Positions 1 through 64,000 of a DNA stretch of 64,000 nt are shown piece after piece. A program made the position numbers and the translations under genes. This DNA is from Candidatus Nanopelagicales bacterium. Lineage in GTDB: Bacteria; Actinomycetota; Actinomycetes; S36-B12. Within the stretch, counting starts at the first letter, position 1, and each line of letters opens with the position of its first letter. The notes under the pieces were generated by a model. The model saw only the letters and a program-made list of their open reading frames with translations, did no database searches and had not been told where the DNA came from. The stretch lies in contig JANRCR010000031.1 in NCBI GenBank assembly GCA_030726915.1, positions 7,672 to 71,671 on the forward strand, written 5' to 3'.

Positions 1-1
1 G

Positions 2-1468
2 TGTGGCGTCCGAGGAATCAACGTCGAGATCGTGCGCAATGGATCGCGAGGTCTGCTGTGGCTCGAACCGCTCGTCGAGGTGGAGACATCGCGGGGGCGC
101 ATGGGCTACGGCCCGGTCACGCCCGGCGACGTCCCGGGTCTCATCGACGGGGGCTTCCTTGAGGGTGCCCATCATGAGTTGGCGCTGGGCGTTGTCGACG
201 ACATACCGTGGCTGGCCCGCCAGCAGCGCGTGAGTTTTGCCCGGGTCGGCATCATTGATCCCCTTGATCTTGACGCCTATCGCGCCACCGGTGGCCTGCG
301 GGGGCTGCAGCGAGCGCTGCAGGAGTCGGCGGAGGAGATCGTCGGGGACGTGCTGGCCTCCGGGCTGCGGGGACGCGGTGGGGCCGGCTTCCCCGCAGGC
401 ATCAAATGGCGCACCGTCCTCGAGGCTGAATCGCTCGACAAGTACATCTGTTGCAACGCGGATGAGGGGGACAGCGGCACCTTCGCCGACCGCATGCTCA
501 TGGAGGGGGATCCCTTCACGCTCCTCGAGGGCATGGCGATCGCCGGTGTAGCCGTCGGTGCAACTCGTGGACTCATCTACGTGCGCTCCGAATACCCCGA
601 TGCCATCGCCACGCTGCGCACCGCCGTGGACATTGCACGCGTCGATGGCTGGCTCGGAGTCGACGTCATGGGCACGGGACGGACGTTTGACATCCGCGTC
701 GTTGAGGGAGCGGGATCCTACGTATGTGGTGAAGAGACCGCGATGCTGGAAAGCCTCGAGGGCAAGCGCGGCATGGTGCGGCCCAAGCCACCCATACCCG
801 CACTGAAGGGTCTCTTCGGGCAGCCGACCCTGGTGCACAACGTCTTGACCCTGTCGGCTGTGCCATCCATCATCGCCGATGGGCCGGGCGACTACCAGGC
901 ACTCGGAGTCGACCGTTCGCGCGGCACCCAGGTCTTCCAACTCGCGGGCAATCTTGCCCGTGGCGGCATTGTGGAGATCGCCTTCGGTGTCACCCTGCGG
1001 GAGCTCATCGAGGATTTCGGGGGAGGCACTCTCAGCGGGCGCCCCCTGCGGGCGGTGCAGGTCGGTGGACCACTCGGTGCCTATCTGCCGGCCGAGGCTC
1101 TCGACGTCTCGATGGATTACGAAGCACTCGCGGACTCCGGTGGTCTGCTCGGCCATGGCGGAGTCGTGGCATTCGATGACTCAATCGATATGGCCACCCA
1201 GGCGCGGTTTGCGATGGAGTTTTGTGCCGTGGAGTCCTGCGGCAAGTGCACGCCGTGCCGCATCGGCTCCACGCGTGGAATTGAAGTGATCGACAAGATC
1301 ACGGCGGGTGTCGATCGCGAGCTCAATCTGGTCCTCCTGGAGGACCTCTGCGCCACCATGACCGACGGATCACTGTGTGCCATGGGCGGCCTCACGCCCC
1401 TCCCGGTGCTCAGCGCTCTGGCACACTTCCCTGAGGACTTCCATCGCCCCCCTGAGGTGACGCCATGA
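2..1468 (+). CDS. fdsB: NAD-dependent formate dehydrogenase beta (diaphorase, NuoF-like) subunit; 5'-truncated by window edge
   Basis: NGSRGLLWLEPLVEV N-terminal motif, GLRGRGGAGFP, NADEGDSGTF, GAGSYVCGEET, ESCGKCTPCRIG and C-terminal SLC Fe-S motifs; frame open to position 2; ATGA overlap with the alpha subunit gene. Confidence 0.93.
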   Translation, partial: CGVRGINVEIVRNGSRGLLWLEPLVEVETSRGRMGYGPVTPGDVPGLIDGGFLEGAHHELALGVVDDIPWLARQQRVSFARVGIIDPLDLDAYRATGGLRGLQRALQESAEEIVGDVLASGLRGRGGAGFPAGIKWRTVLEAESLDKYICCNADEGDSGTFADRMLMEGDPFTLLEGMAIAGVAVGATRGLIYVRSEYPDAIATLRTAVDIARVDGWLGVDVMGTGRTFDIRVVEGAGSYVCGEETAMLESLEGKRGMVRPKPPIPALKGLFGQPTLVHNVLTLSAVPSIIADGPGDYQALGVDRSRGTQVFQLAGNLARGGIVEIAFGVTLRELIEDFGGGTLSGRPLRAVQVGGPLGAYLPAEALDVSMDYEALADSGGLLGHGGVVAFDDSIDMATQARFAMEFCAVESCGKCTPCRIGSTRGIEVIDKITAGVDRELNLVLLEDLCATMTDGSLCAMGGLTPLPVLSALAHFPEDFHRPPEVTP

Positions 1469-4281
1469 CACTGCTCCATGAGCCCGACTACGGCACCCCG
1501 GCCGCACTGTCCCTCGCCCGGGTTGAGGTCGTCGTGGATGGGGTGCCCGTGACCGTGCCCGCTGGTACGTCGGTCATGCGGGCCGCTGCCGAGGCTGGTT
1601 TCGACGTACCCAAACTCTGCGCCACCGACTCACTCCAGCCCTTTGGCTCCTGTCGCCTCTGCGTGGTCGAGATTGATGGCAAGAAGGGCACGCCGGCATC
1701 CTGCACCACGCCGTGCGAGCCGGGCATGGTCGTGCGCACCCAGACACCACGTGTCACGGAGTTGCGCCGCAATGTCATGGAGTTGTACATCTCTGATCAT
1801 CCCCTCGACTGTTTGACCTGTCCCGCCAACGGCGACTGTGAGTTGCAGGACATGGCCGGAGTCGTGGGCCTGCGCGAGGTGCGCTACGGCTATGACGGGG
1901 CCAATCATCTTGACGCTCCGACCGATGACTCCAATCCCTATTTTTCCTTCGATGAATCCAAGTGCATTGCCTGCAGCCGGTGCGTGCGGGCCTGTGATGA
2001 GATCCAGGGCACGTTCGCGTTGACGATCGTTGGTCGCGGATTTGACTCCAAGGTCAGCCCGGGGGGCACGTCCTTCATGGACAGTGAGTGCGTCTCCTGC
2101 GGTGCATGCGTGCAGGCCTGCCCGACGGCGACGCTTGAGGAAAAGTCCGTCATTGACCTCGGCATACCGACCCGGACCGTCCTGACCACCTGTGCCTACT
2201 GCGGTGTCGGTTGCTCCTTCAAGGCCGAGCTGCGCGGCGATGAGCTCGTGCGCATGGTGCCGGCCAAGGACGGTGGCGCCAACGAGGGCCACTCCTGCGT
2301 CAAAGGCCGCTTTGCCTGGGGCTATGCCACCCACCCCGATCGTGTCCTGACCCCACTCATCCGCGATGCCATCACGGAGCCGTGGCGGGAGGCGAGCTGG
2401 GAGGAGGCGATTGGTCACGCTGCCACACGCATCCGGGATATCCAGACTCGCTACGGGGTGGACAGCGTGGGTGGCATCACCTCCTCCCGATGCACCAATG
2501 AGGAAGTCTTCGTCGTACAAAAGATGGTCCGCGCCGCCTTTGGCACCAACAACGTCGACACCTGCGCGCGTGTATGCCATTCGCCGACCGGATATGGCCT
2601 CAAGCAGACCTTCGGTGCGTCGGCGGGCACTCAGGACTTCAAGTCGGTCGAGAGTGCCGACGTCATCCTGGTGATCGGAGCCAATCCCACCGATGCGCAT
2701 CCGGTCTTCGCATCCCGCATGAAGCGCCGACTGCGTGACGGTGCTCGCCTCATCATTGTGGATCCTCGACGCATCGATCTGGTCCGCTCAGCCCACATCA
2801 CAGCTGATCACCATCTGCAGCTGCAGCCGGGCACCAATGTCGCGGTCGTCAATGCGCTGGGCCATGTCATCGCCACCGAGGGTCTCATCGATCGCGACTT
2901 CGTCGCGCAGCGCTGCGACCTGGCGAGTTTTGCCGCCTGGGAGGCCTTCATTAGCCTCCCGGAGAATTCACCCGAGGCGGTCGAAGCCGTGAGCGGGGTG
3001 CCGGCTGAGGAGCTCCGCGCCGCCGCGCGGCTCTACGCCGCCGGTCCCAACTCGGCGGTCTACTACGGCCTGGGAGTCACCGAGCACAGCCAGGGCTCCA
3101 CCATGGTGATGGCCATGGCCAATATCGCCATGGCCACCGGCAATATCGGTCGGGACGGGGTGGGGATCAATCCCCTGCGCGGGCAAAACAATGTCCAGGG
3201 CTCATGTGACATGGGCTCCTTCCCGCATGAGTTGCCCGGCTATCGCCACGTCTCCGACGATGCGGTGCGCGAGCAGTTCGAGGTGCTCTGGGGTGCTGAT
3301 CTGCGCGGGGACCCGGGGATGCGCATTCCCAACATGCTCGATGCAGCCCTGACCGGACAGTTCAGAGCACTCTTTGTCCAGGGCGAGGACATCGCACAGT
3401 CCGATCCCAACACCCAGCATGTGCAGCGGGCACTCGAGGCGATGGATCTCGTCATCGTCCAGGACCTCTTCCTCAATGAGACCGCGCGCTATGCCCACGT
3501 CTTCCTACCGGGGACCTCCTTCCTGGAGAAGGACGGCACCTTCACCAACGCTGAGCGCCGGATCAATCGGGTGCGACCCGTCATGGCGGCCAAGACGGGC
3601 AAGCAGGAGTGGGAGATCATCTGCGACCTCAGCACGGCTCTCGGCTACCCCATGGCGTACGACTCCTCCAGCGAGATCATGGACGAGGTCGCGGCACTCA
3701 CGCCGACATTCGCGGGAGTGTCCTTCGCCCTGCTGGACGAGGTCGGCAGCGTGCAGTGGCCGTGCAACGCCGAACACCCCCTCGGTACGCCGATCATGCA
3801 CGTCGATGGTTTCGTCAGGGGCAAGGGTGCCTTCCAGATCACGGCATTCGTCCCCACCGACGAGCGCAGCACGCGGCGATACCCACTCCTTCTCACCACG
3901 GGTCGCATCCTGAGCCAGTACAACGTGGGTGCCCAGACGCGGCGAACGGCGAATGTCGCCTGGCATGACGAGGATCTGCTAGATATCCACGAATCCGATG
4001 CCGAGGCCAGGGGAATCACCGACGGCGGCTGGGTCACGATCGCGAGTCGCGTCGGAACGACGGTGATGAGGGCGCAGATTTCTGATCGAGTGCCCCCGGG
4101 AGTCGTCTACACCACGTTCCACTTCCCCGGCAGTGGTGCCAATGTCATCACGACGGAGTATTCCGATTGGGCCACCAACTGCCCCGAATACAAGGTGACC
4201 GCCGTGGAGATCACCCCGACGCTGCGCGGCCCCGATGCGCTCCTGGCGTCAGCAGAGGCCGACGCGGGGGCCCTGGCATAG
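1465..4281 (+). CDS. fdsA: Molybdopterin formate dehydrogenase alpha subunit (Cys ligand)
   Basis: N-terminal 2Fe-2S and 4Fe-4S motifs (CRLC, HPLDCLTC, CIACSRC, CVSCGAC), TCAYCGVGC, CARVCHS active site, PLRGQNNVQG, C-terminal TNCPEYK. Confidence 0.95.
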   Translation: MTLLHEPDYGTPAALSLARVEVVVDGVPVTVPAGTSVMRAAAEAGFDVPKLCATDSLQPFGSCRLCVVEIDGKKGTPASCTTPCEPGMVVRTQTPRVTELRRNVMELYISDHPLDCLTCPANGDCELQDMAGVVGLREVRYGYDGANHLDAPTDDSNPYFSFDESKCIACSRCVRACDEIQGTFALTIVGRGFDSKVSPGGTSFMDSECVSCGACVQACPTATLEEKSVIDLGIPTRTVLTTCAYCGVGCSFKAELRGDELVRMVPAKDGGANEGHSCVKGRFAWGYATHPDRVLTPLIRDAITEPWREASWEEAIGHAATRIRDIQTRYGVDSVGGITSSRCTNEEVFVVQKMVRAAFGTNNVDTCARVCHSPTGYGLKQTFGASAGTQDFKSVESADVILVIGANPTDAHPVFASRMKRRLRDGARLIIVDPRRIDLVRSAHITADHHLQLQPGTNVAVVNALGHVIATEGLIDRDFVAQRCDLASFAAWEAFISLPENSPEAVEAVSGVPAEELRAAARLYAAGPNSAVYYGLGVTEHSQGSTMVMAMANIAMATGNIGRDGVGINPLRGQNNVQGSCDMGSFPHELPGYRHVSDDAVREQFEVLWGADLRGDPGMRIPNMLDAALTGQFRALFVQGEDIAQSDPNTQHVQRALEAMDLVIVQDLFLNETARYAHVFLPGTSFLEKDGTFTNAERRINRVRPVMAAKTGKQEWEIICDLSTALGYPMAYDSSSEIMDEVAALTPTFAGVSFALLDEVGSVQWPCNAEHPLGTPIMHVDGFVRGKGAFQITAFVPTDERSTRRYPLLLTTGRILSQYNVGAQTRRTANVAWHDEDLLDIHESDAEARGITDGGWVTIASRVGTTVMRAQISDRVPPGVVYTTFHFPGSGANVITTEYSDWATNCPEYKVTAVEITPTLRGPDALLASAEADAGALA

Positions 4282-4283
4282 TC

Positions 4284-4493
4284 GTGAATTCTGAGAGTCT
4301 CTCCCGGATGGCCGGGCAGATTGCCGCCAACTGCGCAGGGCTCACCGAGGAGCAGGCGGTCACGCGGATCAGCGGTCATCTGCACTCCTTCTGGACACCG
4401 GTGATGATCGCTGAGTTCGGTGAGTTCGTCCGGGCCTACCCCGACGACGTCGACCCCCTGGTCCTCTGTGCGCTCGCCCGCCTCGACGCGTGA
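4284..4493 (+). CDS. fdsD: Formate dehydrogenase delta subunit
   Basis: LSRMAGQIA...HLHSFWTPVM...DPLV pattern of the FdsD family; GTG 2 bp after the fdsA stop (ORF-track start at 4167 is over-extended). Confidence 0.85.
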   Translation: MNSESLSRMAGQIAANCAGLTEEQAVTRISGHLHSFWTPVMIAEFGEFVRAYPDDVDPLVLCALARLDA

Positions 4494-4580
4494 AGTTCAT
4501 GTGAATCCCTCCCGTCGTTCCCCATCATCGGATTAGATGGAGGACAACCGCACGCCCACGCAATCCAGGAAGGACACACC

Positions 4581-4832
4581 ATGGCTGAGGACAACATTGA
4601 GGTAGGGGAATCCATCGAGGTCACCGAACTCATCGGGGATGACGGCTTGGTCATGGGCACCGTTGTCGACGATGTCATCGTCGTGACGAGCGAGGACGGC
4701 TCCGTGGTCGAAGAGGTCATTGACCTGTACGACGCGGAAGGCAATCTCGTGGCTGAGGAAGATGTCGTCGACGTGTATGACGCCGACGGCAACCTGGTCG
4801 CCGAGGCCGGAGAGATCATCGTCGAGGGCTGA
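4581..4832 (+). CDS. Small, extremely acidic repeat protein of unknown function
   Basis: 83 aa, good RBS (caggaagga), 26 Asp/Glu and no Lys/Arg/His, two 16-aa repeats containing YDA[E/D]GNLVAE. Confidence 0.75.
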   Translation: MAEDNIEVGESIEVTELIGDDGLVMGTVVDDVIVVTSEDGSVVEEVIDLYDAEGNLVAEEDVVDVYDADGNLVAEAGEIIVEG

Positions 4833-4835
4833 CTC

Positions 4836-5189
4836 TCAACGGATGGAGACGTAGTACTTCACGATCGTCTCCTCGACATCCCAGCGGCCGTACCATCCGC
4901 GCGGGAAGACGACGGTGCTGCCTTCGGAGATCTCCGTGACCGCGCCGCTGGCATCCGTGACCCGGGCGCGTCCGGCGAGGATGATCACGGATTCCTCGTC
5001 CGGTCGGTCCTCGACCGTCCAGCCGCCGGGCGTGCACTCCCAGAGCCCGGTCTCGACGTTCTCCCACGTCTTGAGGACGCACCCGCGCGTCATCGGCGTG
5101 CCCGAGTCGGCACCGGGCTTCAGCCCCCAGTCTTCGAGCTGGTCCGCAAGTGACTGCCAGGTGCTTGCGATCACGACGGGATGACTCAT
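4836..5189 (-). CDS. Cupin domain protein (DUF861/cupin_3, EutQ-like)
   Basis: GLWECTPG...E...ILAGRA...G..VVFPRGWYGRWDVEE..KYY signature; GGAG RBS. Confidence 0.85.
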   Translation of the reverse strand: MSHPVVIASTWQSLADQLEDWGLKPGADSGTPMTRGCVLKTWENVETGLWECTPGGWTVEDRPDEESVIILAGRARVTDASGAVTEISEGSTVVFPRGWYGRWDVEETIVKYYVSIR

Positions 5190-5213
5190 GTACGACTCCT
5201 TGCTCGTGAGTGA

Positions 5214-6224
5214 CTAACTCCGGGGACCGGTGGATCCGCGGACGCGCAGTTGCGTCGGCATTCGGACGATACCGGGTTGAACCTCCTGTGTGCCCGCGCC
5301 AATCTGATCGAGCAGCGATTGCGCGGCCACGCTGCCCATCTCGGTCACGGGCTGAACAACGGTCGTCAGGTCGAGGTGCTCGCTCACGTCGTGACCGTCG
5401 ATGCCGACGATGGACACGTCCCGCCCTGCGACGAGCCCGTGCAGGCTCAGGGAGCGCAGTGCCCCGAATGCCATCTCGTCGCTCATGGCGAAGACGGCCG
5501 TAGGGGGCCTTGGCTGGGTGAGCAGGTTAGTCATGGCACGCTCGCCGCCCGCGATCGTGAAGTAGCCGTGCGTGGCCAGGCGTGGATCATTGTCGAGACC
5601 GTGCGCGGTGAGCACCTCGCGGAAGCCGCGCTCCCGATCGGTCTCGGCCGTGAAATGGGCCTCGACCGTGGACCCGCCGATCATTCCGATGCGCTCATGA
5701 CCCAGGTTGACCAGGTGCTGGGTCGCCTGGCGCGCTGCCTGCACGTCGTCGATGGCCACACCGGGGACTCCCTCGAGAGTGACCCCGACGAGCGATGTGG
5801 GCAGCCCGAGATCGAGGACCTCTGTGATCTGCGGATCGGTCGGCGGCATTGCGATGATGAGTGCACCGTCGACGCGTCGGCGCAGGCGTTGAGCAGCGCT
5901 CGGCTGATCGCTGGGTGCGGCGCTCTCAACGACGCCGAGGAGCAGCAGGTCCATCCCGGCGGCCTGCAGCACCGACTCGACGCCGGACAGGACCGTCGCG
6001 AAGTACCAGCGTGAGATGTACGGCGTAATCACGGCGATCGACCCGGTGCGTCCGGACGCCAGGCGCGAGGCGCTCGGTGAGGCGACGTAGTCCAGCCTTG
6101 CGGCGGCAGCCTTGATGCGGGCGCGGGTCGCGGCATTGACATTGGGCATACCGCGTAATGCCCTCGACACGGTCGCCGGCGAGACGCCCGCCTCATCCGC
6201 GACGTCCCGAATGGTGATGCCCAC
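5214..6224 (-). CDS. LacI family transcriptional regulator
   Basis: TIRDVADEAGVSPATVSRAL HTH, sugar-binding domain with AVFAMSDEMAFG and LTTVVQP; likely leaderless GTG start at 6224 (GACAAT 6 nt upstream). Confidence 0.92.
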   Translation of the reverse strand: MGITIRDVADEAGVSPATVSRALRGMPNVNAATRARIKAAAARLDYVASPSASRLASGRTGSIAVITPYISRWYFATVLSGVESVLQAAGMDLLLLGVVESAAPSDQPSAAQRLRRRVDGALIIAMPPTDPQITEVLDLGLPTSLVGVTLEGVPGVAIDDVQAARQATQHLVNLGHERIGMIGGSTVEAHFTAETDRERGFREVLTAHGLDNDPRLATHGYFTIAGGERAMTNLLTQPRPPTAVFAMSDEMAFGALRSLSLHGLVAGRDVSIVGIDGHDVSEHLDLTTVVQPVTEMGSVAAQSLLDQIGAGTQEVQPGIVRMPTQLRVRGSTGPRS

Positions 6225-6320
6225 GGGAGGATTGTCCGGTTTCAGTGAACGGCCCGCATGCATTTCATGAAACGGCCCCGGGTCTGGAGGGCGTGCCCCC
6301 CATGACAGGATGCTGCCCGC

Positions 6321-6392
6321 GCCTCCGTAGCTCAGTGGTAGAGCAACCGCCTTGTAAGCGGTAGGTCGTCAGTTCAATCCTGACCGGGGGCT
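6321..6392 (+). tRNA. tRNA-Thr (anticodon UGU), CCA not encoded
   Basis: GCCTCCG/CGGGGGC acceptor stem, AGCTCAGTGGTAGAGC D arm, ACCGC-CTTGTAA-GCGGT anticodon arm, GTTCAATC T loop. Confidence 0.96.
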
Positions 6393-8299
6393 CTCACATG
6401 CTCAGCCCCGGGCACCTCCGTGTTGAGCGGCGAATTCGCCCACCAGTCGACGAACACCCGCGCGACCGGCTCCAACCTCGGGTCCTCGCGCTGGTCAAGG
6501 GCGAGTTGATGGCACGCGTCACCGCCCACAATGCGATCACGTGCCCCCGCGTCGGCGCGGAATGAGGCGAGGAGTTCATCCAGCGGAAGGGTAGGACGCT
6601 GTGATGCGGCCTGAAGCGTGGACTCGAGCACGGATACGCCGCGGATCGCTTCCTCGCGCAGGCCTACTGCGTCCGTAGCGCGTCCGCCAGCCATGGCCAT
6701 CGCTGACCTGAGATAGGCGGCGCTTGACTCCGTGGCCTGTTTGGCTTGCTGGCCGATTTGGCGGCGGAGCCCGTAGGGGAAAGTCAGCAGTGTCAAGACT
6801 CCGGCAACGACGACGCCGAGGGTGATGTCCTCGATGCGGAGGTACTCCAGGTCTCTATCGGTCGTCCATTCCAGGACCGCAAGGTTCGTGAGGGCGAAGG
6901 GGGTGTAGGAAGCCTGCGCGAGGAAGGCGCCAGCATGGGACGCGATGGATGCCAGGAGCGCAAGGACGGGGAGGAGGACGACAAACGCGGGATAGGGTAG
7001 GGGAGCCAGCGTCGCTAGGGATGCCACGCAGATACCGACGATGGCGCCGACGGCCATGCGCATGGCCGTCGTCCCGCCGGATGTCGTCGAGAAGCTGACC
7101 TGTGTCACGCACAGTGCCGCAAGCACCACCCAGAGTCCGTGATCCAGCCCGATCAGGCGCACGAGCAGAACGCACAGGGCTATGGCGGCGCCGGTTCGCA
7201 GGGCGCTCGTAAACCATAGGGACCCGCGCGTCACATTGACCTGCAGGAGAGCGAGTGGCCGCCGGTCAGCCACGCTTCCGATGTCCGGCTCCGGGTACGC
7301 GCATCCTCGCGAGACCCCGGCGAGCCACAGCATGCGCATGGCAAGAATCGAGACCAGTCGCGCAGGGTAGTGCTCGCGCAGTTGGCCCGGTGATTCGCCG
7401 CCAAGATCGTGGAGATCGTCCCCGCGGGCGGCCGGAAGATCAGGCACTCGGCTAGGTGGCCGCTGAGACGTCAGGGCACTCGCGGCACACGAGAACGCCT
7501 CAGCTGATGCCGCCAGGAGGGCGTGCGAATGCTTCCCTCCATCATGCTCGTCAGCTCTAGAACGGTCGATCACGTCGAGAGCAGCCGTCCCCCATTGGGT
7601 TCCATCGACCATGGCGGCAAGGGCGCGTTGACGGCGACCGACAGCACCGAGCCGGACGTTATCCGCTTGGACGGTCAGTCGAATCCGCTCACGTGTCAGC
7701 CGGGCCCGCTCACGCGCTGCCCTGGCCTCCTCGGCACGCGAATCCGGATCGCAGATGGTTGCTGCATCCTGCAGCCAAGCAGCGACCAGATCTCGAATTC
7801 GATTGCCCGTCCTGTCGGGGAAGATCAAGACTCCCGCAACTGTCGCCATGGACGCGCCGATGAGCCAGGATCCGACGAGTTCAGGAATCTGCGTAGGCGA
7901 TGCACTCGACATCAGCGGCAGGAAGAAGGCGCCCTGCAGGCCGACCGAGGCCCGTGCGGCAAAGCCACGCAGCACGCGGACGTACGAGAAGATGAAGGAG
8001 ACGACGAACGCGCCCGCTACGGCGAGTGCCAGCCAGCCAGAGAGAACGCTTCCCAGTACGACGGCGAAGGTTCCCACGATGGCGGCTGACCCGTAGCCGA
8101 CGATACGTTCGCGCGTGCTTCCGGGGTAATCGAGGAAGTAGAGCATGCAGATGACCGCAAATGAGCCGAGTACGACGGCAGTGGCATCCGTGAAGAGGAG
8201 CCACACAGTCACGTCGACGACGGACAATGTCACAGCGAAGCGGACCGCGGAGTGCCAGACGTCGGGCTGGCGAGCGATCTGCCAGGACTTTGCCGCCAC
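6374..8299 (-). CDS. FUSC/aromatic-acid-exporter-like inner membrane protein
   Basis: Two hydrophobic bundles separated by a soluble region; ALRTGAA, HGLWVVLAAL, RIEDITLG motifs typical of FUSC family; 3' end overlaps the tRNA antisense. Confidence 0.75.
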   Translation of the reverse strand: MAAKSWQIARQPDVWHSAVRFAVTLSVVDVTVWLLFTDATAVVLGSFAVICMLYFLDYPGSTRERIVGYGSAAIVGTFAVVLGSVLSGWLALAVAGAFVVSFIFSYVRVLRGFAARASVGLQGAFFLPLMSSASPTQIPELVGSWLIGASMATVAGVLIFPDRTGNRIRDLVAAWLQDAATICDPDSRAEEARAARERARLTRERIRLTVQADNVRLGAVGRRQRALAAMVDGTQWGTAALDVIDRSRADEHDGGKHSHALLAASAEAFSCAASALTSQRPPSRVPDLPAARGDDLHDLGGESPGQLREHYPARLVSILAMRMLWLAGVSRGCAYPEPDIGSVADRRPLALLQVNVTRGSLWFTSALRTGAAIALCVLLVRLIGLDHGLWVVLAALCVTQVSFSTTSGGTTAMRMAVGAIVGICVASLATLAPLPYPAFVVLLPVLALLASIASHAGAFLAQASYTPFALTNLAVLEWTTDRDLEYLRIEDITLGVVVAGVLTLLTFPYGLRRQIGQQAKQATESSAAYLRSAMAMAGGRATDAVGLREEAIRGVSVLESTLQAASQRPTLPLDELLASFRADAGARDRIVGGDACHQLALDQREDPRLEPVARVFVDWWANSPLNTEVPGAEHVRAPGQD

Positions 8300-8385
8300 C
8301 TCAATCCCTTCTCGGTAGTCTTTCTAGACACTAGTGGGCCAACTGCCCATACGTGCCCGCGTAATCGCGTCGGAAGGACCGTGCG

Positions 8386-9312
8386 ATGTCAGTTCGGACG
8401 ATGGGTGAGGCGAGTCCCTTGGGCTCCGGCGCCACTGCGGCCGTGGCGCTCGGCGGCGGTGGCGAGTGGTTCGTCGCGTGGATGGTCGGCTACGCCAACG
8501 GGCTCCTTGAGGCGGGAGTCGACCTTGCGAAGGCTGATGTGACCATCGGAACCAGCGCGGGCGCCATCGTCGGCGCTGCGATCAAGGGCGGTCGGCTCGC
8601 TGAATTGACCGATGCACTCAAGCAACTCGGTGCCAACCCAGCGATGGCCAACAAGGAACTCAACATCAGCGCGGGTGCTCCATCACAGGCGCGCGCGCAA
8701 ACGGTCATGGGGCAGACCACTGAGATCACGCCGGCAACACTCCAGCAGATCGGGCGGGCGGCGATGGCCTCCCGTAACGCTCCCGATAACAAGTACATCG
8801 CCTCCGTGGAAGGCTTGCTCGGCCTCACGACGTGGCCGCAGGGACACCACACCACGGCGACCGATTGCTACACCGGTGAGTCGGTCATCGCGAGCAGCGA
8901 TTCAGGCGTCACGATTTCTCAGGCCGTCGCCGCGAGTTCCTCGCTTCCCGGAGTCAATGGACCGACCTGGCTTAGCGACCGGCTCTGCATGGACGGAGGG
9001 GTTAGCGACTCGAGCACGCATGCCCAGATGCTCGAAGGGGCAAGGTCGGTCCTCATTATCGCGATGTTCGACTTCCTTGCCAATCCGCCAAAGCACGTCA
9101 ACCCGTCGTTCGGCATTGCCGAGCGGGTGCATCCGGGCACCGCCCAACGAGAAGCCGCGGCATTGAGGGCCAGCGGCAGCACGGTCCATGTCACCATCGC
9201 CAATCCGGATCCGACAACGGACTTCATGGCTGCGGCCACGATGGGACCGGCCATGGCCGACGGCATGGCTCGCGGCAAGGCTGATGCGCCGAGCCTCACG
9301 GCATTTCACTGA
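8386..9312 (+). CDS. Patatin-like phospholipase
   Basis: LGGGGE oxyanion loop, GTSAG nucleophile, ASSSLPG, DGG catalytic Asp. Confidence 0.88.
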   Translation: MSVRTMGEASPLGSGATAAVALGGGGEWFVAWMVGYANGLLEAGVDLAKADVTIGTSAGAIVGAAIKGGRLAELTDALKQLGANPAMANKELNISAGAPSQARAQTVMGQTTEITPATLQQIGRAAMASRNAPDNKYIASVEGLLGLTTWPQGHHTTATDCYTGESVIASSDSGVTISQAVAASSSLPGVNGPTWLSDRLCMDGGVSDSSTHAQMLEGARSVLIIAMFDFLANPPKHVNPSFGIAERVHPGTAQREAAALRASGSTVHVTIANPDPTTDFMAAATMGPAMADGMARGKADAPSLTAFH

Positions 9313-9344
9313 AAGTCGACTTATCCCGCGCCCGCTCCAACGAA

Positions 9345-9797
9345 CTAGTCGAGAGTGCAGGGCCAGGTTACGGTCGTGCGGGGCTCGGGGACCTCCGGAC
9401 CGTCGAGGTAGGTCTCCCAGGGAGCCCCCGTCGGGCGGTGCCCCGAGGTCGTGAACCACTCCTCGATCGCCTGGTACGCAGCTGCAACCCCCTCATACGG
9501 ACCGACGTGCGTGGTGAGGGCCGCCATCCCACCGGGCAGGGTGATCGTGTGGACGTCCCCGTCGAGGTCGAGGTCCGCTGGGCACGGGAAGCCGGCATCC
9601 ACTGTGAAGCCGCCGTCGACCATGTCGTAGCGGGCAAAGGGCTTGCCATCGACGGGTACGGCGGCGCGTGCCAGGGCGCCGAGGACCTTGTCGAATGCCT
9701 CCGCGAGGAAACCGCCAACCTCGCCCATGCTGCATGTGCCAGACAGGACTGCCGCATGCTGAGAGTCGATCTCCACCGTGTGGATGTCGTAACCCAT
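9345..9797 (-). CDS. GyrI-like small-molecule binding protein
   Basis: GKPFARY, LPGG..A...HVGPYEG, GAPWETYL; GGAGG RBS. Confidence 0.85.
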   Translation of the reverse strand: MGYDIHTVEIDSQHAAVLSGTCSMGEVGGFLAEAFDKVLGALARAAVPVDGKPFARYDMVDGGFTVDAGFPCPADLDLDGDVHTITLPGGMAALTTHVGPYEGVAAAYQAIEEWFTTSGHRPTGAPWETYLDGPEVPEPRTTVTWPCTLD

Positions 9798-9818
9798 GAC
9801 GCACCTCCTAGGGCAAGC

Positions 9819-11093
9819 CTACGCCGCGGTCAGCTCACGCTGACGTGGACGGGTGATCGCCAGTGACAGGCCGGCGGCGAGGACTGCGAGGAGTCCGGCA
9901 AGCCACCACGCGGTGGCGTAGTCACCCGCTGCGACGCGGATCCAGCCCGACACTGCTGCGGCGAATGCGGCACCCACCATATGCGCGGCGAACACCCAGC
10001 CGAAGACGATGGCTCCGCGCTCGACGCCGTAGATCTCCCGGCAGAGCGTCACCGTCGGCGGCACCGTCGCGACCCAGTCGAGGCCGAAGAGCACCATGAC
10101 GAGGAGCAGCGGCGGCTCGATCTCCGGACCGAGGATGAAGGGGATGGCCAGGAGCGCTACGCCACGCAGTGAGTAGTAGACGGCGAGCAGGATGCGCGGG
10201 TCGATTCGGTCGGTGAGCCAGCCCGATCCCACCGTGCCGACGATGTCGAAGATTCCGACGATCACGAGGAGGCTGGCCGCGGTCGTGGCGCCGACGCCGT
10301 GGTCGTGCATGGCAGGGACGAAGTGGCTGCTGATGATCCCGTTGGTGGTCCATCCGCAGATAGCGAAGGTGATCGCGAGGAGCCAGAAGGCGCGCGTGCG
10401 GGCGGCATCCCGAAGGACAACGAGGGCGCCTGCGGCGGCCCGCCATCCGCTGTGCGTCGTATTGGCCTCGAGCTCGGGCATCGAGTCCGCGCCATACGGG
10501 GCGAGCCCGAGATCAGACGGCCGGTCGCGCATCACGAGCGCGACGACGGGGATGAGCGCGGCACTGAGCACGGCGACGAGAAGGGAGGCGGAGCGCCAGC
10601 CCTGATGCTCGATGAGTCGCGCGAGAATCGGCAGGAAGACGAGTTGGCCCGTCGCCCAGGCGGCGCCGAAGACGCCGACCACCAGTCCTCGTCGCTTGGT
10701 GAACCATCGGTTGGCGACGAGGGCGCCGAAGACCAGTGCCGTGGAGCCGGTCCCGAGTCCGACAAGCACGCCCCAGAGCAGCACGAGTTGCCACGACGCG
10801 GTCATCACCGCCGTGAGCCCTGTGCCGAGAGCCAGCAGCGCTAGGGCCCCGACGGCGATCCGACGTACTCCGAACCGCTCCATAAGAGCGGCGGCGAAAG
10901 GTGCCGTGACTCCGTAGATGACGAGATTGACCGAGATGGCCAGCGAGGTCACGGAGCGCGACCAACCGAGGTCGTCCTCAATAGGGACGATCATCACGCC
11001 CTGCGACGAGCGGAACGCCGCGGAGGCGATGAGGACGAGGAAGGTGACCAGGGCCACCCACCACGCGCGGTGGATCCTCAGAAGAGACCGCAC
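9819..11093 (-). CDS. MFS transporter (OFA/MCT-like)
   Basis: About 12 TM segments, ERFGVR and DRIDPR loops, [12 protein letters not shown]; probable GTG at 11093 overlapping the fhs end (ORF-track start 11465 is over-extended). Confidence 0.85.
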
Positions 11094-12745
11094 ACCGCAC
11101 CGTCCACGAGGTTGATCTTCTCTGCGGACGGCACCTTGGGTAGGCCGGGCATTGTCATGATGTCCCCGCAGACCACCACGACGAATTCGGCTCCTGCGGA
11201 CAGACGCACCTCGCGCACGTCCAGGACATGTCCACTGGGCGCTCCGCGCAGGGCAGCATCGGTGGAGAAGGAGTACTGCGTCTTGGCAATGCACACGGGA
11301 AGGTGGCCGTAGCCCATGTCCTGCAACTCCCGAAGTTGCGTGCGAACCTTGGAGCTCGCGGTCACCTCGTCGGCTCGGTAGACACGGGTGGCGATGGCCT
11401 CGATCTTCTCCCACAGGGTCGCCTCGTCGGGGTAGACGAAGGTGACCTCGCTCGGCGTCTCGCACATGGTGACGACCGCGCGGGCGAGATCCTCGGTGCC
11501 GGCACCACCATCAGCCCAGTGTGTGGCGAGCACCACCTGCGCGCCGGCGTCGGCCACGAGGCGACGGAGCAGGTCGACCTCCGCCACCGTGTCGGATGTG
11601 AAGTTGTTGATCGACACGATGCAGGGGACGCCGTAGACGTCACGAACGTTCTCGATGTGGCGGCGGAGATTGACGACTCCCTTCTCCAGGGACCCGAGAT
11701 CCTCATCGGTGATTGTCTTGAGGTCGGCACCCCCGTGGTATTTCAATGCTCGAATCGTGGCGACGATGACCGCGGCTGATGGGCGCAGTCCTGATTTGCG
11801 GCACTTGATATCAATGAACTTCTCGGCTCCCAGGTCAGCCCCGAAGCCTGCCTCGGTGACGACATAGTCGGCCAGCTTCATGGCACCGGCCGTTGCGATC
11901 ACCGTGTTGCACCCGTGGGCAATGTTGGCGAAGGGCCCACCGTGCACGAAGGCTGGCGTGTGCTCCAGGGTCTGCACCAGGTTGGGCTGGAAGGCATCCT
12001 TGAGCAGCACGGTCATGGCACCATCCGCATTGAGGTCGCGAGCGCGGATGGGCTCCTTATCGCGGGTGTAGCCGATGATGATGTTGCCGAGCCGGGCACG
12101 CAGGTCATCCAGCGATATCGCAAGGCAGAAGATTGCCATGACCTCTGATGCGACCACGATGTCGAAGCCGTCCTCGCGCGGATAACCATTGGCCGGGCCC
12201 CCGAGCCCGACCACAATGTCGCGCAGCGCACGGTCGTTCATATCAACGACTCGCTTCCACGTGATGCGGCGGACGTCGATGCCCAGCGCATTGCCGTGGT
12301 GGATGTGGTTATCGATGAGCGCGGACAGCAGATTGTTGGCGAGGCCGATCGCGCTGAAGTCTCCCGTGAAGTGGAGGTTGATGTCCTCCATGGGGACCAC
12401 CTGGGCGTAGCCGCCGCCAGCGGCGCCCCCCTTCATGCCGAAGACCGGGCCGAGGGAAGGCTCGCGCAGGCAGATCATCGCGTCCTTGCCGATGCGGCGT
12501 AGGCCATCCCCGAGACCGACGGTGGTCGTCGTCTTGCCCTCGCCCGCCGGGGTGGGACTGATGGCCGTCACGAGGATGAGATGAGATCCGGGCCGCTCGG
12601 GGAGTCCGTCGAGGAAGGCTGTCGAGACCTTGGCCTTGTAGTGGCCGTAGGGCACAAGGGCCTCGTCAGGAATCCCCAACGTGGCTGCCACCTCGTTGAT
12701 GCGAGTCATCTGGGTGGCCTGGGCGATCTCGATGTCGCTGAGCAT
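11078..12745 (-). CDS. fhs: Formate--tetrahydrofolate ligase
   Basis: [49 protein letters not shown]. Confidence 0.97.
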
Positions 12746-12748
12746 GGA

Positions 12749-13708
12749 CTATCCCTTCGCTGCGCGGACAGCCTCGACGATGGCAGGCATCACCGTGGCC
12801 GCGTCCCCGATGACGGCGTAATCAGCAAACGACATGATCGTTGCATCCGGATCGGAGTTGATGGCAATCATTGTCTTGGCATTCTTGCATCCGGCGATGT
12901 GCTGAGTGGCACCGCTGATGCCGATCGCAATGTAGAGGTCGGGAGCGACCTTGGTGCCGGTCTGGCCCACCTGCTCCGCGTGCGGACGCCATCCCGCGGA
13001 TGTGACGACGCGTGAGCATCCCACCGTCCCACCGAGGAGTTCAGCCAACTCTTCGAGCGGTCCGAAGCCAGCTTCACCGACGCCACGCCCACCGGAGACG
13101 ACAACCTTGGCTTCCGCGAGGCTCACGCCGCCGCCCCCGCCGCCGGTGCGCTCAAGGACGCGCACGGCGAGATCAGCAGGGGTGAGATCGGGAGCAAACT
13201 CCACGATGGCTGCAGGGGCGCTACCCGACTGGGGATCCGCAGCGAACACATGCAGTGCTGTTGTGGCGTAGAGCATGGGCGCATGGACGCGCGCCTCCTC
13301 AAACACGTTGCCGGCCCAGCGATAGCGCGTCACCTCGGAGACACCATCCCCCAGGGTTATGGAGGTGCAGTCCGCGGCGAAGGGCTCATCCATGATGGCT
13401 GCCGCATGGGCGAGCACCTCATTGCCGCGGGGGGATCCCGCAGCGAGGACGGCGGTGGGCTGCAGGCGCTCCGCGAGCTGTGAGACAGCGCGCCCAGCTG
13501 CCATCGGGGCATAGTCGGTCAGGCCGTCATGCACGCCGACGTGCGCGGTCGCTACGCCGAACTCACCGAGTCGAGGCGCCAGGGCGACCGCATCCACACC
13601 GATGAGGACAGCCTGGACATCCGCGTCAATTCCGCGCGCGGCGGCTAACGCTTGGAGCGACAGCTCATCCAGCACACCACGGTCATGGTCGACATATACG
13701 AGAATCAC
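12749..13708 (-). CDS. etfA: Electron transfer flavoprotein alpha subunit
   Basis: VVSGGRGVG, QVGQTG, GISGATQHIAG, AINSD. Confidence 0.93.
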   Translation of the reverse strand: MILVYVDHDRGVLDELSLQALAAARGIDADVQAVLIGVDAVALAPRLGEFGVATAHVGVHDGLTDYAPMAAGRAVSQLAERLQPTAVLAAGSPRGNEVLAHAAAIMDEPFAADCTSITLGDGVSEVTRYRWAGNVFEEARVHAPMLYATTALHVFAADPQSGSAPAAIVEFAPDLTPADLAVRVLERTGGGGGGVSLAEAKVVVSGGRGVGEAGFGPLEELAELLGGTVGCSRVVTSAGWRPHAEQVGQTGTKVAPDLYIAIGISGATQHIAGCKNAKTMIAINSDPDATIMSFADYAVIGDAATVMPAIVEAVRAAKG

Positions 13709-14469
13709 GTGAGGACTCCAATCTCTTTGAGGACCTCAACGACCCTGGGTGCGGCCTCGGGGCCGGTGCCGAGCACCGTGGCGGTGCCCGTCTCCTGGGG
13801 AGGCAGGGCCAGCCTGATCTTCTCCAGTCGCGCGGGCGTTGCCGTGGGGGCCACCGTGTCGATGGGCTTCTTGCGCGCCTTGATGCGGCCCGGCACCGAT
13901 GGGTAGCGCGGGATATTGACGCCATCCTTCACCGCAATGACGGCGGGCAGCGAGACTTCATAAACCTCCCGGTCGGTGCCGACGACGCGCTCGCATCGAG
14001 CCACACCACCGGTCACCGACAGGCCTTTGACGTTGGTGACGATGGGCCAGCCCAGGGCGTGGGCAATGCGCACCCCCACCTGATAGCCCGAGGTATCGGC
14101 GGACTCCGTGCCCACGATGACCATGTCGTAGGTGGTCGCATCGTCACGGATGGCGCTCGCGAGGGCCGCGGCGGTCGCCTGGGGATCCCACTCATCGGCG
14201 CCGGTTTCGAGAAGGACTCCCCGGGAGACACCGACCGCCATGAGTTCACGGATCTGCTCGGTGGAGTCGGCCGTGCCCAGTGAGAACGCCGTCACCTCTC
14301 CACCGTCCGCCTCAATCAGTTGTACGGCGGCTTCGGTGGCGCACTCCTCATGTGGGCTGAGGGTCCAGCCCATCGCACTGCCGCTGGTGTCGATGGCGGT
14401 CGCATCGGGGGTGAGACTCCAGCGCCCCGGTGAGAGGGGCACGCGCTTGATGCACACAGCGACATTCAC
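13705..14469 (-). CDS. etfB: Electron transfer flavoprotein beta subunit
   Basis: VCIKRVP N-terminus, G.ESAD...QVG, N.PRYPS. Confidence 0.92.
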   Translation of the reverse strand: MNVAVCIKRVPLSPGRWSLTPDATAIDTSGSAMGWTLSPHEECATEAAVQLIEADGGEVTAFSLGTADSTEQIRELMAVGVSRGVLLETGADEWDPQATAAALASAIRDDATTYDMVIVGTESADTSGYQVGVRIAHALGWPIVTNVKGLSVTGGVARCERVVGTDREVYEVSLPAVIAVKDGVNIPRYPSVPGRIKARKKPIDTVAPTATPARLEKIRLALPPQETGTATVLGTGPEAAPRVVEVLKEIGVLT

Positions 14470-16973
14470 GCCAGGATCCGATCGTTGGCCGCGTCAAAGA
14501 CGGCTCCACTGCCCTCGACCGTGACGGGATACTGCTCGCCGAGGTATTCCACGAGCAGGTGCGTGCCGGGAGCGGCGTACTCCGCCGGCAGGTAGGACAT
14601 GAGGATGTGTTTGCCGACGGAGGGGCCGGCTCCCGCGGAGGTGACGTAGGAGCGGCGTCCGTGTGCGTCGGTAATGGGGCCGCCGTCCTTCGTGAGGATC
14701 GGCTCCTTGCCCAGCATGTAGCGCTTCTCGCCCGTGGAGGAGGTGTGGTCGTCGACCGTGAGCAGACACATGACCGTGGCCACCGGCTCATCACGCTGGC
14801 GCAGATGCGCCTGCTTGCCGATGAAGTCGGCGTCCTTGATCTTCTTGGGGCTCATGCCCGCTTCGATGATCGTGTACTCGCTTTCGAGCTCGGCGCCGTA
14901 CGCCCGATAGCCCTTCTCAAGTCGTCCGGTCGTCCCGTAGACGCCGATACCCACCGGGATGAGCCCGTGATCCTGCCCCGCCGCCCAGAGGGCATCCCAC
15001 ACCGCGAGGCCCTCGGACATGGGGACGTAGATCTCCCAGCCGAGGTCACCCACATAGGAGATTCGGGAGGCGAGCACCGTCTGCCCGGCGATGGTGATGT
15101 CGCGGCACGTGCCGAATCCGAAACCTTCGTTGCTCACGTCGGCATCGGTGACCGAGGCCAGGATGGCGCGCGCATGCGGGCCCCAGAGGCCGATGGTCGA
15201 CATCGCCTCGGTGAGATCAGTGAAGGTCGCTTCGGGTGCGGCGTTGTCCTTGAACCACTTGAGATCGCTCATGCCGTGTGCCCCGCCGGTGACGACGCGG
15301 TAGTGATCATCACCGAGTCGCATCACGGTGAGGTCGGACTTGAAGCCGCCGCCGGGGGAGAGGACGGGGGTGTAGATGACCTTGCCAACGGCAACATCCA
15401 TCTGTCGCATGCAGACGCGCTGCACGGTGGCAAGTGCACCGGGGCCGGTGATGTCGAAGAGCGCAAAGGCCGTCAGGTCGACAATGCCGGCCGTCTCCCG
15501 CATCTGCAGATGCTCGGCGTTGATGATGGGCGACCACCAGCGGGAGTCCCACTCGGCTACGCGGGGCATGACGGCATCGCCGTACTTCTCAAGCAGGCCG
15601 GCGTTGGAGTCGTACCAGAAGGGGCGCTCCCACATCACCGTCTCGTAGAAGACTGCGCCAAGAGCCTTCTCGCGCTCGAAGTAGGGCGAGATCCGGACCT
15701 CGCGATTGGAGGACCACTGCTCGGCCGGATGCACGATGCCGTAGGTCTTATTGAAGCCCTCCGCTGTGCGGTCCTTGATGTGCTTGGTCGTCGTCTGCTG
15801 GGGATAGAAGCGCGCGACATCAGAGGCGTGGACATCGATCTCGGGCTCGCCGAGGATCATCCACTCGGCGATGGCGCGTCCGACGCCGGGACCTTCCTTG
15901 ACCCAGACCGCGGATGCGGCCCACAGGCCCTTGACCTCCGGCGTCTCGCCCAGGATCGGCATGCCGTCGGGTGTGAGGGAGAGGATGCCGTTGATCGCGT
16001 ACTTCTCGCCTATCGTCTCATCGCCAACGATGTCGGGCATGAGCTCCAGCGCGTACTCATCCTGCTCGGCGAAGTCATCGGGGGTGAACGGAAACTCGGT
16101 GGGGGAGAGCGCGGCCTCGGCGTTCGACGGGATGTCCTCGGCGTCGTAGAGCATCGGGCGATGGGCGTAGGAGCCGATCTCCAGGCCCGTGCCGTGCTGG
16201 CGCTCGTACATGTTGGTGTCCATGTCGCGGACGATCGGGTACTCGATGTCGCCCTTGGCATCGGCAAACATGGGGACGGTGCCGATGTCCTTCATCTGAT
16301 GGACGGCGGGGGTGAGGGGGATCTCAGCGCCCGCCATCGCGGCGATCTGGCGGCTCCAGCAGCCGCAGGCGATGACGGCGTACTCGCAGTTGATGGTGCC
16401 CTGATCGGTGACCACCGCGGTGATGCGGCCGTCGACCACGGTCAGGTCATCGACCTCGACATTGGCGAAGGACTGCAGCGCACCCATCTCGACGGCCTTC
16501 TCGCGCATGATCGTGCCCATGCGCAGCGAATCAACGACACCGACTCCCTCGGTGTAGAAGCCGCCGAGGATCACCGTCTCATCGATGAACGGCACCATGT
16601 CCTTGACCTGGTCGGGTGTGAGCAGTGACATGCCCTCAACGCCCCAGGACTTGCCCGATGTGATGCGGCGGGTGAGCTCCTGCATGCGCTCGGGGGTGCG
16701 AGCAACCTCGATGCCGCCGCACTTGGTGAAGGTGCCGAACTCCTCGTACTGGCGCACGCTGTCGAGCGTGAGCTCCGCCATCTCCTTGGTGTGATCGACC
16801 AGGAAGATGAAGTTCGAGGCGTGCCCGGTGGAGCCGCCGGGGTTGGGCAGCGGTCCCTTGTCGATCTGGACGATGTCGGTCCAGCCCAGACGAGCCAGGT
16901 GGTAGGCCACGGAGTTGCCCACGATCCCGGCACCGATGACGACGCACTTCGCGGAGCTCGGCAGGTTGCTCAT
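14466..16973 (-). CDS. Dimethylglycine/sarcosine dehydrogenase family (FAD-binding DAO domain + GcvT THF-binding domain)
   Basis: IGAGIVG, GGSTGHAS (covalent-FAD His position), TPDG.P.LG, WERPFW, RISYVGDLGWE, RLEKGYR; 835 aa. Confidence 0.9.
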   Translation of the reverse strand: MSNLPSSAKCVVIGAGIVGNSVAYHLARLGWTDIVQIDKGPLPNPGGSTGHASNFIFLVDHTKEMAELTLDSVRQYEEFGTFTKCGGIEVARTPERMQELTRRITSGKSWGVEGMSLLTPDQVKDMVPFIDETVILGGFYTEGVGVVDSLRMGTIMREKAVEMGALQSFANVEVDDLTVVDGRITAVVTDQGTINCEYAVIACGCWSRQIAAMAGAEIPLTPAVHQMKDIGTVPMFADAKGDIEYPIVRDMDTNMYERQHGTGLEIGSYAHRPMLYDAEDIPSNAEAALSPTEFPFTPDDFAEQDEYALELMPDIVGDETIGEKYAINGILSLTPDGMPILGETPEVKGLWAASAVWVKEGPGVGRAIAEWMILGEPEIDVHASDVARFYPQQTTTKHIKDRTAEGFNKTYGIVHPAEQWSSNREVRISPYFEREKALGAVFYETVMWERPFWYDSNAGLLEKYGDAVMPRVAEWDSRWWSPIINAEHLQMRETAGIVDLTAFALFDITGPGALATVQRVCMRQMDVAVGKVIYTPVLSPGGGFKSDLTVMRLGDDHYRVVTGGAHGMSDLKWFKDNAAPEATFTDLTEAMSTIGLWGPHARAILASVTDADVSNEGFGFGTCRDITIAGQTVLASRISYVGDLGWEIYVPMSEGLAVWDALWAAGQDHGLIPVGIGVYGTTGRLEKGYRAYGAELESEYTIIEAGMSPKKIKDADFIGKQAHLRQRDEPVATVMCLLTVDDHTSSTGEKRYMLGKEPILTKDGGPITDAHGRRSYVTSAGAGPSVGKHILMSYLPAEYAAPGTHLLVEYLGEQYPVTVEGSGAVFDAANDRILA

Positions 16974-17028
16974 GTTGGATGATTCCCTTCGTTTGGTGCT
17001 GACTGGGCTTATGGGGAGTGGCTAGTTT

Positions 17029-17697
17029 TCAGATTGCTCGACGTACCTCGGCTTCGAAGCCCGTGACGTGTGAGGACATGACCTGTGCAGCGCGATCGGC
17101 GTCACCCTCGCGAATGGCGACCAGCAGGTCGCGATGCTCGGCCACCGCATCACCCAGGTGGCTGACGCGGTCGAGGGCGAGGAACCAGATGCGCAGGGCG
17201 TGCATGTAGTGCTCAATACATACGCCCTGGAGGAAGTCGTTATGAGCGCAGCGGTAGACGTGATGGTGGATGCGCTGGTCGAGTTCGATGAGGATACGCA
17301 TATCGGGATCGTGGGCATTTGTGTCGATGGCGGCAAGGAGGTCATCGATGACCTCGAGATCCTCAACGGTCCGTCGCTGCGCTGCCAGGCGTGCGGCGTA
17401 CGGCTCGAGTTGTTCACGAACCTCAGACAGGGCAGCGAGGTCGCGCGGATCGAGGGCGGCGACGAACATGCCTCGGCGTGGGTAGACGTCGACGAGGCGC
17501 TCATGGGCCAGGGTGCGCAATGCCTCCCGGATCGGTGTCCGTCCCAGGCCCAGCCGCTGCTGCAAATCGGGCTCGCTGAGCAGGGAACCCGGGGCCAATT
17601 CGAGGGTGACGATGAGTGCCCGAATGTCCCGGTAGGCGTGGTCTGACTGAGACTCTCCACCGGTGAGGTCGGGTTGCACGAGTTGGAGTGCGGACAC
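17029..17697 (-). CDS. GntR/FCD family transcriptional regulator
   Basis: LAPGSLLSE..L...LGLGRTPIREAL HTH; FCD His residues (H..VY, EH, H). Confidence 0.92.
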   Translation of the reverse strand: MSALQLVQPDLTGGESQSDHAYRDIRALIVTLELAPGSLLSEPDLQQRLGLGRTPIREALRTLAHERLVDVYPRRGMFVAALDPRDLAALSEVREQLEPYAARLAAQRRTVEDLEVIDDLLAAIDTNAHDPDMRILIELDQRIHHHVYRCAHNDFLQGVCIEHYMHALRIWFLALDRVSHLGDAVAEHRDLLVAIREGDADRAAQVMSSHVTGFEAEVRRAI

Positions 17698-17702
17698 GTC
17701 AT

Positions 17703-17736
17703 AGATATATCAGTTGTCGATCAACATGTACATCAG
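17703..17736. promoter_or_regulatory. Putative GntR operators/divergent promoter (GATATATC and ATGTACAT palindromes)
   Basis: AT-rich patch directly upstream of gntR with two related palindromic cores, each followed by AG/CAG (CTGATATATC and CTGATGTACA on the minus strand). Confidence 0.5.
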
Positions 17737-17792
17737 ACCCCCGGATCCGGCCGCCAGACGGGTCCGGCAACGTGACCCTCGCCCACTAGGTT

Positions 17793-19925
17793 GTGCCCAT
17801 GCGCGCAAATCGGACGTTGCCCATAGCCGCTGCATCTCTCCTTCTCCTGGGGTCCGTGGCGATCCCGGTCGCCGCGGGGGCCGCGCCTGGCCTGGCCTAC
17901 CCGCCCGCCGAGCGGTCAACGCACGTCGACACCTACTTCGGCGTCGACGTCGCGGACCCCTACCGCTGGATGGAGGATCCCGAGGACGCGCGCACGCAGG
18001 CGTGGGTCGACGCGCAGGCGAGTCTTGCCTCGACGTACCTCGAAGGCCTGCCCACCCGCGCCGCGCGCGCCGAGCAGATGGCCGAGTTGCTCGAGCAGCC
18101 CTTGTTGGGACAGCCCGTGAGCGCAGGGGGAAGGCTCTTCTGGATTGCAAACGATGGCGTGCAGGCGCAGTCGGTGCTCTACCAGTCGTCGGGCGGCATC
18201 AAGGAGGGCGCGGTCCTGCTCGACCCCAACACGCTCTCCGCTGACGGCACCGTCTCACTCGCGTCCTGGTCCCCCAGCCCCAACGGGCGCTACGTCGCAT
18301 GGGCCAGCTCCGACGGCGGATCGGACTGGCAGACGTGGCGCATCCGTGATGTACGCACAGGTAGGGACCTGCGCGCGGTCCTGCGCTGGTCAAAGTTCGT
18401 CGGCGCCGTATGGGCGCCAGACTCCTCCGGCTTCTACTACGTGCGGTACCCCACGCCGACGGACCCGCTGGAGTCAGTCAACGTCGGCATTCAGGTCCGC
18501 TTCCACCAGCTCGGACGATCGGGCGACACCTCGACGCTCATCTACACCGACAGGCAGCGCCCCGAGACGTTCGCGGTGCCGGTCGCCGCCCCCGGTTTCG
18601 ATCGTCAGTGGATCTCCCTCGGGGCGCCCGAGGGCGGCAACGGCCTCGCCTACAACGCCGGCTCCCCCACGAATCCGCGCATTCGGATCCTGCCTCTCCC
18701 GCAGGATCTGTCCTCCTACTCCATCATCACGCAAGGACGCAACCACATCATCGTGCAGACCGACCGCGGGGCTCCTCAGTCGAGGATCGTGCGCATCCGG
18801 CTGGACAGGCCGGGGCCGCGGCACTGGCAGGAGATCGTGCGCGAGCGGGCCGATGCGATCGACCAGGTGGGCATTGTCGATCGCCAGTTCGTGGTCGTCT
18901 ATCTCTCTGACGCCGCGAGCCGCGTGCGCATTTTCTCGCCGCGGGGGCGTGCTCTCGGCACCCTGCCGCTGCCCGGCATCGGCCAGGTGCTGCGAGTCTC
19001 CGATCGGGAGGGCCCCGGCGGCTTCCTCTCCTACACGAGCTTCACTCAGCCCAGACAGGTGCTCACGTTCACTCCGAGGGACCGGCGCACACGCGAGTGG
19101 TACTCCGCACCCGTGCCCTTCGACCCTGCCGACTACATCACCGAGCAGGTCTGGACGACGAGCAAGGACGGCACGCGCGTGCCCGCTTTCGTCAGCCGAC
19201 TGCGCAGTGTGACCCCCGGACCGTCCACGCCGACGTGGCTTTACGGATACGGCGGCTTCAACATCTCCGAAACCCCGGCATACTCACCCGATGCGATCGC
19301 GTGGATGCAAGAAGGCGGTGTCTACGTCGTCGCAAACATCCGCGGTGGTGGGGAGTTCGGTCGGAATTGGCACCGCGCGGGCACTCTGCTGCGCAAGCAG
19401 AACACCTTCGACGACTTCATCGGAGTCGCCGAGTGGCTTATCGCGGAAGGCCAGACGTCGCCCGCGCACCTGGTGGCTAACGGGATCAGCAACGGCGGCC
19501 TGCTGGCCGGCGCCGTGCTCACCCAGCGCCCCGATCTCTTCGCTGCTGTCATCCCTGAGGTCGGCGTACTCGACATGCTGCGCTACCAGTACTTCACCAT
19601 CGGCTACGGCTGGGCGAGTGACTACGGCCGCAGCGACGACAGTAAGGAGATGTTCGAGTACCTCCTCGGTTACTCACCCCTGCACACCGTGCGCGCGGGC
19701 GTGGACTATCCGGCGACGCTCGTCATGACCGCCGCACGGGACGACCGGGTCGTGCCCGCGCACAGCTTCAAGTTTGCCGCCACGCTGCAGCACGCCAACC
19801 CCGACGGGGAGCCGATGCTCATCCGCATCGAGACGCAGGCCGGGCACGGCGCGGGCTCCTCACTGCAGCAGCGCATCGATCGGTCCACGGACCGGTTGGC
19901 CTTCATGGACGCCCACGCGGGCTAG
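17793..19925 (+). CDS. Secreted prolyl oligopeptidase (S9A)
   Basis: Signal peptide, DPYRWME, YGYGGF, NIRGGGEFG, GISNGG (Ser), DDRV (Asp), AGHG (His). Confidence 0.93.
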   Translation: MPMRANRTLPIAAASLLLLGSVAIPVAAGAAPGLAYPPAERSTHVDTYFGVDVADPYRWMEDPEDARTQAWVDAQASLASTYLEGLPTRAARAEQMAELLEQPLLGQPVSAGGRLFWIANDGVQAQSVLYQSSGGIKEGAVLLDPNTLSADGTVSLASWSPSPNGRYVAWASSDGGSDWQTWRIRDVRTGRDLRAVLRWSKFVGAVWAPDSSGFYYVRYPTPTDPLESVNVGIQVRFHQLGRSGDTSTLIYTDRQRPETFAVPVAAPGFDRQWISLGAPEGGNGLAYNAGSPTNPRIRILPLPQDLSSYSIITQGRNHIIVQTDRGAPQSRIVRIRLDRPGPRHWQEIVRERADAIDQVGIVDRQFVVVYLSDAASRVRIFSPRGRALGTLPLPGIGQVLRVSDREGPGGFLSYTSFTQPRQVLTFTPRDRRTREWYSAPVPFDPADYITEQVWTTSKDGTRVPAFVSRLRSVTPGPSTPTWLYGYGGFNISETPAYSPDAIAWMQEGGVYVVANIRGGGEFGRNWHRAGTLLRKQNTFDDFIGVAEWLIAEGQTSPAHLVANGISNGGLLAGAVLTQRPDLFAAVIPEVGVLDMLRYQYFTIGYGWASDYGRSDDSKEMFEYLLGYSPLHTVRAGVDYPATLVMTAARDDRVVPAHSFKFAATLQHANPDGEPMLIRIETQAGHGAGSSLQQRIDRSTDRLAFMDAHAG

Positions 19926-20040
19926 CCCGTCCCCGAGGATTCCTCCCGTGCAGACAGCCGCGCCGCGATCCACCGCGGGGACGGTCGCCATGTCCTACCT
20001 CGCCGCGGCGGGGGCCTTCGTCACGGCACTCATCGCGGAA

Positions 20041-20110
20041 TGTCAGTTCCACCGGGAGCGTGTTCATTGACCCGGGATTACCCCGGCAACAACGCCAAGG
20101 CGAGAAGCCA
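20041..20110 (+). mobile_element. Decayed IS3-family transposase fragment (left)
   Basis: Reads CQF/TGSVFIDPGLPRQ/NA with frameshifts, resembling the IS3 WCRF..TGxxFIDPGSPWQNA motif. Confidence 0.5.
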
Positions 20111-20165
20111 CATAGCATCGTGGCACTAGATCGTTCCGATGTGTGTTTGCTTGGAGGTGCTCGTT

Positions 20166-20960
20166 GTGAAGTCGTCGAGGGTTGTGGTGCTAGCGCTCTC
20201 GGCCACGTTGTTTTTTTGTCTTGCTCTTGCGATCTCATTCGCGTGGGGTGCGTTGGTCGTGAGACACGAGATCTTTCCTTACCAGGCCCTCGAGGCAGTT
20301 CCAGTTTTTGCTCTCGAAAGTGAGAAGGACCAAGCGGGCGTTTCTGCTGCTGATAGGTACTGGGCTCAGAAAGTTATTGATGGGGGATACATCCTTCATT
20401 TCAGGCATGCGCAGCGTGAGAAGTGGAACGACGTTGCGGCATTTGACGCCTATGACCTGCTCCGGGGGAGTGGATCTGCCGCAGAGTCGTATGCGAAAGC
20501 CGTGTGTCTGACTGAGCAGGGAGTGGAGGAGAGCCGACTGATTGGCAGCGTCTTCCGGCTGCTGAATGTCAAGGTGGCGCGAGTCATAGCCTCACCGTCC
20601 TGTCGGGCAAAGGAGACGGCGCAGTATGCGTTCGGGCGGATTGACGGAATCGACAACTCGCTCCTTCATCGCACGGCGATTCCTCCGGAGCAGTGGGATG
20701 GCTTTGCCGCGCAACTGAGAAGCTTGATTCTGTCCATCGATGTCCAGCCGGGCACGAACGTCGTGCTGTCGGGTCATGGTAGAACGCTAGGTGACGATGG
20801 CGATCGTGTCATTGATGTAGACGAGACACAGGACGTTGATGGGCGAGATGAAACTGGGTTTGTCGTACTCGAAAGGGTTGAGGGCAAGGTCATCGCTCGA
20901 CACAAGTTCACGAGCTTCAAGAATTTCGTGAATGCCATCCTTGAGGTGCCTCTCACGTAG
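20166..20960 (+). CDS. Membrane-anchored histidine phosphatase superfamily protein
   Basis: N-terminal TM segment, FRHA catalytic motif, LTEQG, SP..RA.ETA, SGHG; GGAGG 8 nt before GTG; visibly AT-richer than neighbours. Confidence 0.8.
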   Translation: MKSSRVVVLALSATLFFCLALAISFAWGALVVRHEIFPYQALEAVPVFALESEKDQAGVSAADRYWAQKVIDGGYILHFRHAQREKWNDVAAFDAYDLLRGSGSAAESYAKAVCLTEQGVEESRLIGSVFRLLNVKVARVIASPSCRAKETAQYAFGRIDGIDNSLLHRTAIPPEQWDGFAAQLRSLILSIDVQPGTNVVLSGHGRTLGDDGDRVIDVDETQDVDGRDETGFVVLERVEGKVIARHKFTSFKNFVNAILEVPLT

Positions 20961-20980
20961 GTGAAGGCACATCGCGTTGT

Positions 20981-21140
20981 CATCCGGGATCACCCTGGCA
21001 GAACGAGTTCGTTGAATCGTTCAACAGCACGTTCCGTTATGAGCTCTTCGTCATCGAGATGTTGCACAGCCTTCGTGAGGCCAAGATGATGTCCGAGGAC
21101 TATCGGCAGCACCACAGCAAGGTCCGGTCCCCAGATGCGC
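20981..21140 (+). pseudogene. IS3-family transposase (integrase core C-terminus) remnant
   Basis: Translates HPGSPWQNEFVESFNSTFRYELFVIEMLHSLREAKMMSEDYRQHHSKVRS, matching the PGSPWQNGxxESFNxxLRDELL...L.EA......R..YN..R consensus; no start or N-terminal part. Confidence 0.82.
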
Positions 21141-21184
21141 GCATAACGAGGCCATTGTTTGCGGCCCGCACCTATCTTCTTCAC

Positions 21185-21312
21185 CGTTCTTCGGGAGATT
21201 TTGCGAGGAAAACTCACTCGAATTCCCGAAGAACGCAGACTCCCGAAGAATCCGGACCCCCGGGGAACCCGAATTCCCGAAGAACCCGGGAAACCCGGAC
21301 TCCCGGGGAACC
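21185..21312. repeat. 17-bp-period tandem repeat (5.5 units) with an inverted upstream copy
   Basis: Units cgaattcccgaagaacg, cagactcccgaagaatc, cggacccccggggaacc, cgaattcccgaagaacc, half unit, cggactcccggggaacc (21219-21312); inverted cgttcttcgggagatt at 21185. Confidence 0.85.
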
Positions 21313-21321
21313 GTGAAGAGG

Positions 21322-21933
21322 TCAGGGCGTGAAGAGGTTGTCCAGGGTCTGGGTCAGGCGACCGGGGGCCGCGACGATGTCCAGGGGCAGGCCGAGACGA
21401 TCGGCGGCCCGCTGCGCTGCCCGCTCCAGGTCGGGCGTCCGCCGTCCCGCCAGCCACACCACTCGCGAGTAGTGCCGGAAGTAGTCATCGAGCAACTCCG
21501 GATGGCGATCCAGTCCGAGTTCGCGCCAGACCAGCCGATCAAAGGACAGCACGAGGAAGTCAGTCAGCACGTAGGTGCCCGGCTCGGCGTCCCAGATCGC
21601 TGTCATCTCGGACTCGCCGGCGTACACGTCGTAGCAGTGTCGACCGGGCAGTCGTCGTACGCCGAGCCGGTCACACACCTCATCCAGGGCGCCGTAGGTG
21701 CCGCAATCCGCGTAACCGATCGCGATCTCGTCGTAGGTGCCGCGCAATGTCGTGATCACCCGCTCCACCTCAGCCGCGATGCGTTCGGGCCGGTTGTGCA
21801 GAAGCGGTGGCAGCGGATGGATCGCCACCTCGACACCAGATTCCGCAATCCACGCGGAAGCATCTGCGCTCAGTGCACCACACAGGATGAGGGCCCGCCG
21901 TGGCTGGGCGCTATCAGGGGAAGGCGAGCTCAT
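21322..21933 (-). CDS. DUF1638 domain protein
   Basis: ILCGAL, LLHNRPERI, YADCGT.G, HCYD, GTY.LTDFL motifs; ATG at 21933 overlaps the upstream gene end (ORF-track start 22494 is over-extended). Confidence 0.82.
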   Translation of the reverse strand: MSSPSPDSAQPRRALILCGALSADASAWIAESGVEVAIHPLPPLLHNRPERIAAEVERVITTLRGTYDEIAIGYADCGTYGALDEVCDRLGVRRLPGRHCYDVYAGESEMTAIWDAEPGTYVLTDFLVLSFDRLVWRELGLDRHPELLDDYFRHYSRVVWLAGRRTPDLERAAQRAADRLGLPLDIVAAPGRLTQTLDNLFTP

Positions 21934-23773
21934 CGACGAACCGGTCGTTGAAGTCGGTGCGATCAGAGAGCTCGACGTAATGAATTTCGTCCAGGAGGGC
22001 GGTGGCACCGTGGCGCTCGGGGTCGGACAGCAGCGCCATTTTGGCTCCCTCGCCCGCGACGTTGCCCGCGCTGATGATGCGCAGCGCGGGGATCTGCGGC
22101 ACGAGCCCGATCGTGATGGCGCTCGTCGCGGATAGGTAGGTGCCGAAGGATCCGGCCAGCAGCACCTGCTGGATCTCGGACTCATCGACGCCGAACTCCT
22201 CGAGGAGCAACTTCCACCCGGTCGAAATGGCGGCCTTGGCGAATTGCAACTCCCGCACATCGCGTTGACTGAGCACAACGTCGGACCCATTACCGGATTC
22301 ATCCGAGGTAGCGAGGATGAACAATCTCTCGCCATCGCGCTCGACAAAGCGCTCTGCCAGATCCGGGCGCAACTCCTGGACGCGTTCCTGGGCCAGGAAG
22401 CGACCGGTTTGGTCAAGGAGTCCCACGCGAGAGAGTTCAGCGATGGCGTCCACGAGACCGGAGCCGCAAAGCCCGACGGGAGCGGCATCGTCAATCACCT
22501 GGAGCCTCAGTCCCTCGTCGGTGATGGCGACGACCTCGATGGCGCCTGAAGCCGCTCGCATGCCGCAGCGGATGGATGCCGCCTCGAATGCAGGCCCGGC
22601 CGGGGCAGCCGTCGCGACCAGCCGTTCGCCGTTGCCGAGCACGATCTCGCAATTGGTCCCGATATCGATGAAGAGGCGCAACCGCTTGTCGCGGTCCATA
22701 CCGGATGCCAGGATGCCGGCGATGATGTCGCCACCCACGTAGGCGCCCAGATGGGGAAAGACCATGGCCGGTGCCTGCGGGTGAATGTGCACGCCCAGAT
22801 CAGCCGCGAGCAGTCCTTCGTACGACGCCGTGGCCAGGATGAAGGGTGCGACACCGAGCGGCTCGGGGTCGATCCCCAGGGCGAGTTGGACCATCGTGGC
22901 ATTGCCCGCGAGTGCTACCTCATAGACCGACTCCCGTGAGATACCGGCCTGTGCACACACATCCCCGGTCAGCTCGTCGAGCGTGGCATGCGCCAAGGCG
23001 CTCAATCGGCCGAGCGAATCAGGATCCAGCATTGTCGAGCTGATCCGGCTGATGACATCCGCGCCGAAGGGCTGCTGCTGGTTGAGCATGGACGCGACGG
23101 CAATGGGTGCCCCCGTGGTGAGGTCCATGAGGGTGGCCACCACCGTGGTGGTCCCGAGGTCGTACGCCACTCCGTACGACACCGACGTCGTATCTCCTGG
23201 TTCGAGCCCAATGAGGTGAGTGCCGACGATCACGGCCGTCACCTCCCACTGGGCCGCACGCAAGGTGACGCCGAGGGTGCGCAACACGGCGGGATTGACC
23301 TGCACCTCAAGGTCATCAAGTGCGTCGAGGATGCGACGCACATCCGTGCGCTGATCACTCAGCGTCGCGTCCTCAAGTCGCAGGAATCGCTTCTGCACGG
23401 CTGGCCGTAGGATCACCTGACGTCCGACACCCACCGTCGCCGCCTTGGGGCGCGTCGTCAGTTCAGGTATGTCGATTTCGACATCGCGTGTCGCAGTGGC
23501 CATGCAGGCGAGGCGCCAGCCATCGGCGAGTTGTTCGGCGCTGAGAGCTCGCTCATCAAGCGGGGAGATCGGCGTATCCGCATCCACGAAGCGGACCTTG
23601 CACTTCTTGCAGGTGCCGTGTCCACCACAGGTGGAGTCGATGGGCACGCCGTTCCACAGGGCGGCATCGAAAACGCTGACACCACCCGGCACGCGCACGG
23701 ATTTGCCCGAGGGCTGGAACTTCAGGCTGATGCGCGATGGGCCAGTCTGCTCCTCGCCCGCGGTCTGGCTCAT
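21914..23773 (-). CDS. ASKHA-domain reductive activator of corrinoid proteins (RACo/RamA-like, DUF4445) with N-terminal 2Fe-2S ferredoxin
   Basis: CGGHGTCKKC...RLAC, DLGTTT, GADVISR, YVGGD, DIGTN.E, AGPAFE, G.CGSG, LAGSFG, GN; ATGA overlap at 23770-23773. Confidence 0.92.
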   Translation of the reverse strand: MSQTAGEEQTGPSRISLKFQPSGKSVRVPGGVSVFDAALWNGVPIDSTCGGHGTCKKCKVRFVDADTPISPLDERALSAEQLADGWRLACMATATRDVEIDIPELTTRPKAATVGVGRQVILRPAVQKRFLRLEDATLSDQRTDVRRILDALDDLEVQVNPAVLRTLGVTLRAAQWEVTAVIVGTHLIGLEPGDTTSVSYGVAYDLGTTTVVATLMDLTTGAPIAVASMLNQQQPFGADVISRISSTMLDPDSLGRLSALAHATLDELTGDVCAQAGISRESVYEVALAGNATMVQLALGIDPEPLGVAPFILATASYEGLLAADLGVHIHPQAPAMVFPHLGAYVGGDIIAGILASGMDRDKRLRLFIDIGTNCEIVLGNGERLVATAAPAGPAFEAASIRCGMRAASGAIEVVAITDEGLRLQVIDDAAPVGLCGSGLVDAIAELSRVGLLDQTGRFLAQERVQELRPDLAERFVERDGERLFILATSDESGNGSDVVLSQRDVRELQFAKAAISTGWKLLLEEFGVDESEIQQVLLAGSFGTYLSATSAITIGLVPQIPALRIISAGNVAGEGAKMALLSDPERHGATALLDEIHYVELSDRTDFNDRFVDELAFP

Positions 23774-24633
23774 CCGGTCGCGGCCGCCTGCTTGGCGCGA
23801 TGCGCGGCAATCCAGGTCGCGCCCCATTCGTCATTGCCCATCATGAGATCGGCGGCCTTGACCGCGGTGATGATGTGCGTCGTACGAGCGTCCATGATGG
23901 CGCTGGTCAGGCCTGCGTGCATGGCCATGGGGATGAAGACAGCGTTGAGAGTGTGGCGATCAGGCATGCCGAAGGACACATTGGATGCGCCGAGTGTGGT
24001 GTTGACGCCGATCTCGGTGGAGATGAGGTGGATTGCCTCCATCGTCTTCATGGCGAGCGTGTGGTCGGCTCCGATCGGCATGGCGAGCGGGTCCACGACG
24101 ATGTCCTCGATGGGGATGCCGTACTCATCCGTGGCGATGCCGACCAGGCGCTTGGCGAGCTCAAGCCGGCGGTGGGGATCCTCCGGGATGGCCTCTTCAT
24201 CGTTGGGGAGCGCGATGACAGCAGCGCCGTACCTCTTGACGAGCGGAAGGATGAGGTCGAGTCGCTCTCGCTCCATCGTGACCGAGTTGACGAGTGCCTT
24301 GCCCTCGTAGGCCGCCAGCCCGGATTCCAGTGCCTCGACGATGGAGGAGTCGATGCACAGGGGGACGTCGGTGATGGACTGCACGAGTCGCACCGCGTCG
24401 CCGAGCAGCTTGACCTCGTCGATGAGCGGAGCTCCCATGTTGACATCAAGCATCATGGCGCCGCCCGCGATCTGATCCGCGACGTCGATCTCGACGGCGG
24501 AGAGGTCCTCGACGCGAAGTTGCTCCTGGAACTTCTTGCGCCCCGTCGGGTTGATGCGCTCGCCGATGATGCAGAACGGCTGATCGGGCCCGATGGTCAC
24601 GCTGGAGCGCGCCGAGCTGAGGACGGTGTGCAT
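23770..24633 (-). CDS. Pterin-binding methyltransferase (methylcorrinoid:THF methyltransferase, MtgA/AcsE/MetH-folate-domain-like)
   Basis: IIGERINPTGRK, LDVNMG, LCIDSS, LVNSV, DPL, GASNVSFGMP.R; ATG 24633 with GGAG RBS. Confidence 0.9.
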   Translation of the reverse strand: MHTVLSSARSSVTIGPDQPFCIIGERINPTGRKKFQEQLRVEDLSAVEIDVADQIAGGAMMLDVNMGAPLIDEVKLLGDAVRLVQSITDVPLCIDSSIVEALESGLAAYEGKALVNSVTMERERLDLILPLVKRYGAAVIALPNDEEAIPEDPHRRLELAKRLVGIATDEYGIPIEDIVVDPLAMPIGADHTLAMKTMEAIHLISTEIGVNTTLGASNVSFGMPDRHTLNAVFIPMAMHAGLTSAIMDARTTHIITAVKAADLMMGNDEWGATWIAAHRAKQAAATG

Positions 24634-24640
24634 GGCTCTC

Positions 24641-25588
24641 CTAGTGCGAAGTGGTCCCGGAGGCGGTCGCCACCGGGTCGAAAGCGGGGCCGATTCCCAG
24701 ATCGCGGACGAGTCGCTCAAGCGATCCGTCATGGCGAAAATCGGTGAGGTGGATCCCTGATACTCCGGGGAGGGACAGGGCGTGGCGACTGATATCGAGA
24801 GTCAGTTGGTAGGACGCTTCCGCAATGGCTTCCTTGTCTCCGGCGCCTGCCACACTCGCAATCACATCGACAGGAATCGAAATCCCCGGCACGGCGTCAT
24901 CCATGAAGGACAGCGCCTTGGCGGACTTCGTGAGCACGACCGTGGGGAGGAGTGCCGTGGTGCGGGTGACACCCACCTCCACGCAGCCACGGACGAAGGC
25001 CTCGAGGCGCTCGGGGTAGTAGCCGATTTGCAGTTGCAGGAATCGAGCGCCAGCCTCGGCCTTTTTGAGTGCGCGTTGAACGCGGTAGTCCAGGGGCGGC
25101 GCAAAGGGATTCTCGACGGCACCGACAAAGAGGGTGGGCGGTTGTTTGATTGCGCGGCCGGAGAGGTAGTGGCCCTCCCCGAGGCCCGCCGCTACCTTGA
25201 TCAACTGGGTGCTGTCGAGATCGAAGACGCGCCGTGCCTCCGGCTCATCACCTGCGGTCACATCATCACCGGTCAGGCACGCGATGTTTTCGACGCCAAA
25301 GAGGCTGGCACCCACGATGTCTGCCTGCATGGCGATGCGGTTTTTGTCGCGGCAGACGACCTGCATGATCGGCTCAAGGCCAAACTGCGACATGGCGATC
25401 GCGATCGACGTATTGGACGCGTGCGCGTGAGCTGCGGGGTTGTCGGTCGCATTGACAGCGTCGACAAACGGACGGAGCTCATCCGCTGCGCGCTCGATGG
25501 CCTCCAGGCCACCCCCGTCGATGCTGGGAAACTCCGCCGTCACCACCGGCCGGCGGCCCTCGGCGATCAGGGTCGAGAGGCGACTCAT
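24641..25588 (-). CDS. metF: Methylenetetrahydrofolate reductase
   Basis: VTAE.P, NATDN, CRDKNRIAMQ, LTGD, VFDLDS, KKAEAGA.F.Q.Q. Confidence 0.9.
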   Translation of the reverse strand: MSRLSTLIAEGRRPVVTAEFPSIDGGGLEAIERAADELRPFVDAVNATDNPAAHAHASNTSIAIAMSQFGLEPIMQVVCRDKNRIAMQADIVGASLFGVENIACLTGDDVTAGDEPEARRVFDLDSTQLIKVAAGLGEGHYLSGRAIKQPPTLFVGAVENPFAPPLDYRVQRALKKAEAGARFLQLQIGYYPERLEAFVRGCVEVGVTRTTALLPTVVLTKSAKALSFMDDAVPGISIPVDVIASVAGAGDKEAIAEASYQLTLDISRHALSLPGVSGIHLTDFRHDGSLERLVRDLGIGPAFDPVATASGTTSH

Positions 25589-26034
25589 GAGTGGAATCCC
25601 TCGGGCAGGCTGGTTGGGTCATCGATCTCCACCATCGACGCGCCCGGGACGGCGGAGTGGGCATCGTGTGCCGCGCCCTGCCATCCCCGGGGGGTGCGCT
25701 GATCGCGCTTGGTGACGAAGTTGACCCAGGATGACGTGCCCTGCAGTCGGTTATCGACGGGTGGGCGGAGGTCGTTGAACTCCTCCTCCCAGTGACGGGG
25801 CATCGCGGGTGAATGACTGCGGTGTTCGGCGGTGACCCACACGCATCTCATGTCGGGCTTGACCTCGCAGTTGCCGTTCTCGCGCACCCCTCCGCACGGC
25901 CCGTTCCGCAGTGTCTTGGGGCACGTCATGGGGCAGGTCATACCGGTGGAATGCAGGACGCATTGACCGCACATGCGGCAGTCCCACACCGGCTTCTTGA
26001 CGGCATGCTCGATGAGGGGGAGGAGCTTGGGCAT
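25585..26034 (-). CDS. MetV-like (MTHFR C-terminal domain) Cys-rich protein
   Basis: C-x2-CGQC...CPMTCPK.LRNGPCGG...C...CVW with 8 Cys; ATGA overlap with metF. Confidence 0.87.
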   Translation of the reverse strand: MPKLLPLIEHAVKKPVWDCRMCGQCVLHSTGMTCPMTCPKTLRNGPCGGVRENGNCEVKPDMRCVWVTAEHRSHSPAMPRHWEEEFNDLRPPVDNRLQGTSSWVNFVTKRDQRTPRGWQGAAHDAHSAVPGASMVEIDDPTSLPEGFHS

Positions 26035-26036
26035 AC

Positions 26037-26693
26037 TCAGCCGGCTCGCTTTGCCGCGACGTACTCCTTGGCCTTGCGCACGGCTGTGGCGGCATCGGCG
26101 GCATAGCCGTCTGCTCCACAGACGTCGGCGTACTCCTGGGTGACGGGTGCGCCCCCGACCATGATGACAACCTTGTCGCGCAGGCCAGCCTTTTCGATCG
26201 CATTGATGTTTGCCTTGAACATCGGCATGGTTGTCGTGAGGAAGGCAGACATGCCCACAACGTCTGGCTCGTGCTCTTCGATCGCGGCAACAAACTTCTC
26301 CGGCGGCACCTGGACCCCAAGATCGATCACGGTGAAGCCAGCACCCTCGAGCATGATGTTGACAAGGTTCTTGCCGATGTCGTGTACGTCGCCCTTGACG
26401 GTGCCCATCAGGAAGGTGCCGACGCTTTCGATGCCATCCGCGGCGAGGAGGGGACGGAGCAGGTCAAGTGCCCCCGCCATGGCCTTGCCCGCCACGAGCA
26501 TCTCCGGGACGAACCAGTCGCCGCGCTCGAATCGTGCGCCGACCTCCTCGAGTGACGGTATGAGTGCCTCGAAGAGCATGCGCTCCGGTGGGAGACCGGA
26601 GTCGATCCCCGACTGGGTGAGTTCCAAGACGGCTGGTTTGTTGCCCACCATCGTCTCGTCGTAGAGGCCCTTGAGGATCTCGTCGGGAGTCAT
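26037..26693 (-). CDS. Corrinoid (B12-binding) methyl-carrier protein (MttC/MtgC-like)
   Basis: Cap domain FVPEML.AG.AM; GTVKGDVHDIGKNLV (DxHxxG), MSA.LTTTM, MVGGAP. Confidence 0.94.
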   Translation of the reverse strand: MTPDEILKGLYDETMVGNKPAVLELTQSGIDSGLPPERMLFEALIPSLEEVGARFERGDWFVPEMLVAGKAMAGALDLLRPLLAADGIESVGTFLMGTVKGDVHDIGKNLVNIMLEGAGFTVIDLGVQVPPEKFVAAIEEHEPDVVGMSAFLTTTMPMFKANINAIEKAGLRDKVVIMVGGAPVTQEYADVCGADGYAADAATAVRKAKEYVAAKRAG

Positions 26694-27466
26694 GCGGCTC
26701 CAATCTTTCGTGACGGGTCGGATCGGTCGGGTCTGAGGGCGGTGCCGATGTCTTCTGCGGCATCACGGACGGTGCGGGCGATCCCGGGAAGGTGCGCGGG
26801 TGTGAGGCGCATACTCGGCCCAGAGACGGCCACGGCTGCCACCACGGTGCCATCAGCGGAGGAAATGGGCGCGGCCACGGCGACCAGTCCGGGCTCTAGC
26901 TCGGAGTCCACGATGGCAACTCCTTCTTCGCGGACGCGGTCGAGCACTCGGCCGAGTTCCGCGCGAGAGGTGATGGTCCGATCGGTGAGGCGCGGTAGGC
27001 GACCGGCGGGGAGCGGAGTGCCATGTGCCAAAAAGACGCGACCGAGTGCGCTGCAGTGAAAGGGCACCGGTCGGTCGAGCCAGTTGACCGCACCGAGGAG
27101 GTAGGCCGAATCCACCTGGGCGATCTGGCGCACCTCACCAGCCAGGGGCACGGCAAGATTGACCGTCTCGCCTGTCCGAGCACCGAGTGCATCGAGATAC
27201 GGCTGCGCGAGGCGCAGGAGATCGTCCTCTGGCCGTAAGGACAGGGCATAGTCGGTGATCTGCGTGCCCGGCTGCCACGCACCCGTCCCCGTGCGCTGCA
27301 GCAGGCCGTTGCGCTCCAGGCTTGTCGTCAGTCTCGACAGGGTGCTCTTGGGTAGGCGAGTTGTCCCGGCGAGGTCGGCAAAACTCACCGGTTCGGTGGA
27401 CCCGAGGACGGCCAGCAGCACGGCGGCGGCGCGATCCACCGCCTGAGTGCCGACCGGTCCTGCCAC
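26690..27466 (-). CDS. IclR family transcriptional regulator
   Basis: QAVDRA..VL, LPKSTLSRL HTH, GETVNL, SALGRVFLA, E.EPG..AVAAP. Confidence 0.92.
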   Translation of the reverse strand: MAGPVGTQAVDRAAAVLLAVLGSTEPVSFADLAGTTRLPKSTLSRLTTSLERNGLLQRTGTGAWQPGTQITDYALSLRPEDDLLRLAQPYLDALGARTGETVNLAVPLAGEVRQIAQVDSAYLLGAVNWLDRPVPFHCSALGRVFLAHGTPLPAGRLPRLTDRTITSRAELGRVLDRVREEGVAIVDSELEPGLVAVAAPISSADGTVVAAVAVSGPSMRLTPAHLPGIARTVRDAAEDIGTALRPDRSDPSRKIGAA

Positions 27467-27498
27467 CTGCCCCCACCGCCCTCATCGCATCCGATAAA

Positions 27499-27536
27499 AG
27501 TTCCACCATATGGAACTCTACTTCCAATTATGGAGT
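27499..27536. promoter_or_regulatory. Putative IclR operators between the divergent iclR and mttB-like genes
   Basis: Perfect AGTTCCA-N5-TGGAACT palindrome (27499-27517) plus a degenerate TTCCA-N4-TGGAG copy (27522-27535) in an AT-rich intergenic region. Confidence 0.65.
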
Positions 27537-27583
27537 GTAGGATCATCAGACAAACCGGTCAAGGCCACATTCAGGGAGATCCC

Positions 27584-29023
27584 ATGTTCGAGAACACCCT
27601 GCCGCGTTACGACATCCTCTCCGAGGAGTCCATGGCTGTCCTGGATAAGGGCTGGCGCCGCATCGTCTCCGAGCTCGGCATCGAATTCATGATGCCCGAG
27701 GCCGTCGAGCTCTTCAAGGCGGCAGGGATGCGCACGGACGGAGACAAGGTCTTCTTCGATCCGGACTTCGTCTTGGAACAGGTCGCCAAGGCGCCGCGTG
27801 ATTTTGACATCCAGGCGCGTAACCCCGACCACAACGTCCATATCGGTGGCAACAGCATGGTCTTCTCCAGCGTCTACGGACCACCCTTTGTGCGTCAGGG
27901 CGACGTACGACGGGACGCCACCATGGAGGACTTCCGAAACTTCGCGAAGTTGGCGCAGTCATTCCCCGTCATGGACAGCGTGGGCGGAGTGGTGTGTGAG
28001 CCCAGCGACGCACCCCTGGACTCGCGCCATCTGGACATGCTCTACGCCGCCATGACCCTCACCGACAAGTTCTACATGGGCAATGTGGTCAGTGGCACCA
28101 GAGCACTCGACACCATCCGCATGAGCGAAATCCTCTTTGGTAGCCGTGAGGCAATTGAGAAGACTCCCGTCTGTATCTCGCTGGTCAATTGCAACTCTCC
28201 GCTGCGGTGGGATGACCGAATGCTGGAAGCACAATTTGAGTATGCCCGGGCAATGCAGCCGGTGATCCTCACGCCGTTCCTGCTCATGGGAGCCATGTCG
28301 CCGGTGTCGATCCCCGCCACGCTGGCCCAGCAGATGGCTGAGACCCTCACCGGCATCGCGCTCACGCAGTTGATCCGACCGGGTGCCCCCGTGGTCTTCG
28401 GGTCCTTCCTCTCCAATATCGACATGCAGTCCGGCTCACCGCAGTTCGGCACACCCGAATCGGCGATTGGGCTGCTGTGCACCGGACAGATTGCGCGCCA
28501 CTTCAACCTGCCCTTCCGCACCGGTGGTGGCCTCAACTCATCCCAGACCGTGGACGCTCAGGCAGCCTTTGAGTCCCTCATGACAATGCTTCCCACATTC
28601 CTGGCCGGCACAAACTTCGTCATGCACTCCGCAGGCTGGCTCGAGGGTGGGCTTGTCTCCTGCTACGAGAAGTACATTCTCGACATCCAGATCCTCGAAT
28701 CCTTGCAACGTGAGTTCACCCCGGTGAATTTCACCGAGGAGGAACTCGCTTTTGGTGCGCATGAGGAGGTCGGTGCAGGCGGTCACTTCCTGGGGGCCGA
28801 GCACACCATGGAGCGATTCCGCACCTGCTTCTATCGGCCCTTCCTATGGAACTCAGACAACTTCGAGCGGTGGACGCGTCTCGGTGCGCGCGATGCGGTG
28901 GAGCGCTCGCGGGAGATCTACGAGCAAAAATTGGAGGACTACGTGCAGCCGCCACTGGAGGAATCCATCCGCGAGGAACTCGAGGAGTACGTGATCCGTC
29001 GTCGCGCCGAACTCGGTGACTGA
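27584..29023 (+). CDS. Trimethylamine methyltransferase (MttB) superfamily protein lacking pyrrolysine; probable glycine betaine:corrinoid methyltransferase (MtgB-like)
   Basis: ARNP.H, YGPPFV, N.NSPL.WD, TPF.L.GAM.P, DM.SGSP.FGTPE, HSAGWLEGGL...YEK, GGHFLG..HT; no in-frame TAG; ATG 27584 after AGGGAG. Confidence 0.9.
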   Translation: MFENTLPRYDILSEESMAVLDKGWRRIVSELGIEFMMPEAVELFKAAGMRTDGDKVFFDPDFVLEQVAKAPRDFDIQARNPDHNVHIGGNSMVFSSVYGPPFVRQGDVRRDATMEDFRNFAKLAQSFPVMDSVGGVVCEPSDAPLDSRHLDMLYAAMTLTDKFYMGNVVSGTRALDTIRMSEILFGSREAIEKTPVCISLVNCNSPLRWDDRMLEAQFEYARAMQPVILTPFLLMGAMSPVSIPATLAQQMAETLTGIALTQLIRPGAPVVFGSFLSNIDMQSGSPQFGTPESAIGLLCTGQIARHFNLPFRTGGGLNSSQTVDAQAAFESLMTMLPTFLAGTNFVMHSAGWLEGGLVSCYEKYILDIQILESLQREFTPVNFTEEELAFGAHEEVGAGGHFLGAEHTMERFRTCFYRPFLWNSDNFERWTRLGARDAVERSREIYEQKLEDYVQPPLEESIREELEEYVIRRRAELGD

Positions 29024-29050
29024 CGGCAGCCGATCACCTAGGGTGTCCCC

Positions 29051-30727
29051 ATGCCCAGGGGATATGACTACATCATCGTCGGCGGCGGCTCCGCAGGATC
29101 CGCACTTGCCGCACGTCTCAGCGAGGATTCATCGACCACGGTCCTCGTCCTCGAGGCCGGACGCCCCGACTATCCCTGGGATGTCTACATCCACATGCCG
29201 GCGGCGTTGACCTTCCCGATCGGCAACAAACTCTATGACTGGATGTATGCATCCCAGCCCGAGCCGCATATGAACAACCGCCGGGTGCACCACGGTCGCG
29301 GCAAGATCCTGGGCGGGTCGAGCAGCATCAACGGCATGATCTTCCAGCGTGGCAATCCCCTGGACTATGAGCGCTGGGCAGCAGATCCGGGGATGGATTC
29401 CTGGGGCTATGCCCAGTGCCTGCCCTACTTCAAGAAGATGGAGGACTGCCGCGCTGGCGCTGACGAATGGCGCGGCAAGGACGGTCCGCTCATCCTGGAG
29501 CGTGGTGAGGCGAAGAACCCGCTTTTTGCCGCATTCTTCGAAGCCGTCCAAGAGGCCGGGCACTCCCTGACTGCTGATGTCAATGGATACAAGCAGGAGG
29601 GCTTTGCGTCGTTCGATCGCAATGTGCACAACGGACGGCGCTACTCGGCGACGAAGGCCTACCTACGCCCCGCGATGTCCCGGCCCAATCTCACGGTCAA
29701 GACACGCGCGCACGTCACCCGCATCACGATGGACACCTCGGGTGACGAGCCCCGCGCAACCGGCGTTGACGTGTCCCTTGGTGGCAAACGTCCCGTCCAT
29801 GTCCGTGGAGGGGAGGTGATCCTGTGCGGAGGCGCATTCAACTCGCCCCAACTTCTCCAACTGTCCGGGATCGGCAATGCTGACCATCTGCGATCGGTCG
29901 GGGTTGATCCTGTGCATCATCTGCCCGGCGTGGGCGAAAACCTGCAGGATCATCTCGAGGTCTATGTGCAGCATGCGTGCACCCAGCCCGTGTCTTTGAA
30001 TCCTAATCTTCAGTTCTGGCGGCGGCCGATCATCGGGGCCGAGTGGCTCTTCCTCCGATCAGGTCCCGGTGCCTCGAATCACTTTGAAGCCGGTGGCTTC
30101 ATCCGCAGCAACGATGGTGTCGAATATCCCAATCTCATGTACCACTTCCTGCCGATCGCCGTGCGCTACGACGGCACGTCGATTGCCGAGGGTCACGGCT
30201 ATCAGGTGCACATCGGTCCCATGTATTCCGATGCCCGAGGTCGACTCTGGATCACGAGTGCGGATCCGATGGCGCCCCCGGCGTTCGTCTTCAACTACCT
30301 GTCCACCGAGCAGGATCGCCGGGAGTGGATCGAGGCGATTCACAAGACCCGAGAGATTCTTGAGCAATCGGCCTTCGCTCCCTACAGCGGAGGGGAGATC
30401 TCACCGGGAGCGGACGTGTCCTCCGATGATGAGATTCTCGACTGGGTCCGTCGCGATGGTGAGACGGCGTACCACCCGTCCTGCACCAACAGGATGGGTG
30501 TCGACGAGATGTCGGTTGTCGATCCACTCACGATGAAGGTGCATGGCACCCAAGGAGTTCGCGTGGTTGATGCGTCCGCGATGCCCTACGTCACCAATGG
30601 CAACATCTACGCGCCCGTGATGATGATGGCGGAGAAGGCCGCCGACATCATCAAGGGAGCCACACCCCTGCCCCCGGAACACGCCCCCTTCTACCGCCAC
30701 CACATCCAGGCTGGGTCCCATGCCTGA
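29051..30727 (+). CDS. betA: Choline dehydrogenase (GMC oxidoreductase)
   Basis: [58 protein letters not shown]. Confidence 0.94.
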
Positions 30728-32210
30728 CCTCTATATCGATGGTTCATGGATCCCTGCCGCCGAAGGGGGTACGCGGGAGATTCGCTGCCCTGCCGATGGC
30801 GAGGTTGTCCGTGTGGTGGACGAGGCAACGGCGGTGGACACCGAGCGAGCGATCGCCGCGGCCCGCCGGGCCTTCGATGATGGGCGATGGAGCGGGGTGG
30901 CCATGGCCGAGCGTGGCCGACTCCTCGACCGCGTGGCGGATCTACTCGAGAGGGATGTCGAGGTGATTGCTCGAGCGGAATCCCTCGACACGGGCAAGAG
31001 ATTCGCCGAATCCGAGTACGACGTGGCCGATGTTGCGCGAACCTTCCGCTACTTCGCGGGCCTTGCCGCAGGCGATGTGCTCGGTGGCCGTATCGTCGAT
31101 GCGGGCAATGCGGATGTGCGTTCTCGCATTGAATACTCACCGGTCGGAGTTTGCGGGCTCATCACTCCCTGGAATTACCCCCTGCTGCAGGCTGCGTGGA
31201 AGGTGGCACCGGCGCTGGCCGCCGGCAATACCTTCGTCCTCAAGCCCAGTGAGTTGACCCCGTCGACGTCGATTCATCTCATCCGGCTTCTTGCTGAGGC
31301 GGGACTGCCGGAGGGTGTCGCCAATCTCATCCTGGGAGCGGGGGCGACCGCAGGGGCCCCACTGGCGGTGAATCCCGATGTTGACCTGGTGTCCTTCACC
31401 GGTGGGCTCATCACGGGTCGGAGGATCATGGCCGAGGCGGCCGCGACGGTCAAGAAGGTCGCCCTCGAACTCGGCGGCAAGAATCCCAACATCATCTTCG
31501 CGGACGCCGACCTCACGGCGGCCGTCGATAACGCGCTCACCGCTGTCTTCCTACACAGCGGGCAGGTGTGCTCTGCCGGCGCGCGCCTGCTGGTCGAGGA
31601 GTCGATCCATGACCGTGTCGTTGACGAGATTGTGCGCCGCGCTGAGCGCATCCGGCTCGGTGGTCCCTTTGATCCCCTGGCCGAGACCGGGCCCCTGATC
31701 TCTGTCGGCCATCGGGACAAGATCGCGGCGTACGTCGCCGCCGCGATTGCCGAGGGTGCCGTCCTGCGCTGCGGTGGATCCGCTCCGGATCCGGGCGAAT
31801 ACCCCGCACTGGCCGACGGCTGCTACTACCGTCCCACCGTGCTCGATAACTGCGTCAGTGACATGACATGTGTGCAGGACGAGTCCTTTGGCCCGGTCCT
31901 CACGGTCGAGGTATTCACCTCGGAGGCCGAGGCCATCCGTCTCGGCAATGACACGATGTACGGCCTCGCGGGTGCGGTGTGGACATCGGATGCGGGCAAG
32001 GCCGAGCGCGTTGCAAGCGCTCTGCGGCACGGCACCATCTGGATCAACGATTACCACCCCTACCTACCGCAGGCGGAGTGGGGCGGATTCAAACAGTCCG
32101 GTGTCGGGCGTGAACTCGGTCCGACCGGACTTCACGAGTATCTCGAGGCCAAGCATGTCTACCGCAACCTCTCGCCTGCCCCGAGCGGCTGGTTCTCCCA
32201 GGAGGCATGA
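30720..32210 (+). CDS. betB: Betaine aldehyde dehydrogenase
   Basis: [46 protein letters not shown]; coupled to betA. Confidence 0.87.
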
Positions 32211-33277
32211 CGATGTCGACGTCCACGTCACCCAGCACCGAGACCCCCGCCATCAGCGTGCGAGGGCTCTGGAAGGTCTTCGGCCCGAAGTCCGACAGTG
32301 TCGTTGGCTCGCCGCTGGCCGATCTGCCACGCGAGGAGTTGCTGGCACAAACGGGGTGCACCGCTGCCGTGCGCGATGTCTCCTTTGAGGTGGCCGAGGG
32401 CGAAGTCTTCGTCGTCATGGGACTGTCGGGCTCGGGCAAGTCCACCCTCGTGCGCTGCCTCACGCGCCTCATTGACTCGACCGCAGGTGAGGTGATCATC
32501 GAGGGTGAAGACATCCTCAAGGCCTCCGCCTCGGAGTTGCGCCATCTGCGCCGCACGGAGTTTTCCATGGTGTTCCAGCACTTCGGCCTGCTGCCCCACC
32601 GCAAGGTGATCGACAACATCGCCTACCCACTGGAGATTCAGGGCGTCAAGAAGGATGTCCGCTACGCGCGGGCCGAAGAGGTCATCCAGCTCGTGGGGCT
32701 GAGCGGCTACGCCAATGCCTATCCGGAGCAGTTGTCCGGTGGCATGCAGCAGCGGGTCGGTCTGGCCCGCGCGCTCGCCGTGGATCCCGATGTGATGTTC
32801 CTCGATGAGCCCTTCAGTGCACTGGATCCCTTGATTCGCCGGGATATGCAGTCCGAAGTGATCCGGCTGCATCGCGAACTCGGTAAGACCATGGTCTTCA
32901 TCACCCACGACCTTGCCGAGGCTATGAAACTCGGCGATCGAATCGCCATCATGCGCGATGGCGCGATCGTCCAGATGGGCACGGCAATGGATCTGGTGCT
33001 GCACCCCGCGGATGCCTACGTCCAAGACTTTCTCCGTGACATTCCCAAGAGCCACGTGCTGACCCTCGGTGTCATCGCTCGTCCCCGACGGGCGGACGAG
33101 CCCGCAGATGGTCCGACGTTGCCCGGGGACATGATCATCAAGGCGGCGACCCACGCGATCATCGCCGCGCACGCACCGGTACGGGTGATGGACGGTGATC
33201 GCGAGATGGGTGTCGTGGGCAGCGATGATGTGCTGAGCCTGATCGCAGGGGACCCGGTCTCGGAGTTGGACGACTGA
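32207..33277 (+). CDS. Glycine betaine/choline ABC transporter ATP-binding protein (ProV/OpuAA-like)
   Basis: [48 protein letters not shown]. Confidence 0.93.
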
Positions 33278-33279
33278 CC

Positions 33280-35235
33280 ATGGGACTCACGGGCGTCCTC
33301 CGGTTGCGTTGGGTCCAGGCCCTCGTTGTTCTTGGCGTGTGGTTTGTCGTTGCCACGCTCCTCAAAGGCGTGCAAACGCAGGAGCTTTCCACGGCCACGG
33401 ACTCGCCGTTCACCGCTTGGATGCGCGATGTCGCGGCGGCCATCCGCGGCAATCGCACGGAGAGCCCTGTTTTCATTTACTTCTTCAACCCCATCCGAGG
33501 CTTTATCGAGGGTTTCATCGAAATCATCATGTCGGTCATCTCGATGCCGGCCCAGGGCAATCTCATCCCCCTCCTCGGCTGGTTTGGAGTCTTCGTCCTC
33601 ATCGGCTACATCGTCTACGCCAGTTCCAATCTGCGTACTGCGCTCTTCAGCATGTTCATGCTGCTTCTGTGCGGGATGCTCGGCATGTGGGTGATCACCA
33701 TGGACACCCTGGCCATGACACTGGGTGCGGTCTTCCTGTCCCTCATCGTCGCCCTACCCCTCGGAGTGTGGGCCGGTCTCAATGACAGGGTCATGGCGAC
33801 CCTGCGACCCGCCCTTGACCTCGCCCAGGTGCTACCCACGCTGGTCTACCTCGCACCGCTAGCCCTCGTCTTCCTCATCGGCATCGCCTCGGCCACGATC
33901 GCCACGATGATCTACTCCATCCCCATCTGCATCCGCATCACCGCTCACGCCATCAAGTCCCTCAAGGCGGGCCCCATCGAGGCAGCGGAGGCGGCTGGAT
34001 CCACCCGGTGGCAGTTGCTGACCAAGGTGCAACTCCCGATGGCCAAGAGCACCCTGATCCTCGCGGTCAACCAGACGACGCTGGCGGCGCTGTCCTTCGT
34101 CGTCATCGCGGCGCTGATCGGCGCGCCCGGCCTCGGCAAGCCGGTCATCGAGGCGCTGATCATCCGCAACGTGGGTGACGGTGTTGTTGCGGGGCTAGCC
34201 GTCGTCTGCCTGGCGATCCTGCTGGATCGAGCGACCACGGCCGCGGTCAATCGAGACCAGCATGGCTTCGCCGCCTCCGACGCGGCGAAGGTGCGGCGGC
34301 GGATTGGGCTTGTGGCCGGCGGACTCTTCACGATCGTGGCGATCGTGCTGTCACGACAGGTCCTCTGGTTTGCGGTCTTCCCCGAATCACTGAACTTCGG
34401 CAAGCAGGTGGCTGGAGTGGCTGACGCACTCGAGGAGTGGATCACCAGCAACCTCGACTTCGTCACCGTGACGGGCAGCGAGTGGTTCACCATCTGGATC
34501 CTCAATCCGCTCCAGGGTGTTCTGGCGGAGTCACCATGGTGGCTGACGCTTATCGCGGTCACGCTCCTCGCCTTCATCCTGGCGGGGCGCACGGTCGGGA
34601 TCCTGGTGTTTTTCCTGCTGGCGCTGATCATGGGCACGGGATTGTGGAATGACACGATGCTGACACTGTCTATGACGCTGCTCGCGACGGTGTTTGTCGT
34701 CATCATCGGCATCGTCGTCGGGGTTTGGGCCGGTCGCAGCGCCCGCGTGGATCGATTCCTCAAGCCCTTCTTGGATGCCGGACAGACCATGCCGGCATTC
34801 GTCTATCTCGTTCCGGTGCTCGCGCTCTTCGGGCCGACACGGTTTGCCGCCATCGTCCTCGGTGTTGTGTACGCCGCTCCCGTGGTCATCCGCATCGTCG
34901 CCGACGGTATTCGCAAGGTCCCCAAGGAGTCGGTTGAAGCCGCCATCTCCGCAGGGTCGACGAATCTGCAGGTCATCACCAAGGTGCAGTTGCCGATCTC
35001 GCGACGTTCCATTCTGCTCGGTGTTAACCAGGGCCTCATCTTCGTGCTGGCGGTGGTCGTCATCGGCGGTTTCGTCGGGGCCGGTGGCCTCGGCTACCTG
35101 GTCATCGTGGGCCAGTCCAAGCCGGAACTTGCCGGCAAGGGGCTCGCGGCCGGCATCGCTATCGTCCTCCTGGGCATCATTTTGGACCGAATTGCGCAGG
35201 GCCGACCGGAAAAGTCGACCCAGGGACACCACTAG
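33280..35235 (+). CDS. Glycine betaine ABC transporter permease with two fused ProW-like domains
   Basis: Duplicated P.LD..Q..P..VYL.P, EAA...GS...Q...KVQLP, NQ, GLG motifs. Confidence 0.9.
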   Translation: MGLTGVLRLRWVQALVVLGVWFVVATLLKGVQTQELSTATDSPFTAWMRDVAAAIRGNRTESPVFIYFFNPIRGFIEGFIEIIMSVISMPAQGNLIPLLGWFGVFVLIGYIVYASSNLRTALFSMFMLLLCGMLGMWVITMDTLAMTLGAVFLSLIVALPLGVWAGLNDRVMATLRPALDLAQVLPTLVYLAPLALVFLIGIASATIATMIYSIPICIRITAHAIKSLKAGPIEAAEAAGSTRWQLLTKVQLPMAKSTLILAVNQTTLAALSFVVIAALIGAPGLGKPVIEALIIRNVGDGVVAGLAVVCLAILLDRATTAAVNRDQHGFAASDAAKVRRRIGLVAGGLFTIVAIVLSRQVLWFAVFPESLNFGKQVAGVADALEEWITSNLDFVTVTGSEWFTIWILNPLQGVLAESPWWLTLIAVTLLAFILAGRTVGILVFFLLALIMGTGLWNDTMLTLSMTLLATVFVVIIGIVVGVWAGRSARVDRFLKPFLDAGQTMPAFVYLVPVLALFGPTRFAAIVLGVVYAAPVVIRIVADGIRKVPKESVEAAISAGSTNLQVITKVQLPISRRSILLGVNQGLIFVLAVVVIGGFVGAGGLGYLVIVGQSKPELAGKGLAAGIAIVLLGIILDRIAQGRPEKSTQGHH

Positions 35236-35349
35236 ACCCTCGGGAGCCGTGGGGTTCCGGGAGCGATACGCATCCGTTATGCGTATTCGCCCGTGTCGCT
35301 TGGGTCGCCTGCCTACGATGACGGAGACATCTACCTTCCGGGAGGAAGA

Positions 35350-36369
35350 ATGAAGCAAGTTGGTAAAGGCGCGGGACTCATGGTCGCGCTTGCTGCAGCC
35401 GGGCTGGTCCTGGCGGCTTGCGGCGGCAGCGTTAACGAGGCGACCTCGTCGTCAGCGGCACCGGAGTCCTCCGCGGCACCCGAAGCATCCAGCTCGGCTC
35501 CGGCCCCCGACAACACCGCCTGCGGTGAGTGGGGCGTTGCGATGCACGCGTGGGTGGGTTACACAGCCTCCGCTCAGGTGCTCAGCGACGTGGCGAGGGA
35601 GAAGCTCGGTTGCACGATCGACCAGATCACCCTGGACGAAGCCGGCGTTACCTACGACGCGATGGAGGCCGGCTCTGTCGACGTCATTATCGAAGACTGG
35701 GGCGGCGGACGTTGGCAGGAGTGGGTTGACCGCGGCGCCATCGTTGAGGTTGGCCTGAATGGCAACGTGGGTCTCATCGGAATGTTCGTCCCGCAGTGGA
35801 TGTGTGACGAAAATCCCGACATCACCGACGGCACCAAACTCAATGAGTACGCCGACCTCTTCCAGACGCCTGAGTCCGGTGACAAGGGAGCCTGGTACGA
35901 AGGCCCCCCCGGCTACACCACCATCGGCGAGAAGATCATCGAGGCCTATGACTTGAACTACAAGATCATCAATACAGGGTCTGAAGCAGCGCTGATCGAG
36001 GCCTTCACCAAGGGCACCGAGGATAAGACTCCGGTTCTCGGCTACTTCTATGAGCCGCAGAACTTCCTCGCCAAGGTCCCGCTGTGCCGCATCAACTTCC
36101 CGGCCAACGACTGGACCGATGCGGCCAAGGCGAGTGGTCTCACCGATTACCCCGAGACTCCGCTCGTGAAGCTCGCGACGCTGGCGCTCATGGATTCGGG
36201 CAGCCCGTTTGCCACACTCCTCCAGAACTTCGAGTGGACTAACGAGGACCAGAACCAGGTCGCACTCGACATCGAGTCCGGCATGACCCCGGAGGAGGCG
36301 GCCCAGAAGTGGATCGATGCCAACCCGGACAAGGTCACCGCATGGCTTGAGGGCACGGGAGCTTCCTGA
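35350..36369 (+). CDS. Glycine betaine ABC transporter substrate-binding lipoprotein (ProX/OpuAC-like)
   Basis: LAAC lipobox, Ser/Ala/Pro linker, DVIIEDW, GSEAAL, YFYEP, AA.KW...NP..V..WL; ATG after GGAGG. Confidence 0.88.
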   Translation: MKQVGKGAGLMVALAAAGLVLAACGGSVNEATSSSAAPESSAAPEASSSAPAPDNTACGEWGVAMHAWVGYTASAQVLSDVAREKLGCTIDQITLDEAGVTYDAMEAGSVDVIIEDWGGGRWQEWVDRGAIVEVGLNGNVGLIGMFVPQWMCDENPDITDGTKLNEYADLFQTPESGDKGAWYEGPPGYTTIGEKIIEAYDLNYKIINTGSEAALIEAFTKGTEDKTPVLGYFYEPQNFLAKVPLCRINFPANDWTDAAKASGLTDYPETPLVKLATLALMDSGSPFATLLQNFEWTNEDQNQVALDIESGMTPEEAAQKWIDANPDKVTAWLEGTGAS

Positions 36370-36394
36370 CCCGCTGATTCGCATGCACGACCTG

Positions 36395-36435
36395 ATGTCG
36401 CAGGGCCCCGGCCAATGGCCGGGGCCCTGCGACAT
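36395..36435 (+). terminator. Intrinsic terminator-like hairpin
   Basis: Perfect 19-bp stem atgtcgcagggccccggcc-aat-ggccggggccctgcgacat 25 nt after the SBP stop. Confidence 0.85.
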
Positions 36436-36488
36436 GTCTGACCGGTCCGCGCGGGGAGGTGTGCGATCACATGTGGTGTGATGACCGC

Positions 36489-37565
36489 ATGCGCGAGGCG
36501 ATCCTGCTTGTCGGGGGGCAGGGCACACGGCTGCGTCCCCTCACCCTGTCCACACCCAAGCCCATGCTCCCGGTGGCGGGAGTGCCGCTCACCGTGCACC
36601 AAATCGAGCGGGCACGCGATGCCGGTGTAGAGCGCATCGTGCTCGGTACGTCGTACCGGGCGGAGGTCTTCGCCGAGCACCTCGGGGACGGGCGCGACCT
36701 CGGGGTCGAGATCGCCTACGCCGTCGAGGTCGACCCCCTGGGGACGGGTGGAGCGATCCGCAACGCTGCCGCGCACCTCACGTGCGGTCCGGACGACCCC
36801 GTCATGGTGCTCAACGGAGATGTCCTCAGCGGCGTCGACTACGCCGGACTCATCGAAGGTCATGTGCGCGCCGGCGCCGTCGTCACCTTGCACCTCGTCC
36901 GCGTCGAGGATCCCTCCGCCTACGGCCTGGTGCCGACCGATGAGCAGGGGCGCGTGCTCGCCTTCCGTGAGAAGCCCACGACTGCGGAGGAGATCATCAC
37001 CGATCAGATCAACGCAGGCTGCTACGTCTTCCGGCGCTCGGCGATCGATGCAATCCCTACCGGCCGGGTGGTGTCCGTGGAGCGCGACACCTTCCCGGCT
37101 CTCCTAGCGGACGGGGCGCACATGCGGGGAGTGGTCGACGACTCCTATTGGCTTGATCTCGGCACGCCCTGGGACTTCATCCGGGGGTCGGCGGACCTCG
37201 TGCGCGGGATTGCCCCCTGGCCCGGTCATGCGCCGGCTGTTTCGCTCGTCCTCGATGACGCCGTCGTGGACGAGGGCGCTGACGTGGGCGGCGGAACCAC
37301 CGTCGGTCGCGGTTGCCGGGTGGCTGCGGGTGCCGTCGTGCAGGGATCGGTGCTGCTCGACGGTGCGGTGATCGGACCAGCGGCCGTCGTCACTGATTCC
37401 GTTATCGGCGCGGGGGCGATGGTCGAGGCCGGGGCGGTCGTAGCCGGCTGCGTCATCGGAGACGGTGCACGCGTCGGCACGGGTAATGAGTTACGCGCGG
37501 GCGCGCGGATTTGGCCCGACGTCGTGCTCCCACCGACCTCGGTGCGCTTCTCCACCGATGCGTGA
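36489..37565 (+). CDS. Mannose-1-phosphate guanylyltransferase / NDP-sugar synthase
   Basis: LVGGQGTRLRPLT...PKP, LGTGGAI, NGD, EKP, YWLDLGT, C-terminal hexapeptide repeats. Confidence 0.9.
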   Translation: MREAILLVGGQGTRLRPLTLSTPKPMLPVAGVPLTVHQIERARDAGVERIVLGTSYRAEVFAEHLGDGRDLGVEIAYAVEVDPLGTGGAIRNAAAHLTCGPDDPVMVLNGDVLSGVDYAGLIEGHVRAGAVVTLHLVRVEDPSAYGLVPTDEQGRVLAFREKPTTAEEIITDQINAGCYVFRRSAIDAIPTGRVVSVERDTFPALLADGAHMRGVVDDSYWLDLGTPWDFIRGSADLVRGIAPWPGHAPAVSLVLDDAVVDEGADVGGGTTVGRGCRVAAGAVVQGSVLLDGAVIGPAAVVTDSVIGAGAMVEAGAVVAGCVIGDGARVGTGNELRAGARIWPDVVLPPTSVRFSTDA

Positions 37566-37600
37566 CACACGAGCCCGCTCGTCGCGTTGCCGGCCGGCAT

Positions 37601-37651
37601 CGTTCTCCGGGCGATAAGCGTCACCGGGTGAAGCAATGTGACCGGAGAACG
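37601..37651. repeat. 51-bp palindromic intergenic element (CGTTCTCCGG...CCGGAGAACG)
   Basis: Inverted arms between convergent genes; same length and ends as the element at 21185-21235. Confidence 0.6.
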
Positions 37652-37671
37652 ACGACCGGAGCCGGTTGCCG

Positions 37672-39012
37672 TCAGCGGCGAAGGATGAAGCCTTCCGGGT
37701 CGCGCTCGGGTCGCGGACCTGGCTCGCTGGCCGAACGCCCGACGGCGACGGCGCCGAGGGGCTGCCAGGAGGCCGGGAGGCCGAGCACGGCACACACCAC
37801 CTCGGGGCAAAACATCGTCGATGAGATCCACGCCGATCCCCATCCCTCGGCCGCGAGGGAGATGAGGAGGTTCTCGACGGCAGCGCCTCCCGACACGAGG
37901 AAGAGGTCGCGCTCGAATCCTGCGCGCCGCTCATCAGGGTAAGCGTGGGGACCCTCGGCGAGGTCAAGAAAGGGCAGGACGACCGCGGGAGCGCGCCACA
38001 GGATGTCTCCGCGCGACACGCGCCGCTTGATCGCCTCGGCATCGAAGCCATCGGCCGCGAGGTCAGCGCGCCACCTGTCGCGCATGGCCGACAGCAACTT
38101 CTCGCGCTGCTGCGTGAGCAGCACGAACCGCCAGGCTGTCGTGTGGTGTGGGGCCGGGGCGGTCACGGCTGCGGCGATTGCCCGCGTCAGCACCTCCTCG
38201 TCAACGGGCTCGTCGGTGAAGTGACGCACCGTACGCCGGGCTGCGACGGCGTCACGCGCGCCCTCGCGGCGGGCCTCCGCCGTTCCCAGGGGAAAGAGAT
38301 CCTCGTCCCGGCGACGGACGAGCGCGACAGCTCCGGGGCCGTCACCGTCGATCACGGCATCGGGCAGCCCGCGGACTATGGCCACGGGGATGCCGCTCAC
38401 CTTGCCCTTGACCACATCCGCGGCGCCCGCGATCTCGTCCGCGATCGCCAGAATTGTTGCCTCCATCGGCCGTCCGCCCGCGTCCGCCCGACCGCGTAGA
38501 TCATCGAGGGGTTCGAGGCCCGCCACGCCGATGGCGCAGTCGGTGAGCCCCTCACGCCACGGGCGCCCGAGGGTGTCGGTGATGATGACCGCGATGCGTG
38601 CCCGGGTCAACTGGGACACCCGGGTGCGCAGTGCTCGAGCGGAGGCGTCGGGGTCTCGGGGGAGGAGCAGGATGAATCCCGCGGGGGCGTTGCTGGCATC
38701 GATGCCGGCGGCGGCGAGCACGAGTCCGTGGTGCGTGCGCACGATCTGGGTGATCCCTCGCGGGGTCTCCTTGGTGGCGACCACCGCCTCCGTCTCGGCG
38801 GTGAGTGCCGCATCGCGATCGGACTCGGGCACGATGCGACCCTCGGCCTTGCTCACGACTTTGCTCGTGATGACCAGGATGTCTCCGTCCGCGATGCCGG
38901 TGGATCCATCGGGCCACGAAACCCCCGATAGACATCGCACGATCTCCGCAGCGAGGTCACAGTCCGCCGTGATCTCGCCGAGTCCGGGGACTCCGACGAC
39001 CTGGAGTGTCAC
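37672..39012 (-). CDS. fbiB: Coenzyme F420-0:L-glutamate ligase (CofE + nitroreductase domain)
   Basis: [46 protein letters not shown]. Confidence 0.94.
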
Positions 39013-40067
39013 GAGCCCTGTCGCACGTCATCGGCCACATCCAGTGCGGCTTGGGCGATAGTGACCGTGGTGTCCAGGTCACTCATCCACAGGGGTACGG
39101 CATGGCAGGCGATGCCGAGCGCCTGTACGGCCGAGATCGCATCAGCATCGGAGGTGTCGACGAGCCAACCGTCCAGCAGGCCATCGGCGGGTGCTCCTGC
39201 GGGAATCAGCGCACGCCGTGCTCCGTAGTGGCGAGCCACAGCGCCGGCATCGACGGCCACCCCGATCGCGGCAAGGCACGCATCCGCCATGCCGCGCACC
39301 GGGCGACCTCCGATGATGGGGGAGATACCGACAACGGGTGCCGAGGTGCGCCGTAGGGCATCGACTATCCCCGGCACCTGCAGGATCGTGCCGATGGAGA
39401 CCACCGGGTTGGACGGGGGCAGGAGGACCACATCGGCCTGCTCGATAGCGTCGATGACCCCCGGCCCGGGCCGGGCGTCGGGGGCGCCCACGAGAACGAA
39501 GTCGTGGGCGCATGGCTCGGCGCGGTAGCGGACCCACCATTCCTGAAAGTGGATAGCCCGACGTAGTGGATCTCCCGTGGTGTCACGCGCCCCATCCGGA
39601 TCATCGATGACCACATGGGTCTCTGCCCGATCATCCGACATGGGCAGGAGGCGGACTCCCGGCTGCCATCGGGCGCAGAGGGCCTCGGTGACGGCCGAGA
39701 GCGGGTAGCCACCGTTGAGCATCTGTGTGCGCACGAGATGGGTGGCAATATCTCGATCGCCCAGGCCAAACCAGGAGGGCTCAAGGTCGTAGCGAGCGAG
39801 CTCGTCTTTGACGGTGAAGGTCTCATCCTCCCGACCCCAGCCGCGGGCCTCACTGATGCCGCCACCGAGGGTGTACATCACGGTGTCGAGGTCCGGGCAG
39901 ACACGTAGTCCATGGATCCAGATGTCATCGCCGGTGTTGCCCACGACGGTGATCTCGGAGTCAGGTCCGGCAGCGATCAGGAGGCCACGCAGGAAGCGGG
40001 CTCCACCGATACCGCCGGCAAGCACGGTAATGCGATGGGGGGGACTCTCAGCCGCGGACATGGACAT
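39009..40067 (-). CDS. cofD: 2-phospho-L-lactate transferase
   Basis: [52 protein letters not shown]. Confidence 0.95.
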
Positions 40068-40075
40068 AGAGTGAC

Positions 40076-42640
40076 ATGGTGCCGCGAACGCCGTCCGGAG
40101 TCATCCGCGCACTGGCGCGCGCCCGACGGGGTGTGGCGTTGTCGCCGGAGGAGGCCACCTGGCTCCTATCTGCCCGCGGTGAGGCTTTGGAAGAGCTCAT
40201 GATCATCGCGGCGGGACTGCGTGACCGGGGTCTCGTCGACGCCGGTCGCGAGGGCATCATCACGTACTCGCCCAAGGTCTTCATCCCCGTGACCCGGCTG
40301 TGCCGGGACCGATGCCACTACTGCACCTTCGCGACGGTGCCCCATCGGGTCGAGGCGCCCTATCTGTCACCCGACGAGGTGGTGGAAATCGCTCGGCGCG
40401 GTGGTGACCTCGGATGCGCCGAGGCGCTCTTCACGCTGGGGGATCGACCCGAGGACCGGTGGCCCGTTGCGCGGCAGTGGCTCGACGAGGCGGGCTATGC
40501 AGACACCCTGGCCTATGTCCGAGCAATGGCGATCCGCGTCCTCGAGGAGACCGGTCTGCTGCCGCACCTGAATCCCGGTGTCATGACCTGGGAGGAGATG
40601 CGTCGCCTTAGGCCCGTCGCACCCAGCATGGGCATGATGCTCGAAACGACCTCGGAGCGGCTGTGGTCAACGCCCGGTGGTCCCCACTTCGCAAGCCCCG
40701 ACAAAGAGCCGCGGGTGCGGCTGCAGGTGATCGAAGATGCAGGCCGGCTGGCAGTGCCCTTCACCACGGGGATTTTGGTCGGCATCGGCGAGACGGCGGA
40801 GGAGCGGGTCGATGCGCTCTTTGCGCTGCGTGCCGCCCACCGCCGCCATCGCCACCTCCAGGAGATCATCGTCCAGAATTTTCGCGCCAAAGATGACACG
40901 GCGATGCGCCAGGAACCGGATCTCGAGGCGGCGGACTATCTCGCCACGCTCGCGACGGCGCGCATCGTGTTGGGACCGCGGGTGAGGATCCAGGCGCCCC
41001 CCAATCTCTCCGCTGACCTCACGTCCCTGCTGCGAGCGGGTGTCGATGATTGGGGTGGGGTGAGTCCCGTGACTCCCGACCACGTCAACCCCGAGCGACC
41101 CTGGCCACAGCTTGAGGACTTGCGTGAGCGGACCCGTGCTGCCGGCTTTGACCTTCGGGCCAGATTGACCGCCCACCCGGAGTACGTGCTGACGGGGGAG
41201 TGGATCGATCCACGACTACGTCCCCACGTCAATGCGCTCGTCGACCGGGACGGCCTCCTCCGTGAGGGTGCCCGCCCCCAGGGGAGGCCGTGGCAGGAGG
41301 TGGACGGGGCCCTGGGGTCCTACTCGGCCTTCGCTGCCCGGGCTGCTGGCGGACGGGTCGACCTGCACATCGACATCGATATTGCCGGCCGCCAGTCTGA
41401 TCGCCGTGCCGACTTTGCGGAGGTCTACGGCGACTGGGATGACGTTCGTGAGCGCGCTGGTGCATCGACGTCATCGATGCCGACGCGACTTGATTCCGAT
41501 GTCCGCGCGGCACTGGATCTTGCCCATGCCAACCCTGCGGCACTGGCTCGAGAAGACAACGCCGATGCGGCCCTCGCACTGATGACAGCGACCGGCGAAG
41601 CGCTTGAGGCCGTGGTGCGCTTGGCCGATGAGGTGCGCCGGGATGCTCTGGGCGATGAGGTCACGTACGTCGTGAACCGCAACATCAACTTCACCAATGT
41701 CTGCTACACCGGCTGCCGATTCTGCGCTTTCGCTCAGCGCGAATCTGACGTGGATGCCTTCACACTGTCGCTCGAGGAGGTGGCGAGTCGGGTGCGTGAG
41801 GCCGTCGAGGCAGGTGCGACGGAGATTTGCATGCAGGGCGGGATCCATCCCGACCTGCCGGGATCGGCGTACTTCGACCTCGCGCGAGCGGTCAAAGCAG
41901 CCGCTCCCGGTGTGCATTTGCACGCCTTCAGTCCCATGGAGGTGGTCAACGGTGCGAGTCGGGCGGACCTATCGATCCGTGAATGGCTTGAGGCCGCGCG
42001 TGAAGCCGGCGTTGACTCGCTCCCGGGCACGGCTGCCGAGATCCTCGACGATGACGTGCGCTGGATCCTCACCAAGGGCAAACTCCCCGCGCGTACCTGG
42101 ATCGAGGTTGTCACGACCGCGCACGACGTAGGTCTGCCCACAACATCAACGATGATGTACGGCCATGTCGATGAGCCGCGACACTGGGTGGATCATCTAC
42201 GTGTCCTGCGATCGATCCAGGAACGCACCGGCGGCTTTACGGAGTTCGTCCCCCTGCCGTTCATTCACCACAATGCGCCTCTCTACCTCGCCGGTGCCGC
42301 GCGCCCCGGGCCCACCGGTCGGGACAACCGAGCCGTCCATGCGATGGCGCGCCTGCTCCTCCACGGTGCCGTGTCTCACGTGCAGTGCTCGTGGGTGAAG
42401 CTGGGCGATGATGGGTGTCGCGCCGTGCTGGCCGGTGGGGTCGACGACCTCGGCGGGACCCTCATGGAGGAGACAATTAGCCGGATGGCGGGCTCCGAGC
42501 ACGGGTCGGCCAAGACGGTCGCCGAGCTCCAGGACCTCATCCGATCGGCTGGGCGGACCCCCAGGGAGAGGACCACCGGGTATGGCACCCCCCCGGCTCG
42601 CCCGGGGACTCCACACGACCGAGTTGGCCTGCGGGCTTGA
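40076..42640 (+). CDS. fbiC: Bifunctional FO synthase CofG/CofH
   Basis: Two radical-SAM motifs CRDRCHYC and CYTGCRFC; [33 protein letters not shown]. Confidence 0.95.
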
Positions 42641-42681
42641 CGGGGGTGCCTCAGGACCTATGTAATGACACCGGTGTTATT
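42637..42681 (+). promoter_or_regulatory. whiB promoter with GACAC-containing palindrome
   Basis: TTGACG-N18-TGTAAT overlapping AATGACAC-CG-GTGTTATT; GACAC is the known WhiA-binding core. Confidence 0.6.
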
Positions 42682-42725
42682 TACGGTCGCGGGGCAGCCC
42701 GCGCCACACGGAGGGAGGTTCGGCA

Positions 42726-42992
42726 GTGGTTGATCCCGTGCTCCTACCGTTGGCTAACGCGGATGACATGGAGGTCATGGAGTGGCAGGAGCGTGCCCTG
42801 TGTGCCCAGACCGACCCCGAGGCGTTCTTCCCGGAAAAGGGTGGCAGCACGCGCGAGGCTAAGCGCGTATGCCTGTCCTGTGACGTCCGGGGTGAGTGCT
42901 TGGAGTACGCCCTCGCCAACGACGAGCGCTTCGGTATCTGGGGTGGCCTATCCGAGCGCGAGCGGCGCCGGCTGAAGAAGCAGGCAGTCTGA
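42726..42992 (+). CDS. whiB: WhiB family Fe-S transcription factor (WhiB/WhiB2 type)
   Basis: WQERALCAQTDPEAFFPEKGGSTREAK..C..C....C...GIWGGLSERERR; GGAGG RBS. Confidence 0.96.
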   Translation: MVDPVLLPLANADDMEVMEWQERALCAQTDPEAFFPEKGGSTREAKRVCLSCDVRGECLEYALANDERFGIWGGLSERERRRLKKQAV

Positions 42993-45900
42993 GCGGACGC
43001 CACCGCGTCACGGCTGTCATCGTCGCTCGTGATGGCGCGGTGTGGTTGCCCGCGGTCCTCACGGTCCTGAGCGGGCAATCTCGCCATCCGGAAGCCATTG
43101 TTGGTGTCGATGCTGGGTCCACCGACACGAGTGCGCGGATTCTGACCGAGTCCCTCGGTGCGGACCGCGTCATCATGCTTCCCTCCGCAGGGGAACTTCC
43201 GAGCTTTGGTGCATCTGTGCAGACAGGCCTGGCCTCCGGGGTCTTGAGGTCAGACACCGATGAGGCCTTCGATATCGAGACCACCGAGTGGGTGTGGTTG
43301 CTCCACGATGACTCGGCCCCCGCCTCGGACTGTCTGGAAATCCTGCTGGCCGCGGCGGATACCTACCCGCGAGCGGCGATCTTGGGACCCAAGGCCCTGG
43401 GATGGCACGACCGCAGACTCCTCCTGGAGCTCGGCTTCAGCATCACCGGCTCCGGTCGACGCACCACCGGACTCGAGCGCCGGGAGCATGATCAGGGCCA
43501 GCACGATGAGCGGAGTGAGGTGCATGCCGTCGGCTCGGCAGGCATGCTCATCCGACGTGATGCCTGGGATGCCCTCGACGGCTTCGACACCTGCCTGCCT
43601 CTCTACCGAGACGATCTAGATCTGTGCTGGCGTACCTGGCGGGCGGGTCACGAGGTGCGTGTGGTGCCGGAGGCCGTCATTCATCATCGCGAGGCGTCCT
43701 ATCACGGGCGTCGGGAGGGCTCGACGCAGTCGGCGCGCGGGCATCGATTGGATCGTCGATCTGCCCTCCACGTCCTCCTCGCGCAGACACCGGCGTGGAG
43801 GCTCCCCTTCACCGCGCTGCGGCTCGCCATCGGCTCCCTCGTGCGTTCCCTGGTCTACCTGCTCGGCAAGGACCTGCGCCGAGCCGGTGATGAGATTGCC
43901 GCGATCGGCTCCATCGTTGCCCACCCTGGTCGCGTGGCAGCGAGCCGTCGTCACATCCGTGAGACCTCCACCATGACCTCGCGCGAAGCCGTTCATGATC
44001 TGCGTCCCGGGGCGTGGTCCCAGGCGCGGGGCGCTGGAGAGGCACTGATCGGCATCATGGCGTCTGGGCGGGCCGAGGATTCACGCTCCGTCGGTGCGCT
44101 GGAATCCGGTCCGGTCTCGGATGACGCGGATATCTTCGACGATCCGACCGATGGATTCCTTCGACGCGCACTCGGACGGCCCGCGGTTGTTATCGCGCTC
44201 GTCTTAATCGTGGCATCGGCCGTGGCGGGACGGTCCCTGTGGTGGGGCGATGGGGTGCTCTTCGGAGGTGCCCTGCTGCCCAGCCCTGCTGGTGCCGGGG
44301 ACCTGTGGGCTGCCTACACCGACACGTGGCACGACGTTGGTCCTGGATCCACTGTGCCGGCGGCACCCCTGACGGCGATTCTGGCCTCTCTCGCGACACT
44401 GGTCCTGGGCAAATCCGGCCTGATGGTCGGCATTGTGCTCTTCATGGCGGTGCCTGCCGCTGCTCTGAGTGCCTGGTGGTCACTGCGCGGTGTTGTGCAG
44501 GCACGAGGTCCGCGGGTGTGGGCATCCCTTGCCTACGCGCTCCTACCGGCGATGACCGGGGCGATCGCGACGGGTCGCATCGGTGTGCTCATCGCGGTGG
44601 TCTTGCTGCCGCCTGTGGTGCGAATCCTGGCTCGGTCACTGGATCTCGCACCGTCACTGCCACCGCCGACCGGGCGCACCGCCTGGGGGGGTGCCCTCCT
44701 CCTCGCCCTGGCCATCGCCGGTGCTCCCATCCTGTGGGTGTGGTTGGTGCTCGCCGTCCTCGCCGGTCTCGTCGTTGCGCTGCGTCGGAGTCTCATGACG
44801 AGAGATCTCCTGCTCCGGTGCCTCGCCATGGTGCTGGCTCCCCTCGCACTCCTCCTGCCCTGGTCCCTCCACGTGCTCAGCCATCCCGCCCTGTTTCTCG
44901 CCGATCTGGGAGTGCCGCTCGACGTACCGCCCATCGGCGCGTCCTCCCTGTTGCTGCTGGATCCGGGGGGTCCCGGCACGCCTGCGATGTGGGTGACCGT
45001 GGGGATCGTCCTGGCTGCCGTGGCAGCGGTGCTTCGGCCCGCGACCCGGCGCCTGACCCTGTCGACGTGGGCTGTGGCGCTCACCGTGATGGGACTGACT
45101 CTGCTGTCGACTCGCCTTCCTCTGCAGACGCCATCATCAGAGAGTCCCGTGGTCATGTGGTCCGGCACCGCCGCCGCGGTGATGGGGGGTGCCCTGATCC
45201 TGGCCGCTGCAGTTGCGTCGGACGGTCTGCGCACGAGCATGTCCGAAGCGGCTTTCACCTGGCGGCAGCCGGTCGCTGGGGTTGCCTCACTGCTCGCGGT
45301 AGTTAGCGCGGCGCTGCTCTTGGTCTCCTGGCTCCCGGGCTCGGATGATCCAGTCCGGCGAGCGGATCCCACGGTGTTGCCGCCGTTCGTCACCGCCGAG
45401 GCCATCGGTCCAGAAGCGCCGAGGACGCTCATCTTGAGTCCAGAATCGGCGGCCCAGGTCGGCTACGCACTGATCAATGGCACCGGCCCCACGCTCGGTG
45501 ATGCCGAGGTCGCACCTCCCGCCAGCGATTGGGTGCGGTTGGACGCCCTCGTCGCCGGACTTGTTTCCGGACGGGGTGGGGACGACGTGGAGGGTCTGGC
45601 AGCGTATGCCGTGCGCTACGTCGGCCTCGAAGATGCAGCGGAGGCGGGACGCTCGCTCGCACGCACCCTCGACTCGGTCCCGGGACTACGTCGTGTCGCT
45701 GGACAGGAGGGTGAAGTCCTGTGGCGCGTGGCCCCGGAGGCCAGCCGCGTGACCGTCCTCAACCGGGATGCCTCGGATGGCATCACGGTGACGCCGGTGC
45801 CCATCGTGCAGCTGTCATCCGCTGAACCCCTGGTGGACTCCTCACTCGCCGCGGCCCAGGGTTCGGTCCGGATTGCCCAAACTGCTGATTCGGCCTGGCG

Positions 45901-46207
45901 CGCCACCCTCGACGGTGTCGCCCTCCCGCCCGCGGAGCGTGAGACCGCTGGTGTGGACGGTGCGCTGCAGCAGTTTGTCCTGGCCTCTCCTTCGGGCGGC
46001 CAACTCGTGGTGACCATCGAGGATTCGACACGCACCCGGTGGCTCTGGGCCCAGGGAATCATCCTGTTTGTCGTGATCATCCTGGCGCTGCCGGGGCGCC
46101 GTGCCATCGGAGACGATGACGCAGACGACGGTGTGGATGCCGACGTCGCGCGCGAATCGGCGTCCATCCCCGATCCAGCGGTGGCCCACGATGAGGTGTC
46201 GTCATGA
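42989..46207 (+). CDS. Large GT2 glycosyltransferase with multi-TM C-terminal region
   Basis: VTAVIV..DG, W.WLLHDD, DQGQHD, DD.DLCWR, many TM helices; conserved neighbour of whiB; start uncertain (CTG 42989 or GTG 42896). Confidence 0.85.
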   Translation: MSGRHRVTAVIVARDGAVWLPAVLTVLSGQSRHPEAIVGVDAGSTDTSARILTESLGADRVIMLPSAGELPSFGASVQTGLASGVLRSDTDEAFDIETTEWVWLLHDDSAPASDCLEILLAAADTYPRAAILGPKALGWHDRRLLLELGFSITGSGRRTTGLERREHDQGQHDERSEVHAVGSAGMLIRRDAWDALDGFDTCLPLYRDDLDLCWRTWRAGHEVRVVPEAVIHHREASYHGRREGSTQSARGHRLDRRSALHVLLAQTPAWRLPFTALRLAIGSLVRSLVYLLGKDLRRAGDEIAAIGSIVAHPGRVAASRRHIRETSTMTSREAVHDLRPGAWSQARGAGEALIGIMASGRAEDSRSVGALESGPVSDDADIFDDPTDGFLRRALGRPAVVIALVLIVASAVAGRSLWWGDGVLFGGALLPSPAGAGDLWAAYTDTWHDVGPGSTVPAAPLTAILASLATLVLGKSGLMVGIVLFMAVPAAALSAWWSLRGVVQARGPRVWASLAYALLPAMTGAIATGRIGVLIAVVLLPPVVRILARSLDLAPSLPPPTGRTAWGGALLLALAIAGAPILWVWLVLAVLAGLVVALRRSLMTRDLLLRCLAMVLAPLALLLPWSLHVLSHPALFLADLGVPLDVPPIGASSLLLLDPGGPGTPAMWVTVGIVLAAVAAVLRPATRRLTLSTWAVALTVMGLTLLSTRLPLQTPSSESPVVMWSGTAAAVMGGALILAAAVASDGLRTSMSEAAFTWRQPVAGVASLLAVVSAALLLVSWLPGSDDPVRRADPTVLPPFVTAEAIGPEAPRTLILSPESAAQVGYALINGTGPTLGDAEVAPPASDWVRLDALVAGLVSGRGGDDVEGLAAYAVRYVGLEDAAEAGRSLARTLDSVPGLRRVAGQEGEVLWRVAPEASRVTVLNRDASDGITVTPVPIVQLSSAEPLVDSSLAAAQGSVRIAQTADSAWRATLDGVALPPAERETAGVDGALQQFVLASPSGGQLVVTIEDSTRTRWLWAQGIILFVVIILALPGRRAIGDDDADDGVDADVARESASIPDPAVAHDEVSS

Positions 46208-47931
46208 CCTCACCCGCTCCTGACTCATCGAAGCGTCCACGTCGGCTCCGGCGCACCAGAGCATCCGCGGAGGTCACAGTCTCGGATCCGCGGGGCTGGC
46301 AGGCTGTCGGACTCATCGCCGCCATCTCGGCCCTGCTCATCCTGATCGGCGTACTCGTCCCGGGTCCCCCGGCGGCAGATGGGGCAACGGCACGTGTGGA
46401 GCCGGTCAATTCCTCCGTGTTGGTGTGCCCCGAGCCGGGATCGACGGACGGGTCGCGAACGACGACAACGGTGACGAGCATCCCGGGTTTTCCGGGGCAG
46501 GACCGTGCTGGCGAAGCCGCGATCACCTATCTCGAGGGGCCCGAGGCCGGTGTCGCCGCCGATGCTGACGCCGCGGAGCAGGCGACGGGCTCGCTGGAAT
46601 CCCCCGGGGACTCCGCGCAACTGATTGAGGAGACCCGGAGACTGCCCGCCCTGGAGATTCGCTCGCTCGGTGGACTCGCCCCGGGGCTCGTGGCCGCTCA
46701 GACGACGCAGGACTCCTTCAGCGCGGGTCGGGGTTTTGCCAGCGTGGCGTGCCTGGGACCGGACACGTCCTGGTGGTTTGTGGGTGGTGGATCAACCGCC
46801 GGTCGTGACAGCGAACTCGTGCTGGTGAACCCAGAGGACACACCTGCCGATGTGGAAGTGTCCATCAGCGGGCCGGAGGGGCTCGTGCAGACCCCGCGCC
46901 TGCGTGGACTCGTGGTAGAGCCGCGCAGTCGCATCGTCGTGCGCCTGTCACGTGAAGCGCCCCGCCTGTCCGCGACGGCCTGGCGCGTCGCTGTGCGCTC
47001 CGGGCGCGTGGTGGCCGCGCTGGCTGACCGCGAGACGGATGGTTTTGTTCCCCGTGGAGCAGATTGGATCCCCGCGTCCGCGGATCCATCGACGCGGGTG
47101 CTGATCCCCGGTGTCGCGGGGGGAGCGGGTGGTCGTCAATTGCTCGTCCACGCTCCCGGTGATCTGTCGGCGACGGTGCGCCTCCGCCTCATCACGGCCG
47201 ATGGTGCCTTTGTCCCATCAGCCGTGCCGGAGATTGACGTCCCGGGAGGTGCGGTCGTATCGGTCAGCATGGACGATGCACTCCAGGGCGAGGACGCCAC
47301 CATCGACCTCGTATCTGATGTCCCCATCGTCGCGGGTGTGCGGCAGCGGCACCCGGGTATCGATGCGGCCGCGGGATCGCTGGAGGAGTTGTCTTTCGCG
47401 ACCGGTGCCGCTGGCATTAGGGATGTCTCTGCCGTCTCCGGTCTGCCCGCCGAGCGCAGCACGGCTGTCACCGTGTGGTTGACGGCTCCCGGTGCAGCTC
47501 CGGACATTCAACCGATATCTCAGATGATGGACGATATGTCTGGCGCTGATGGGTCCAGCGCATCGCCGGGTGTGAGTGCCGACGACACGATCCCGCAGGT
47601 TGCACCGACGACGGTCGAGGCCCCGGTGAGCGTGACCTTGCGTCTCTACCCCGTCAGCCCCGACGGTGCGCCACTCCCATCGCCTCCTGACATCACGGTG
47701 TCGATCCCCCGGGATCGCTTGGTGGCGGTCGACATCCCGAGACCCGAAGGGGCCGCGTGGTTCACCGCATTGGTCACCGTCTCCGACGGGGACATCGTCG
47801 TTGCCCACCGGTCGGTACGTCGCAACCGGGACGGCTCCTTGATCACCGGTTATCCCTGGCGGCCCCTTCGCACCACGGTGGTCGTGCCGCGCGCCTACCC
47901 AGCACCCCAACTCGCCGTCCCATCCCCCTGA
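46204..47931 (+). CDS. DUF5719-like membrane-anchored extracellular protein
   Basis: N-terminal TM, LVCP, C.....WWFVGG.T..G....L.L.NP motif; typical position after the GT2 gene. Confidence 0.75.
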   Translation: MTSPAPDSSKRPRRLRRTRASAEVTVSDPRGWQAVGLIAAISALLILIGVLVPGPPAADGATARVEPVNSSVLVCPEPGSTDGSRTTTTVTSIPGFPGQDRAGEAAITYLEGPEAGVAADADAAEQATGSLESPGDSAQLIEETRRLPALEIRSLGGLAPGLVAAQTTQDSFSAGRGFASVACLGPDTSWWFVGGGSTAGRDSELVLVNPEDTPADVEVSISGPEGLVQTPRLRGLVVEPRSRIVVRLSREAPRLSATAWRVAVRSGRVVAALADRETDGFVPRGADWIPASADPSTRVLIPGVAGGAGGRQLLVHAPGDLSATVRLRLITADGAFVPSAVPEIDVPGGAVVSVSMDDALQGEDATIDLVSDVPIVAGVRQRHPGIDAAAGSLEELSFATGAAGIRDVSAVSGLPAERSTAVTVWLTAPGAAPDIQPISQMMDDMSGADGSSASPGVSADDTIPQVAPTTVEAPVSVTLRLYPVSPDGAPLPSPPDITVSIPRDRLVAVDIPRPEGAAWFTALVTVSDGDIVVAHRSVRRNRDGSLITGYPWRPLRTTVVVPRAYPAPQLAVPSP

Positions 47932-47987
47932 GGCGTCCCGGCGTGGCACCGACGGTCTCGGCCGACAGGACGGTAGCGTCGCCGTTC

Positions 47988-48377
47988 GTGGGCTACCGTC
48001 GTCGCTGCTCCCGCGTCACCTGCAGCAGAGCTGCCACGGCCACCTTGACCTATGTCTATGCCGACTCCACCGCTGTGCTCGGTCCCTTGTCCACGGTGCG
48101 TGATCCGCACGGATATGACCTATGTGACATGCACGCCATCAAACTGACCGCGCCCTTGGGCTGGGAGGTGGTGCGCATCGCACCCGACCTCGCGGATCTG
48201 GGGCCGTCCGGTGATGATCTCGAGGCCCTCGCCAATGCCGTGCGTGAGGCAGCCGCGTCCAGTGATCGCGGCCCAACCCTGTTTGACGATCTGGAAGCCC
48301 GCACAGCAGTGGGCGCCGAAGGCACCCGCCGAGGCCACCTGCGGTCCCTACCGGTCGGCTACGACCCCGAGGCGTGA
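47988..48377 (+). CDS. DUF3499 family protein
   Basis: RCSR..C...A.ATLTYVYADSTAVLGPL, YDLC..HA..LTAP.GWEVVR, DDLEALA.AVRE, RRGHLR. Confidence 0.88.
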   Translation: MGYRRRCSRVTCSRAATATLTYVYADSTAVLGPLSTVRDPHGYDLCDMHAIKLTAPLGWEVVRIAPDLADLGPSGDDLEALANAVREAAASSDRGPTLFDDLEARTAVGAEGTRRGHLRSLPVGYDPEA

Positions 48378-49813
48378 GCCAATTTGAAGCGCGGCCCGGT
48401 GTCCCCGACCCCGTGGACGCCGCCCGGCTGGATGCGATCATCAAGGCCTACGACGTCCGCGGCCTCGTCCCCGAACAATTCGATGCCGATATCGCTCGTC
48501 GCATTGGTGCAGCGATGGTCGACGTCTTGGACATCCGGCAATCACGTGGAGGTCCCGGGGCCGTCATCATCGGTCAAGACATGCGCCCGTCAGGGGATGA
48601 CCTCGTCGCGGCCTTTGCCGAGGGAGTCTGCTCCCAGGGGTGTGATGTCGTGCTCATCGGCTTGGCCAGCACGGACGGGCTGTACTTCGCCTCGGGAGCG
48701 CGCGGTCTGCCCGGGGCGATGTTCACCGCGAGCCATAATCCGGCGGCGTACAACGGCATCAAACTGTGCCGAGCCGGTGCGGCTCCCGTGGGGCAGGACT
48801 CCGGACTTGCAGACATTCGCCGCCTGGTCGGTCAGGGCGTGCCGGTGTACGACGGTCCCCCCGGCCGCGTGACCCGAGAGGATGTGCTGCCGGATTACGC
48901 GTCTTACCTGCGTGGCCTGGTCGACCTCAGGACGGGGCGCCCCCTGCGGGTCGTGATCGATGCGGGCAATGGCATGGCGGGGCTGACCGTGCCGGCCGTC
49001 CTCGGGATCGAGACGGGGGAGGACGCCCTGCCCCTGGAGATCACGCCGCTGTACTTCGAACTCGATGGCACCTTCCCCCACCACGAGGCGAATCCCATCG
49101 ACCCGGAGAACCTGCGTGATGTGCAGCGTGCCGTCATCGACCACGGGGCTGACATCGGACTGGCCTTCGACGGGGATGCGGATCGCTGTTTTGTTGTCGA
49201 CGAGTCCGGGCGTGCGGTGAGTCCCTCTGCCATCACGGCCCTGATCGCACAGCGCGAACTCCTGCGCCACCCTGGCGCGACGATCATTTACAACTGCATC
49301 AGTTCCCGCACCGTCCCCGAGGTGATTGCAGAATCCGGCGGTGTCGGTGAGCGCACTCGCGTCGGACACTCCTTCATCAAGGCCCGTATGGCTGAGACGG
49401 GAGCGGTCTTTGGCGGTGAGCATTCCGGCCACTTCTACTTCACGGATTTTTGGCGTGCGGATTCGGGGATGCTCGCCGCGATGCACGTGCTGGCGGCGCT
49501 GGGGGAGACACCCCCGGGCACGTGCCTGTCCTCCATGTTGGCGCCCTTTGATCGATACGTTGCCAGCGGGGAGATCAACTCAGCCGTCGCCGACGTTGAG
49601 GCGGCGTGCGACCGCGTCAGGTCGGCGTTTGGCCACCGACCGGGGGTGACCCTGGACGACCTTGATGGGATGACCGTCTCGGCGGCTGACTGGTGGTTCA
49701 ACCTCCGCCCCAGCAATACCGAGCCTCTCCTCCGGCTGAACGCCGAAGCGGTGGATGCTGGCACTATGGAGTCTGTACGCGACGAGGTTCTGGCTCTCGT
49801 CCGCGATTCCTGA
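48374..49813 (+). CDS. manB: Phosphomannomutase/phosphoglucomutase
   Basis: KAYDVRG, TASHNP, FDGDADR, GGEHSGH, R.SNTEP. Confidence 0.94.
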   Translation: MSQFEARPGVPDPVDAARLDAIIKAYDVRGLVPEQFDADIARRIGAAMVDVLDIRQSRGGPGAVIIGQDMRPSGDDLVAAFAEGVCSQGCDVVLIGLASTDGLYFASGARGLPGAMFTASHNPAAYNGIKLCRAGAAPVGQDSGLADIRRLVGQGVPVYDGPPGRVTREDVLPDYASYLRGLVDLRTGRPLRVVIDAGNGMAGLTVPAVLGIETGEDALPLEITPLYFELDGTFPHHEANPIDPENLRDVQRAVIDHGADIGLAFDGDADRCFVVDESGRAVSPSAITALIAQRELLRHPGATIIYNCISSRTVPEVIAESGGVGERTRVGHSFIKARMAETGAVFGGEHSGHFYFTDFWRADSGMLAAMHVLAALGETPPGTCLSSMLAPFDRYVASGEINSAVADVEAACDRVRSAFGHRPGVTLDDLDGMTVSAADWWFNLRPSNTEPLLRLNAEAVDAGTMESVRDEVLALVRDS

Positions 49814-49824
49814 GGAGGTGCGCG

Positions 49825-50013
49825 ATGACGCAGGAGATGGGGCTGGACCCCCTGCTGCTGGAGATCCTGGCCTGTCCGTGTGAGGTGCATGCCCCGCTGC
49901 AGGTCGACGTGTCGCGACAGGTGCTGGTGTGCACGGTATGCAGGCGCGGATTCCCCGTCCGCGATGGCATCCCCGTGATGCTGCTCGACGAGGCCCTCCC
50001 TCCGGTCGACTGA
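49825..50013 (+). CDS. Trm112 family protein
   Basis: LDP.LLEILACP, C..C...FPVRDGIPVML.DEA; GAGGAGG RBS. Confidence 0.9.
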   Translation: MTQEMGLDPLLLEILACPCEVHAPLQVDVSRQVLVCTVCRRGFPVRDGIPVMLLDEALPPVD

Positions 50014-51086
50014 TGCCCCACCTGGTCACCGGTGCGCTGAAGGATTACGACTGGGGAATCGTCGACGGGCTTGAGCGGTGGTCCACCGCGACTGGCGCTG
50101 CGCAGGCGGAGTTGTGGTTCGGCACGCACCCCGGTGGTCCCACCGTGGTTGTTGACGGACCTGACACGGGCCGTCTCCTGTCGGACCTGCCCGAGCACCA
50201 AGGAATGCCCCTGGTGAAGTTGCTGGCGGCGGCAGGTCCCCTATCCCTGCAGGTGCACCCTGATGCCAGCCGGGCAGCGCTGGGGTGGGGACAAGGCTCA
50301 GCCCTGTACGCCGATAACGCGGAAAAGGCCGAGATGCTGGTCGCCATCGAGGACTTTGACTACCACGCGGGTTGGCGCGATGCGCAGTCCGCGGCCGACG
50401 TACTCGCAGCAGTAGGAGTCCCCGACGATGTCGTGGCGCTCGTCCGCTCCGAGGACCGAGCCGGTGCCATTCGTGGATTGCTCAGCCTCGATGCGGTGTT
50501 TCAGGTGCACGCCCAGCAACGCCTGGTCCCGGCTGCGCGGGCGGCAGGATGGGATCCCGGTGCCGTGAGTGCGATGGAGCACGTCGCTGCGGCGCACCCA
50601 GCGGACCCGGGCGTGCTCGTGACCGTGCTCCTGGAGCACGGCGTACTCCATCCCGGTGAGGGTTTAGCGGTCTCCGCAGGAGTGGTGCACTCCTATGTGG
50701 CCGGACTCGGGGTTGAGGTGATGACGTCGTCTGACAACGTGCTCCGATTGGGGCTGAGCCACAAGCCGATCGCGGTGGAGGAGGCACTCGCCGCTGTACG
50801 CGAGGATCGCACCCCCACGAGGATGTCCGCTGCCCCGGGACGGGCACTGTCCCCGGAGGGCATGCCCTTTGATCTGCAGGTCCTCGAGCGGGCGCTGCGG
50901 GTCGGGATGGGGCGGCATCGCATTGTGCTTCCCCTGCGTGGGAGGGCATGGGTCACGGGCTTTGATGGACAGCCCGTGGAGGTCGTGGAGGGTCGCGCGA
51001 TGGTGTGGTCACCGATGGAGCCAGACATCGATATTGAGCCGGAAGCGACGACCATCGTCGTGACAGGAGCGGTGGAGGAGTCCTAG
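50013..51086 (+). CDS. manA: Mannose-6-phosphate isomerase, class I
   Basis: YDWG, ELWFGTHP, LSLQVHP, K.E, G..HSY..G..VEVM..SDNVLR.GL. Confidence 0.88.
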   Translation: MPHLVTGALKDYDWGIVDGLERWSTATGAAQAELWFGTHPGGPTVVVDGPDTGRLLSDLPEHQGMPLVKLLAAAGPLSLQVHPDASRAALGWGQGSALYADNAEKAEMLVAIEDFDYHAGWRDAQSAADVLAAVGVPDDVVALVRSEDRAGAIRGLLSLDAVFQVHAQQRLVPAARAAGWDPGAVSAMEHVAAAHPADPGVLVTVLLEHGVLHPGEGLAVSAGVVHSYVAGLGVEVMTSSDNVLRLGLSHKPIAVEEALAAVREDRTPTRMSAAPGRALSPEGMPFDLQVLERALRVGMGRHRIVLPLRGRAWVTGFDGQPVEVVEGRAMVWSPMEPDIDIEPEATTIVVTGAVEES

Positions 51087-52789
51087 CCACCCGGATACGT
51101 CGGACTGCCGCCGCGGGAGCCGGGGCGCCAGGGCCCGGAGGTGTAGGTCCAGATGCGACCCTGCTCGGTGCCGACAAGAATCGGTGAGCCGGGTGCTGCA
51201 GCGACACGCACGGGCGATGGGGGTCCCCCCAGCGAGCGCATCTGCCATCGACTGAGGTCAATCTCGTAGATGCTGGGAGCGGTGGCTCCCTCAACACCCA
51301 AGGCGATGAGTCGATCGTCATCACCCCACACGACATCAAGAACTGCCGTGAGTCGATTGTCGACGCGGACCGGGGACTCGATGCGCATGGATCCCTCGCG
51401 TGTTGTCACGATGGCGAGCATGACGATGGTGCGTGGGCCACGGCGCACGGTCAAGGCGGCTCGGGTGCCATCCCGGCTGATCGCCACCGACTCAAGGACG
51501 GCCTTGGGGTGCAGTCCATCGACGGGGACGATCGCGACGAGCCCGTCTGCGCTGACCCGGCGTAACGCAGCGTCGGGACCGACGACCCAGGCCTCGGGTC
51601 CGCGTCCGAACGATGGCCGTGACTGGCCGGGTTCCTCGAGGGGAGAGGTCAGGACACCGCCGGAGGTGAGAGGACCGATCCACAGTCGCGCCTGCGCATC
51701 CAGGCCCGCGATGACGGTGGACTGCAGCGAGGCCGCGATCCCGTCCAGGGGCGGATCGGCGAGGCCTGCCGGTCCCGACACCGGCAGGGGTGCGACGCCA
51801 TCGAGCGTCACAGCCCGGCCGTTGATCACCCCGAGTGCTCGGGACCCATTCGGCATGGCATTGGGGTCGTACGCGGGCCATGCGTCCAGGGGCTGAGGAT
51901 TGGGTGCCCCGGCGACATCGAGGGATTGGCCGCCCGCATTGAGGTCGAGCAGGCGGACACCGGGGACCTGGCGCAGGGTCCAGGCGAACTGAGCCGAGAT
52001 GGCCCTACGCGTGGCTTCATCGGCGAGTCTGACGTCGGGACTGAGGTCAACGCGGGCCACCCCGTCGATGACGGGCACCGCGTCGACGGCCAGGGTCGTG
52101 CCATCCGGAAGTCCCGTGCGCACCGCCGGTGCCAGCCACTCGGTGGGACCCTGCACGAGGGCCCGCGCCAATGCCGTGGCGGGTGTCGGCCCGTCGATGG
52201 GGAAGTAGCGCGGATCAGGGACGAGAGTGGAGAAGGTCGGATCAAGGAAGTACACCTCGTAGGCGCGGTAGGCACGATCCACATCCGAGCGCGAGAGCAG
52301 CAGGCCCGGCGGCGGCGTAGCGATCCGCCAACTGCCCGAGACAAACTCAAGTTGGAGTCGTGCCTGGATCAATGTCCCCGGTGCCGCGACCTGATAGCGA
52401 CCCTCCGCATCGATGGCGCCCACCCGTGTCGCCGTCATGGCGGTGGTGTTGACACCGTCCGGCACGATCGTGGGTACCCCTTCATAGACACTGACACCGG
52501 TCTGGGGCTGCCAGGTGAGCGCGGCCTCCGGGGTGAGGTAGAGGCGAGCGACGGCATGGTCATCCTCGAAGGACGCCGAGGCTTGGAGGAATCCCGACAC
52601 GATTTCCGTGGGCGTCATGTCGGGCACGGGGGGACGGGCGATCACGCGGATGACCTGATCGCTAGGGGCGATACCCACCTCGATGCCCTGCTGGACAGGT
52701 CCGCTGGTGGGGATCGTGACACAGGCGCCGAGCACGGGGGCGCAGACGAGCATGGCGACAGCGGTGGCGATGGTGCACGGGCGGTTCAT
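51083..52789 (-). CDS. lpqB: Lipoprotein LpqB (GerMN + beta-propeller)
   Basis: LGAC lipobox followed by IPTSGPV, IV.GFL.A, LVPDPR, L..GP..WL, SRDG.R, C-terminal P.YPG. Confidence 0.9.
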   Translation of the reverse strand: MNRPCTIATAVAMLVCAPVLGACVTIPTSGPVQQGIEVGIAPSDQVIRVIARPPVPDMTPTEIVSGFLQASASFEDDHAVARLYLTPEAALTWQPQTGVSVYEGVPTIVPDGVNTTAMTATRVGAIDAEGRYQVAAPGTLIQARLQLEFVSGSWRIATPPPGLLLSRSDVDRAYRAYEVYFLDPTFSTLVPDPRYFPIDGPTPATALARALVQGPTEWLAPAVRTGLPDGTTLAVDAVPVIDGVARVDLSPDVRLADEATRRAISAQFAWTLRQVPGVRLLDLNAGGQSLDVAGAPNPQPLDAWPAYDPNAMPNGSRALGVINGRAVTLDGVAPLPVSGPAGLADPPLDGIAASLQSTVIAGLDAQARLWIGPLTSGGVLTSPLEEPGQSRPSFGRGPEAWVVGPDAALRRVSADGLVAIVPVDGLHPKAVLESVAISRDGTRAALTVRRGPRTIVMLAIVTTREGSMRIESPVRVDNRLTAVLDVVWGDDDRLIALGVEGATAPSIYEIDLSRWQMRSLGGPPSPVRVAAAPGSPILVGTEQGRIWTYTSGPWRPGSRGGSPTYPGG

Positions 52790-54435
52790 GCGCGCGCCTG
52801 GGAAACATCCGCTTCCGCGCGAGGCAGGGGTGCATCCTCGCCCGGGGGGTCAGGGGGCTGGTCCAGGGGCACCAGGGGTAGCGGTGACTCCTGCACGGTG
52901 ACCTCTGCTCGACACGGCAGCGTGAGTCGGAAGCACGCCCCCTCACCGGGAGCACCCCATGCCTCCAACCACCCCGCGTGCAGGCGCGTGTCCTCCAGAG
53001 CAATGGCCAGGCCCAGGCCGGTGCCACCCGTCTGGCGTGCCCGCGCGGGGTCAGCACGCCAGAACCGGTCAAAGACGCGGATGAGGTCGGTATCGGCGAG
53101 GCCAACTCCTCGATCGCGCACCGTCACGGCGACGGCCACGCCGTCTCCGGCGACGGCGATATCGATGGGCAGGCCCTCACCATGCTCGACGGCGTTATCC
53201 AGCAGGTTCCTCAGGATGCGATCAACGCGCCGCGGGTCGCATTCCACCGGGCACGGATCCTGCCCGGTCACCAGGACGAGGTGTGTCCCGCGGCGCTCCG
53301 CGAGGGGGCGTGCGGATTCGACAGCCCGCCGGACGAGAGCGGCAAGATCGACCGTATCGAGGTCGAGCACCGCAGCTCCCGCGTCGTAACGTGAGATCTC
53401 GAGCAGGTCGGTCAGCAGATTCTCGAAGCGGTCGAGTTGGGTCTGCAGCAACTCCGCTGCCCGTGCGGTCGGCGGATCGTAACTCGCTCGCTCCTCGAAG
53501 ATCAGGTCGGCGGCCATGCGGATGGTCGTCAACGGTGTGCGCAACTCATGGGAGACGTCAGAAACAAATCGCTGCTGAACGAGCGAGAGATCCTCCAGTC
53601 GGTGGATCTGATCCTCCAGGCTTGCGGCCATATCGTTGAAGGACATGGCGAGACGTGCGAGATCATCTTCACCGCGCACCTCCATGCGCTCCCGCAGATG
53701 CCCCTCGGAAAATTGCTCAGCGACGCGGGCGGCTGAGCGGACGGGTGCCACGACCTGGCGCGTCACCACGACGGCGATAGCGCCGAGGAGCAGGACGAGG
53801 AGGATGCCGATGCCCACGACAGCCCCCCGGACCAGGTCAAGGGTGCTCTGCTCATCAGTGAGGGGGAAGAGGTAGTAGAGCTCATAGGTCCCGACATCCG
53901 TGACCGCCAGGGGCGCGCCCACCACGATGCCCGGGACACTGCGACCATCGAGATAGCGAATCTCCGTGTAGGTCCACGACTGTCTCTGTGTCTCCAGCAC
54001 GGTGGTGCGCATATCGTCTGGAACGCTGGTGTCGGAGACGAGGTTGGTGCCACGCTCCGGTGCAGTTCCATCGGTATCACCCGCGAGGAGGAGAACGTCA
54101 TACTGCGGGGGCGTACCGGCCCGTGAGGCGAGTGAGGCGACGATCGTGTCCACGACGCTGGCCGGTGATGCGGTCCCTGTGCCTGATGCGGCGGCCCCGG
54201 CGATGCGTTGGGCGTCGGCCAGTCCGACGCCCGCCTCGGTCACCGCTGTGCGCTGCGCGGAATCAAGGAGACCGGAGGTGACGCGCGAGATGAGCAGGAA
54301 GCCAAGAATCGTCATGACGACGATGGACAGAGCCAGGGTGGTCGCTGTCACGCGAAGGAGCAGTGAGCGGCGCCACAGTGAGATGAGCGAGCGGCGAGCC
54401 TTCGGAGTCTGCGGACTCGTCGGGCTGACTGTCAT
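52786..54435 (-). CDS. mtrB: Sensor histidine kinase MtrB
   Basis: WRRSL..R, YELYYLFPL, HAMP, FVSDVSHELRTPLTT, RFWRADP.R.R.TGGTGLGL. Confidence 0.94.
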   Translation of the reverse strand: MTVSPTSPQTPKARRSLISLWRRSLLLRVTATTLALSIVVMTILGFLLISRVTSGLLDSAQRTAVTEAGVGLADAQRIAGAAASGTGTASPASVVDTIVASLASRAGTPPQYDVLLLAGDTDGTAPERGTNLVSDTSVPDDMRTTVLETQRQSWTYTEIRYLDGRSVPGIVVGAPLAVTDVGTYELYYLFPLTDEQSTLDLVRGAVVGIGILLVLLLGAIAVVVTRQVVAPVRSAARVAEQFSEGHLRERMEVRGEDDLARLAMSFNDMAASLEDQIHRLEDLSLVQQRFVSDVSHELRTPLTTIRMAADLIFEERASYDPPTARAAELLQTQLDRFENLLTDLLEISRYDAGAAVLDLDTVDLAALVRRAVESARPLAERRGTHLVLVTGQDPCPVECDPRRVDRILRNLLDNAVEHGEGLPIDIAVAGDGVAVAVTVRDRGVGLADTDLIRVFDRFWRADPARARQTGGTGLGLAIALEDTRLHAGWLEAWGAPGEGACFRLTLPCRAEVTVQESPLPLVPLDQPPDPPGEDAPLPRAEADVSQARA

Positions 54436-55109
54436 GGCGGGCCGGCCTTGTATCCCACGCCGCGGACGGTGAGCACGATCTCGGGATGCTCTGGATCATG
54501 CTCGATCTTGGCGCGCAGGCGCTGCACGTGAACGTTGACCAGTCGGGTGTCGGCGGCGTGCCGGTAGCCCCACACTTCCTGGAGGAGCACCTCCCGAGTG
54601 AAGACCTGCCAGGGCTTGCGAGCGAGACAGACGAGGAGGTCGAACTCCAACGGTGTGAGAGGCACCACGCGTCCGGCGCGACGTACGACATGGCCCGCCA
54701 CGTCGATCGTCACATCACTGACCTCCAGCGTGCCGGTGGCGGGCTCATCACTGCGTCGCACCCGCGCGCGCAGGCGGGCAACCAACTCTTTTGGTTTGAA
54801 GGGTTTGACGACATAGTCATCGGCGCCTGATTCCAGTCCCAGGACGACATCAATCGTGTCGTTCTTGGCCGTGAGCATGACGATGGGGACACCGGACTCA
54901 TTGCGGATGGCACGACAGACATCGATGCCGTCCATGCCCGGAAGCATGAGATCGAGAAGGATGATGTCGGGGCGGGAATCGCGGAATGCCTGAAGGGCCT
55001 GGCTGCCATTGGTGCAGAAGACGGGTTCAAAACCCTCGCCCCGCAGGACAATGCCCAGCATCTCAGCCAGCGCAACGTCGTCATCAACGACTAAGACTCG
55101 ACCCTTCAC
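54432..55109 (-). CDS. mtrA: Response regulator MtrA
   Basis: VLVVDDD..LAEMLGIVL, LDLMLPG, VWGYRHAADTRLVNVHVQRLR; probable leaderless GTG at 55109. Confidence 0.96.
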   Translation of the reverse strand: MKGRVLVVDDDVALAEMLGIVLRGEGFEPVFCTNGSQALQAFRDSRPDIILLDLMLPGMDGIDVCRAIRNESGVPIVMLTAKNDTIDVVLGLESGADDYVVKPFKPKELVARLRARVRRSDEPATGTLEVSDVTIDVAGHVVRRAGRVVPLTPLEFDLLVCLARKPWQVFTREVLLQEVWGYRHAADTRLVNVHVQRLRAKIEHDPEHPEIVLTVRGVGYKAGPP

Positions 55110-55122
55110 AGCCCCTATGGTG

Positions 55123-55893
55123 TCACCCCACCAGCAGGAATGCTGCCCCCGGCAGGTTGTTGACCGCGTGGGCCACGATGGGGGCACCGAGACCGCGTGT
55201 CTGCCAGCGCAGAACCCCGAGTATGAGACCGCTCGCGAGGAGGATCGGGATCCGGATGGGCTCGAGGTGGAAGAGGCTGAACGCCACCGTGGTTATGGCG
55301 ATAACCCAGGCCGCATGGAGACCTCTTTTGGCCAGTGCGTTGTAGGCCATCCCCCGAAAGGCGATCTCCTCGGCGATGGGAGCGCCGATCGCCACACAGA
55401 GGGCGAAGACGATGAGGGCAAGCATGGGGCCTTCGGCCCGCAGATCCTCACCGATCTCGCCCGCCGCGGAGTTGAATTCACCCGTCAGTGACTGCAGGAC
55501 GATGGCTACCGTGCCCCCCGCGACGAGTGCCGCGACGCCCCCGATGAGTCCCCAGCCCAGATCTCGCCAGGTGAGGCTCAGCCCCAGATCAATGCGTGGC
55601 CCATTGCCCTGGAACGACGTGGTCAGCAGGGGCCAGCCAGCGAGTGCAAGCCACGGCACGGTGATGCCGACGACGAGGAGCACGGGCAGGGGAAGCCCCG
55701 CCATGGTGCCGAGGATGGCGACGGCAATGGACAGCAGCACGAATCCGAGCAGCGCGATCAACGCATCAGGGATGCCCCAGCGCGGTGGCCTGAGGACTCG
55801 TCCGCGAGCGAGTGCCTCATCGACGGTGAGTGGGCACCCCCGGTAGTCCGCCGGAGGCCGGACACGCAGGACCGGAGACAGGTGTTGATCCAT
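55123..55893 (-). CDS. CPBP (CAAX/Abi) intramembrane metalloprotease
   Basis: EE..FRG, F...H, H..NN motifs in a polytopic membrane protein. Confidence 0.88.
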   Translation of the reverse strand: MDQHLSPVLRVRPPADYRGCPLTVDEALARGRVLRPPRWGIPDALIALLGFVLLSIAVAILGTMAGLPLPVLLVVGITVPWLALAGWPLLTTSFQGNGPRIDLGLSLTWRDLGWGLIGGVAALVAGGTVAIVLQSLTGEFNSAAGEIGEDLRAEGPMLALIVFALCVAIGAPIAEEIAFRGMAYNALAKRGLHAAWVIAITTVAFSLFHLEPIRIPILLASGLILGVLRWQTRGLGAPIVAHAVNNLPGAAFLLVG

Positions 55894-55915
55894 GCCGTCC
55901 GGTCCCGCGCAACCG

Positions 55916-57376
55916 TCAGTAGCGGTAGTGGTCGGGCTTGAAGGGGCCGGCGACGTCCAGGCCCATGTATTCGGCCTGCTGCTTGCTCAACTCCGTGAGG
56001 CGCACGCCCAGGGCGTCGAGGTGGAGGCGGGCGACCTTCTCGTCGAGGTGCTTGGGGAGGACATGCACGCCGAGGGGGTACTCATCAGGATGGGTGAAGA
56101 TCTCAATCTGTGCGAGTACCTGGTTGGTGAAGGAATTCGACATGACGAACGACGGATGGCCGGTCGCATTGCCGAGGTTGAGCAGGCGCCCCTCCGACAA
56201 CACGATGATGGAACGTCCGTCGGGGAACGTCCACTCGTCCACCTGAGGCTTGATGGTGCGGCGCTCCACTCCGGGAAGCCCTGCGAGTCCGGCCATGTCG
56301 ATCTCGTTGTCGAAGTGTCCGATATTGCCGACGATGGCCTGGTGCTTCATGCGGCTCATGTGATCGGCGGTGACAACGTCCTTGCATCCGGTGGCGGTGA
56401 TGAAGATGTCCGCTGTATCGACAACATCCTCGAGGGTGGCGACCTGGTAGCCGTCCATGGCTGCCTGGAGGGCGCAGATGGGGTCGATCTCGGTCACGAT
56501 CACCCGTGCACCCTGACCGCGCAGGGAGTCAGCGCTGCCCTTGCCAACGTCTCCGTAGCCGCAGATGACGGCGACCTTGCCCCCGATGAGGACATCCGTG
56601 GCGCGATTGATGCCGTCAATGAGTGAGTGTCGGCAGCCGTACTTGTTGTCGAACTTCGACTTTGTGACGGAGTCATTGACGTTGATGGCGGGGAACAGCA
56701 GACGACCCTCCTGGAGCATCTCGTATAGACGATGGACCCCCGTCGTCGTCTCCTCGGTGACTCCGCGGATACCAGCGCCTATGCGTGTCCAGCGCTGAGG
56801 ATCCTCGGTCAGCGAGCGGCGAAGCACGTCGAGAATGACGGCGTACTCCTCGGAGTCGGTGGGGTCAGTGCTCGGCACGACGCCGGCCGCTTCAAACTCA
56901 GTCCCCTTGTGCACGAGCAGGGTGGCGTCGCCGCCGTCATCAAGAATCATGTTGGGGCCAGCGCCGTCAGGCCACATCAGCACCTGCTGGTTGCACCACC
57001 AGTACTCGTCGAGTGTCTCGCCCTTCCAGGCGAAGACGGGCACGCCTCTCGGGTCATCCGGCGTCCCATCCGGTCCGACGACGACCGCGGCTGCTGAATG
57101 ATCCTGGGTGGAAAAGATGTTGCATGAGGCCCAGCGCACCTCGGCGCCGAGCGCGACGAGTGTCTCGATGAGCACGGCTGTCTGGACCGTCATGTGGAGT
57201 GAACCCGTGATGCGGGCACCCTTCAACGGCTTGGCGGCGCCGAACTCAGCGCGCATGGCCATGAGGCCGGGCATCTCGTGCTCGGCGAGACGAATCTCAT
57301 CCCTGCCAAAGGCGGCGAGGGATAGATCGGCAACCTTGTAGTCGTGCTCGGTGAGGACGGGTGCGAGTTGTGACAT
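55916..57376 (-). CDS. ahcY: Adenosylhomocysteinase
   Basis: [55 protein letters not shown]; ATG 57376 after GAGG. Confidence 0.97.
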
Positions 57377-57379
57377 GGG

Positions 57380-57540
57380 TGAACACCTCGAAAAGTGCGA
57401 TGGGGCCGGCGGACGTCGCGAGGCTTCGCTGGTCCGGCGGGCGTGGCTCAATCGTAGCGCCTGCTGCGATATCCGCGTCCCCAGCCGGATGTGCGCGGGC
57501 TGCTCATCCCCAGGAGAGCCTGCCGCGCTGACACAACGAC
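57380..57540 (-). ncRNA. Structured ahcY leader, putative SAH riboswitch variant
   Basis: Minus strand carries AGGCGCUACGA..GCCACGC..CAGCGAAGCCU, resembling the SAH core GAGCGCUGCGAC..GCCAGGC..CAACGGCGCUC, preceded by a GCGCGG..GGCU/AGCC.CGCGC hairpin; lies upstream of ahcY. Confidence 0.5.
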
Positions 57541-57547
57541 GTTCAGC

Positions 57548-58366
57548 ATGGTCATGTGGACTGTGCCTGCAGATCATCCCTCGACACGCCCGGCTGCGAC
57601 GCGCTCACCACGCGCCACATCCGTCACGCGGATCGCTCGGACGCTGGTGGGGCTCGTGGTCCCGCCCGTCTGCGCGGGCTGCGGGGTGACGGGTCAGCAC
57701 GTGTGTGAGACGTGCGCGCGGCTCCTGCATCACCAGCCCCGGCCCCATCGTCCGTCTCCGATGCCCCCCGGCCTGCCCCCCGTGTTGGCCCTCACCGACT
57801 ACTCCGGTCCGGTGAGGCAGATCATCACGGCCTGGAAGGAGCGCGGTCAACGTTCGGTGGCCCCCGTGCTTGCCGCAGCCCTCACGGATGCACTGGTGTG
57901 GACGTGGTCTGCTGACGCCGTCGCGGCGGGAGGTGATGTGCCATGGCGTCCGGTTGGGTCACGTCCCGAGCTCTATGTGGTGCCCGTGCCGGGATCTCGT
58001 GCTGCCCGCAGGCGCCGCGGGGAGGATGCCTGGGGGCGGGTTGTGGAGATGGCCTGCCGCGAGGTGCGGTCCCGGGGAATCCCCACAACGCTGATGCGAT
58101 GCCTGACCCTGCAGCGCCAGCCGCGGGATCAGGCTGGGCTGAGCGCCCGTGAGCGACGGGCCAATCTCTCCGGAGCCATGGCTGCGCGGATGCCCTCGAC
58201 GGGCTGGAGGTCGCCGTCAACCAGCCTGGTTGTCCTCGTGGACGACATCGTGACCACCGGAGCGACCCTGGCAGAGGCTGGCCGCGCACTGCGACAGGCG
58301 GGGTGTGAGCCACGGGGTGCCATCGTGCTGTCCGCAACTCGCAGGAGTGGCGCGGATCGACGTTAG
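57548..58366 (+). CDS. comF: ComF family protein (zinc ribbon + PRTase domain)
   Basis: CAGC......C..C, K..G, VPVP.S....R.RG, DQAGL....[15 protein letters not shown]; start uncertain. Confidence 0.87.
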
Positions 58367-58378
58367 GGGGAGCACACT

Positions 58379-59023
58379 GTGGTCGTGGACAGTCCGGGGA
58401 CCGATGACGGATCGGTCATCATCATCGCCTCAAACGCCGTTGTGCGGCGCGGCCTCAGTGCCATTCTCGACGACGCGGGGTGGCGGGTGGCCACGGGGGA
58501 TGGCCCTGGTGGGCGGCAGGCGGTGGTCGTCTGGGATGTCTCGACGAGTGATGCACTTCGTGACATCGAATCCGTCCTGAGCCTCCATGCGGGGATCCCG
58601 ATCGTTGCGCTGGTGGCAGGCCACCGCAGTGGTAACCCTGCGGATCTCCTGTCGTTAGGCATCTCCGGCGTGGTGGACAGGGACGTGGACGAGGAGTCTC
58701 TCGTCCAGGCGGTGCGGTCGGTGAGTGAGGGACGCACGGTCCTCAATACCGGCCTGGTAGCCGGGTCTCGTGTGGATGCTCCGTCGGGTCGACCACCCGT
58801 ACTCACGCGTCGCGAGTCCCAGGTGTTGGGGTTGCTCGGGGAGGGTCGCACGAACCGCGAAATCGCTGAGGCACTCGTCATCAGCGAAAACACGGTGAAG
58901 AACCACGTCCGGAGGCTGTACGAAAAATTGCAGGTCCGCTCGCGGACCGAGGCGGTGGTCACCGGTGTTCGCTGGGGGTTGGTCACGCTGGCGGTCCCGG
59001 GCGACCGCCCCCTCACTCGGTAG
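58379..59023 (+). CDS. NarL/LuxR-type response regulator with a degenerate receiver
   Basis: LTRRE.QVL.LL..G.TNREIA..L.ISENTVKNHV HTH; receiver lacks the acidic pair and the conserved Lys. Confidence 0.85.
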   Translation: MVVDSPGTDDGSVIIIASNAVVRRGLSAILDDAGWRVATGDGPGGRQAVVVWDVSTSDALRDIESVLSLHAGIPIVALVAGHRSGNPADLLSLGISGVVDRDVDEESLVQAVRSVSEGRTVLNTGLVAGSRVDAPSGRPPVLTRRESQVLGLLGEGRTNREIAEALVISENTVKNHVRRLYEKLQVRSRTEAVVTGVRWGLVTLAVPGDRPLTR

Positions 59024-59063
59024 CGCCGGGACCCCCGGAGCGCTGGGCGTCGATGCGCCGTCC

Positions 59064-59105
59064 GGATGCCGGGGTCGGGGATGCCCGGGTCGGCCCATCT
59101 AAGAT
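59064..59105 (+). promoter_or_regulatory. secA promoter: tandem 15-bp direct repeat and -10 box of a leaderless transcript
   Basis: ggatgccggggtcgg/ggatgcccgggtcgg (59064-59093), then TAAGAT 6 nt before the GTG start. Confidence 0.45.
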
Positions 59106-59111
59106 GCGGGG

Positions 59112-61892
59112 GTGGGCATCCTGGACAAGATCCTTCGCGCTGGCGAGGGCAAGACCCTCCGCACCTTGGAGGGCATCTCCCGTCAGGTCAACGCCATCGA
59201 GGATGACTTCGTGGCGATGACCGACGAGGAGTTGCGGGCACTCACGGGGGAGTACCGCACCCGGCTTGAGCAGGGTGAGACCCTGGACGACCTCCTCCCC
59301 GAGGCCTTCGCCACCGTTCGCGAGGCCGCGCGCCGCACACTGGGGCAGCGGCACTACGACGTGCAGATCATGGGTGGCGCAGCCCTGCATTTGGGCAACA
59401 TCGCGGAGATGCGCACCGGTGAAGGCAAGACGCTGGTGGCGACGCTTCCGTCGTACCTGAATGCTCTCTCGGGCAAGGGTGTGCACGTCGTCACCGTCAA
59501 TGACTATCTTGCCGAGCGTGACTCCGAATGGATGGGTCGCATCCATCGGTTCCTCGGCCTTGACGTCGGTGTGATCCTGGCCCACATGTCGCCCGCGGAG
59601 CGCAGGGATGCGTACGCCGCGGACATCACCTACGGCACCAATAATGAGTTCGGCTTCGACTATTTGCGTGACAACATGGCGTGGAGCGCGGCGGAGATGG
59701 TCCAGCGCGGACACAACTTCGCCGTGGTCGACGAAGTTGACTCCATTCTCGTGGACGAGGCACGGACGCCCCTCATCATTAGTGGGCCGGCTGACCAGCC
59801 CACCAAGTGGTACGCCGAGTTTGCCCGCATCGCGCGCCTCCTCGTCCTCGATGAGGACTACGAGGTTGACGAAAAGAAGAAGACCATCGGTGTCCTTGAG
59901 GCGGCTATCGACAAGGTCGAGGACCAACTCGGGATCGACAATCTTTACGACACGGTCAACACACCACTCGTGGGTTTTTTGAACAACGCGATCCGCGCCA
60001 AAGAGCTCTTCAAGCGCGACCGCGACTACGTCATCCTCGAGGGTGAGATTCTCATCGTCGACGAGCACACGGGGCGATTGCTGAAGGGGCGGCGCTACAA
60101 CGAGGGGCTCCACCAAGCGATCGAGGCCAAGGAGGGCGTGGAGATCAAGGCGGAGAATCAAACTCTCGCCACGGTGACCCTGCAAAACTACTTCCGGCTC
60201 TACGACAAGTTGTCGGGCATGACGGGCACAGCCATGACGGAGGCGGCGGAGTTCCACCAGATCTATGCGCTCGGAGTGGTCCCCATCCCCACCAATCGAC
60301 CGATGGTGCGACTCGATGAGCCCGACCTGGTGTATCGCACGGTGGATGCGAAGTATGCGGCTGTCATCGATGACATTGAGGAGCGGAATGCTGCCGGGCA
60401 ACCGGTGCTCGTCGGGACCACCAGCGTTGCCAAGAGTGAGTTGATCGCTTCGGAGTTGAAGAAGCGTGGTGTCCGACACGAGGTCCTCAACGCCAAGAAT
60501 CACGAGCGCGAGGCCACGATCATCGCGGAGGCTGGGCACAGGGGAGCCGTCACCGTCGCCACCAACATGGCCGGTCGCGGCACCGACATTATGCTCGGGG
60601 GCAACCCGGAGTTCCGGGCGGCGCAGGAGCTCGAGAAGCGCGGACTCGATCCCGTCGAGGACCCCGAGGCGTATGAAAAAGCCTGGCCGGAGGCACTCGC
60701 TACCGCGCAGGCCTCTGTAGCATCCGAACACGAGGACGTTGTCGATCTCGGCGGTCTCTACGTCCTAGGGACGGAGCGTCACGAGTCACGCCGCATCGAT
60801 AACCAGCTGCGAGGGCGATCTGGCCGCCAGGGTGACCCGGGTGAAACACGCTTTTACCTCTCGCTCGAGGACGACCTCATGCGCCTGTTCAAGTCCGACA
60901 TGGTCGATGCTTTCCTTCGTCGATTCAACGTCCCCGATGACGTGCCGATCGAGGCCAAGATGGTCACGAATGCCATCCGATCCGCGCAGACGTCCGTCGA
61001 GGCTCAAAACTTCGAAATCCGCAAGGACGTCTTGAAGTACGACGACGTACTTAATCGGCAACGTCTGGTGATCTATGACGAGCGGCGCCGCGTGCTCGAG
61101 GGTGAAGACATCCATGAGCAGGTCCGCTCCTTCATGGATGATGTCCTCTCCGGCTATGTCACGGCAGCCACGGCTGAGGGCTACCCGGAGGACTGGGATC
61201 TCGACAAGTTGTGGACGGCGCTCAATCAGCTCTATCCCGTGCGCGTCACCATCGACGAGCTTGACGAGCAGTCAGGATCCGGACGCGACGGTCTCACCTC
61301 GGACTTCCTCCTTGAGGAACTGACCAATGACATTCATCTCGCGTACGACGAGCGGGAGCAGGCTCTCGGCGAAGATGTCCTTCGCGAGTTGGAGCGCCGG
61401 GTGATCATGTCCGTACTCGATCGCAAGTGGCGCGAGCATCTCTATGAGATGGATTATCTACGCGACGGTATTGGCCTCCGTGCCATGGCGCAGCGCGACC
61501 CGCTCATCGAATACCAGCGGGAGGGCTATGAGCTCTTTCACGCGATGATGGACGGGGTTAAGGAAGAGACCGTCGGTTATCTCTTCCACGTCGAGGTGCA
61601 GGCTCCCCCCGCGGTGAGCACTGAGGCCACGGAGGCGGCCGCCGCCGTCACCGACGCGTCCACGTCCGCGGCTGTTCAGGCCATCGCTGCAGCCGTCAAG
61701 GCCAAGCCCACGGTCACGGCCAAGGGCCTGGGCCCCAATCGTCCGCAGACCCTGGAGTACTCCGCTCCCTCCGAGGACGGTGGTGTGCGCCATGAGCATC
61801 TGCAGGCGGATGGCGAAGAGGTGGATCTTGATCCCAACGCCAGTCGTGCCGAACGCCGCCGGGCGGAGCGTGCCAACCGCAAGCGTAAGTGA
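59112..61892 (+). CDS. secA: Preprotein translocase ATPase SecA
   Basis: [62 protein letters not shown]; no C-terminal zinc finger. Confidence 0.98.
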
Positions 61893-62797
61893 GCGGTATG
61901 GCGCCGCCGGGGCAGTCGCTATCACCTGATCGTCCCGTGTTTGTGGGTGGAACAGGTCGAAGTGGCACCACGATCGCGGGGAGACTGCTCGGCCATCACC
62001 GTGATCTGCGAGCGACCAATCCGCGTGAGTTGCGGTTCATCGCCTCCCGGGGTGGCCTGGCGGATGCCTACGCTGGCATGGTGACACCGCAGCAGGTCGT
62101 GGCGGATCTGTGGGAGCACTGGTATCGGCGAACCAAGCCATCGGGGGCCACATCCGGACTTTTTCGTCGGCTGGATCGTGCGAGCATGACGCAGGCCTGC
62201 GCGGAGTACATCGACGGATTCGCAGCAGATCCCCTGACCGCTTCGCGTCATTTCGCGGAAACGATCGTGTCGTCCCCGCCCGCCTCCGGTGTACGTCGCG
62301 CCCGAGCCATGAAGTCGCGCTGGGTCGATACGACTCCGGCGAATGCGCGTGCGGCAGACCGAGTCCTCGCCCTGTTCCCCGAAGGTGTCGTTGTCCACAT
62401 GATGCGTGACGGTCGAGATGTCGCCGCATCGTTCGTCTCCAAGTCCTTCGGCCCGTCGAACGTCTTCGAAGCGCTTGAGGCGTGGCGTGAGCGCATGATC
62501 GAGGCCTATCGAGCAGAGTTGGCATGCCCTGCGGGACGCTTTGTGCGCGTGGATCTTCACGCGTTGTCGGTCACCCGGCGGGATGAGACGTTGGCGACAC
62601 TTCTTGAGGCTCTCGATGCTCCTTCGGATGCTCGGATGAGCACCTGGTTTGACTCCCATGTGCTGGCTCAGCAGGCGCACGTGGGGCGCTGGCGGCGCGA
62701 TTATGACGATGCGACAGCCCAGCGCCTGGATGAGCGGTACGAGGAGATCTGCCGGGAGTTCGATGCATCCGGTGTCCCCTATCCCTCCACCGGATAA
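61889..62797 (+). CDS. Sulfotransferase family protein
   Basis: [16 protein letters not shown]-binding loop, W...TP.N, H..RDGRDV..S, GRWR. Confidence 0.82.
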
Positions 62798-63675
62798 GCG
62801 CAGGCCCGCGCCGCCCGCAGGTCGGTGATGAGTCGCTGACGCAGCGCGGCGCCGCGGAGGGTGAAGTCCCGCTGATAGCCAACGTACTCCGCCCGCCCCT
62901 GCGCGGTCTCGATGGTGATGGCCGGATATCCCAGTCCCGAGAGGTCATACGGCGATGCCCGCATGTCGACCGCCCGAATCTCGCGCGCGAGGGCAAAACA
63001 GTCCGCGGTGAGATCGGCCCCCACCAGGGGATAGCAGCGGAAGGACCACTTATAGAGATCCATCGTCGCGTGGAGGCAGCCGGGCTGTTCCAGATCGACC
63101 TGCGTGGCGCGTGCGGGCTGGATGAGGTTGAGAGGTCGCGCGGCTTCAGTGTAGAAGCGGAAGGCGTCAAAATGTGTACAGCGCAGTGGCGAGGACTCGA
63201 CGACGTCGGCAATATCGGATGGGCTCAGACGCAGTGGCCACGCGGCATGGCGGATCTCATCGGGCGCCTGACGGTAGACCATGGCCCATTCGTGACGCCC
63301 GAAGCAGCCGTACGATGAGGGCCGCGATGCGGTTGCCTCCAGCAGACGCAGTGTCGCCGAGAGGACCATGTCCGCAACGCTGTGTGGATCAGCGTGAGCA
63401 CCGGTGTCGTCCACGAGGTATCCCCGACACGATGTGAATTCGCCAACATCCCCCGTCATCAGCACATCGGCACCGGGGTGCCAGCGAGCCAGTTGCGCGG
63501 GCCGCCATGAGTAGTAGTCGAAGAGGAAGTCATCGACGGGGTCTCGCTCACCGCGCCGACGCCGCTCCAGACGCGGGACGATCCAGCGCTCAACGCGTTG
63601 GACATGCCGGCGCTGGCGGTCACGCCACTCATCCTCCACGAGGGTGACCGTGGTCGACAGTGTCGGTGAGGACAT
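62779..63675 (-). CDS. Conserved actinobacterial protein (family often auto-annotated as 3-methyladenine DNA glycosylase)
   Basis: PV.DFLF.YY, L..WHPG, CFG.HEWAMVY, CTHFDAFRF, EQPGCLHA.MDLYKW, DMRASPYDL; function annotation is unverified. Confidence 0.75.
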   Translation of the reverse strand: MSSPTLSTTVTLVEDEWRDRQRRHVQRVERWIVPRLERRRRGERDPVDDFLFDYYSWRPAQLARWHPGADVLMTGDVGEFTSCRGYLVDDTGAHADPHSVADMVLSATLRLLEATASRPSSYGCFGRHEWAMVYRQAPDEIRHAAWPLRLSPSDIADVVESSPLRCTHFDAFRFYTEAARPLNLIQPARATQVDLEQPGCLHATMDLYKWSFRCYPLVGADLTADCFALAREIRAVDMRASPYDLSGLGYPAITIETAQGRAEYVGYQRDFTLRGAALRQRLITDLRAARACAYPVEG

Positions 63676-63677
63676 GG

Positions 63678-64000
63678 TCAGGTGATGGCGACGAGGCCCA
63701 TGTCTGCGCAGCCTCGCTCGAGGGCGTCGAGTCCGAAGGCATCCACGGGTCCGTGGGCGCCGGGGGTGACGGGGCGCGTCGCCGCCATAGCGGCCCCCCA
63801 TGCCAGGAGTTCAGCGGTGAGGTCATACGGCGAAGGTCCCTCGAGGCGAATCGTGGCGAGGGTCCGTCCGACGGCATCCCCCGCCTCGGCCTGCACCACC
63901 GTTCTCGCACCAGCGCGGGCCTCCGCATCCGGCCCCTGACCCGTGGTGCGGGAGAGGCGACGGCGCACCCCGCCCATCACGCCGGTGCCGACACCCGGGA
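63678..64000 (-). CDS. Saccharopine-dehydrogenase-like/NAD(P)-dependent oxidoreductase, C-terminal part (5' end outside window)
   Basis: GPD..AR, G..PY..TA..LA..A, G...P..AFG C-terminal pattern. Confidence 0.55.
   Translation of the reverse strand, partial: PGVGTGVMGGVRRRLSRTTGQGPDAEARAGARTVVQAEAGDAVGRTLATIRLEGPSPYDLTAELLAWGAAMAATRPVTPGAHGPVDAFGLDALERGCADMGLVAIT

Follow-up and report, generated by a model that had tools for sequence, protein, structure and literature searches.

Organization of the locus

The analysed window is a 64,000-nucleotide stretch of contig C31 from a small freshwater actinobacterium that scavenges vitamin B12. Genes for choline/betaine uptake and for a predicted B12-dependent demethylation and oxidation of C1 units to CO2 form one neighbourhood (Table 1). 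Its core consists of two divergent operons, iclR-mtgC-metV-metF-mtgD-ramA-DUF1638 and mtgB-betA-betB-opuA, beyond which lie gntR-DMGDH-etfBA-fhs and then fdsGBAD. Every gene named in the initial annotation, which was made from the sequence alone, was recovered by profile matches where it had been placed; however, the GntR/FCD regulator was left out of its list, and fdsG and fdhD lie just before the window start. FdsA (899.5 bits, cut-off 666), BetA (839 bits, cut-off 732 of an equivalog model) and MtgD (311 bits, cut-off 259) score above the cut-offs of the models given in Table 1, and MtgC (196 vs 370) and RamA (428 vs 800) score below their NCBIfam curated cut-offs. DUF1638 has been tied to corrinoid reactivation in Phaeobacter, as described in PMC5764234. 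MetV-MetF is the sole recognisable methylene-THF reductase (MTHFR) of the genome, and the DMGDH of the window is one of four paralogues.

Table 1. Features of the locus in order along the contig; positions refer to the window unless marked as contig coordinates
Feature	Position	Strand	Domains and remarks
fdhD, divergent	contig C31:6098-6916		FdhD-NarQ; just upstream of window
fdsG	contig C31:7116-7595		2Fe-2S_thioredx; just upstream of window
fdsB, NAD/FMN-binding formate dehydrogenase subunit	2-1468	+	Complex1_51K, NADH_4Fe-4S; 5' open
fdsA, molybdopterin formate dehydrogenase alpha subunit	1465-4281	+	Pfam; TIGR01591; NuoG-like N-terminus
fdsD	4167-4493	+	PF11390 FdsD; longest ORF, true start probably later
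Acidic protein, 83 aa	4581-4832	+	
EutQ-like cupin	4836-5189	-	
LacI, FUSC, patatin genes	5214-9312		Insert
GyrI-like protein and MFS transporter	9345-11057	-	Downstream of fhs; kept in G016, G001
fhs, formate-tetrahydrofolate ligase	11078-12745	-	PF01268, 869 bits, full length
etfA	12749-13708	-	
etfB	13705-14469	-	
Dimethylglycine/sarcosine dehydrogenase-family enzyme (DMGDH)	14466-16973	-	DAO, FAO_M, GCV_T, GCV_T_C
GntR/FCD-family regulator	17029-17697	-	Head of DMGDH-etf-fhs array
Prolyl oligopeptidase, 273-aa ORF with lower GC, repeat-rich spacer	17793-21321		Insert relative to congeners
DUF1638 protein	21322-21933	-	
ramA, RamA/RACo-type reductive activase of corrinoid proteins	21914-23773	-	Fer2; RACo linker, middle and C-terminal domains
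mtgD, mtgD/mtgA-like methyl-THF:corrinoid methyltransferase	23770-24633	-	Pterin_bind; PRK07535; PDB MeTr 2yck
metF	24641-25588	-	
metV	25585-26034	-	
mtgC, corrinoid protein	26037-26693	-	B12-binding_2, B12-binding
iclR, IclR-family regulator	26690-27466	-	First gene of minus-strand operon
Palindrome GTTCCACCATATGGAAC, 17 bp	27500-27516		Predicted operator in iclR-mtgB spacer
mtgB, pyrrolysine-free MttB-family methyltransferase	27584-29023	+	479 aa
betA, choline dehydrogenase	29051-30727	+	TIGR01810
betB, aldehyde dehydrogenase	30720-32210	+	
OpuA/ProVWX-type ABC transporter	32207-36369	+	ATPase, double permease, OpuAC binding protein

Predicted pathway

Choline or betaine would be imported by the OpuA-type transporter, with BetA and BetB leading to betaine, from which MtgB would transfer one methyl group to the Co(I) corrinoid protein MtgC and MtgD would pass it to tetrahydrofolate (THF), RamA and DUF1638 holding the corrinoid cofactor reduced. 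Methyl-THF would be oxidised to methylene-THF by MetVF. Enzymes of the DMGDH family would demethylate dimethylglycine and sarcosine, delivering electrons to EtfAB and C1 units to THF, and FolD, Fhs and FdsGBAD would carry the C1 units through formate to CO2, with a gain of ATP and of NADH to feed aerobic respiration. The route proposed in the initial annotation, from choline through betaine and a first B12-dependent demethylation to methyl-THF and CO2, is thus supported by conserved synteny, an operator shared by mtgB and fdsG, haem-copper oxidases (two COX1 genes), the solved relatives of MtgB, and FolD, which had been noted as not in the window and was found elsewhere in the genome. The cluster is quite probably the equivalent, in actinobacteria, of the aerobic, cobalamin-dependent glycine betaine pathway that runs through MtgBCD.

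An ETF:quinone oxidoreductase had also been noted as not in the window, and no canonical one was found in the genome; an EtfD-like Fer4 plus 2xCCG protein is, by its domain architecture, a candidate to take its place. With no other MTHFR in the genome, MetVF may operate chiefly in the direction of reduction. Two GbcA-like Rieske oxygenases, which score far below cut-off, may provide an oxygen-dependent route alongside.

Methionine synthesis and B12 supply

The host genome has no recognisable MetH, and only a single MetH fragment was found among 24 genomes of the genus, whereas 14 of 16 genomes of other families possess MetH; the genomes being kin and not independent, this phyletic pattern counts as one or two losses. 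The MetH-less genomes, and besides them G025, are exactly those with a stand-alone MetH-like homocysteine module and MtgC. The combination, in a genus without MetH, of the homocysteine module with MtgC and MtgD suggests that these three, the module being encoded elsewhere, probably also constitute a split B12-dependent methionine synthase, a likely second role that the initial annotation overlooked. Two core-MetE-like proteins could make methionine instead. The one B12 riboswitch of the genome precedes an ECF-CobUTS uptake and salvage operon, and CbiC was found neither in the host nor in any of 41 relatives. The host appears to be a B12 auxotroph, previously missed as such, that makes no corrin ring and scavenges corrinoid.

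The corrinoid module might even be mainly anabolic, with MtgC, MtgD, RamA and DUF1638 serving as a split methionine synthase, MtgB feeding betaine methyl groups to methionine and SAM, and Fhs and Fds performing general formate/C1 housekeeping. The missing MetH and the homocysteine module and MtgC that complement its absence would fit this, as would the single MTHFR, the retention of MtgC-MtgD-RamA in G037, which lacks MtgB, and the presence of FdsA and Fhs in the MtgB-less relatives G032, G033 and G038. It is unlikely, however, given that betA, betB and a betaine-type transporter belong to the operon of mtgB, that DMGDH-etf-fhs and fds directly adjoin the corrinoid module in G009 and G015 and are incorporated into it in G030, and that mtgB and fdsG have a common operator. 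Since the same modules serve both jobs in Ruegeria and Phaeobacter, the anabolic function is a matter of emphasis and not a true alternative to betaine demethylation and C1 oxidation.

Identity and substrate of MtgB

The pyrrolysine-free MttB-family enzyme of the initial annotation proved to be a reading frame with no in-frame stop that covers positions 21-500 of the 500 of the Pfam model. Among solved structures it is matched best by 4yyc (450 bits), followed by the Desulfitobacterium MtgB structures 2qne (396 bits) and 9yce (393 bits), and pyrrolysine-type MttB is matched with only 122 bits; the closest solved relatives are glycine betaine methyltransferases. Among the four betaine-binding residues described for Desulfitobacterium MtgB in PMC13080624 (Y97, R312, H348 and F356), the first three are kept in the host protein and invariant in 83 of 83 sequences, whereas F356 is replaced by Gly in the host protein (motif AGWLEGG instead of AGILQYF); W352 may or may not substitute for it. 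Another methylated substrate, such as proline betaine, carnitine, gamma-butyrobetaine or a choline derivative, might be suspected from the loss of F356, from the diverse quaternary amines used by MttB-family paralogues (as described in PMC13080624 and PMC12478193), and from the finding that no NCBIfam model names the MtgB protein. This is unlikely in view of the three retained residues, the status of mtgB as the only MttB-family gene of the genome, its place in one operon with betA, whose product passes the equivalog cut-off, with betB and with the gene of an OpuAC-type binding protein, and the dimethylglycine/sarcosine-type dehydrogenase that follows the corrinoid module in congeners.

Conservation and regulation of the cluster

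Synteny is conserved across related loci. MtgC and MtgD are present in all 47 related loci across the phylum that have full 10-kb flanks around mtgB, accompanied by IclR in 46, RamA in 45, DUF1638 in 40, and BetA, BetB and OpuAA in 30 each. In the host, the supercluster of the initial annotation is interrupted by unrelated genes at the two inserts of Table 1. The congeners G009 and G015 have an unbroken block from opuA to fdhD; in G030, of another family, DUF1638 is followed directly by fdsGBA, and mtgB directly by fhs. G016, G001 and G009 lack the LacI/FUSC/patatin stretch between fhs and fds, and the 83-aa acidic protein and EutQ-like cupin adjoin fdsD in congeners too.

The palindrome GTTCCA-N5-TGGAAC has exactly two exact copies in the 2.2-Mb genome (none in each of five shuffles), one in the iclR-mtgB spacer and the other between fdhD and fdsG, 670 nt ahead of the window. 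It is found upstream of mtgB in 72 of 77 related loci, with just three matches elsewhere in 1.37 Mb, and also precedes fdsG in G016, G009, G001 and L037; in G015, G012, G030 and G025, the fds side has a weak copy or none. The IclR regulator probably binds this palindrome, co-controlling the mtg/bet divergon and the fds operon. No copy precedes gntR-DMGDH-etf-fhs in the host genome, an array headed by the GntR regulator. A partly coincidental neighbourhood, with fds and fhs merely near genes of betaine use to which they are unrelated, would fit the splitting of the modules in the host and the phylum-wide counts within 10 kb of mtgB (Fhs in 6 of 47 loci, Fds in none of 47), but is highly improbable because the same genes are contiguous and in the same order in G009 and G015 and regrouped more tightly in G030, because the inserts are missing from congeners, and because the only two exact palindromes of the genome are at mtgB and fdsG.

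Comparison with known systems

Literature searches yielded no account of such a cluster in Actinomycetota, and the initial annotation likewise knew of none; they turned up just a read tally (5% of TARA mtgC reads) and MttB-family expression in peat Actinobacteriota. The chloromethane (cmu) pathway of Methylobacterium, an aerobe, employs CmuA/CmuB, MetF2, FolD and PurU to pass a methyl group via a corrinoid to THF and to oxidise it, by way of methylene-THF and formyl-THF, to formate and CO2. It differs from the host cluster in methyl donor and first enzyme, and gains no ATP at the last THF step because PurU hydrolysis takes the place of Fhs.

Desulfitobacterium hafniense MtgB/MtgC/MtgA (2qne, 9yce), as described in PMC13080624, follow the same three-component logic from betaine through corrinoid to THF and have Y97, R312 and H348 in common with the host; however, that organism is an anaerobe, its F356 is replaced here, its MtgB is matched with 396 bits versus 450 for 4yyc, and its MtgC is assigned to a different lineage in PMC12478193. 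Plasmid p1 of Paracoccus methylovorus (NZ_CP070369.1) has the same divergent layout, an MttB-family gene facing genes for a B12-binding protein, DUF1638, MetV-like protein, MetF, methyl-THF:cobalamin methyltransferase and ASKHA/RamA, but MtgB is only 48% identical, the regulator is of the GlxA family instead of IclR, and betAB, Opu, DMGDH, fhs and fds are absent from the 19 kb examined. The identity of the host MtgB stays below 60% for each of 196 plasmid-borne homologues from proteobacteria.

The aerobic MtgBCD demethylase of glycine betaine and the split methionine synthase MtgCDE in Ruegeria pomeroyi and Phaeobacter inhibens, as presented in PMC12478193, PMC5764234 and preprint 10.64898/2025.12.19.695462, share with the host a non-pyrrolysine MtgB, stand-alone MtgC, MtgD, a RamA-like activase, DUF1638, an MTHFR adjoining mtgD, THF-linked C1 oxidation, and a B12-dependent aerobic life without MetH but with a stand-alone homocysteine module. 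In the proteobacteria, the assignment of function rests on mutants (PMC12478193; 10.64898/2025.12.19.695462). The host differs from these models, as those sources portray them, in belonging to Actinomycetota, in having its genes clustered instead of scattered, in its MetV-MetF-type MTHFR, the only one of its genome, in an IclR regulator with its own palindrome, and in scavenging corrinoid instead of making the ring. Matching both this gene set and that of the Paracoccus plasmid, the cluster is a known kind of system. New are the contiguous block in two congeners and its rearranged content in another family, the 17-bp palindrome with two exact genome copies, the genus without MetH and the host without CbiC; since the pathway has already been published for aerobic proteobacteria (PMC12478193), marine ones among them, the novelty lies in the lineage and not in the mechanism.

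Gene content of the cluster

All of the genes from which the initial annotation assembled a B12-dependent route from choline and glycine betaine to CO2 (2-36435) were recovered with Pfam and NCBIfam models, and comparative evidence supports its interpretation of them as a predicted B12-dependent betaine demethylation cluster. Start codons of the window genes were refined. The GntR/FCD regulator was overlooked in the first reading because it is overlapped by an ORF in the wrong frame; this ORF, taken as an unknown protein, was rejected in favour of the true gene in the neighbouring frame. The G+C content of the window is 60-69%, and the F420 genes, the mtrB-lpqB pair and sahH beyond the cluster fit an actinobacterium.

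Features of the window and of related loci (plain coordinates are window positions; C31, C34 and C47 are contigs of the genome under study, L023 and L125 are fetched loci, and G025 is a relative from another family)
Feature	Location	Strand	Remarks
fdsG and divergent fdhD	contig C31, just upstream of window
fdsB, then fdsA, fdsD	window opens inside fdsB
Acidic protein and EutQ-like cupin	4581-5189		adjoin fdsD in five congeners
MFS and GyrI-like proteins	9345-11057
Rejected ORF	17022-17702		wrong frame
gntR (GntR/FCD), then DMGDH/SARDH-family gene, etfB, etfA, fhs	farther along than the mtgC run	minus
Boxes before gntR	17698-17740		TCTGATGTACA and AACTGATATATCT, ~40 and ~18 nt before gntR start
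Low-G+C stretch	19926-21321		spacer dense in short CCCGAAGAA / CCCGGGGAAC-like repeats
iclR	26690-27466	minus	overlaps start of the run headed by mtgC
mtgC, metV, metF, mtgD, ramA (RamA/RACo-type activase), DUF1638 gene	after iclR	minus
Palindrome (predicted operator)	27500-27516		GTTCCACCATATGGAAC, iclR-mtgB spacer
Degenerate second copy	27521-27537		CTTCCAATTATGGAG
mtgB, betA, betB, OpuA-type ABC transporter	divergent from iclR	plus
fbiB, cofD, fbiC (F420 biosynthesis), GT2 glycosyltransferase, DUF5719, phosphomannomutase, mannose-6-P isomerase, lpqB, mtrB-like kinase, sahH	36459-64000
Cobalamin riboswitch	C47:5444-5575		downstream region L023:1445-10737
Rieske oxygenase locus L125	C34:18008-26013
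Second MttB-family paralogue of G025	G025:C77:4335-6304

The methyltransferase MtgB (479 aa) is the sole MttB-family copy in the genome, and its description as a pyrrolysine-free enzyme is borne out by a full-length match to PF06253 (628.7 bits, spanning positions 21-500 of the 500 in the profile) and by a frame with no amber codon or other stop. A pyrrolysine-dependent trimethylamine methyltransferase MttB was rejected on the same uninterrupted frame and on a TIGR02369 score of 271 bits against a cut-off of 525. Placed by bit scores against PDB chains, MtgB is closest to 4yyc (450 bits), a putative trimethylamine methyltransferase that we take to be a Sinorhizobium protein, and scores 396 and 393 bits with the betaine methyltransferase of D. 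hafniense (2qne and 9yce) and 122 bits with the Pyl-type MttB 7xcl. According to the consulted part of PMC13080624, four residues of D. hafniense MtgB bind betaine: Y97, R312, H348 and F356. The first three are retained here and F356 is replaced by Gly (positions read off the alignment by eye); all 83 of the 83 sequences have a Trp four residues before position 356 (W352). In G025, a distant second MttB-family paralogue (26% identity) that may act on another methyl donor is encoded next to another corrinoid protein, which is 43% identical to MtgC.

MtgC is a stand-alone corrinoid protein with B12 cap (PF02607) and B12-binding (PF02310) domains, whose best NCBIfam match, MtgC_2, is below cut-off (196 versus 370). 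The pterin methyltransferase MtgD matches PRK07535 with 311 bits (cut-off 259) and MeTr in the PDB with 154 bits, the activase has RACo domains, the DUF1638 protein matches its family, and BetA is above its equivalog cut-off. With DAO, FAO_M, GCV_T and GCV_T_C domains and adjacent etfBA, the DMGDH-family gene is predicted to encode an ETF-linked dimethylglycine/sarcosine dehydrogenase. A NuoG-like N-terminus on the alpha subunit, Nuo51-like, NuoE-like and FdsD subunits, and FdhD were all found, a gene content that predicts an NAD-linked FdsGBAD formate dehydrogenase. The EutQ-like cupin and the very acidic 83-aa protein next to fdsD may belong to the same unit.

Elsewhere in the genome, which is 95% complete, FolD is present as sought, the MetF of the cluster is the only recognised MTHFR, and there are two haem-copper oxidases and four DMGDH-family genes. 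Of the ETF:quinone oxidoreductase also expected outside the window, the canonical form (PF05187) was not found in this 95%-complete genome, but an EtfD-like candidate of 774 aa is present, which combines Fe-S with two CCG domains. An alternative route through a GbcAB betaine monooxygenase is not supported by equivalog score, since the best two GbcA-like Rieske oxygenases reach 189 and 141 bits where the cut-off is 670. The first of these, at L125, has a PotABCD-like ABC transporter and a DMGDH-family paralogue as neighbours, and this locus may be a second one that demethylates a methylated amine.

Arrangement and conservation in relatives

The modules of the cluster are separated by unrelated genes, which the arrangement in congeners shows to be insertions. 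The congeners G009 and G015 have the contiguous order opuAA-betB-betA-mtgB / iclR-mtgC-metV-metF-mtgD-ramA-DUF1638-gntR-DMGDH-etfB-etfA-fhs, then fdsDABG / fdhD, and LacI, FUSC and patatin genes were not found in the corresponding gap of G009 or of two other congeners, G016 and G001. In G030, from another family, fdsGBA directly follow DUF1638, and fhs directly follows mtgB; the same gene content in a different order argues that the grouping reflects function and not just shared descent. At the level of the phylum, conservation is limited to the core. Of 80 related loci retrieved by tblastn (E<=1e-10, alignment over half of the query or more), the 47 with full 10-kb flanks were counted: MtgC and MtgD are near mtgB in 47/47, IclR in 46, RamA in 45 and DUF1638 in 40, followed by BetA, BetB and OpuAA (30 each), DMGDH (9), MetF and MetV (8) and Fhs (6), and Fds was not found within these flanks (0/47).

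Two stretches between modules have features of their own. The MFS and GyrI-like proteins are 99.5% and 97% identical to those of G001, whereas the flanking FdsA is 89% identical, which suggests recent exchange between lineages. The low-G+C stretch (0.60) encodes a 273-aa ORF without family and is absent from congeners; a related lake contig has a 26-nt deletion and small insertions there.

A predicted operator shared with formate dehydrogenase

The palindrome GTTCCA-N5-TGGAAC in the iclR-mtgB spacer occurs exactly twice in the 2.2-Mb genome, the second copy being in the fdhD-fdsG spacer, and has zero copies in five shuffles of the genome. It is present with at most one mismatch, no more than 260 nt upstream of mtgB, in 72 of the 77 related loci that have both iclR and mtgB (exactly in 47 of the 72), and elsewhere in 1.37 Mb there are only three matches. 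A matrix built from the relatives' sites gives the two sites of the genome under study 29.9 and 24.6 bits, against 14.5 for the next best and shuffled maxima of about 17; its core is circular by construction, a limitation that does not apply to the counts in relatives. On the fds side, the site matches exactly in G016 and with one mismatch in G009, G001 and the locus L037; G015, G012, G030 and G025 have a weak site there or none. No copy was found before gntR-DMGDH-etf-fhs. Further one-mismatch copies in the genome were rejected as sites, being at chance level (4 observed versus 2-7 in shuffles). The degenerate second copy beside the mtgB-side palindrome begins four bases past it and has a spacer one base shorter. 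The boxes upstream of gntR, conserved in G009 and G015, may act as a promoter or as an operator for GntR.

Methionine synthesis and corrinoid supply

No match to the MetH activation domain (PF02965) and no fused homocysteine domain were found in the 95%-complete genome, both PF02574 matches lying in ORFs of about 300 aa. MetH was not found in the genus except as a matching 72-aa fragment in 1 of 24 genomes; a MetH of about 1170 aa is encoded by 14 of 16 genomes of other families, all but G030 and G037. Orthologues of the 292-aa homocysteine methyltransferase of contig C24 stand alone in 21 of 24 congeners, as they do in G025, G030 and G037; in the remaining genomes it matches the N-terminus of MetH best (35-41% identity in MetH-bearing relatives). 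The distribution of MtgC follows that of this stand-alone module; in G037, MtgB was not detected and MtgC-MtgD-RamA are side by side. All 16 outgroup genomes encode MetH or the stand-alone module with MtgC, and G025 encodes both; a split methionine synthase predicts this pattern, which reflects few independent events. It is possible that two core-MetE-like genes account for methionine synthesis instead. A split methionine synthase is what the gene content would specify, with a stand-alone homocysteine module and no full-length MetH. A homocysteine methyltransferase paralogue on contig C54 was rejected as a candidate, its distribution not being telling.

The search for B12 genes outside the window yielded uptake rather than synthesis: CbiC was not found in this genome or in any of 41 relatives. 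Downstream of the only cobalamin riboswitch of the genome are two unknown ORFs together with a CbiQ-like component, a double ABC ATPase and an ECF S-component, and then a metallo-beta-lactamase-CobU fusion, CobT and CobS; the set has the appearance of an operon for the uptake and remodelling of corrinoids.

The joint reading, which we consider to have an even chance of being correct, is that a single corrinoid/pterin module, in a widespread freshwater genus of actinobacteria auxotrophic for B12, has taken the place of MetH and also starts the breakdown of betaine, and that IclR, through a phylum-wide 17-bp palindrome, ties this module to NAD-linked formate dehydrogenase. If so, these cells would depend on scavenged corrinoids for their methionine, for osmolyte turnover and for energy, and corrinoid cross-feeding would act as a control point on the turnover of methylated amines, and perhaps on methionine synthesis, in cells unable to make B12. 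With an operator predicted and carriers in culture, the idea is open to direct testing.

Distribution and relation to known systems

Relatives of MtgB number in the thousands; the 120 best are 75-90% identical and, where named, come from Nanopelagicales or Actinomycetes MAGs. In one-genome-per-species contigs, at least 577 of 600 pattern-matched stretches encode a relative; the best 80 of these are titled as actinobacteria or as 'uncultured bacterium', cultured Nocardioides among them. Of the 24 congeners, 23 have MtgB and the exception is a genome 68% complete; MtgB is also present in 2 of 16 genomes of the order's other families. Plasmid matches (196 records) are all less than 60% identical, and their carriers are Pseudomonadota, nearly all alphaproteobacteria by organism tally and among the matches listed. 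Four lake-water metatranscriptome runs of one study contain contigs 90-95% alike over the cluster, which cannot show transcription or rank genes; those of 7.6 and 8.8 kb in one run, at even depth, may be DNA carry-over. If the interpretation holds, B12-dependent betaine demethylation would reach beyond marine proteobacteria to Actinomycetota, with carriers among lake plankton relatives and cultured soil Nocardioides. The cultured carriers include N. panacisoli JCM 16953, N. terrigena KCTC 19217 and N. iriomotensis NBRC 105384 (loci L092, L093 and L102).

The novelty first claimed stands only in part, because the mechanism was published in 2025 for aerobic proteobacteria, although for Actinomycetota the literature searched gave only a read tally and MttB-family expression by peat Actinobacteriota; the supplementary Dataset S2 of PMC12478193 may list actinobacterial genomes. 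Betaine is not mentioned in the part of the Nanopelagicales paper PMC12817590 covered by a term search. As far as the consulted text of Mausz et al. 2025 (PMC12478193) describes it, the proteobacterial pathway resembles the whole pathway predicted here in MtgB, MtgC, MtgD, a MetF paralogue, RamA and DUF1638, in THF-linked C1 oxidation, and in MtgC and MtgD also serving a split methionine synthase. Mutant data for Phaeobacter mtgB1 and mtgC appear in the consulted part of a preprint (10.64898/2025.12.19.695462), and the split methionine synthase itself is described in that of Price et al. 2018 (PMC5764234). The mechanism is thus already known, and what is new is the predicted regulon, the pattern of MetH replacement and the B12 auxotrophy. 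Plasmid p1 of Paracoccus methylovorus has the same gene set, including a MetV-like gene, but its regulator is of the GlxA family, whereas that of the Nanopelagicales genome is an IclR.
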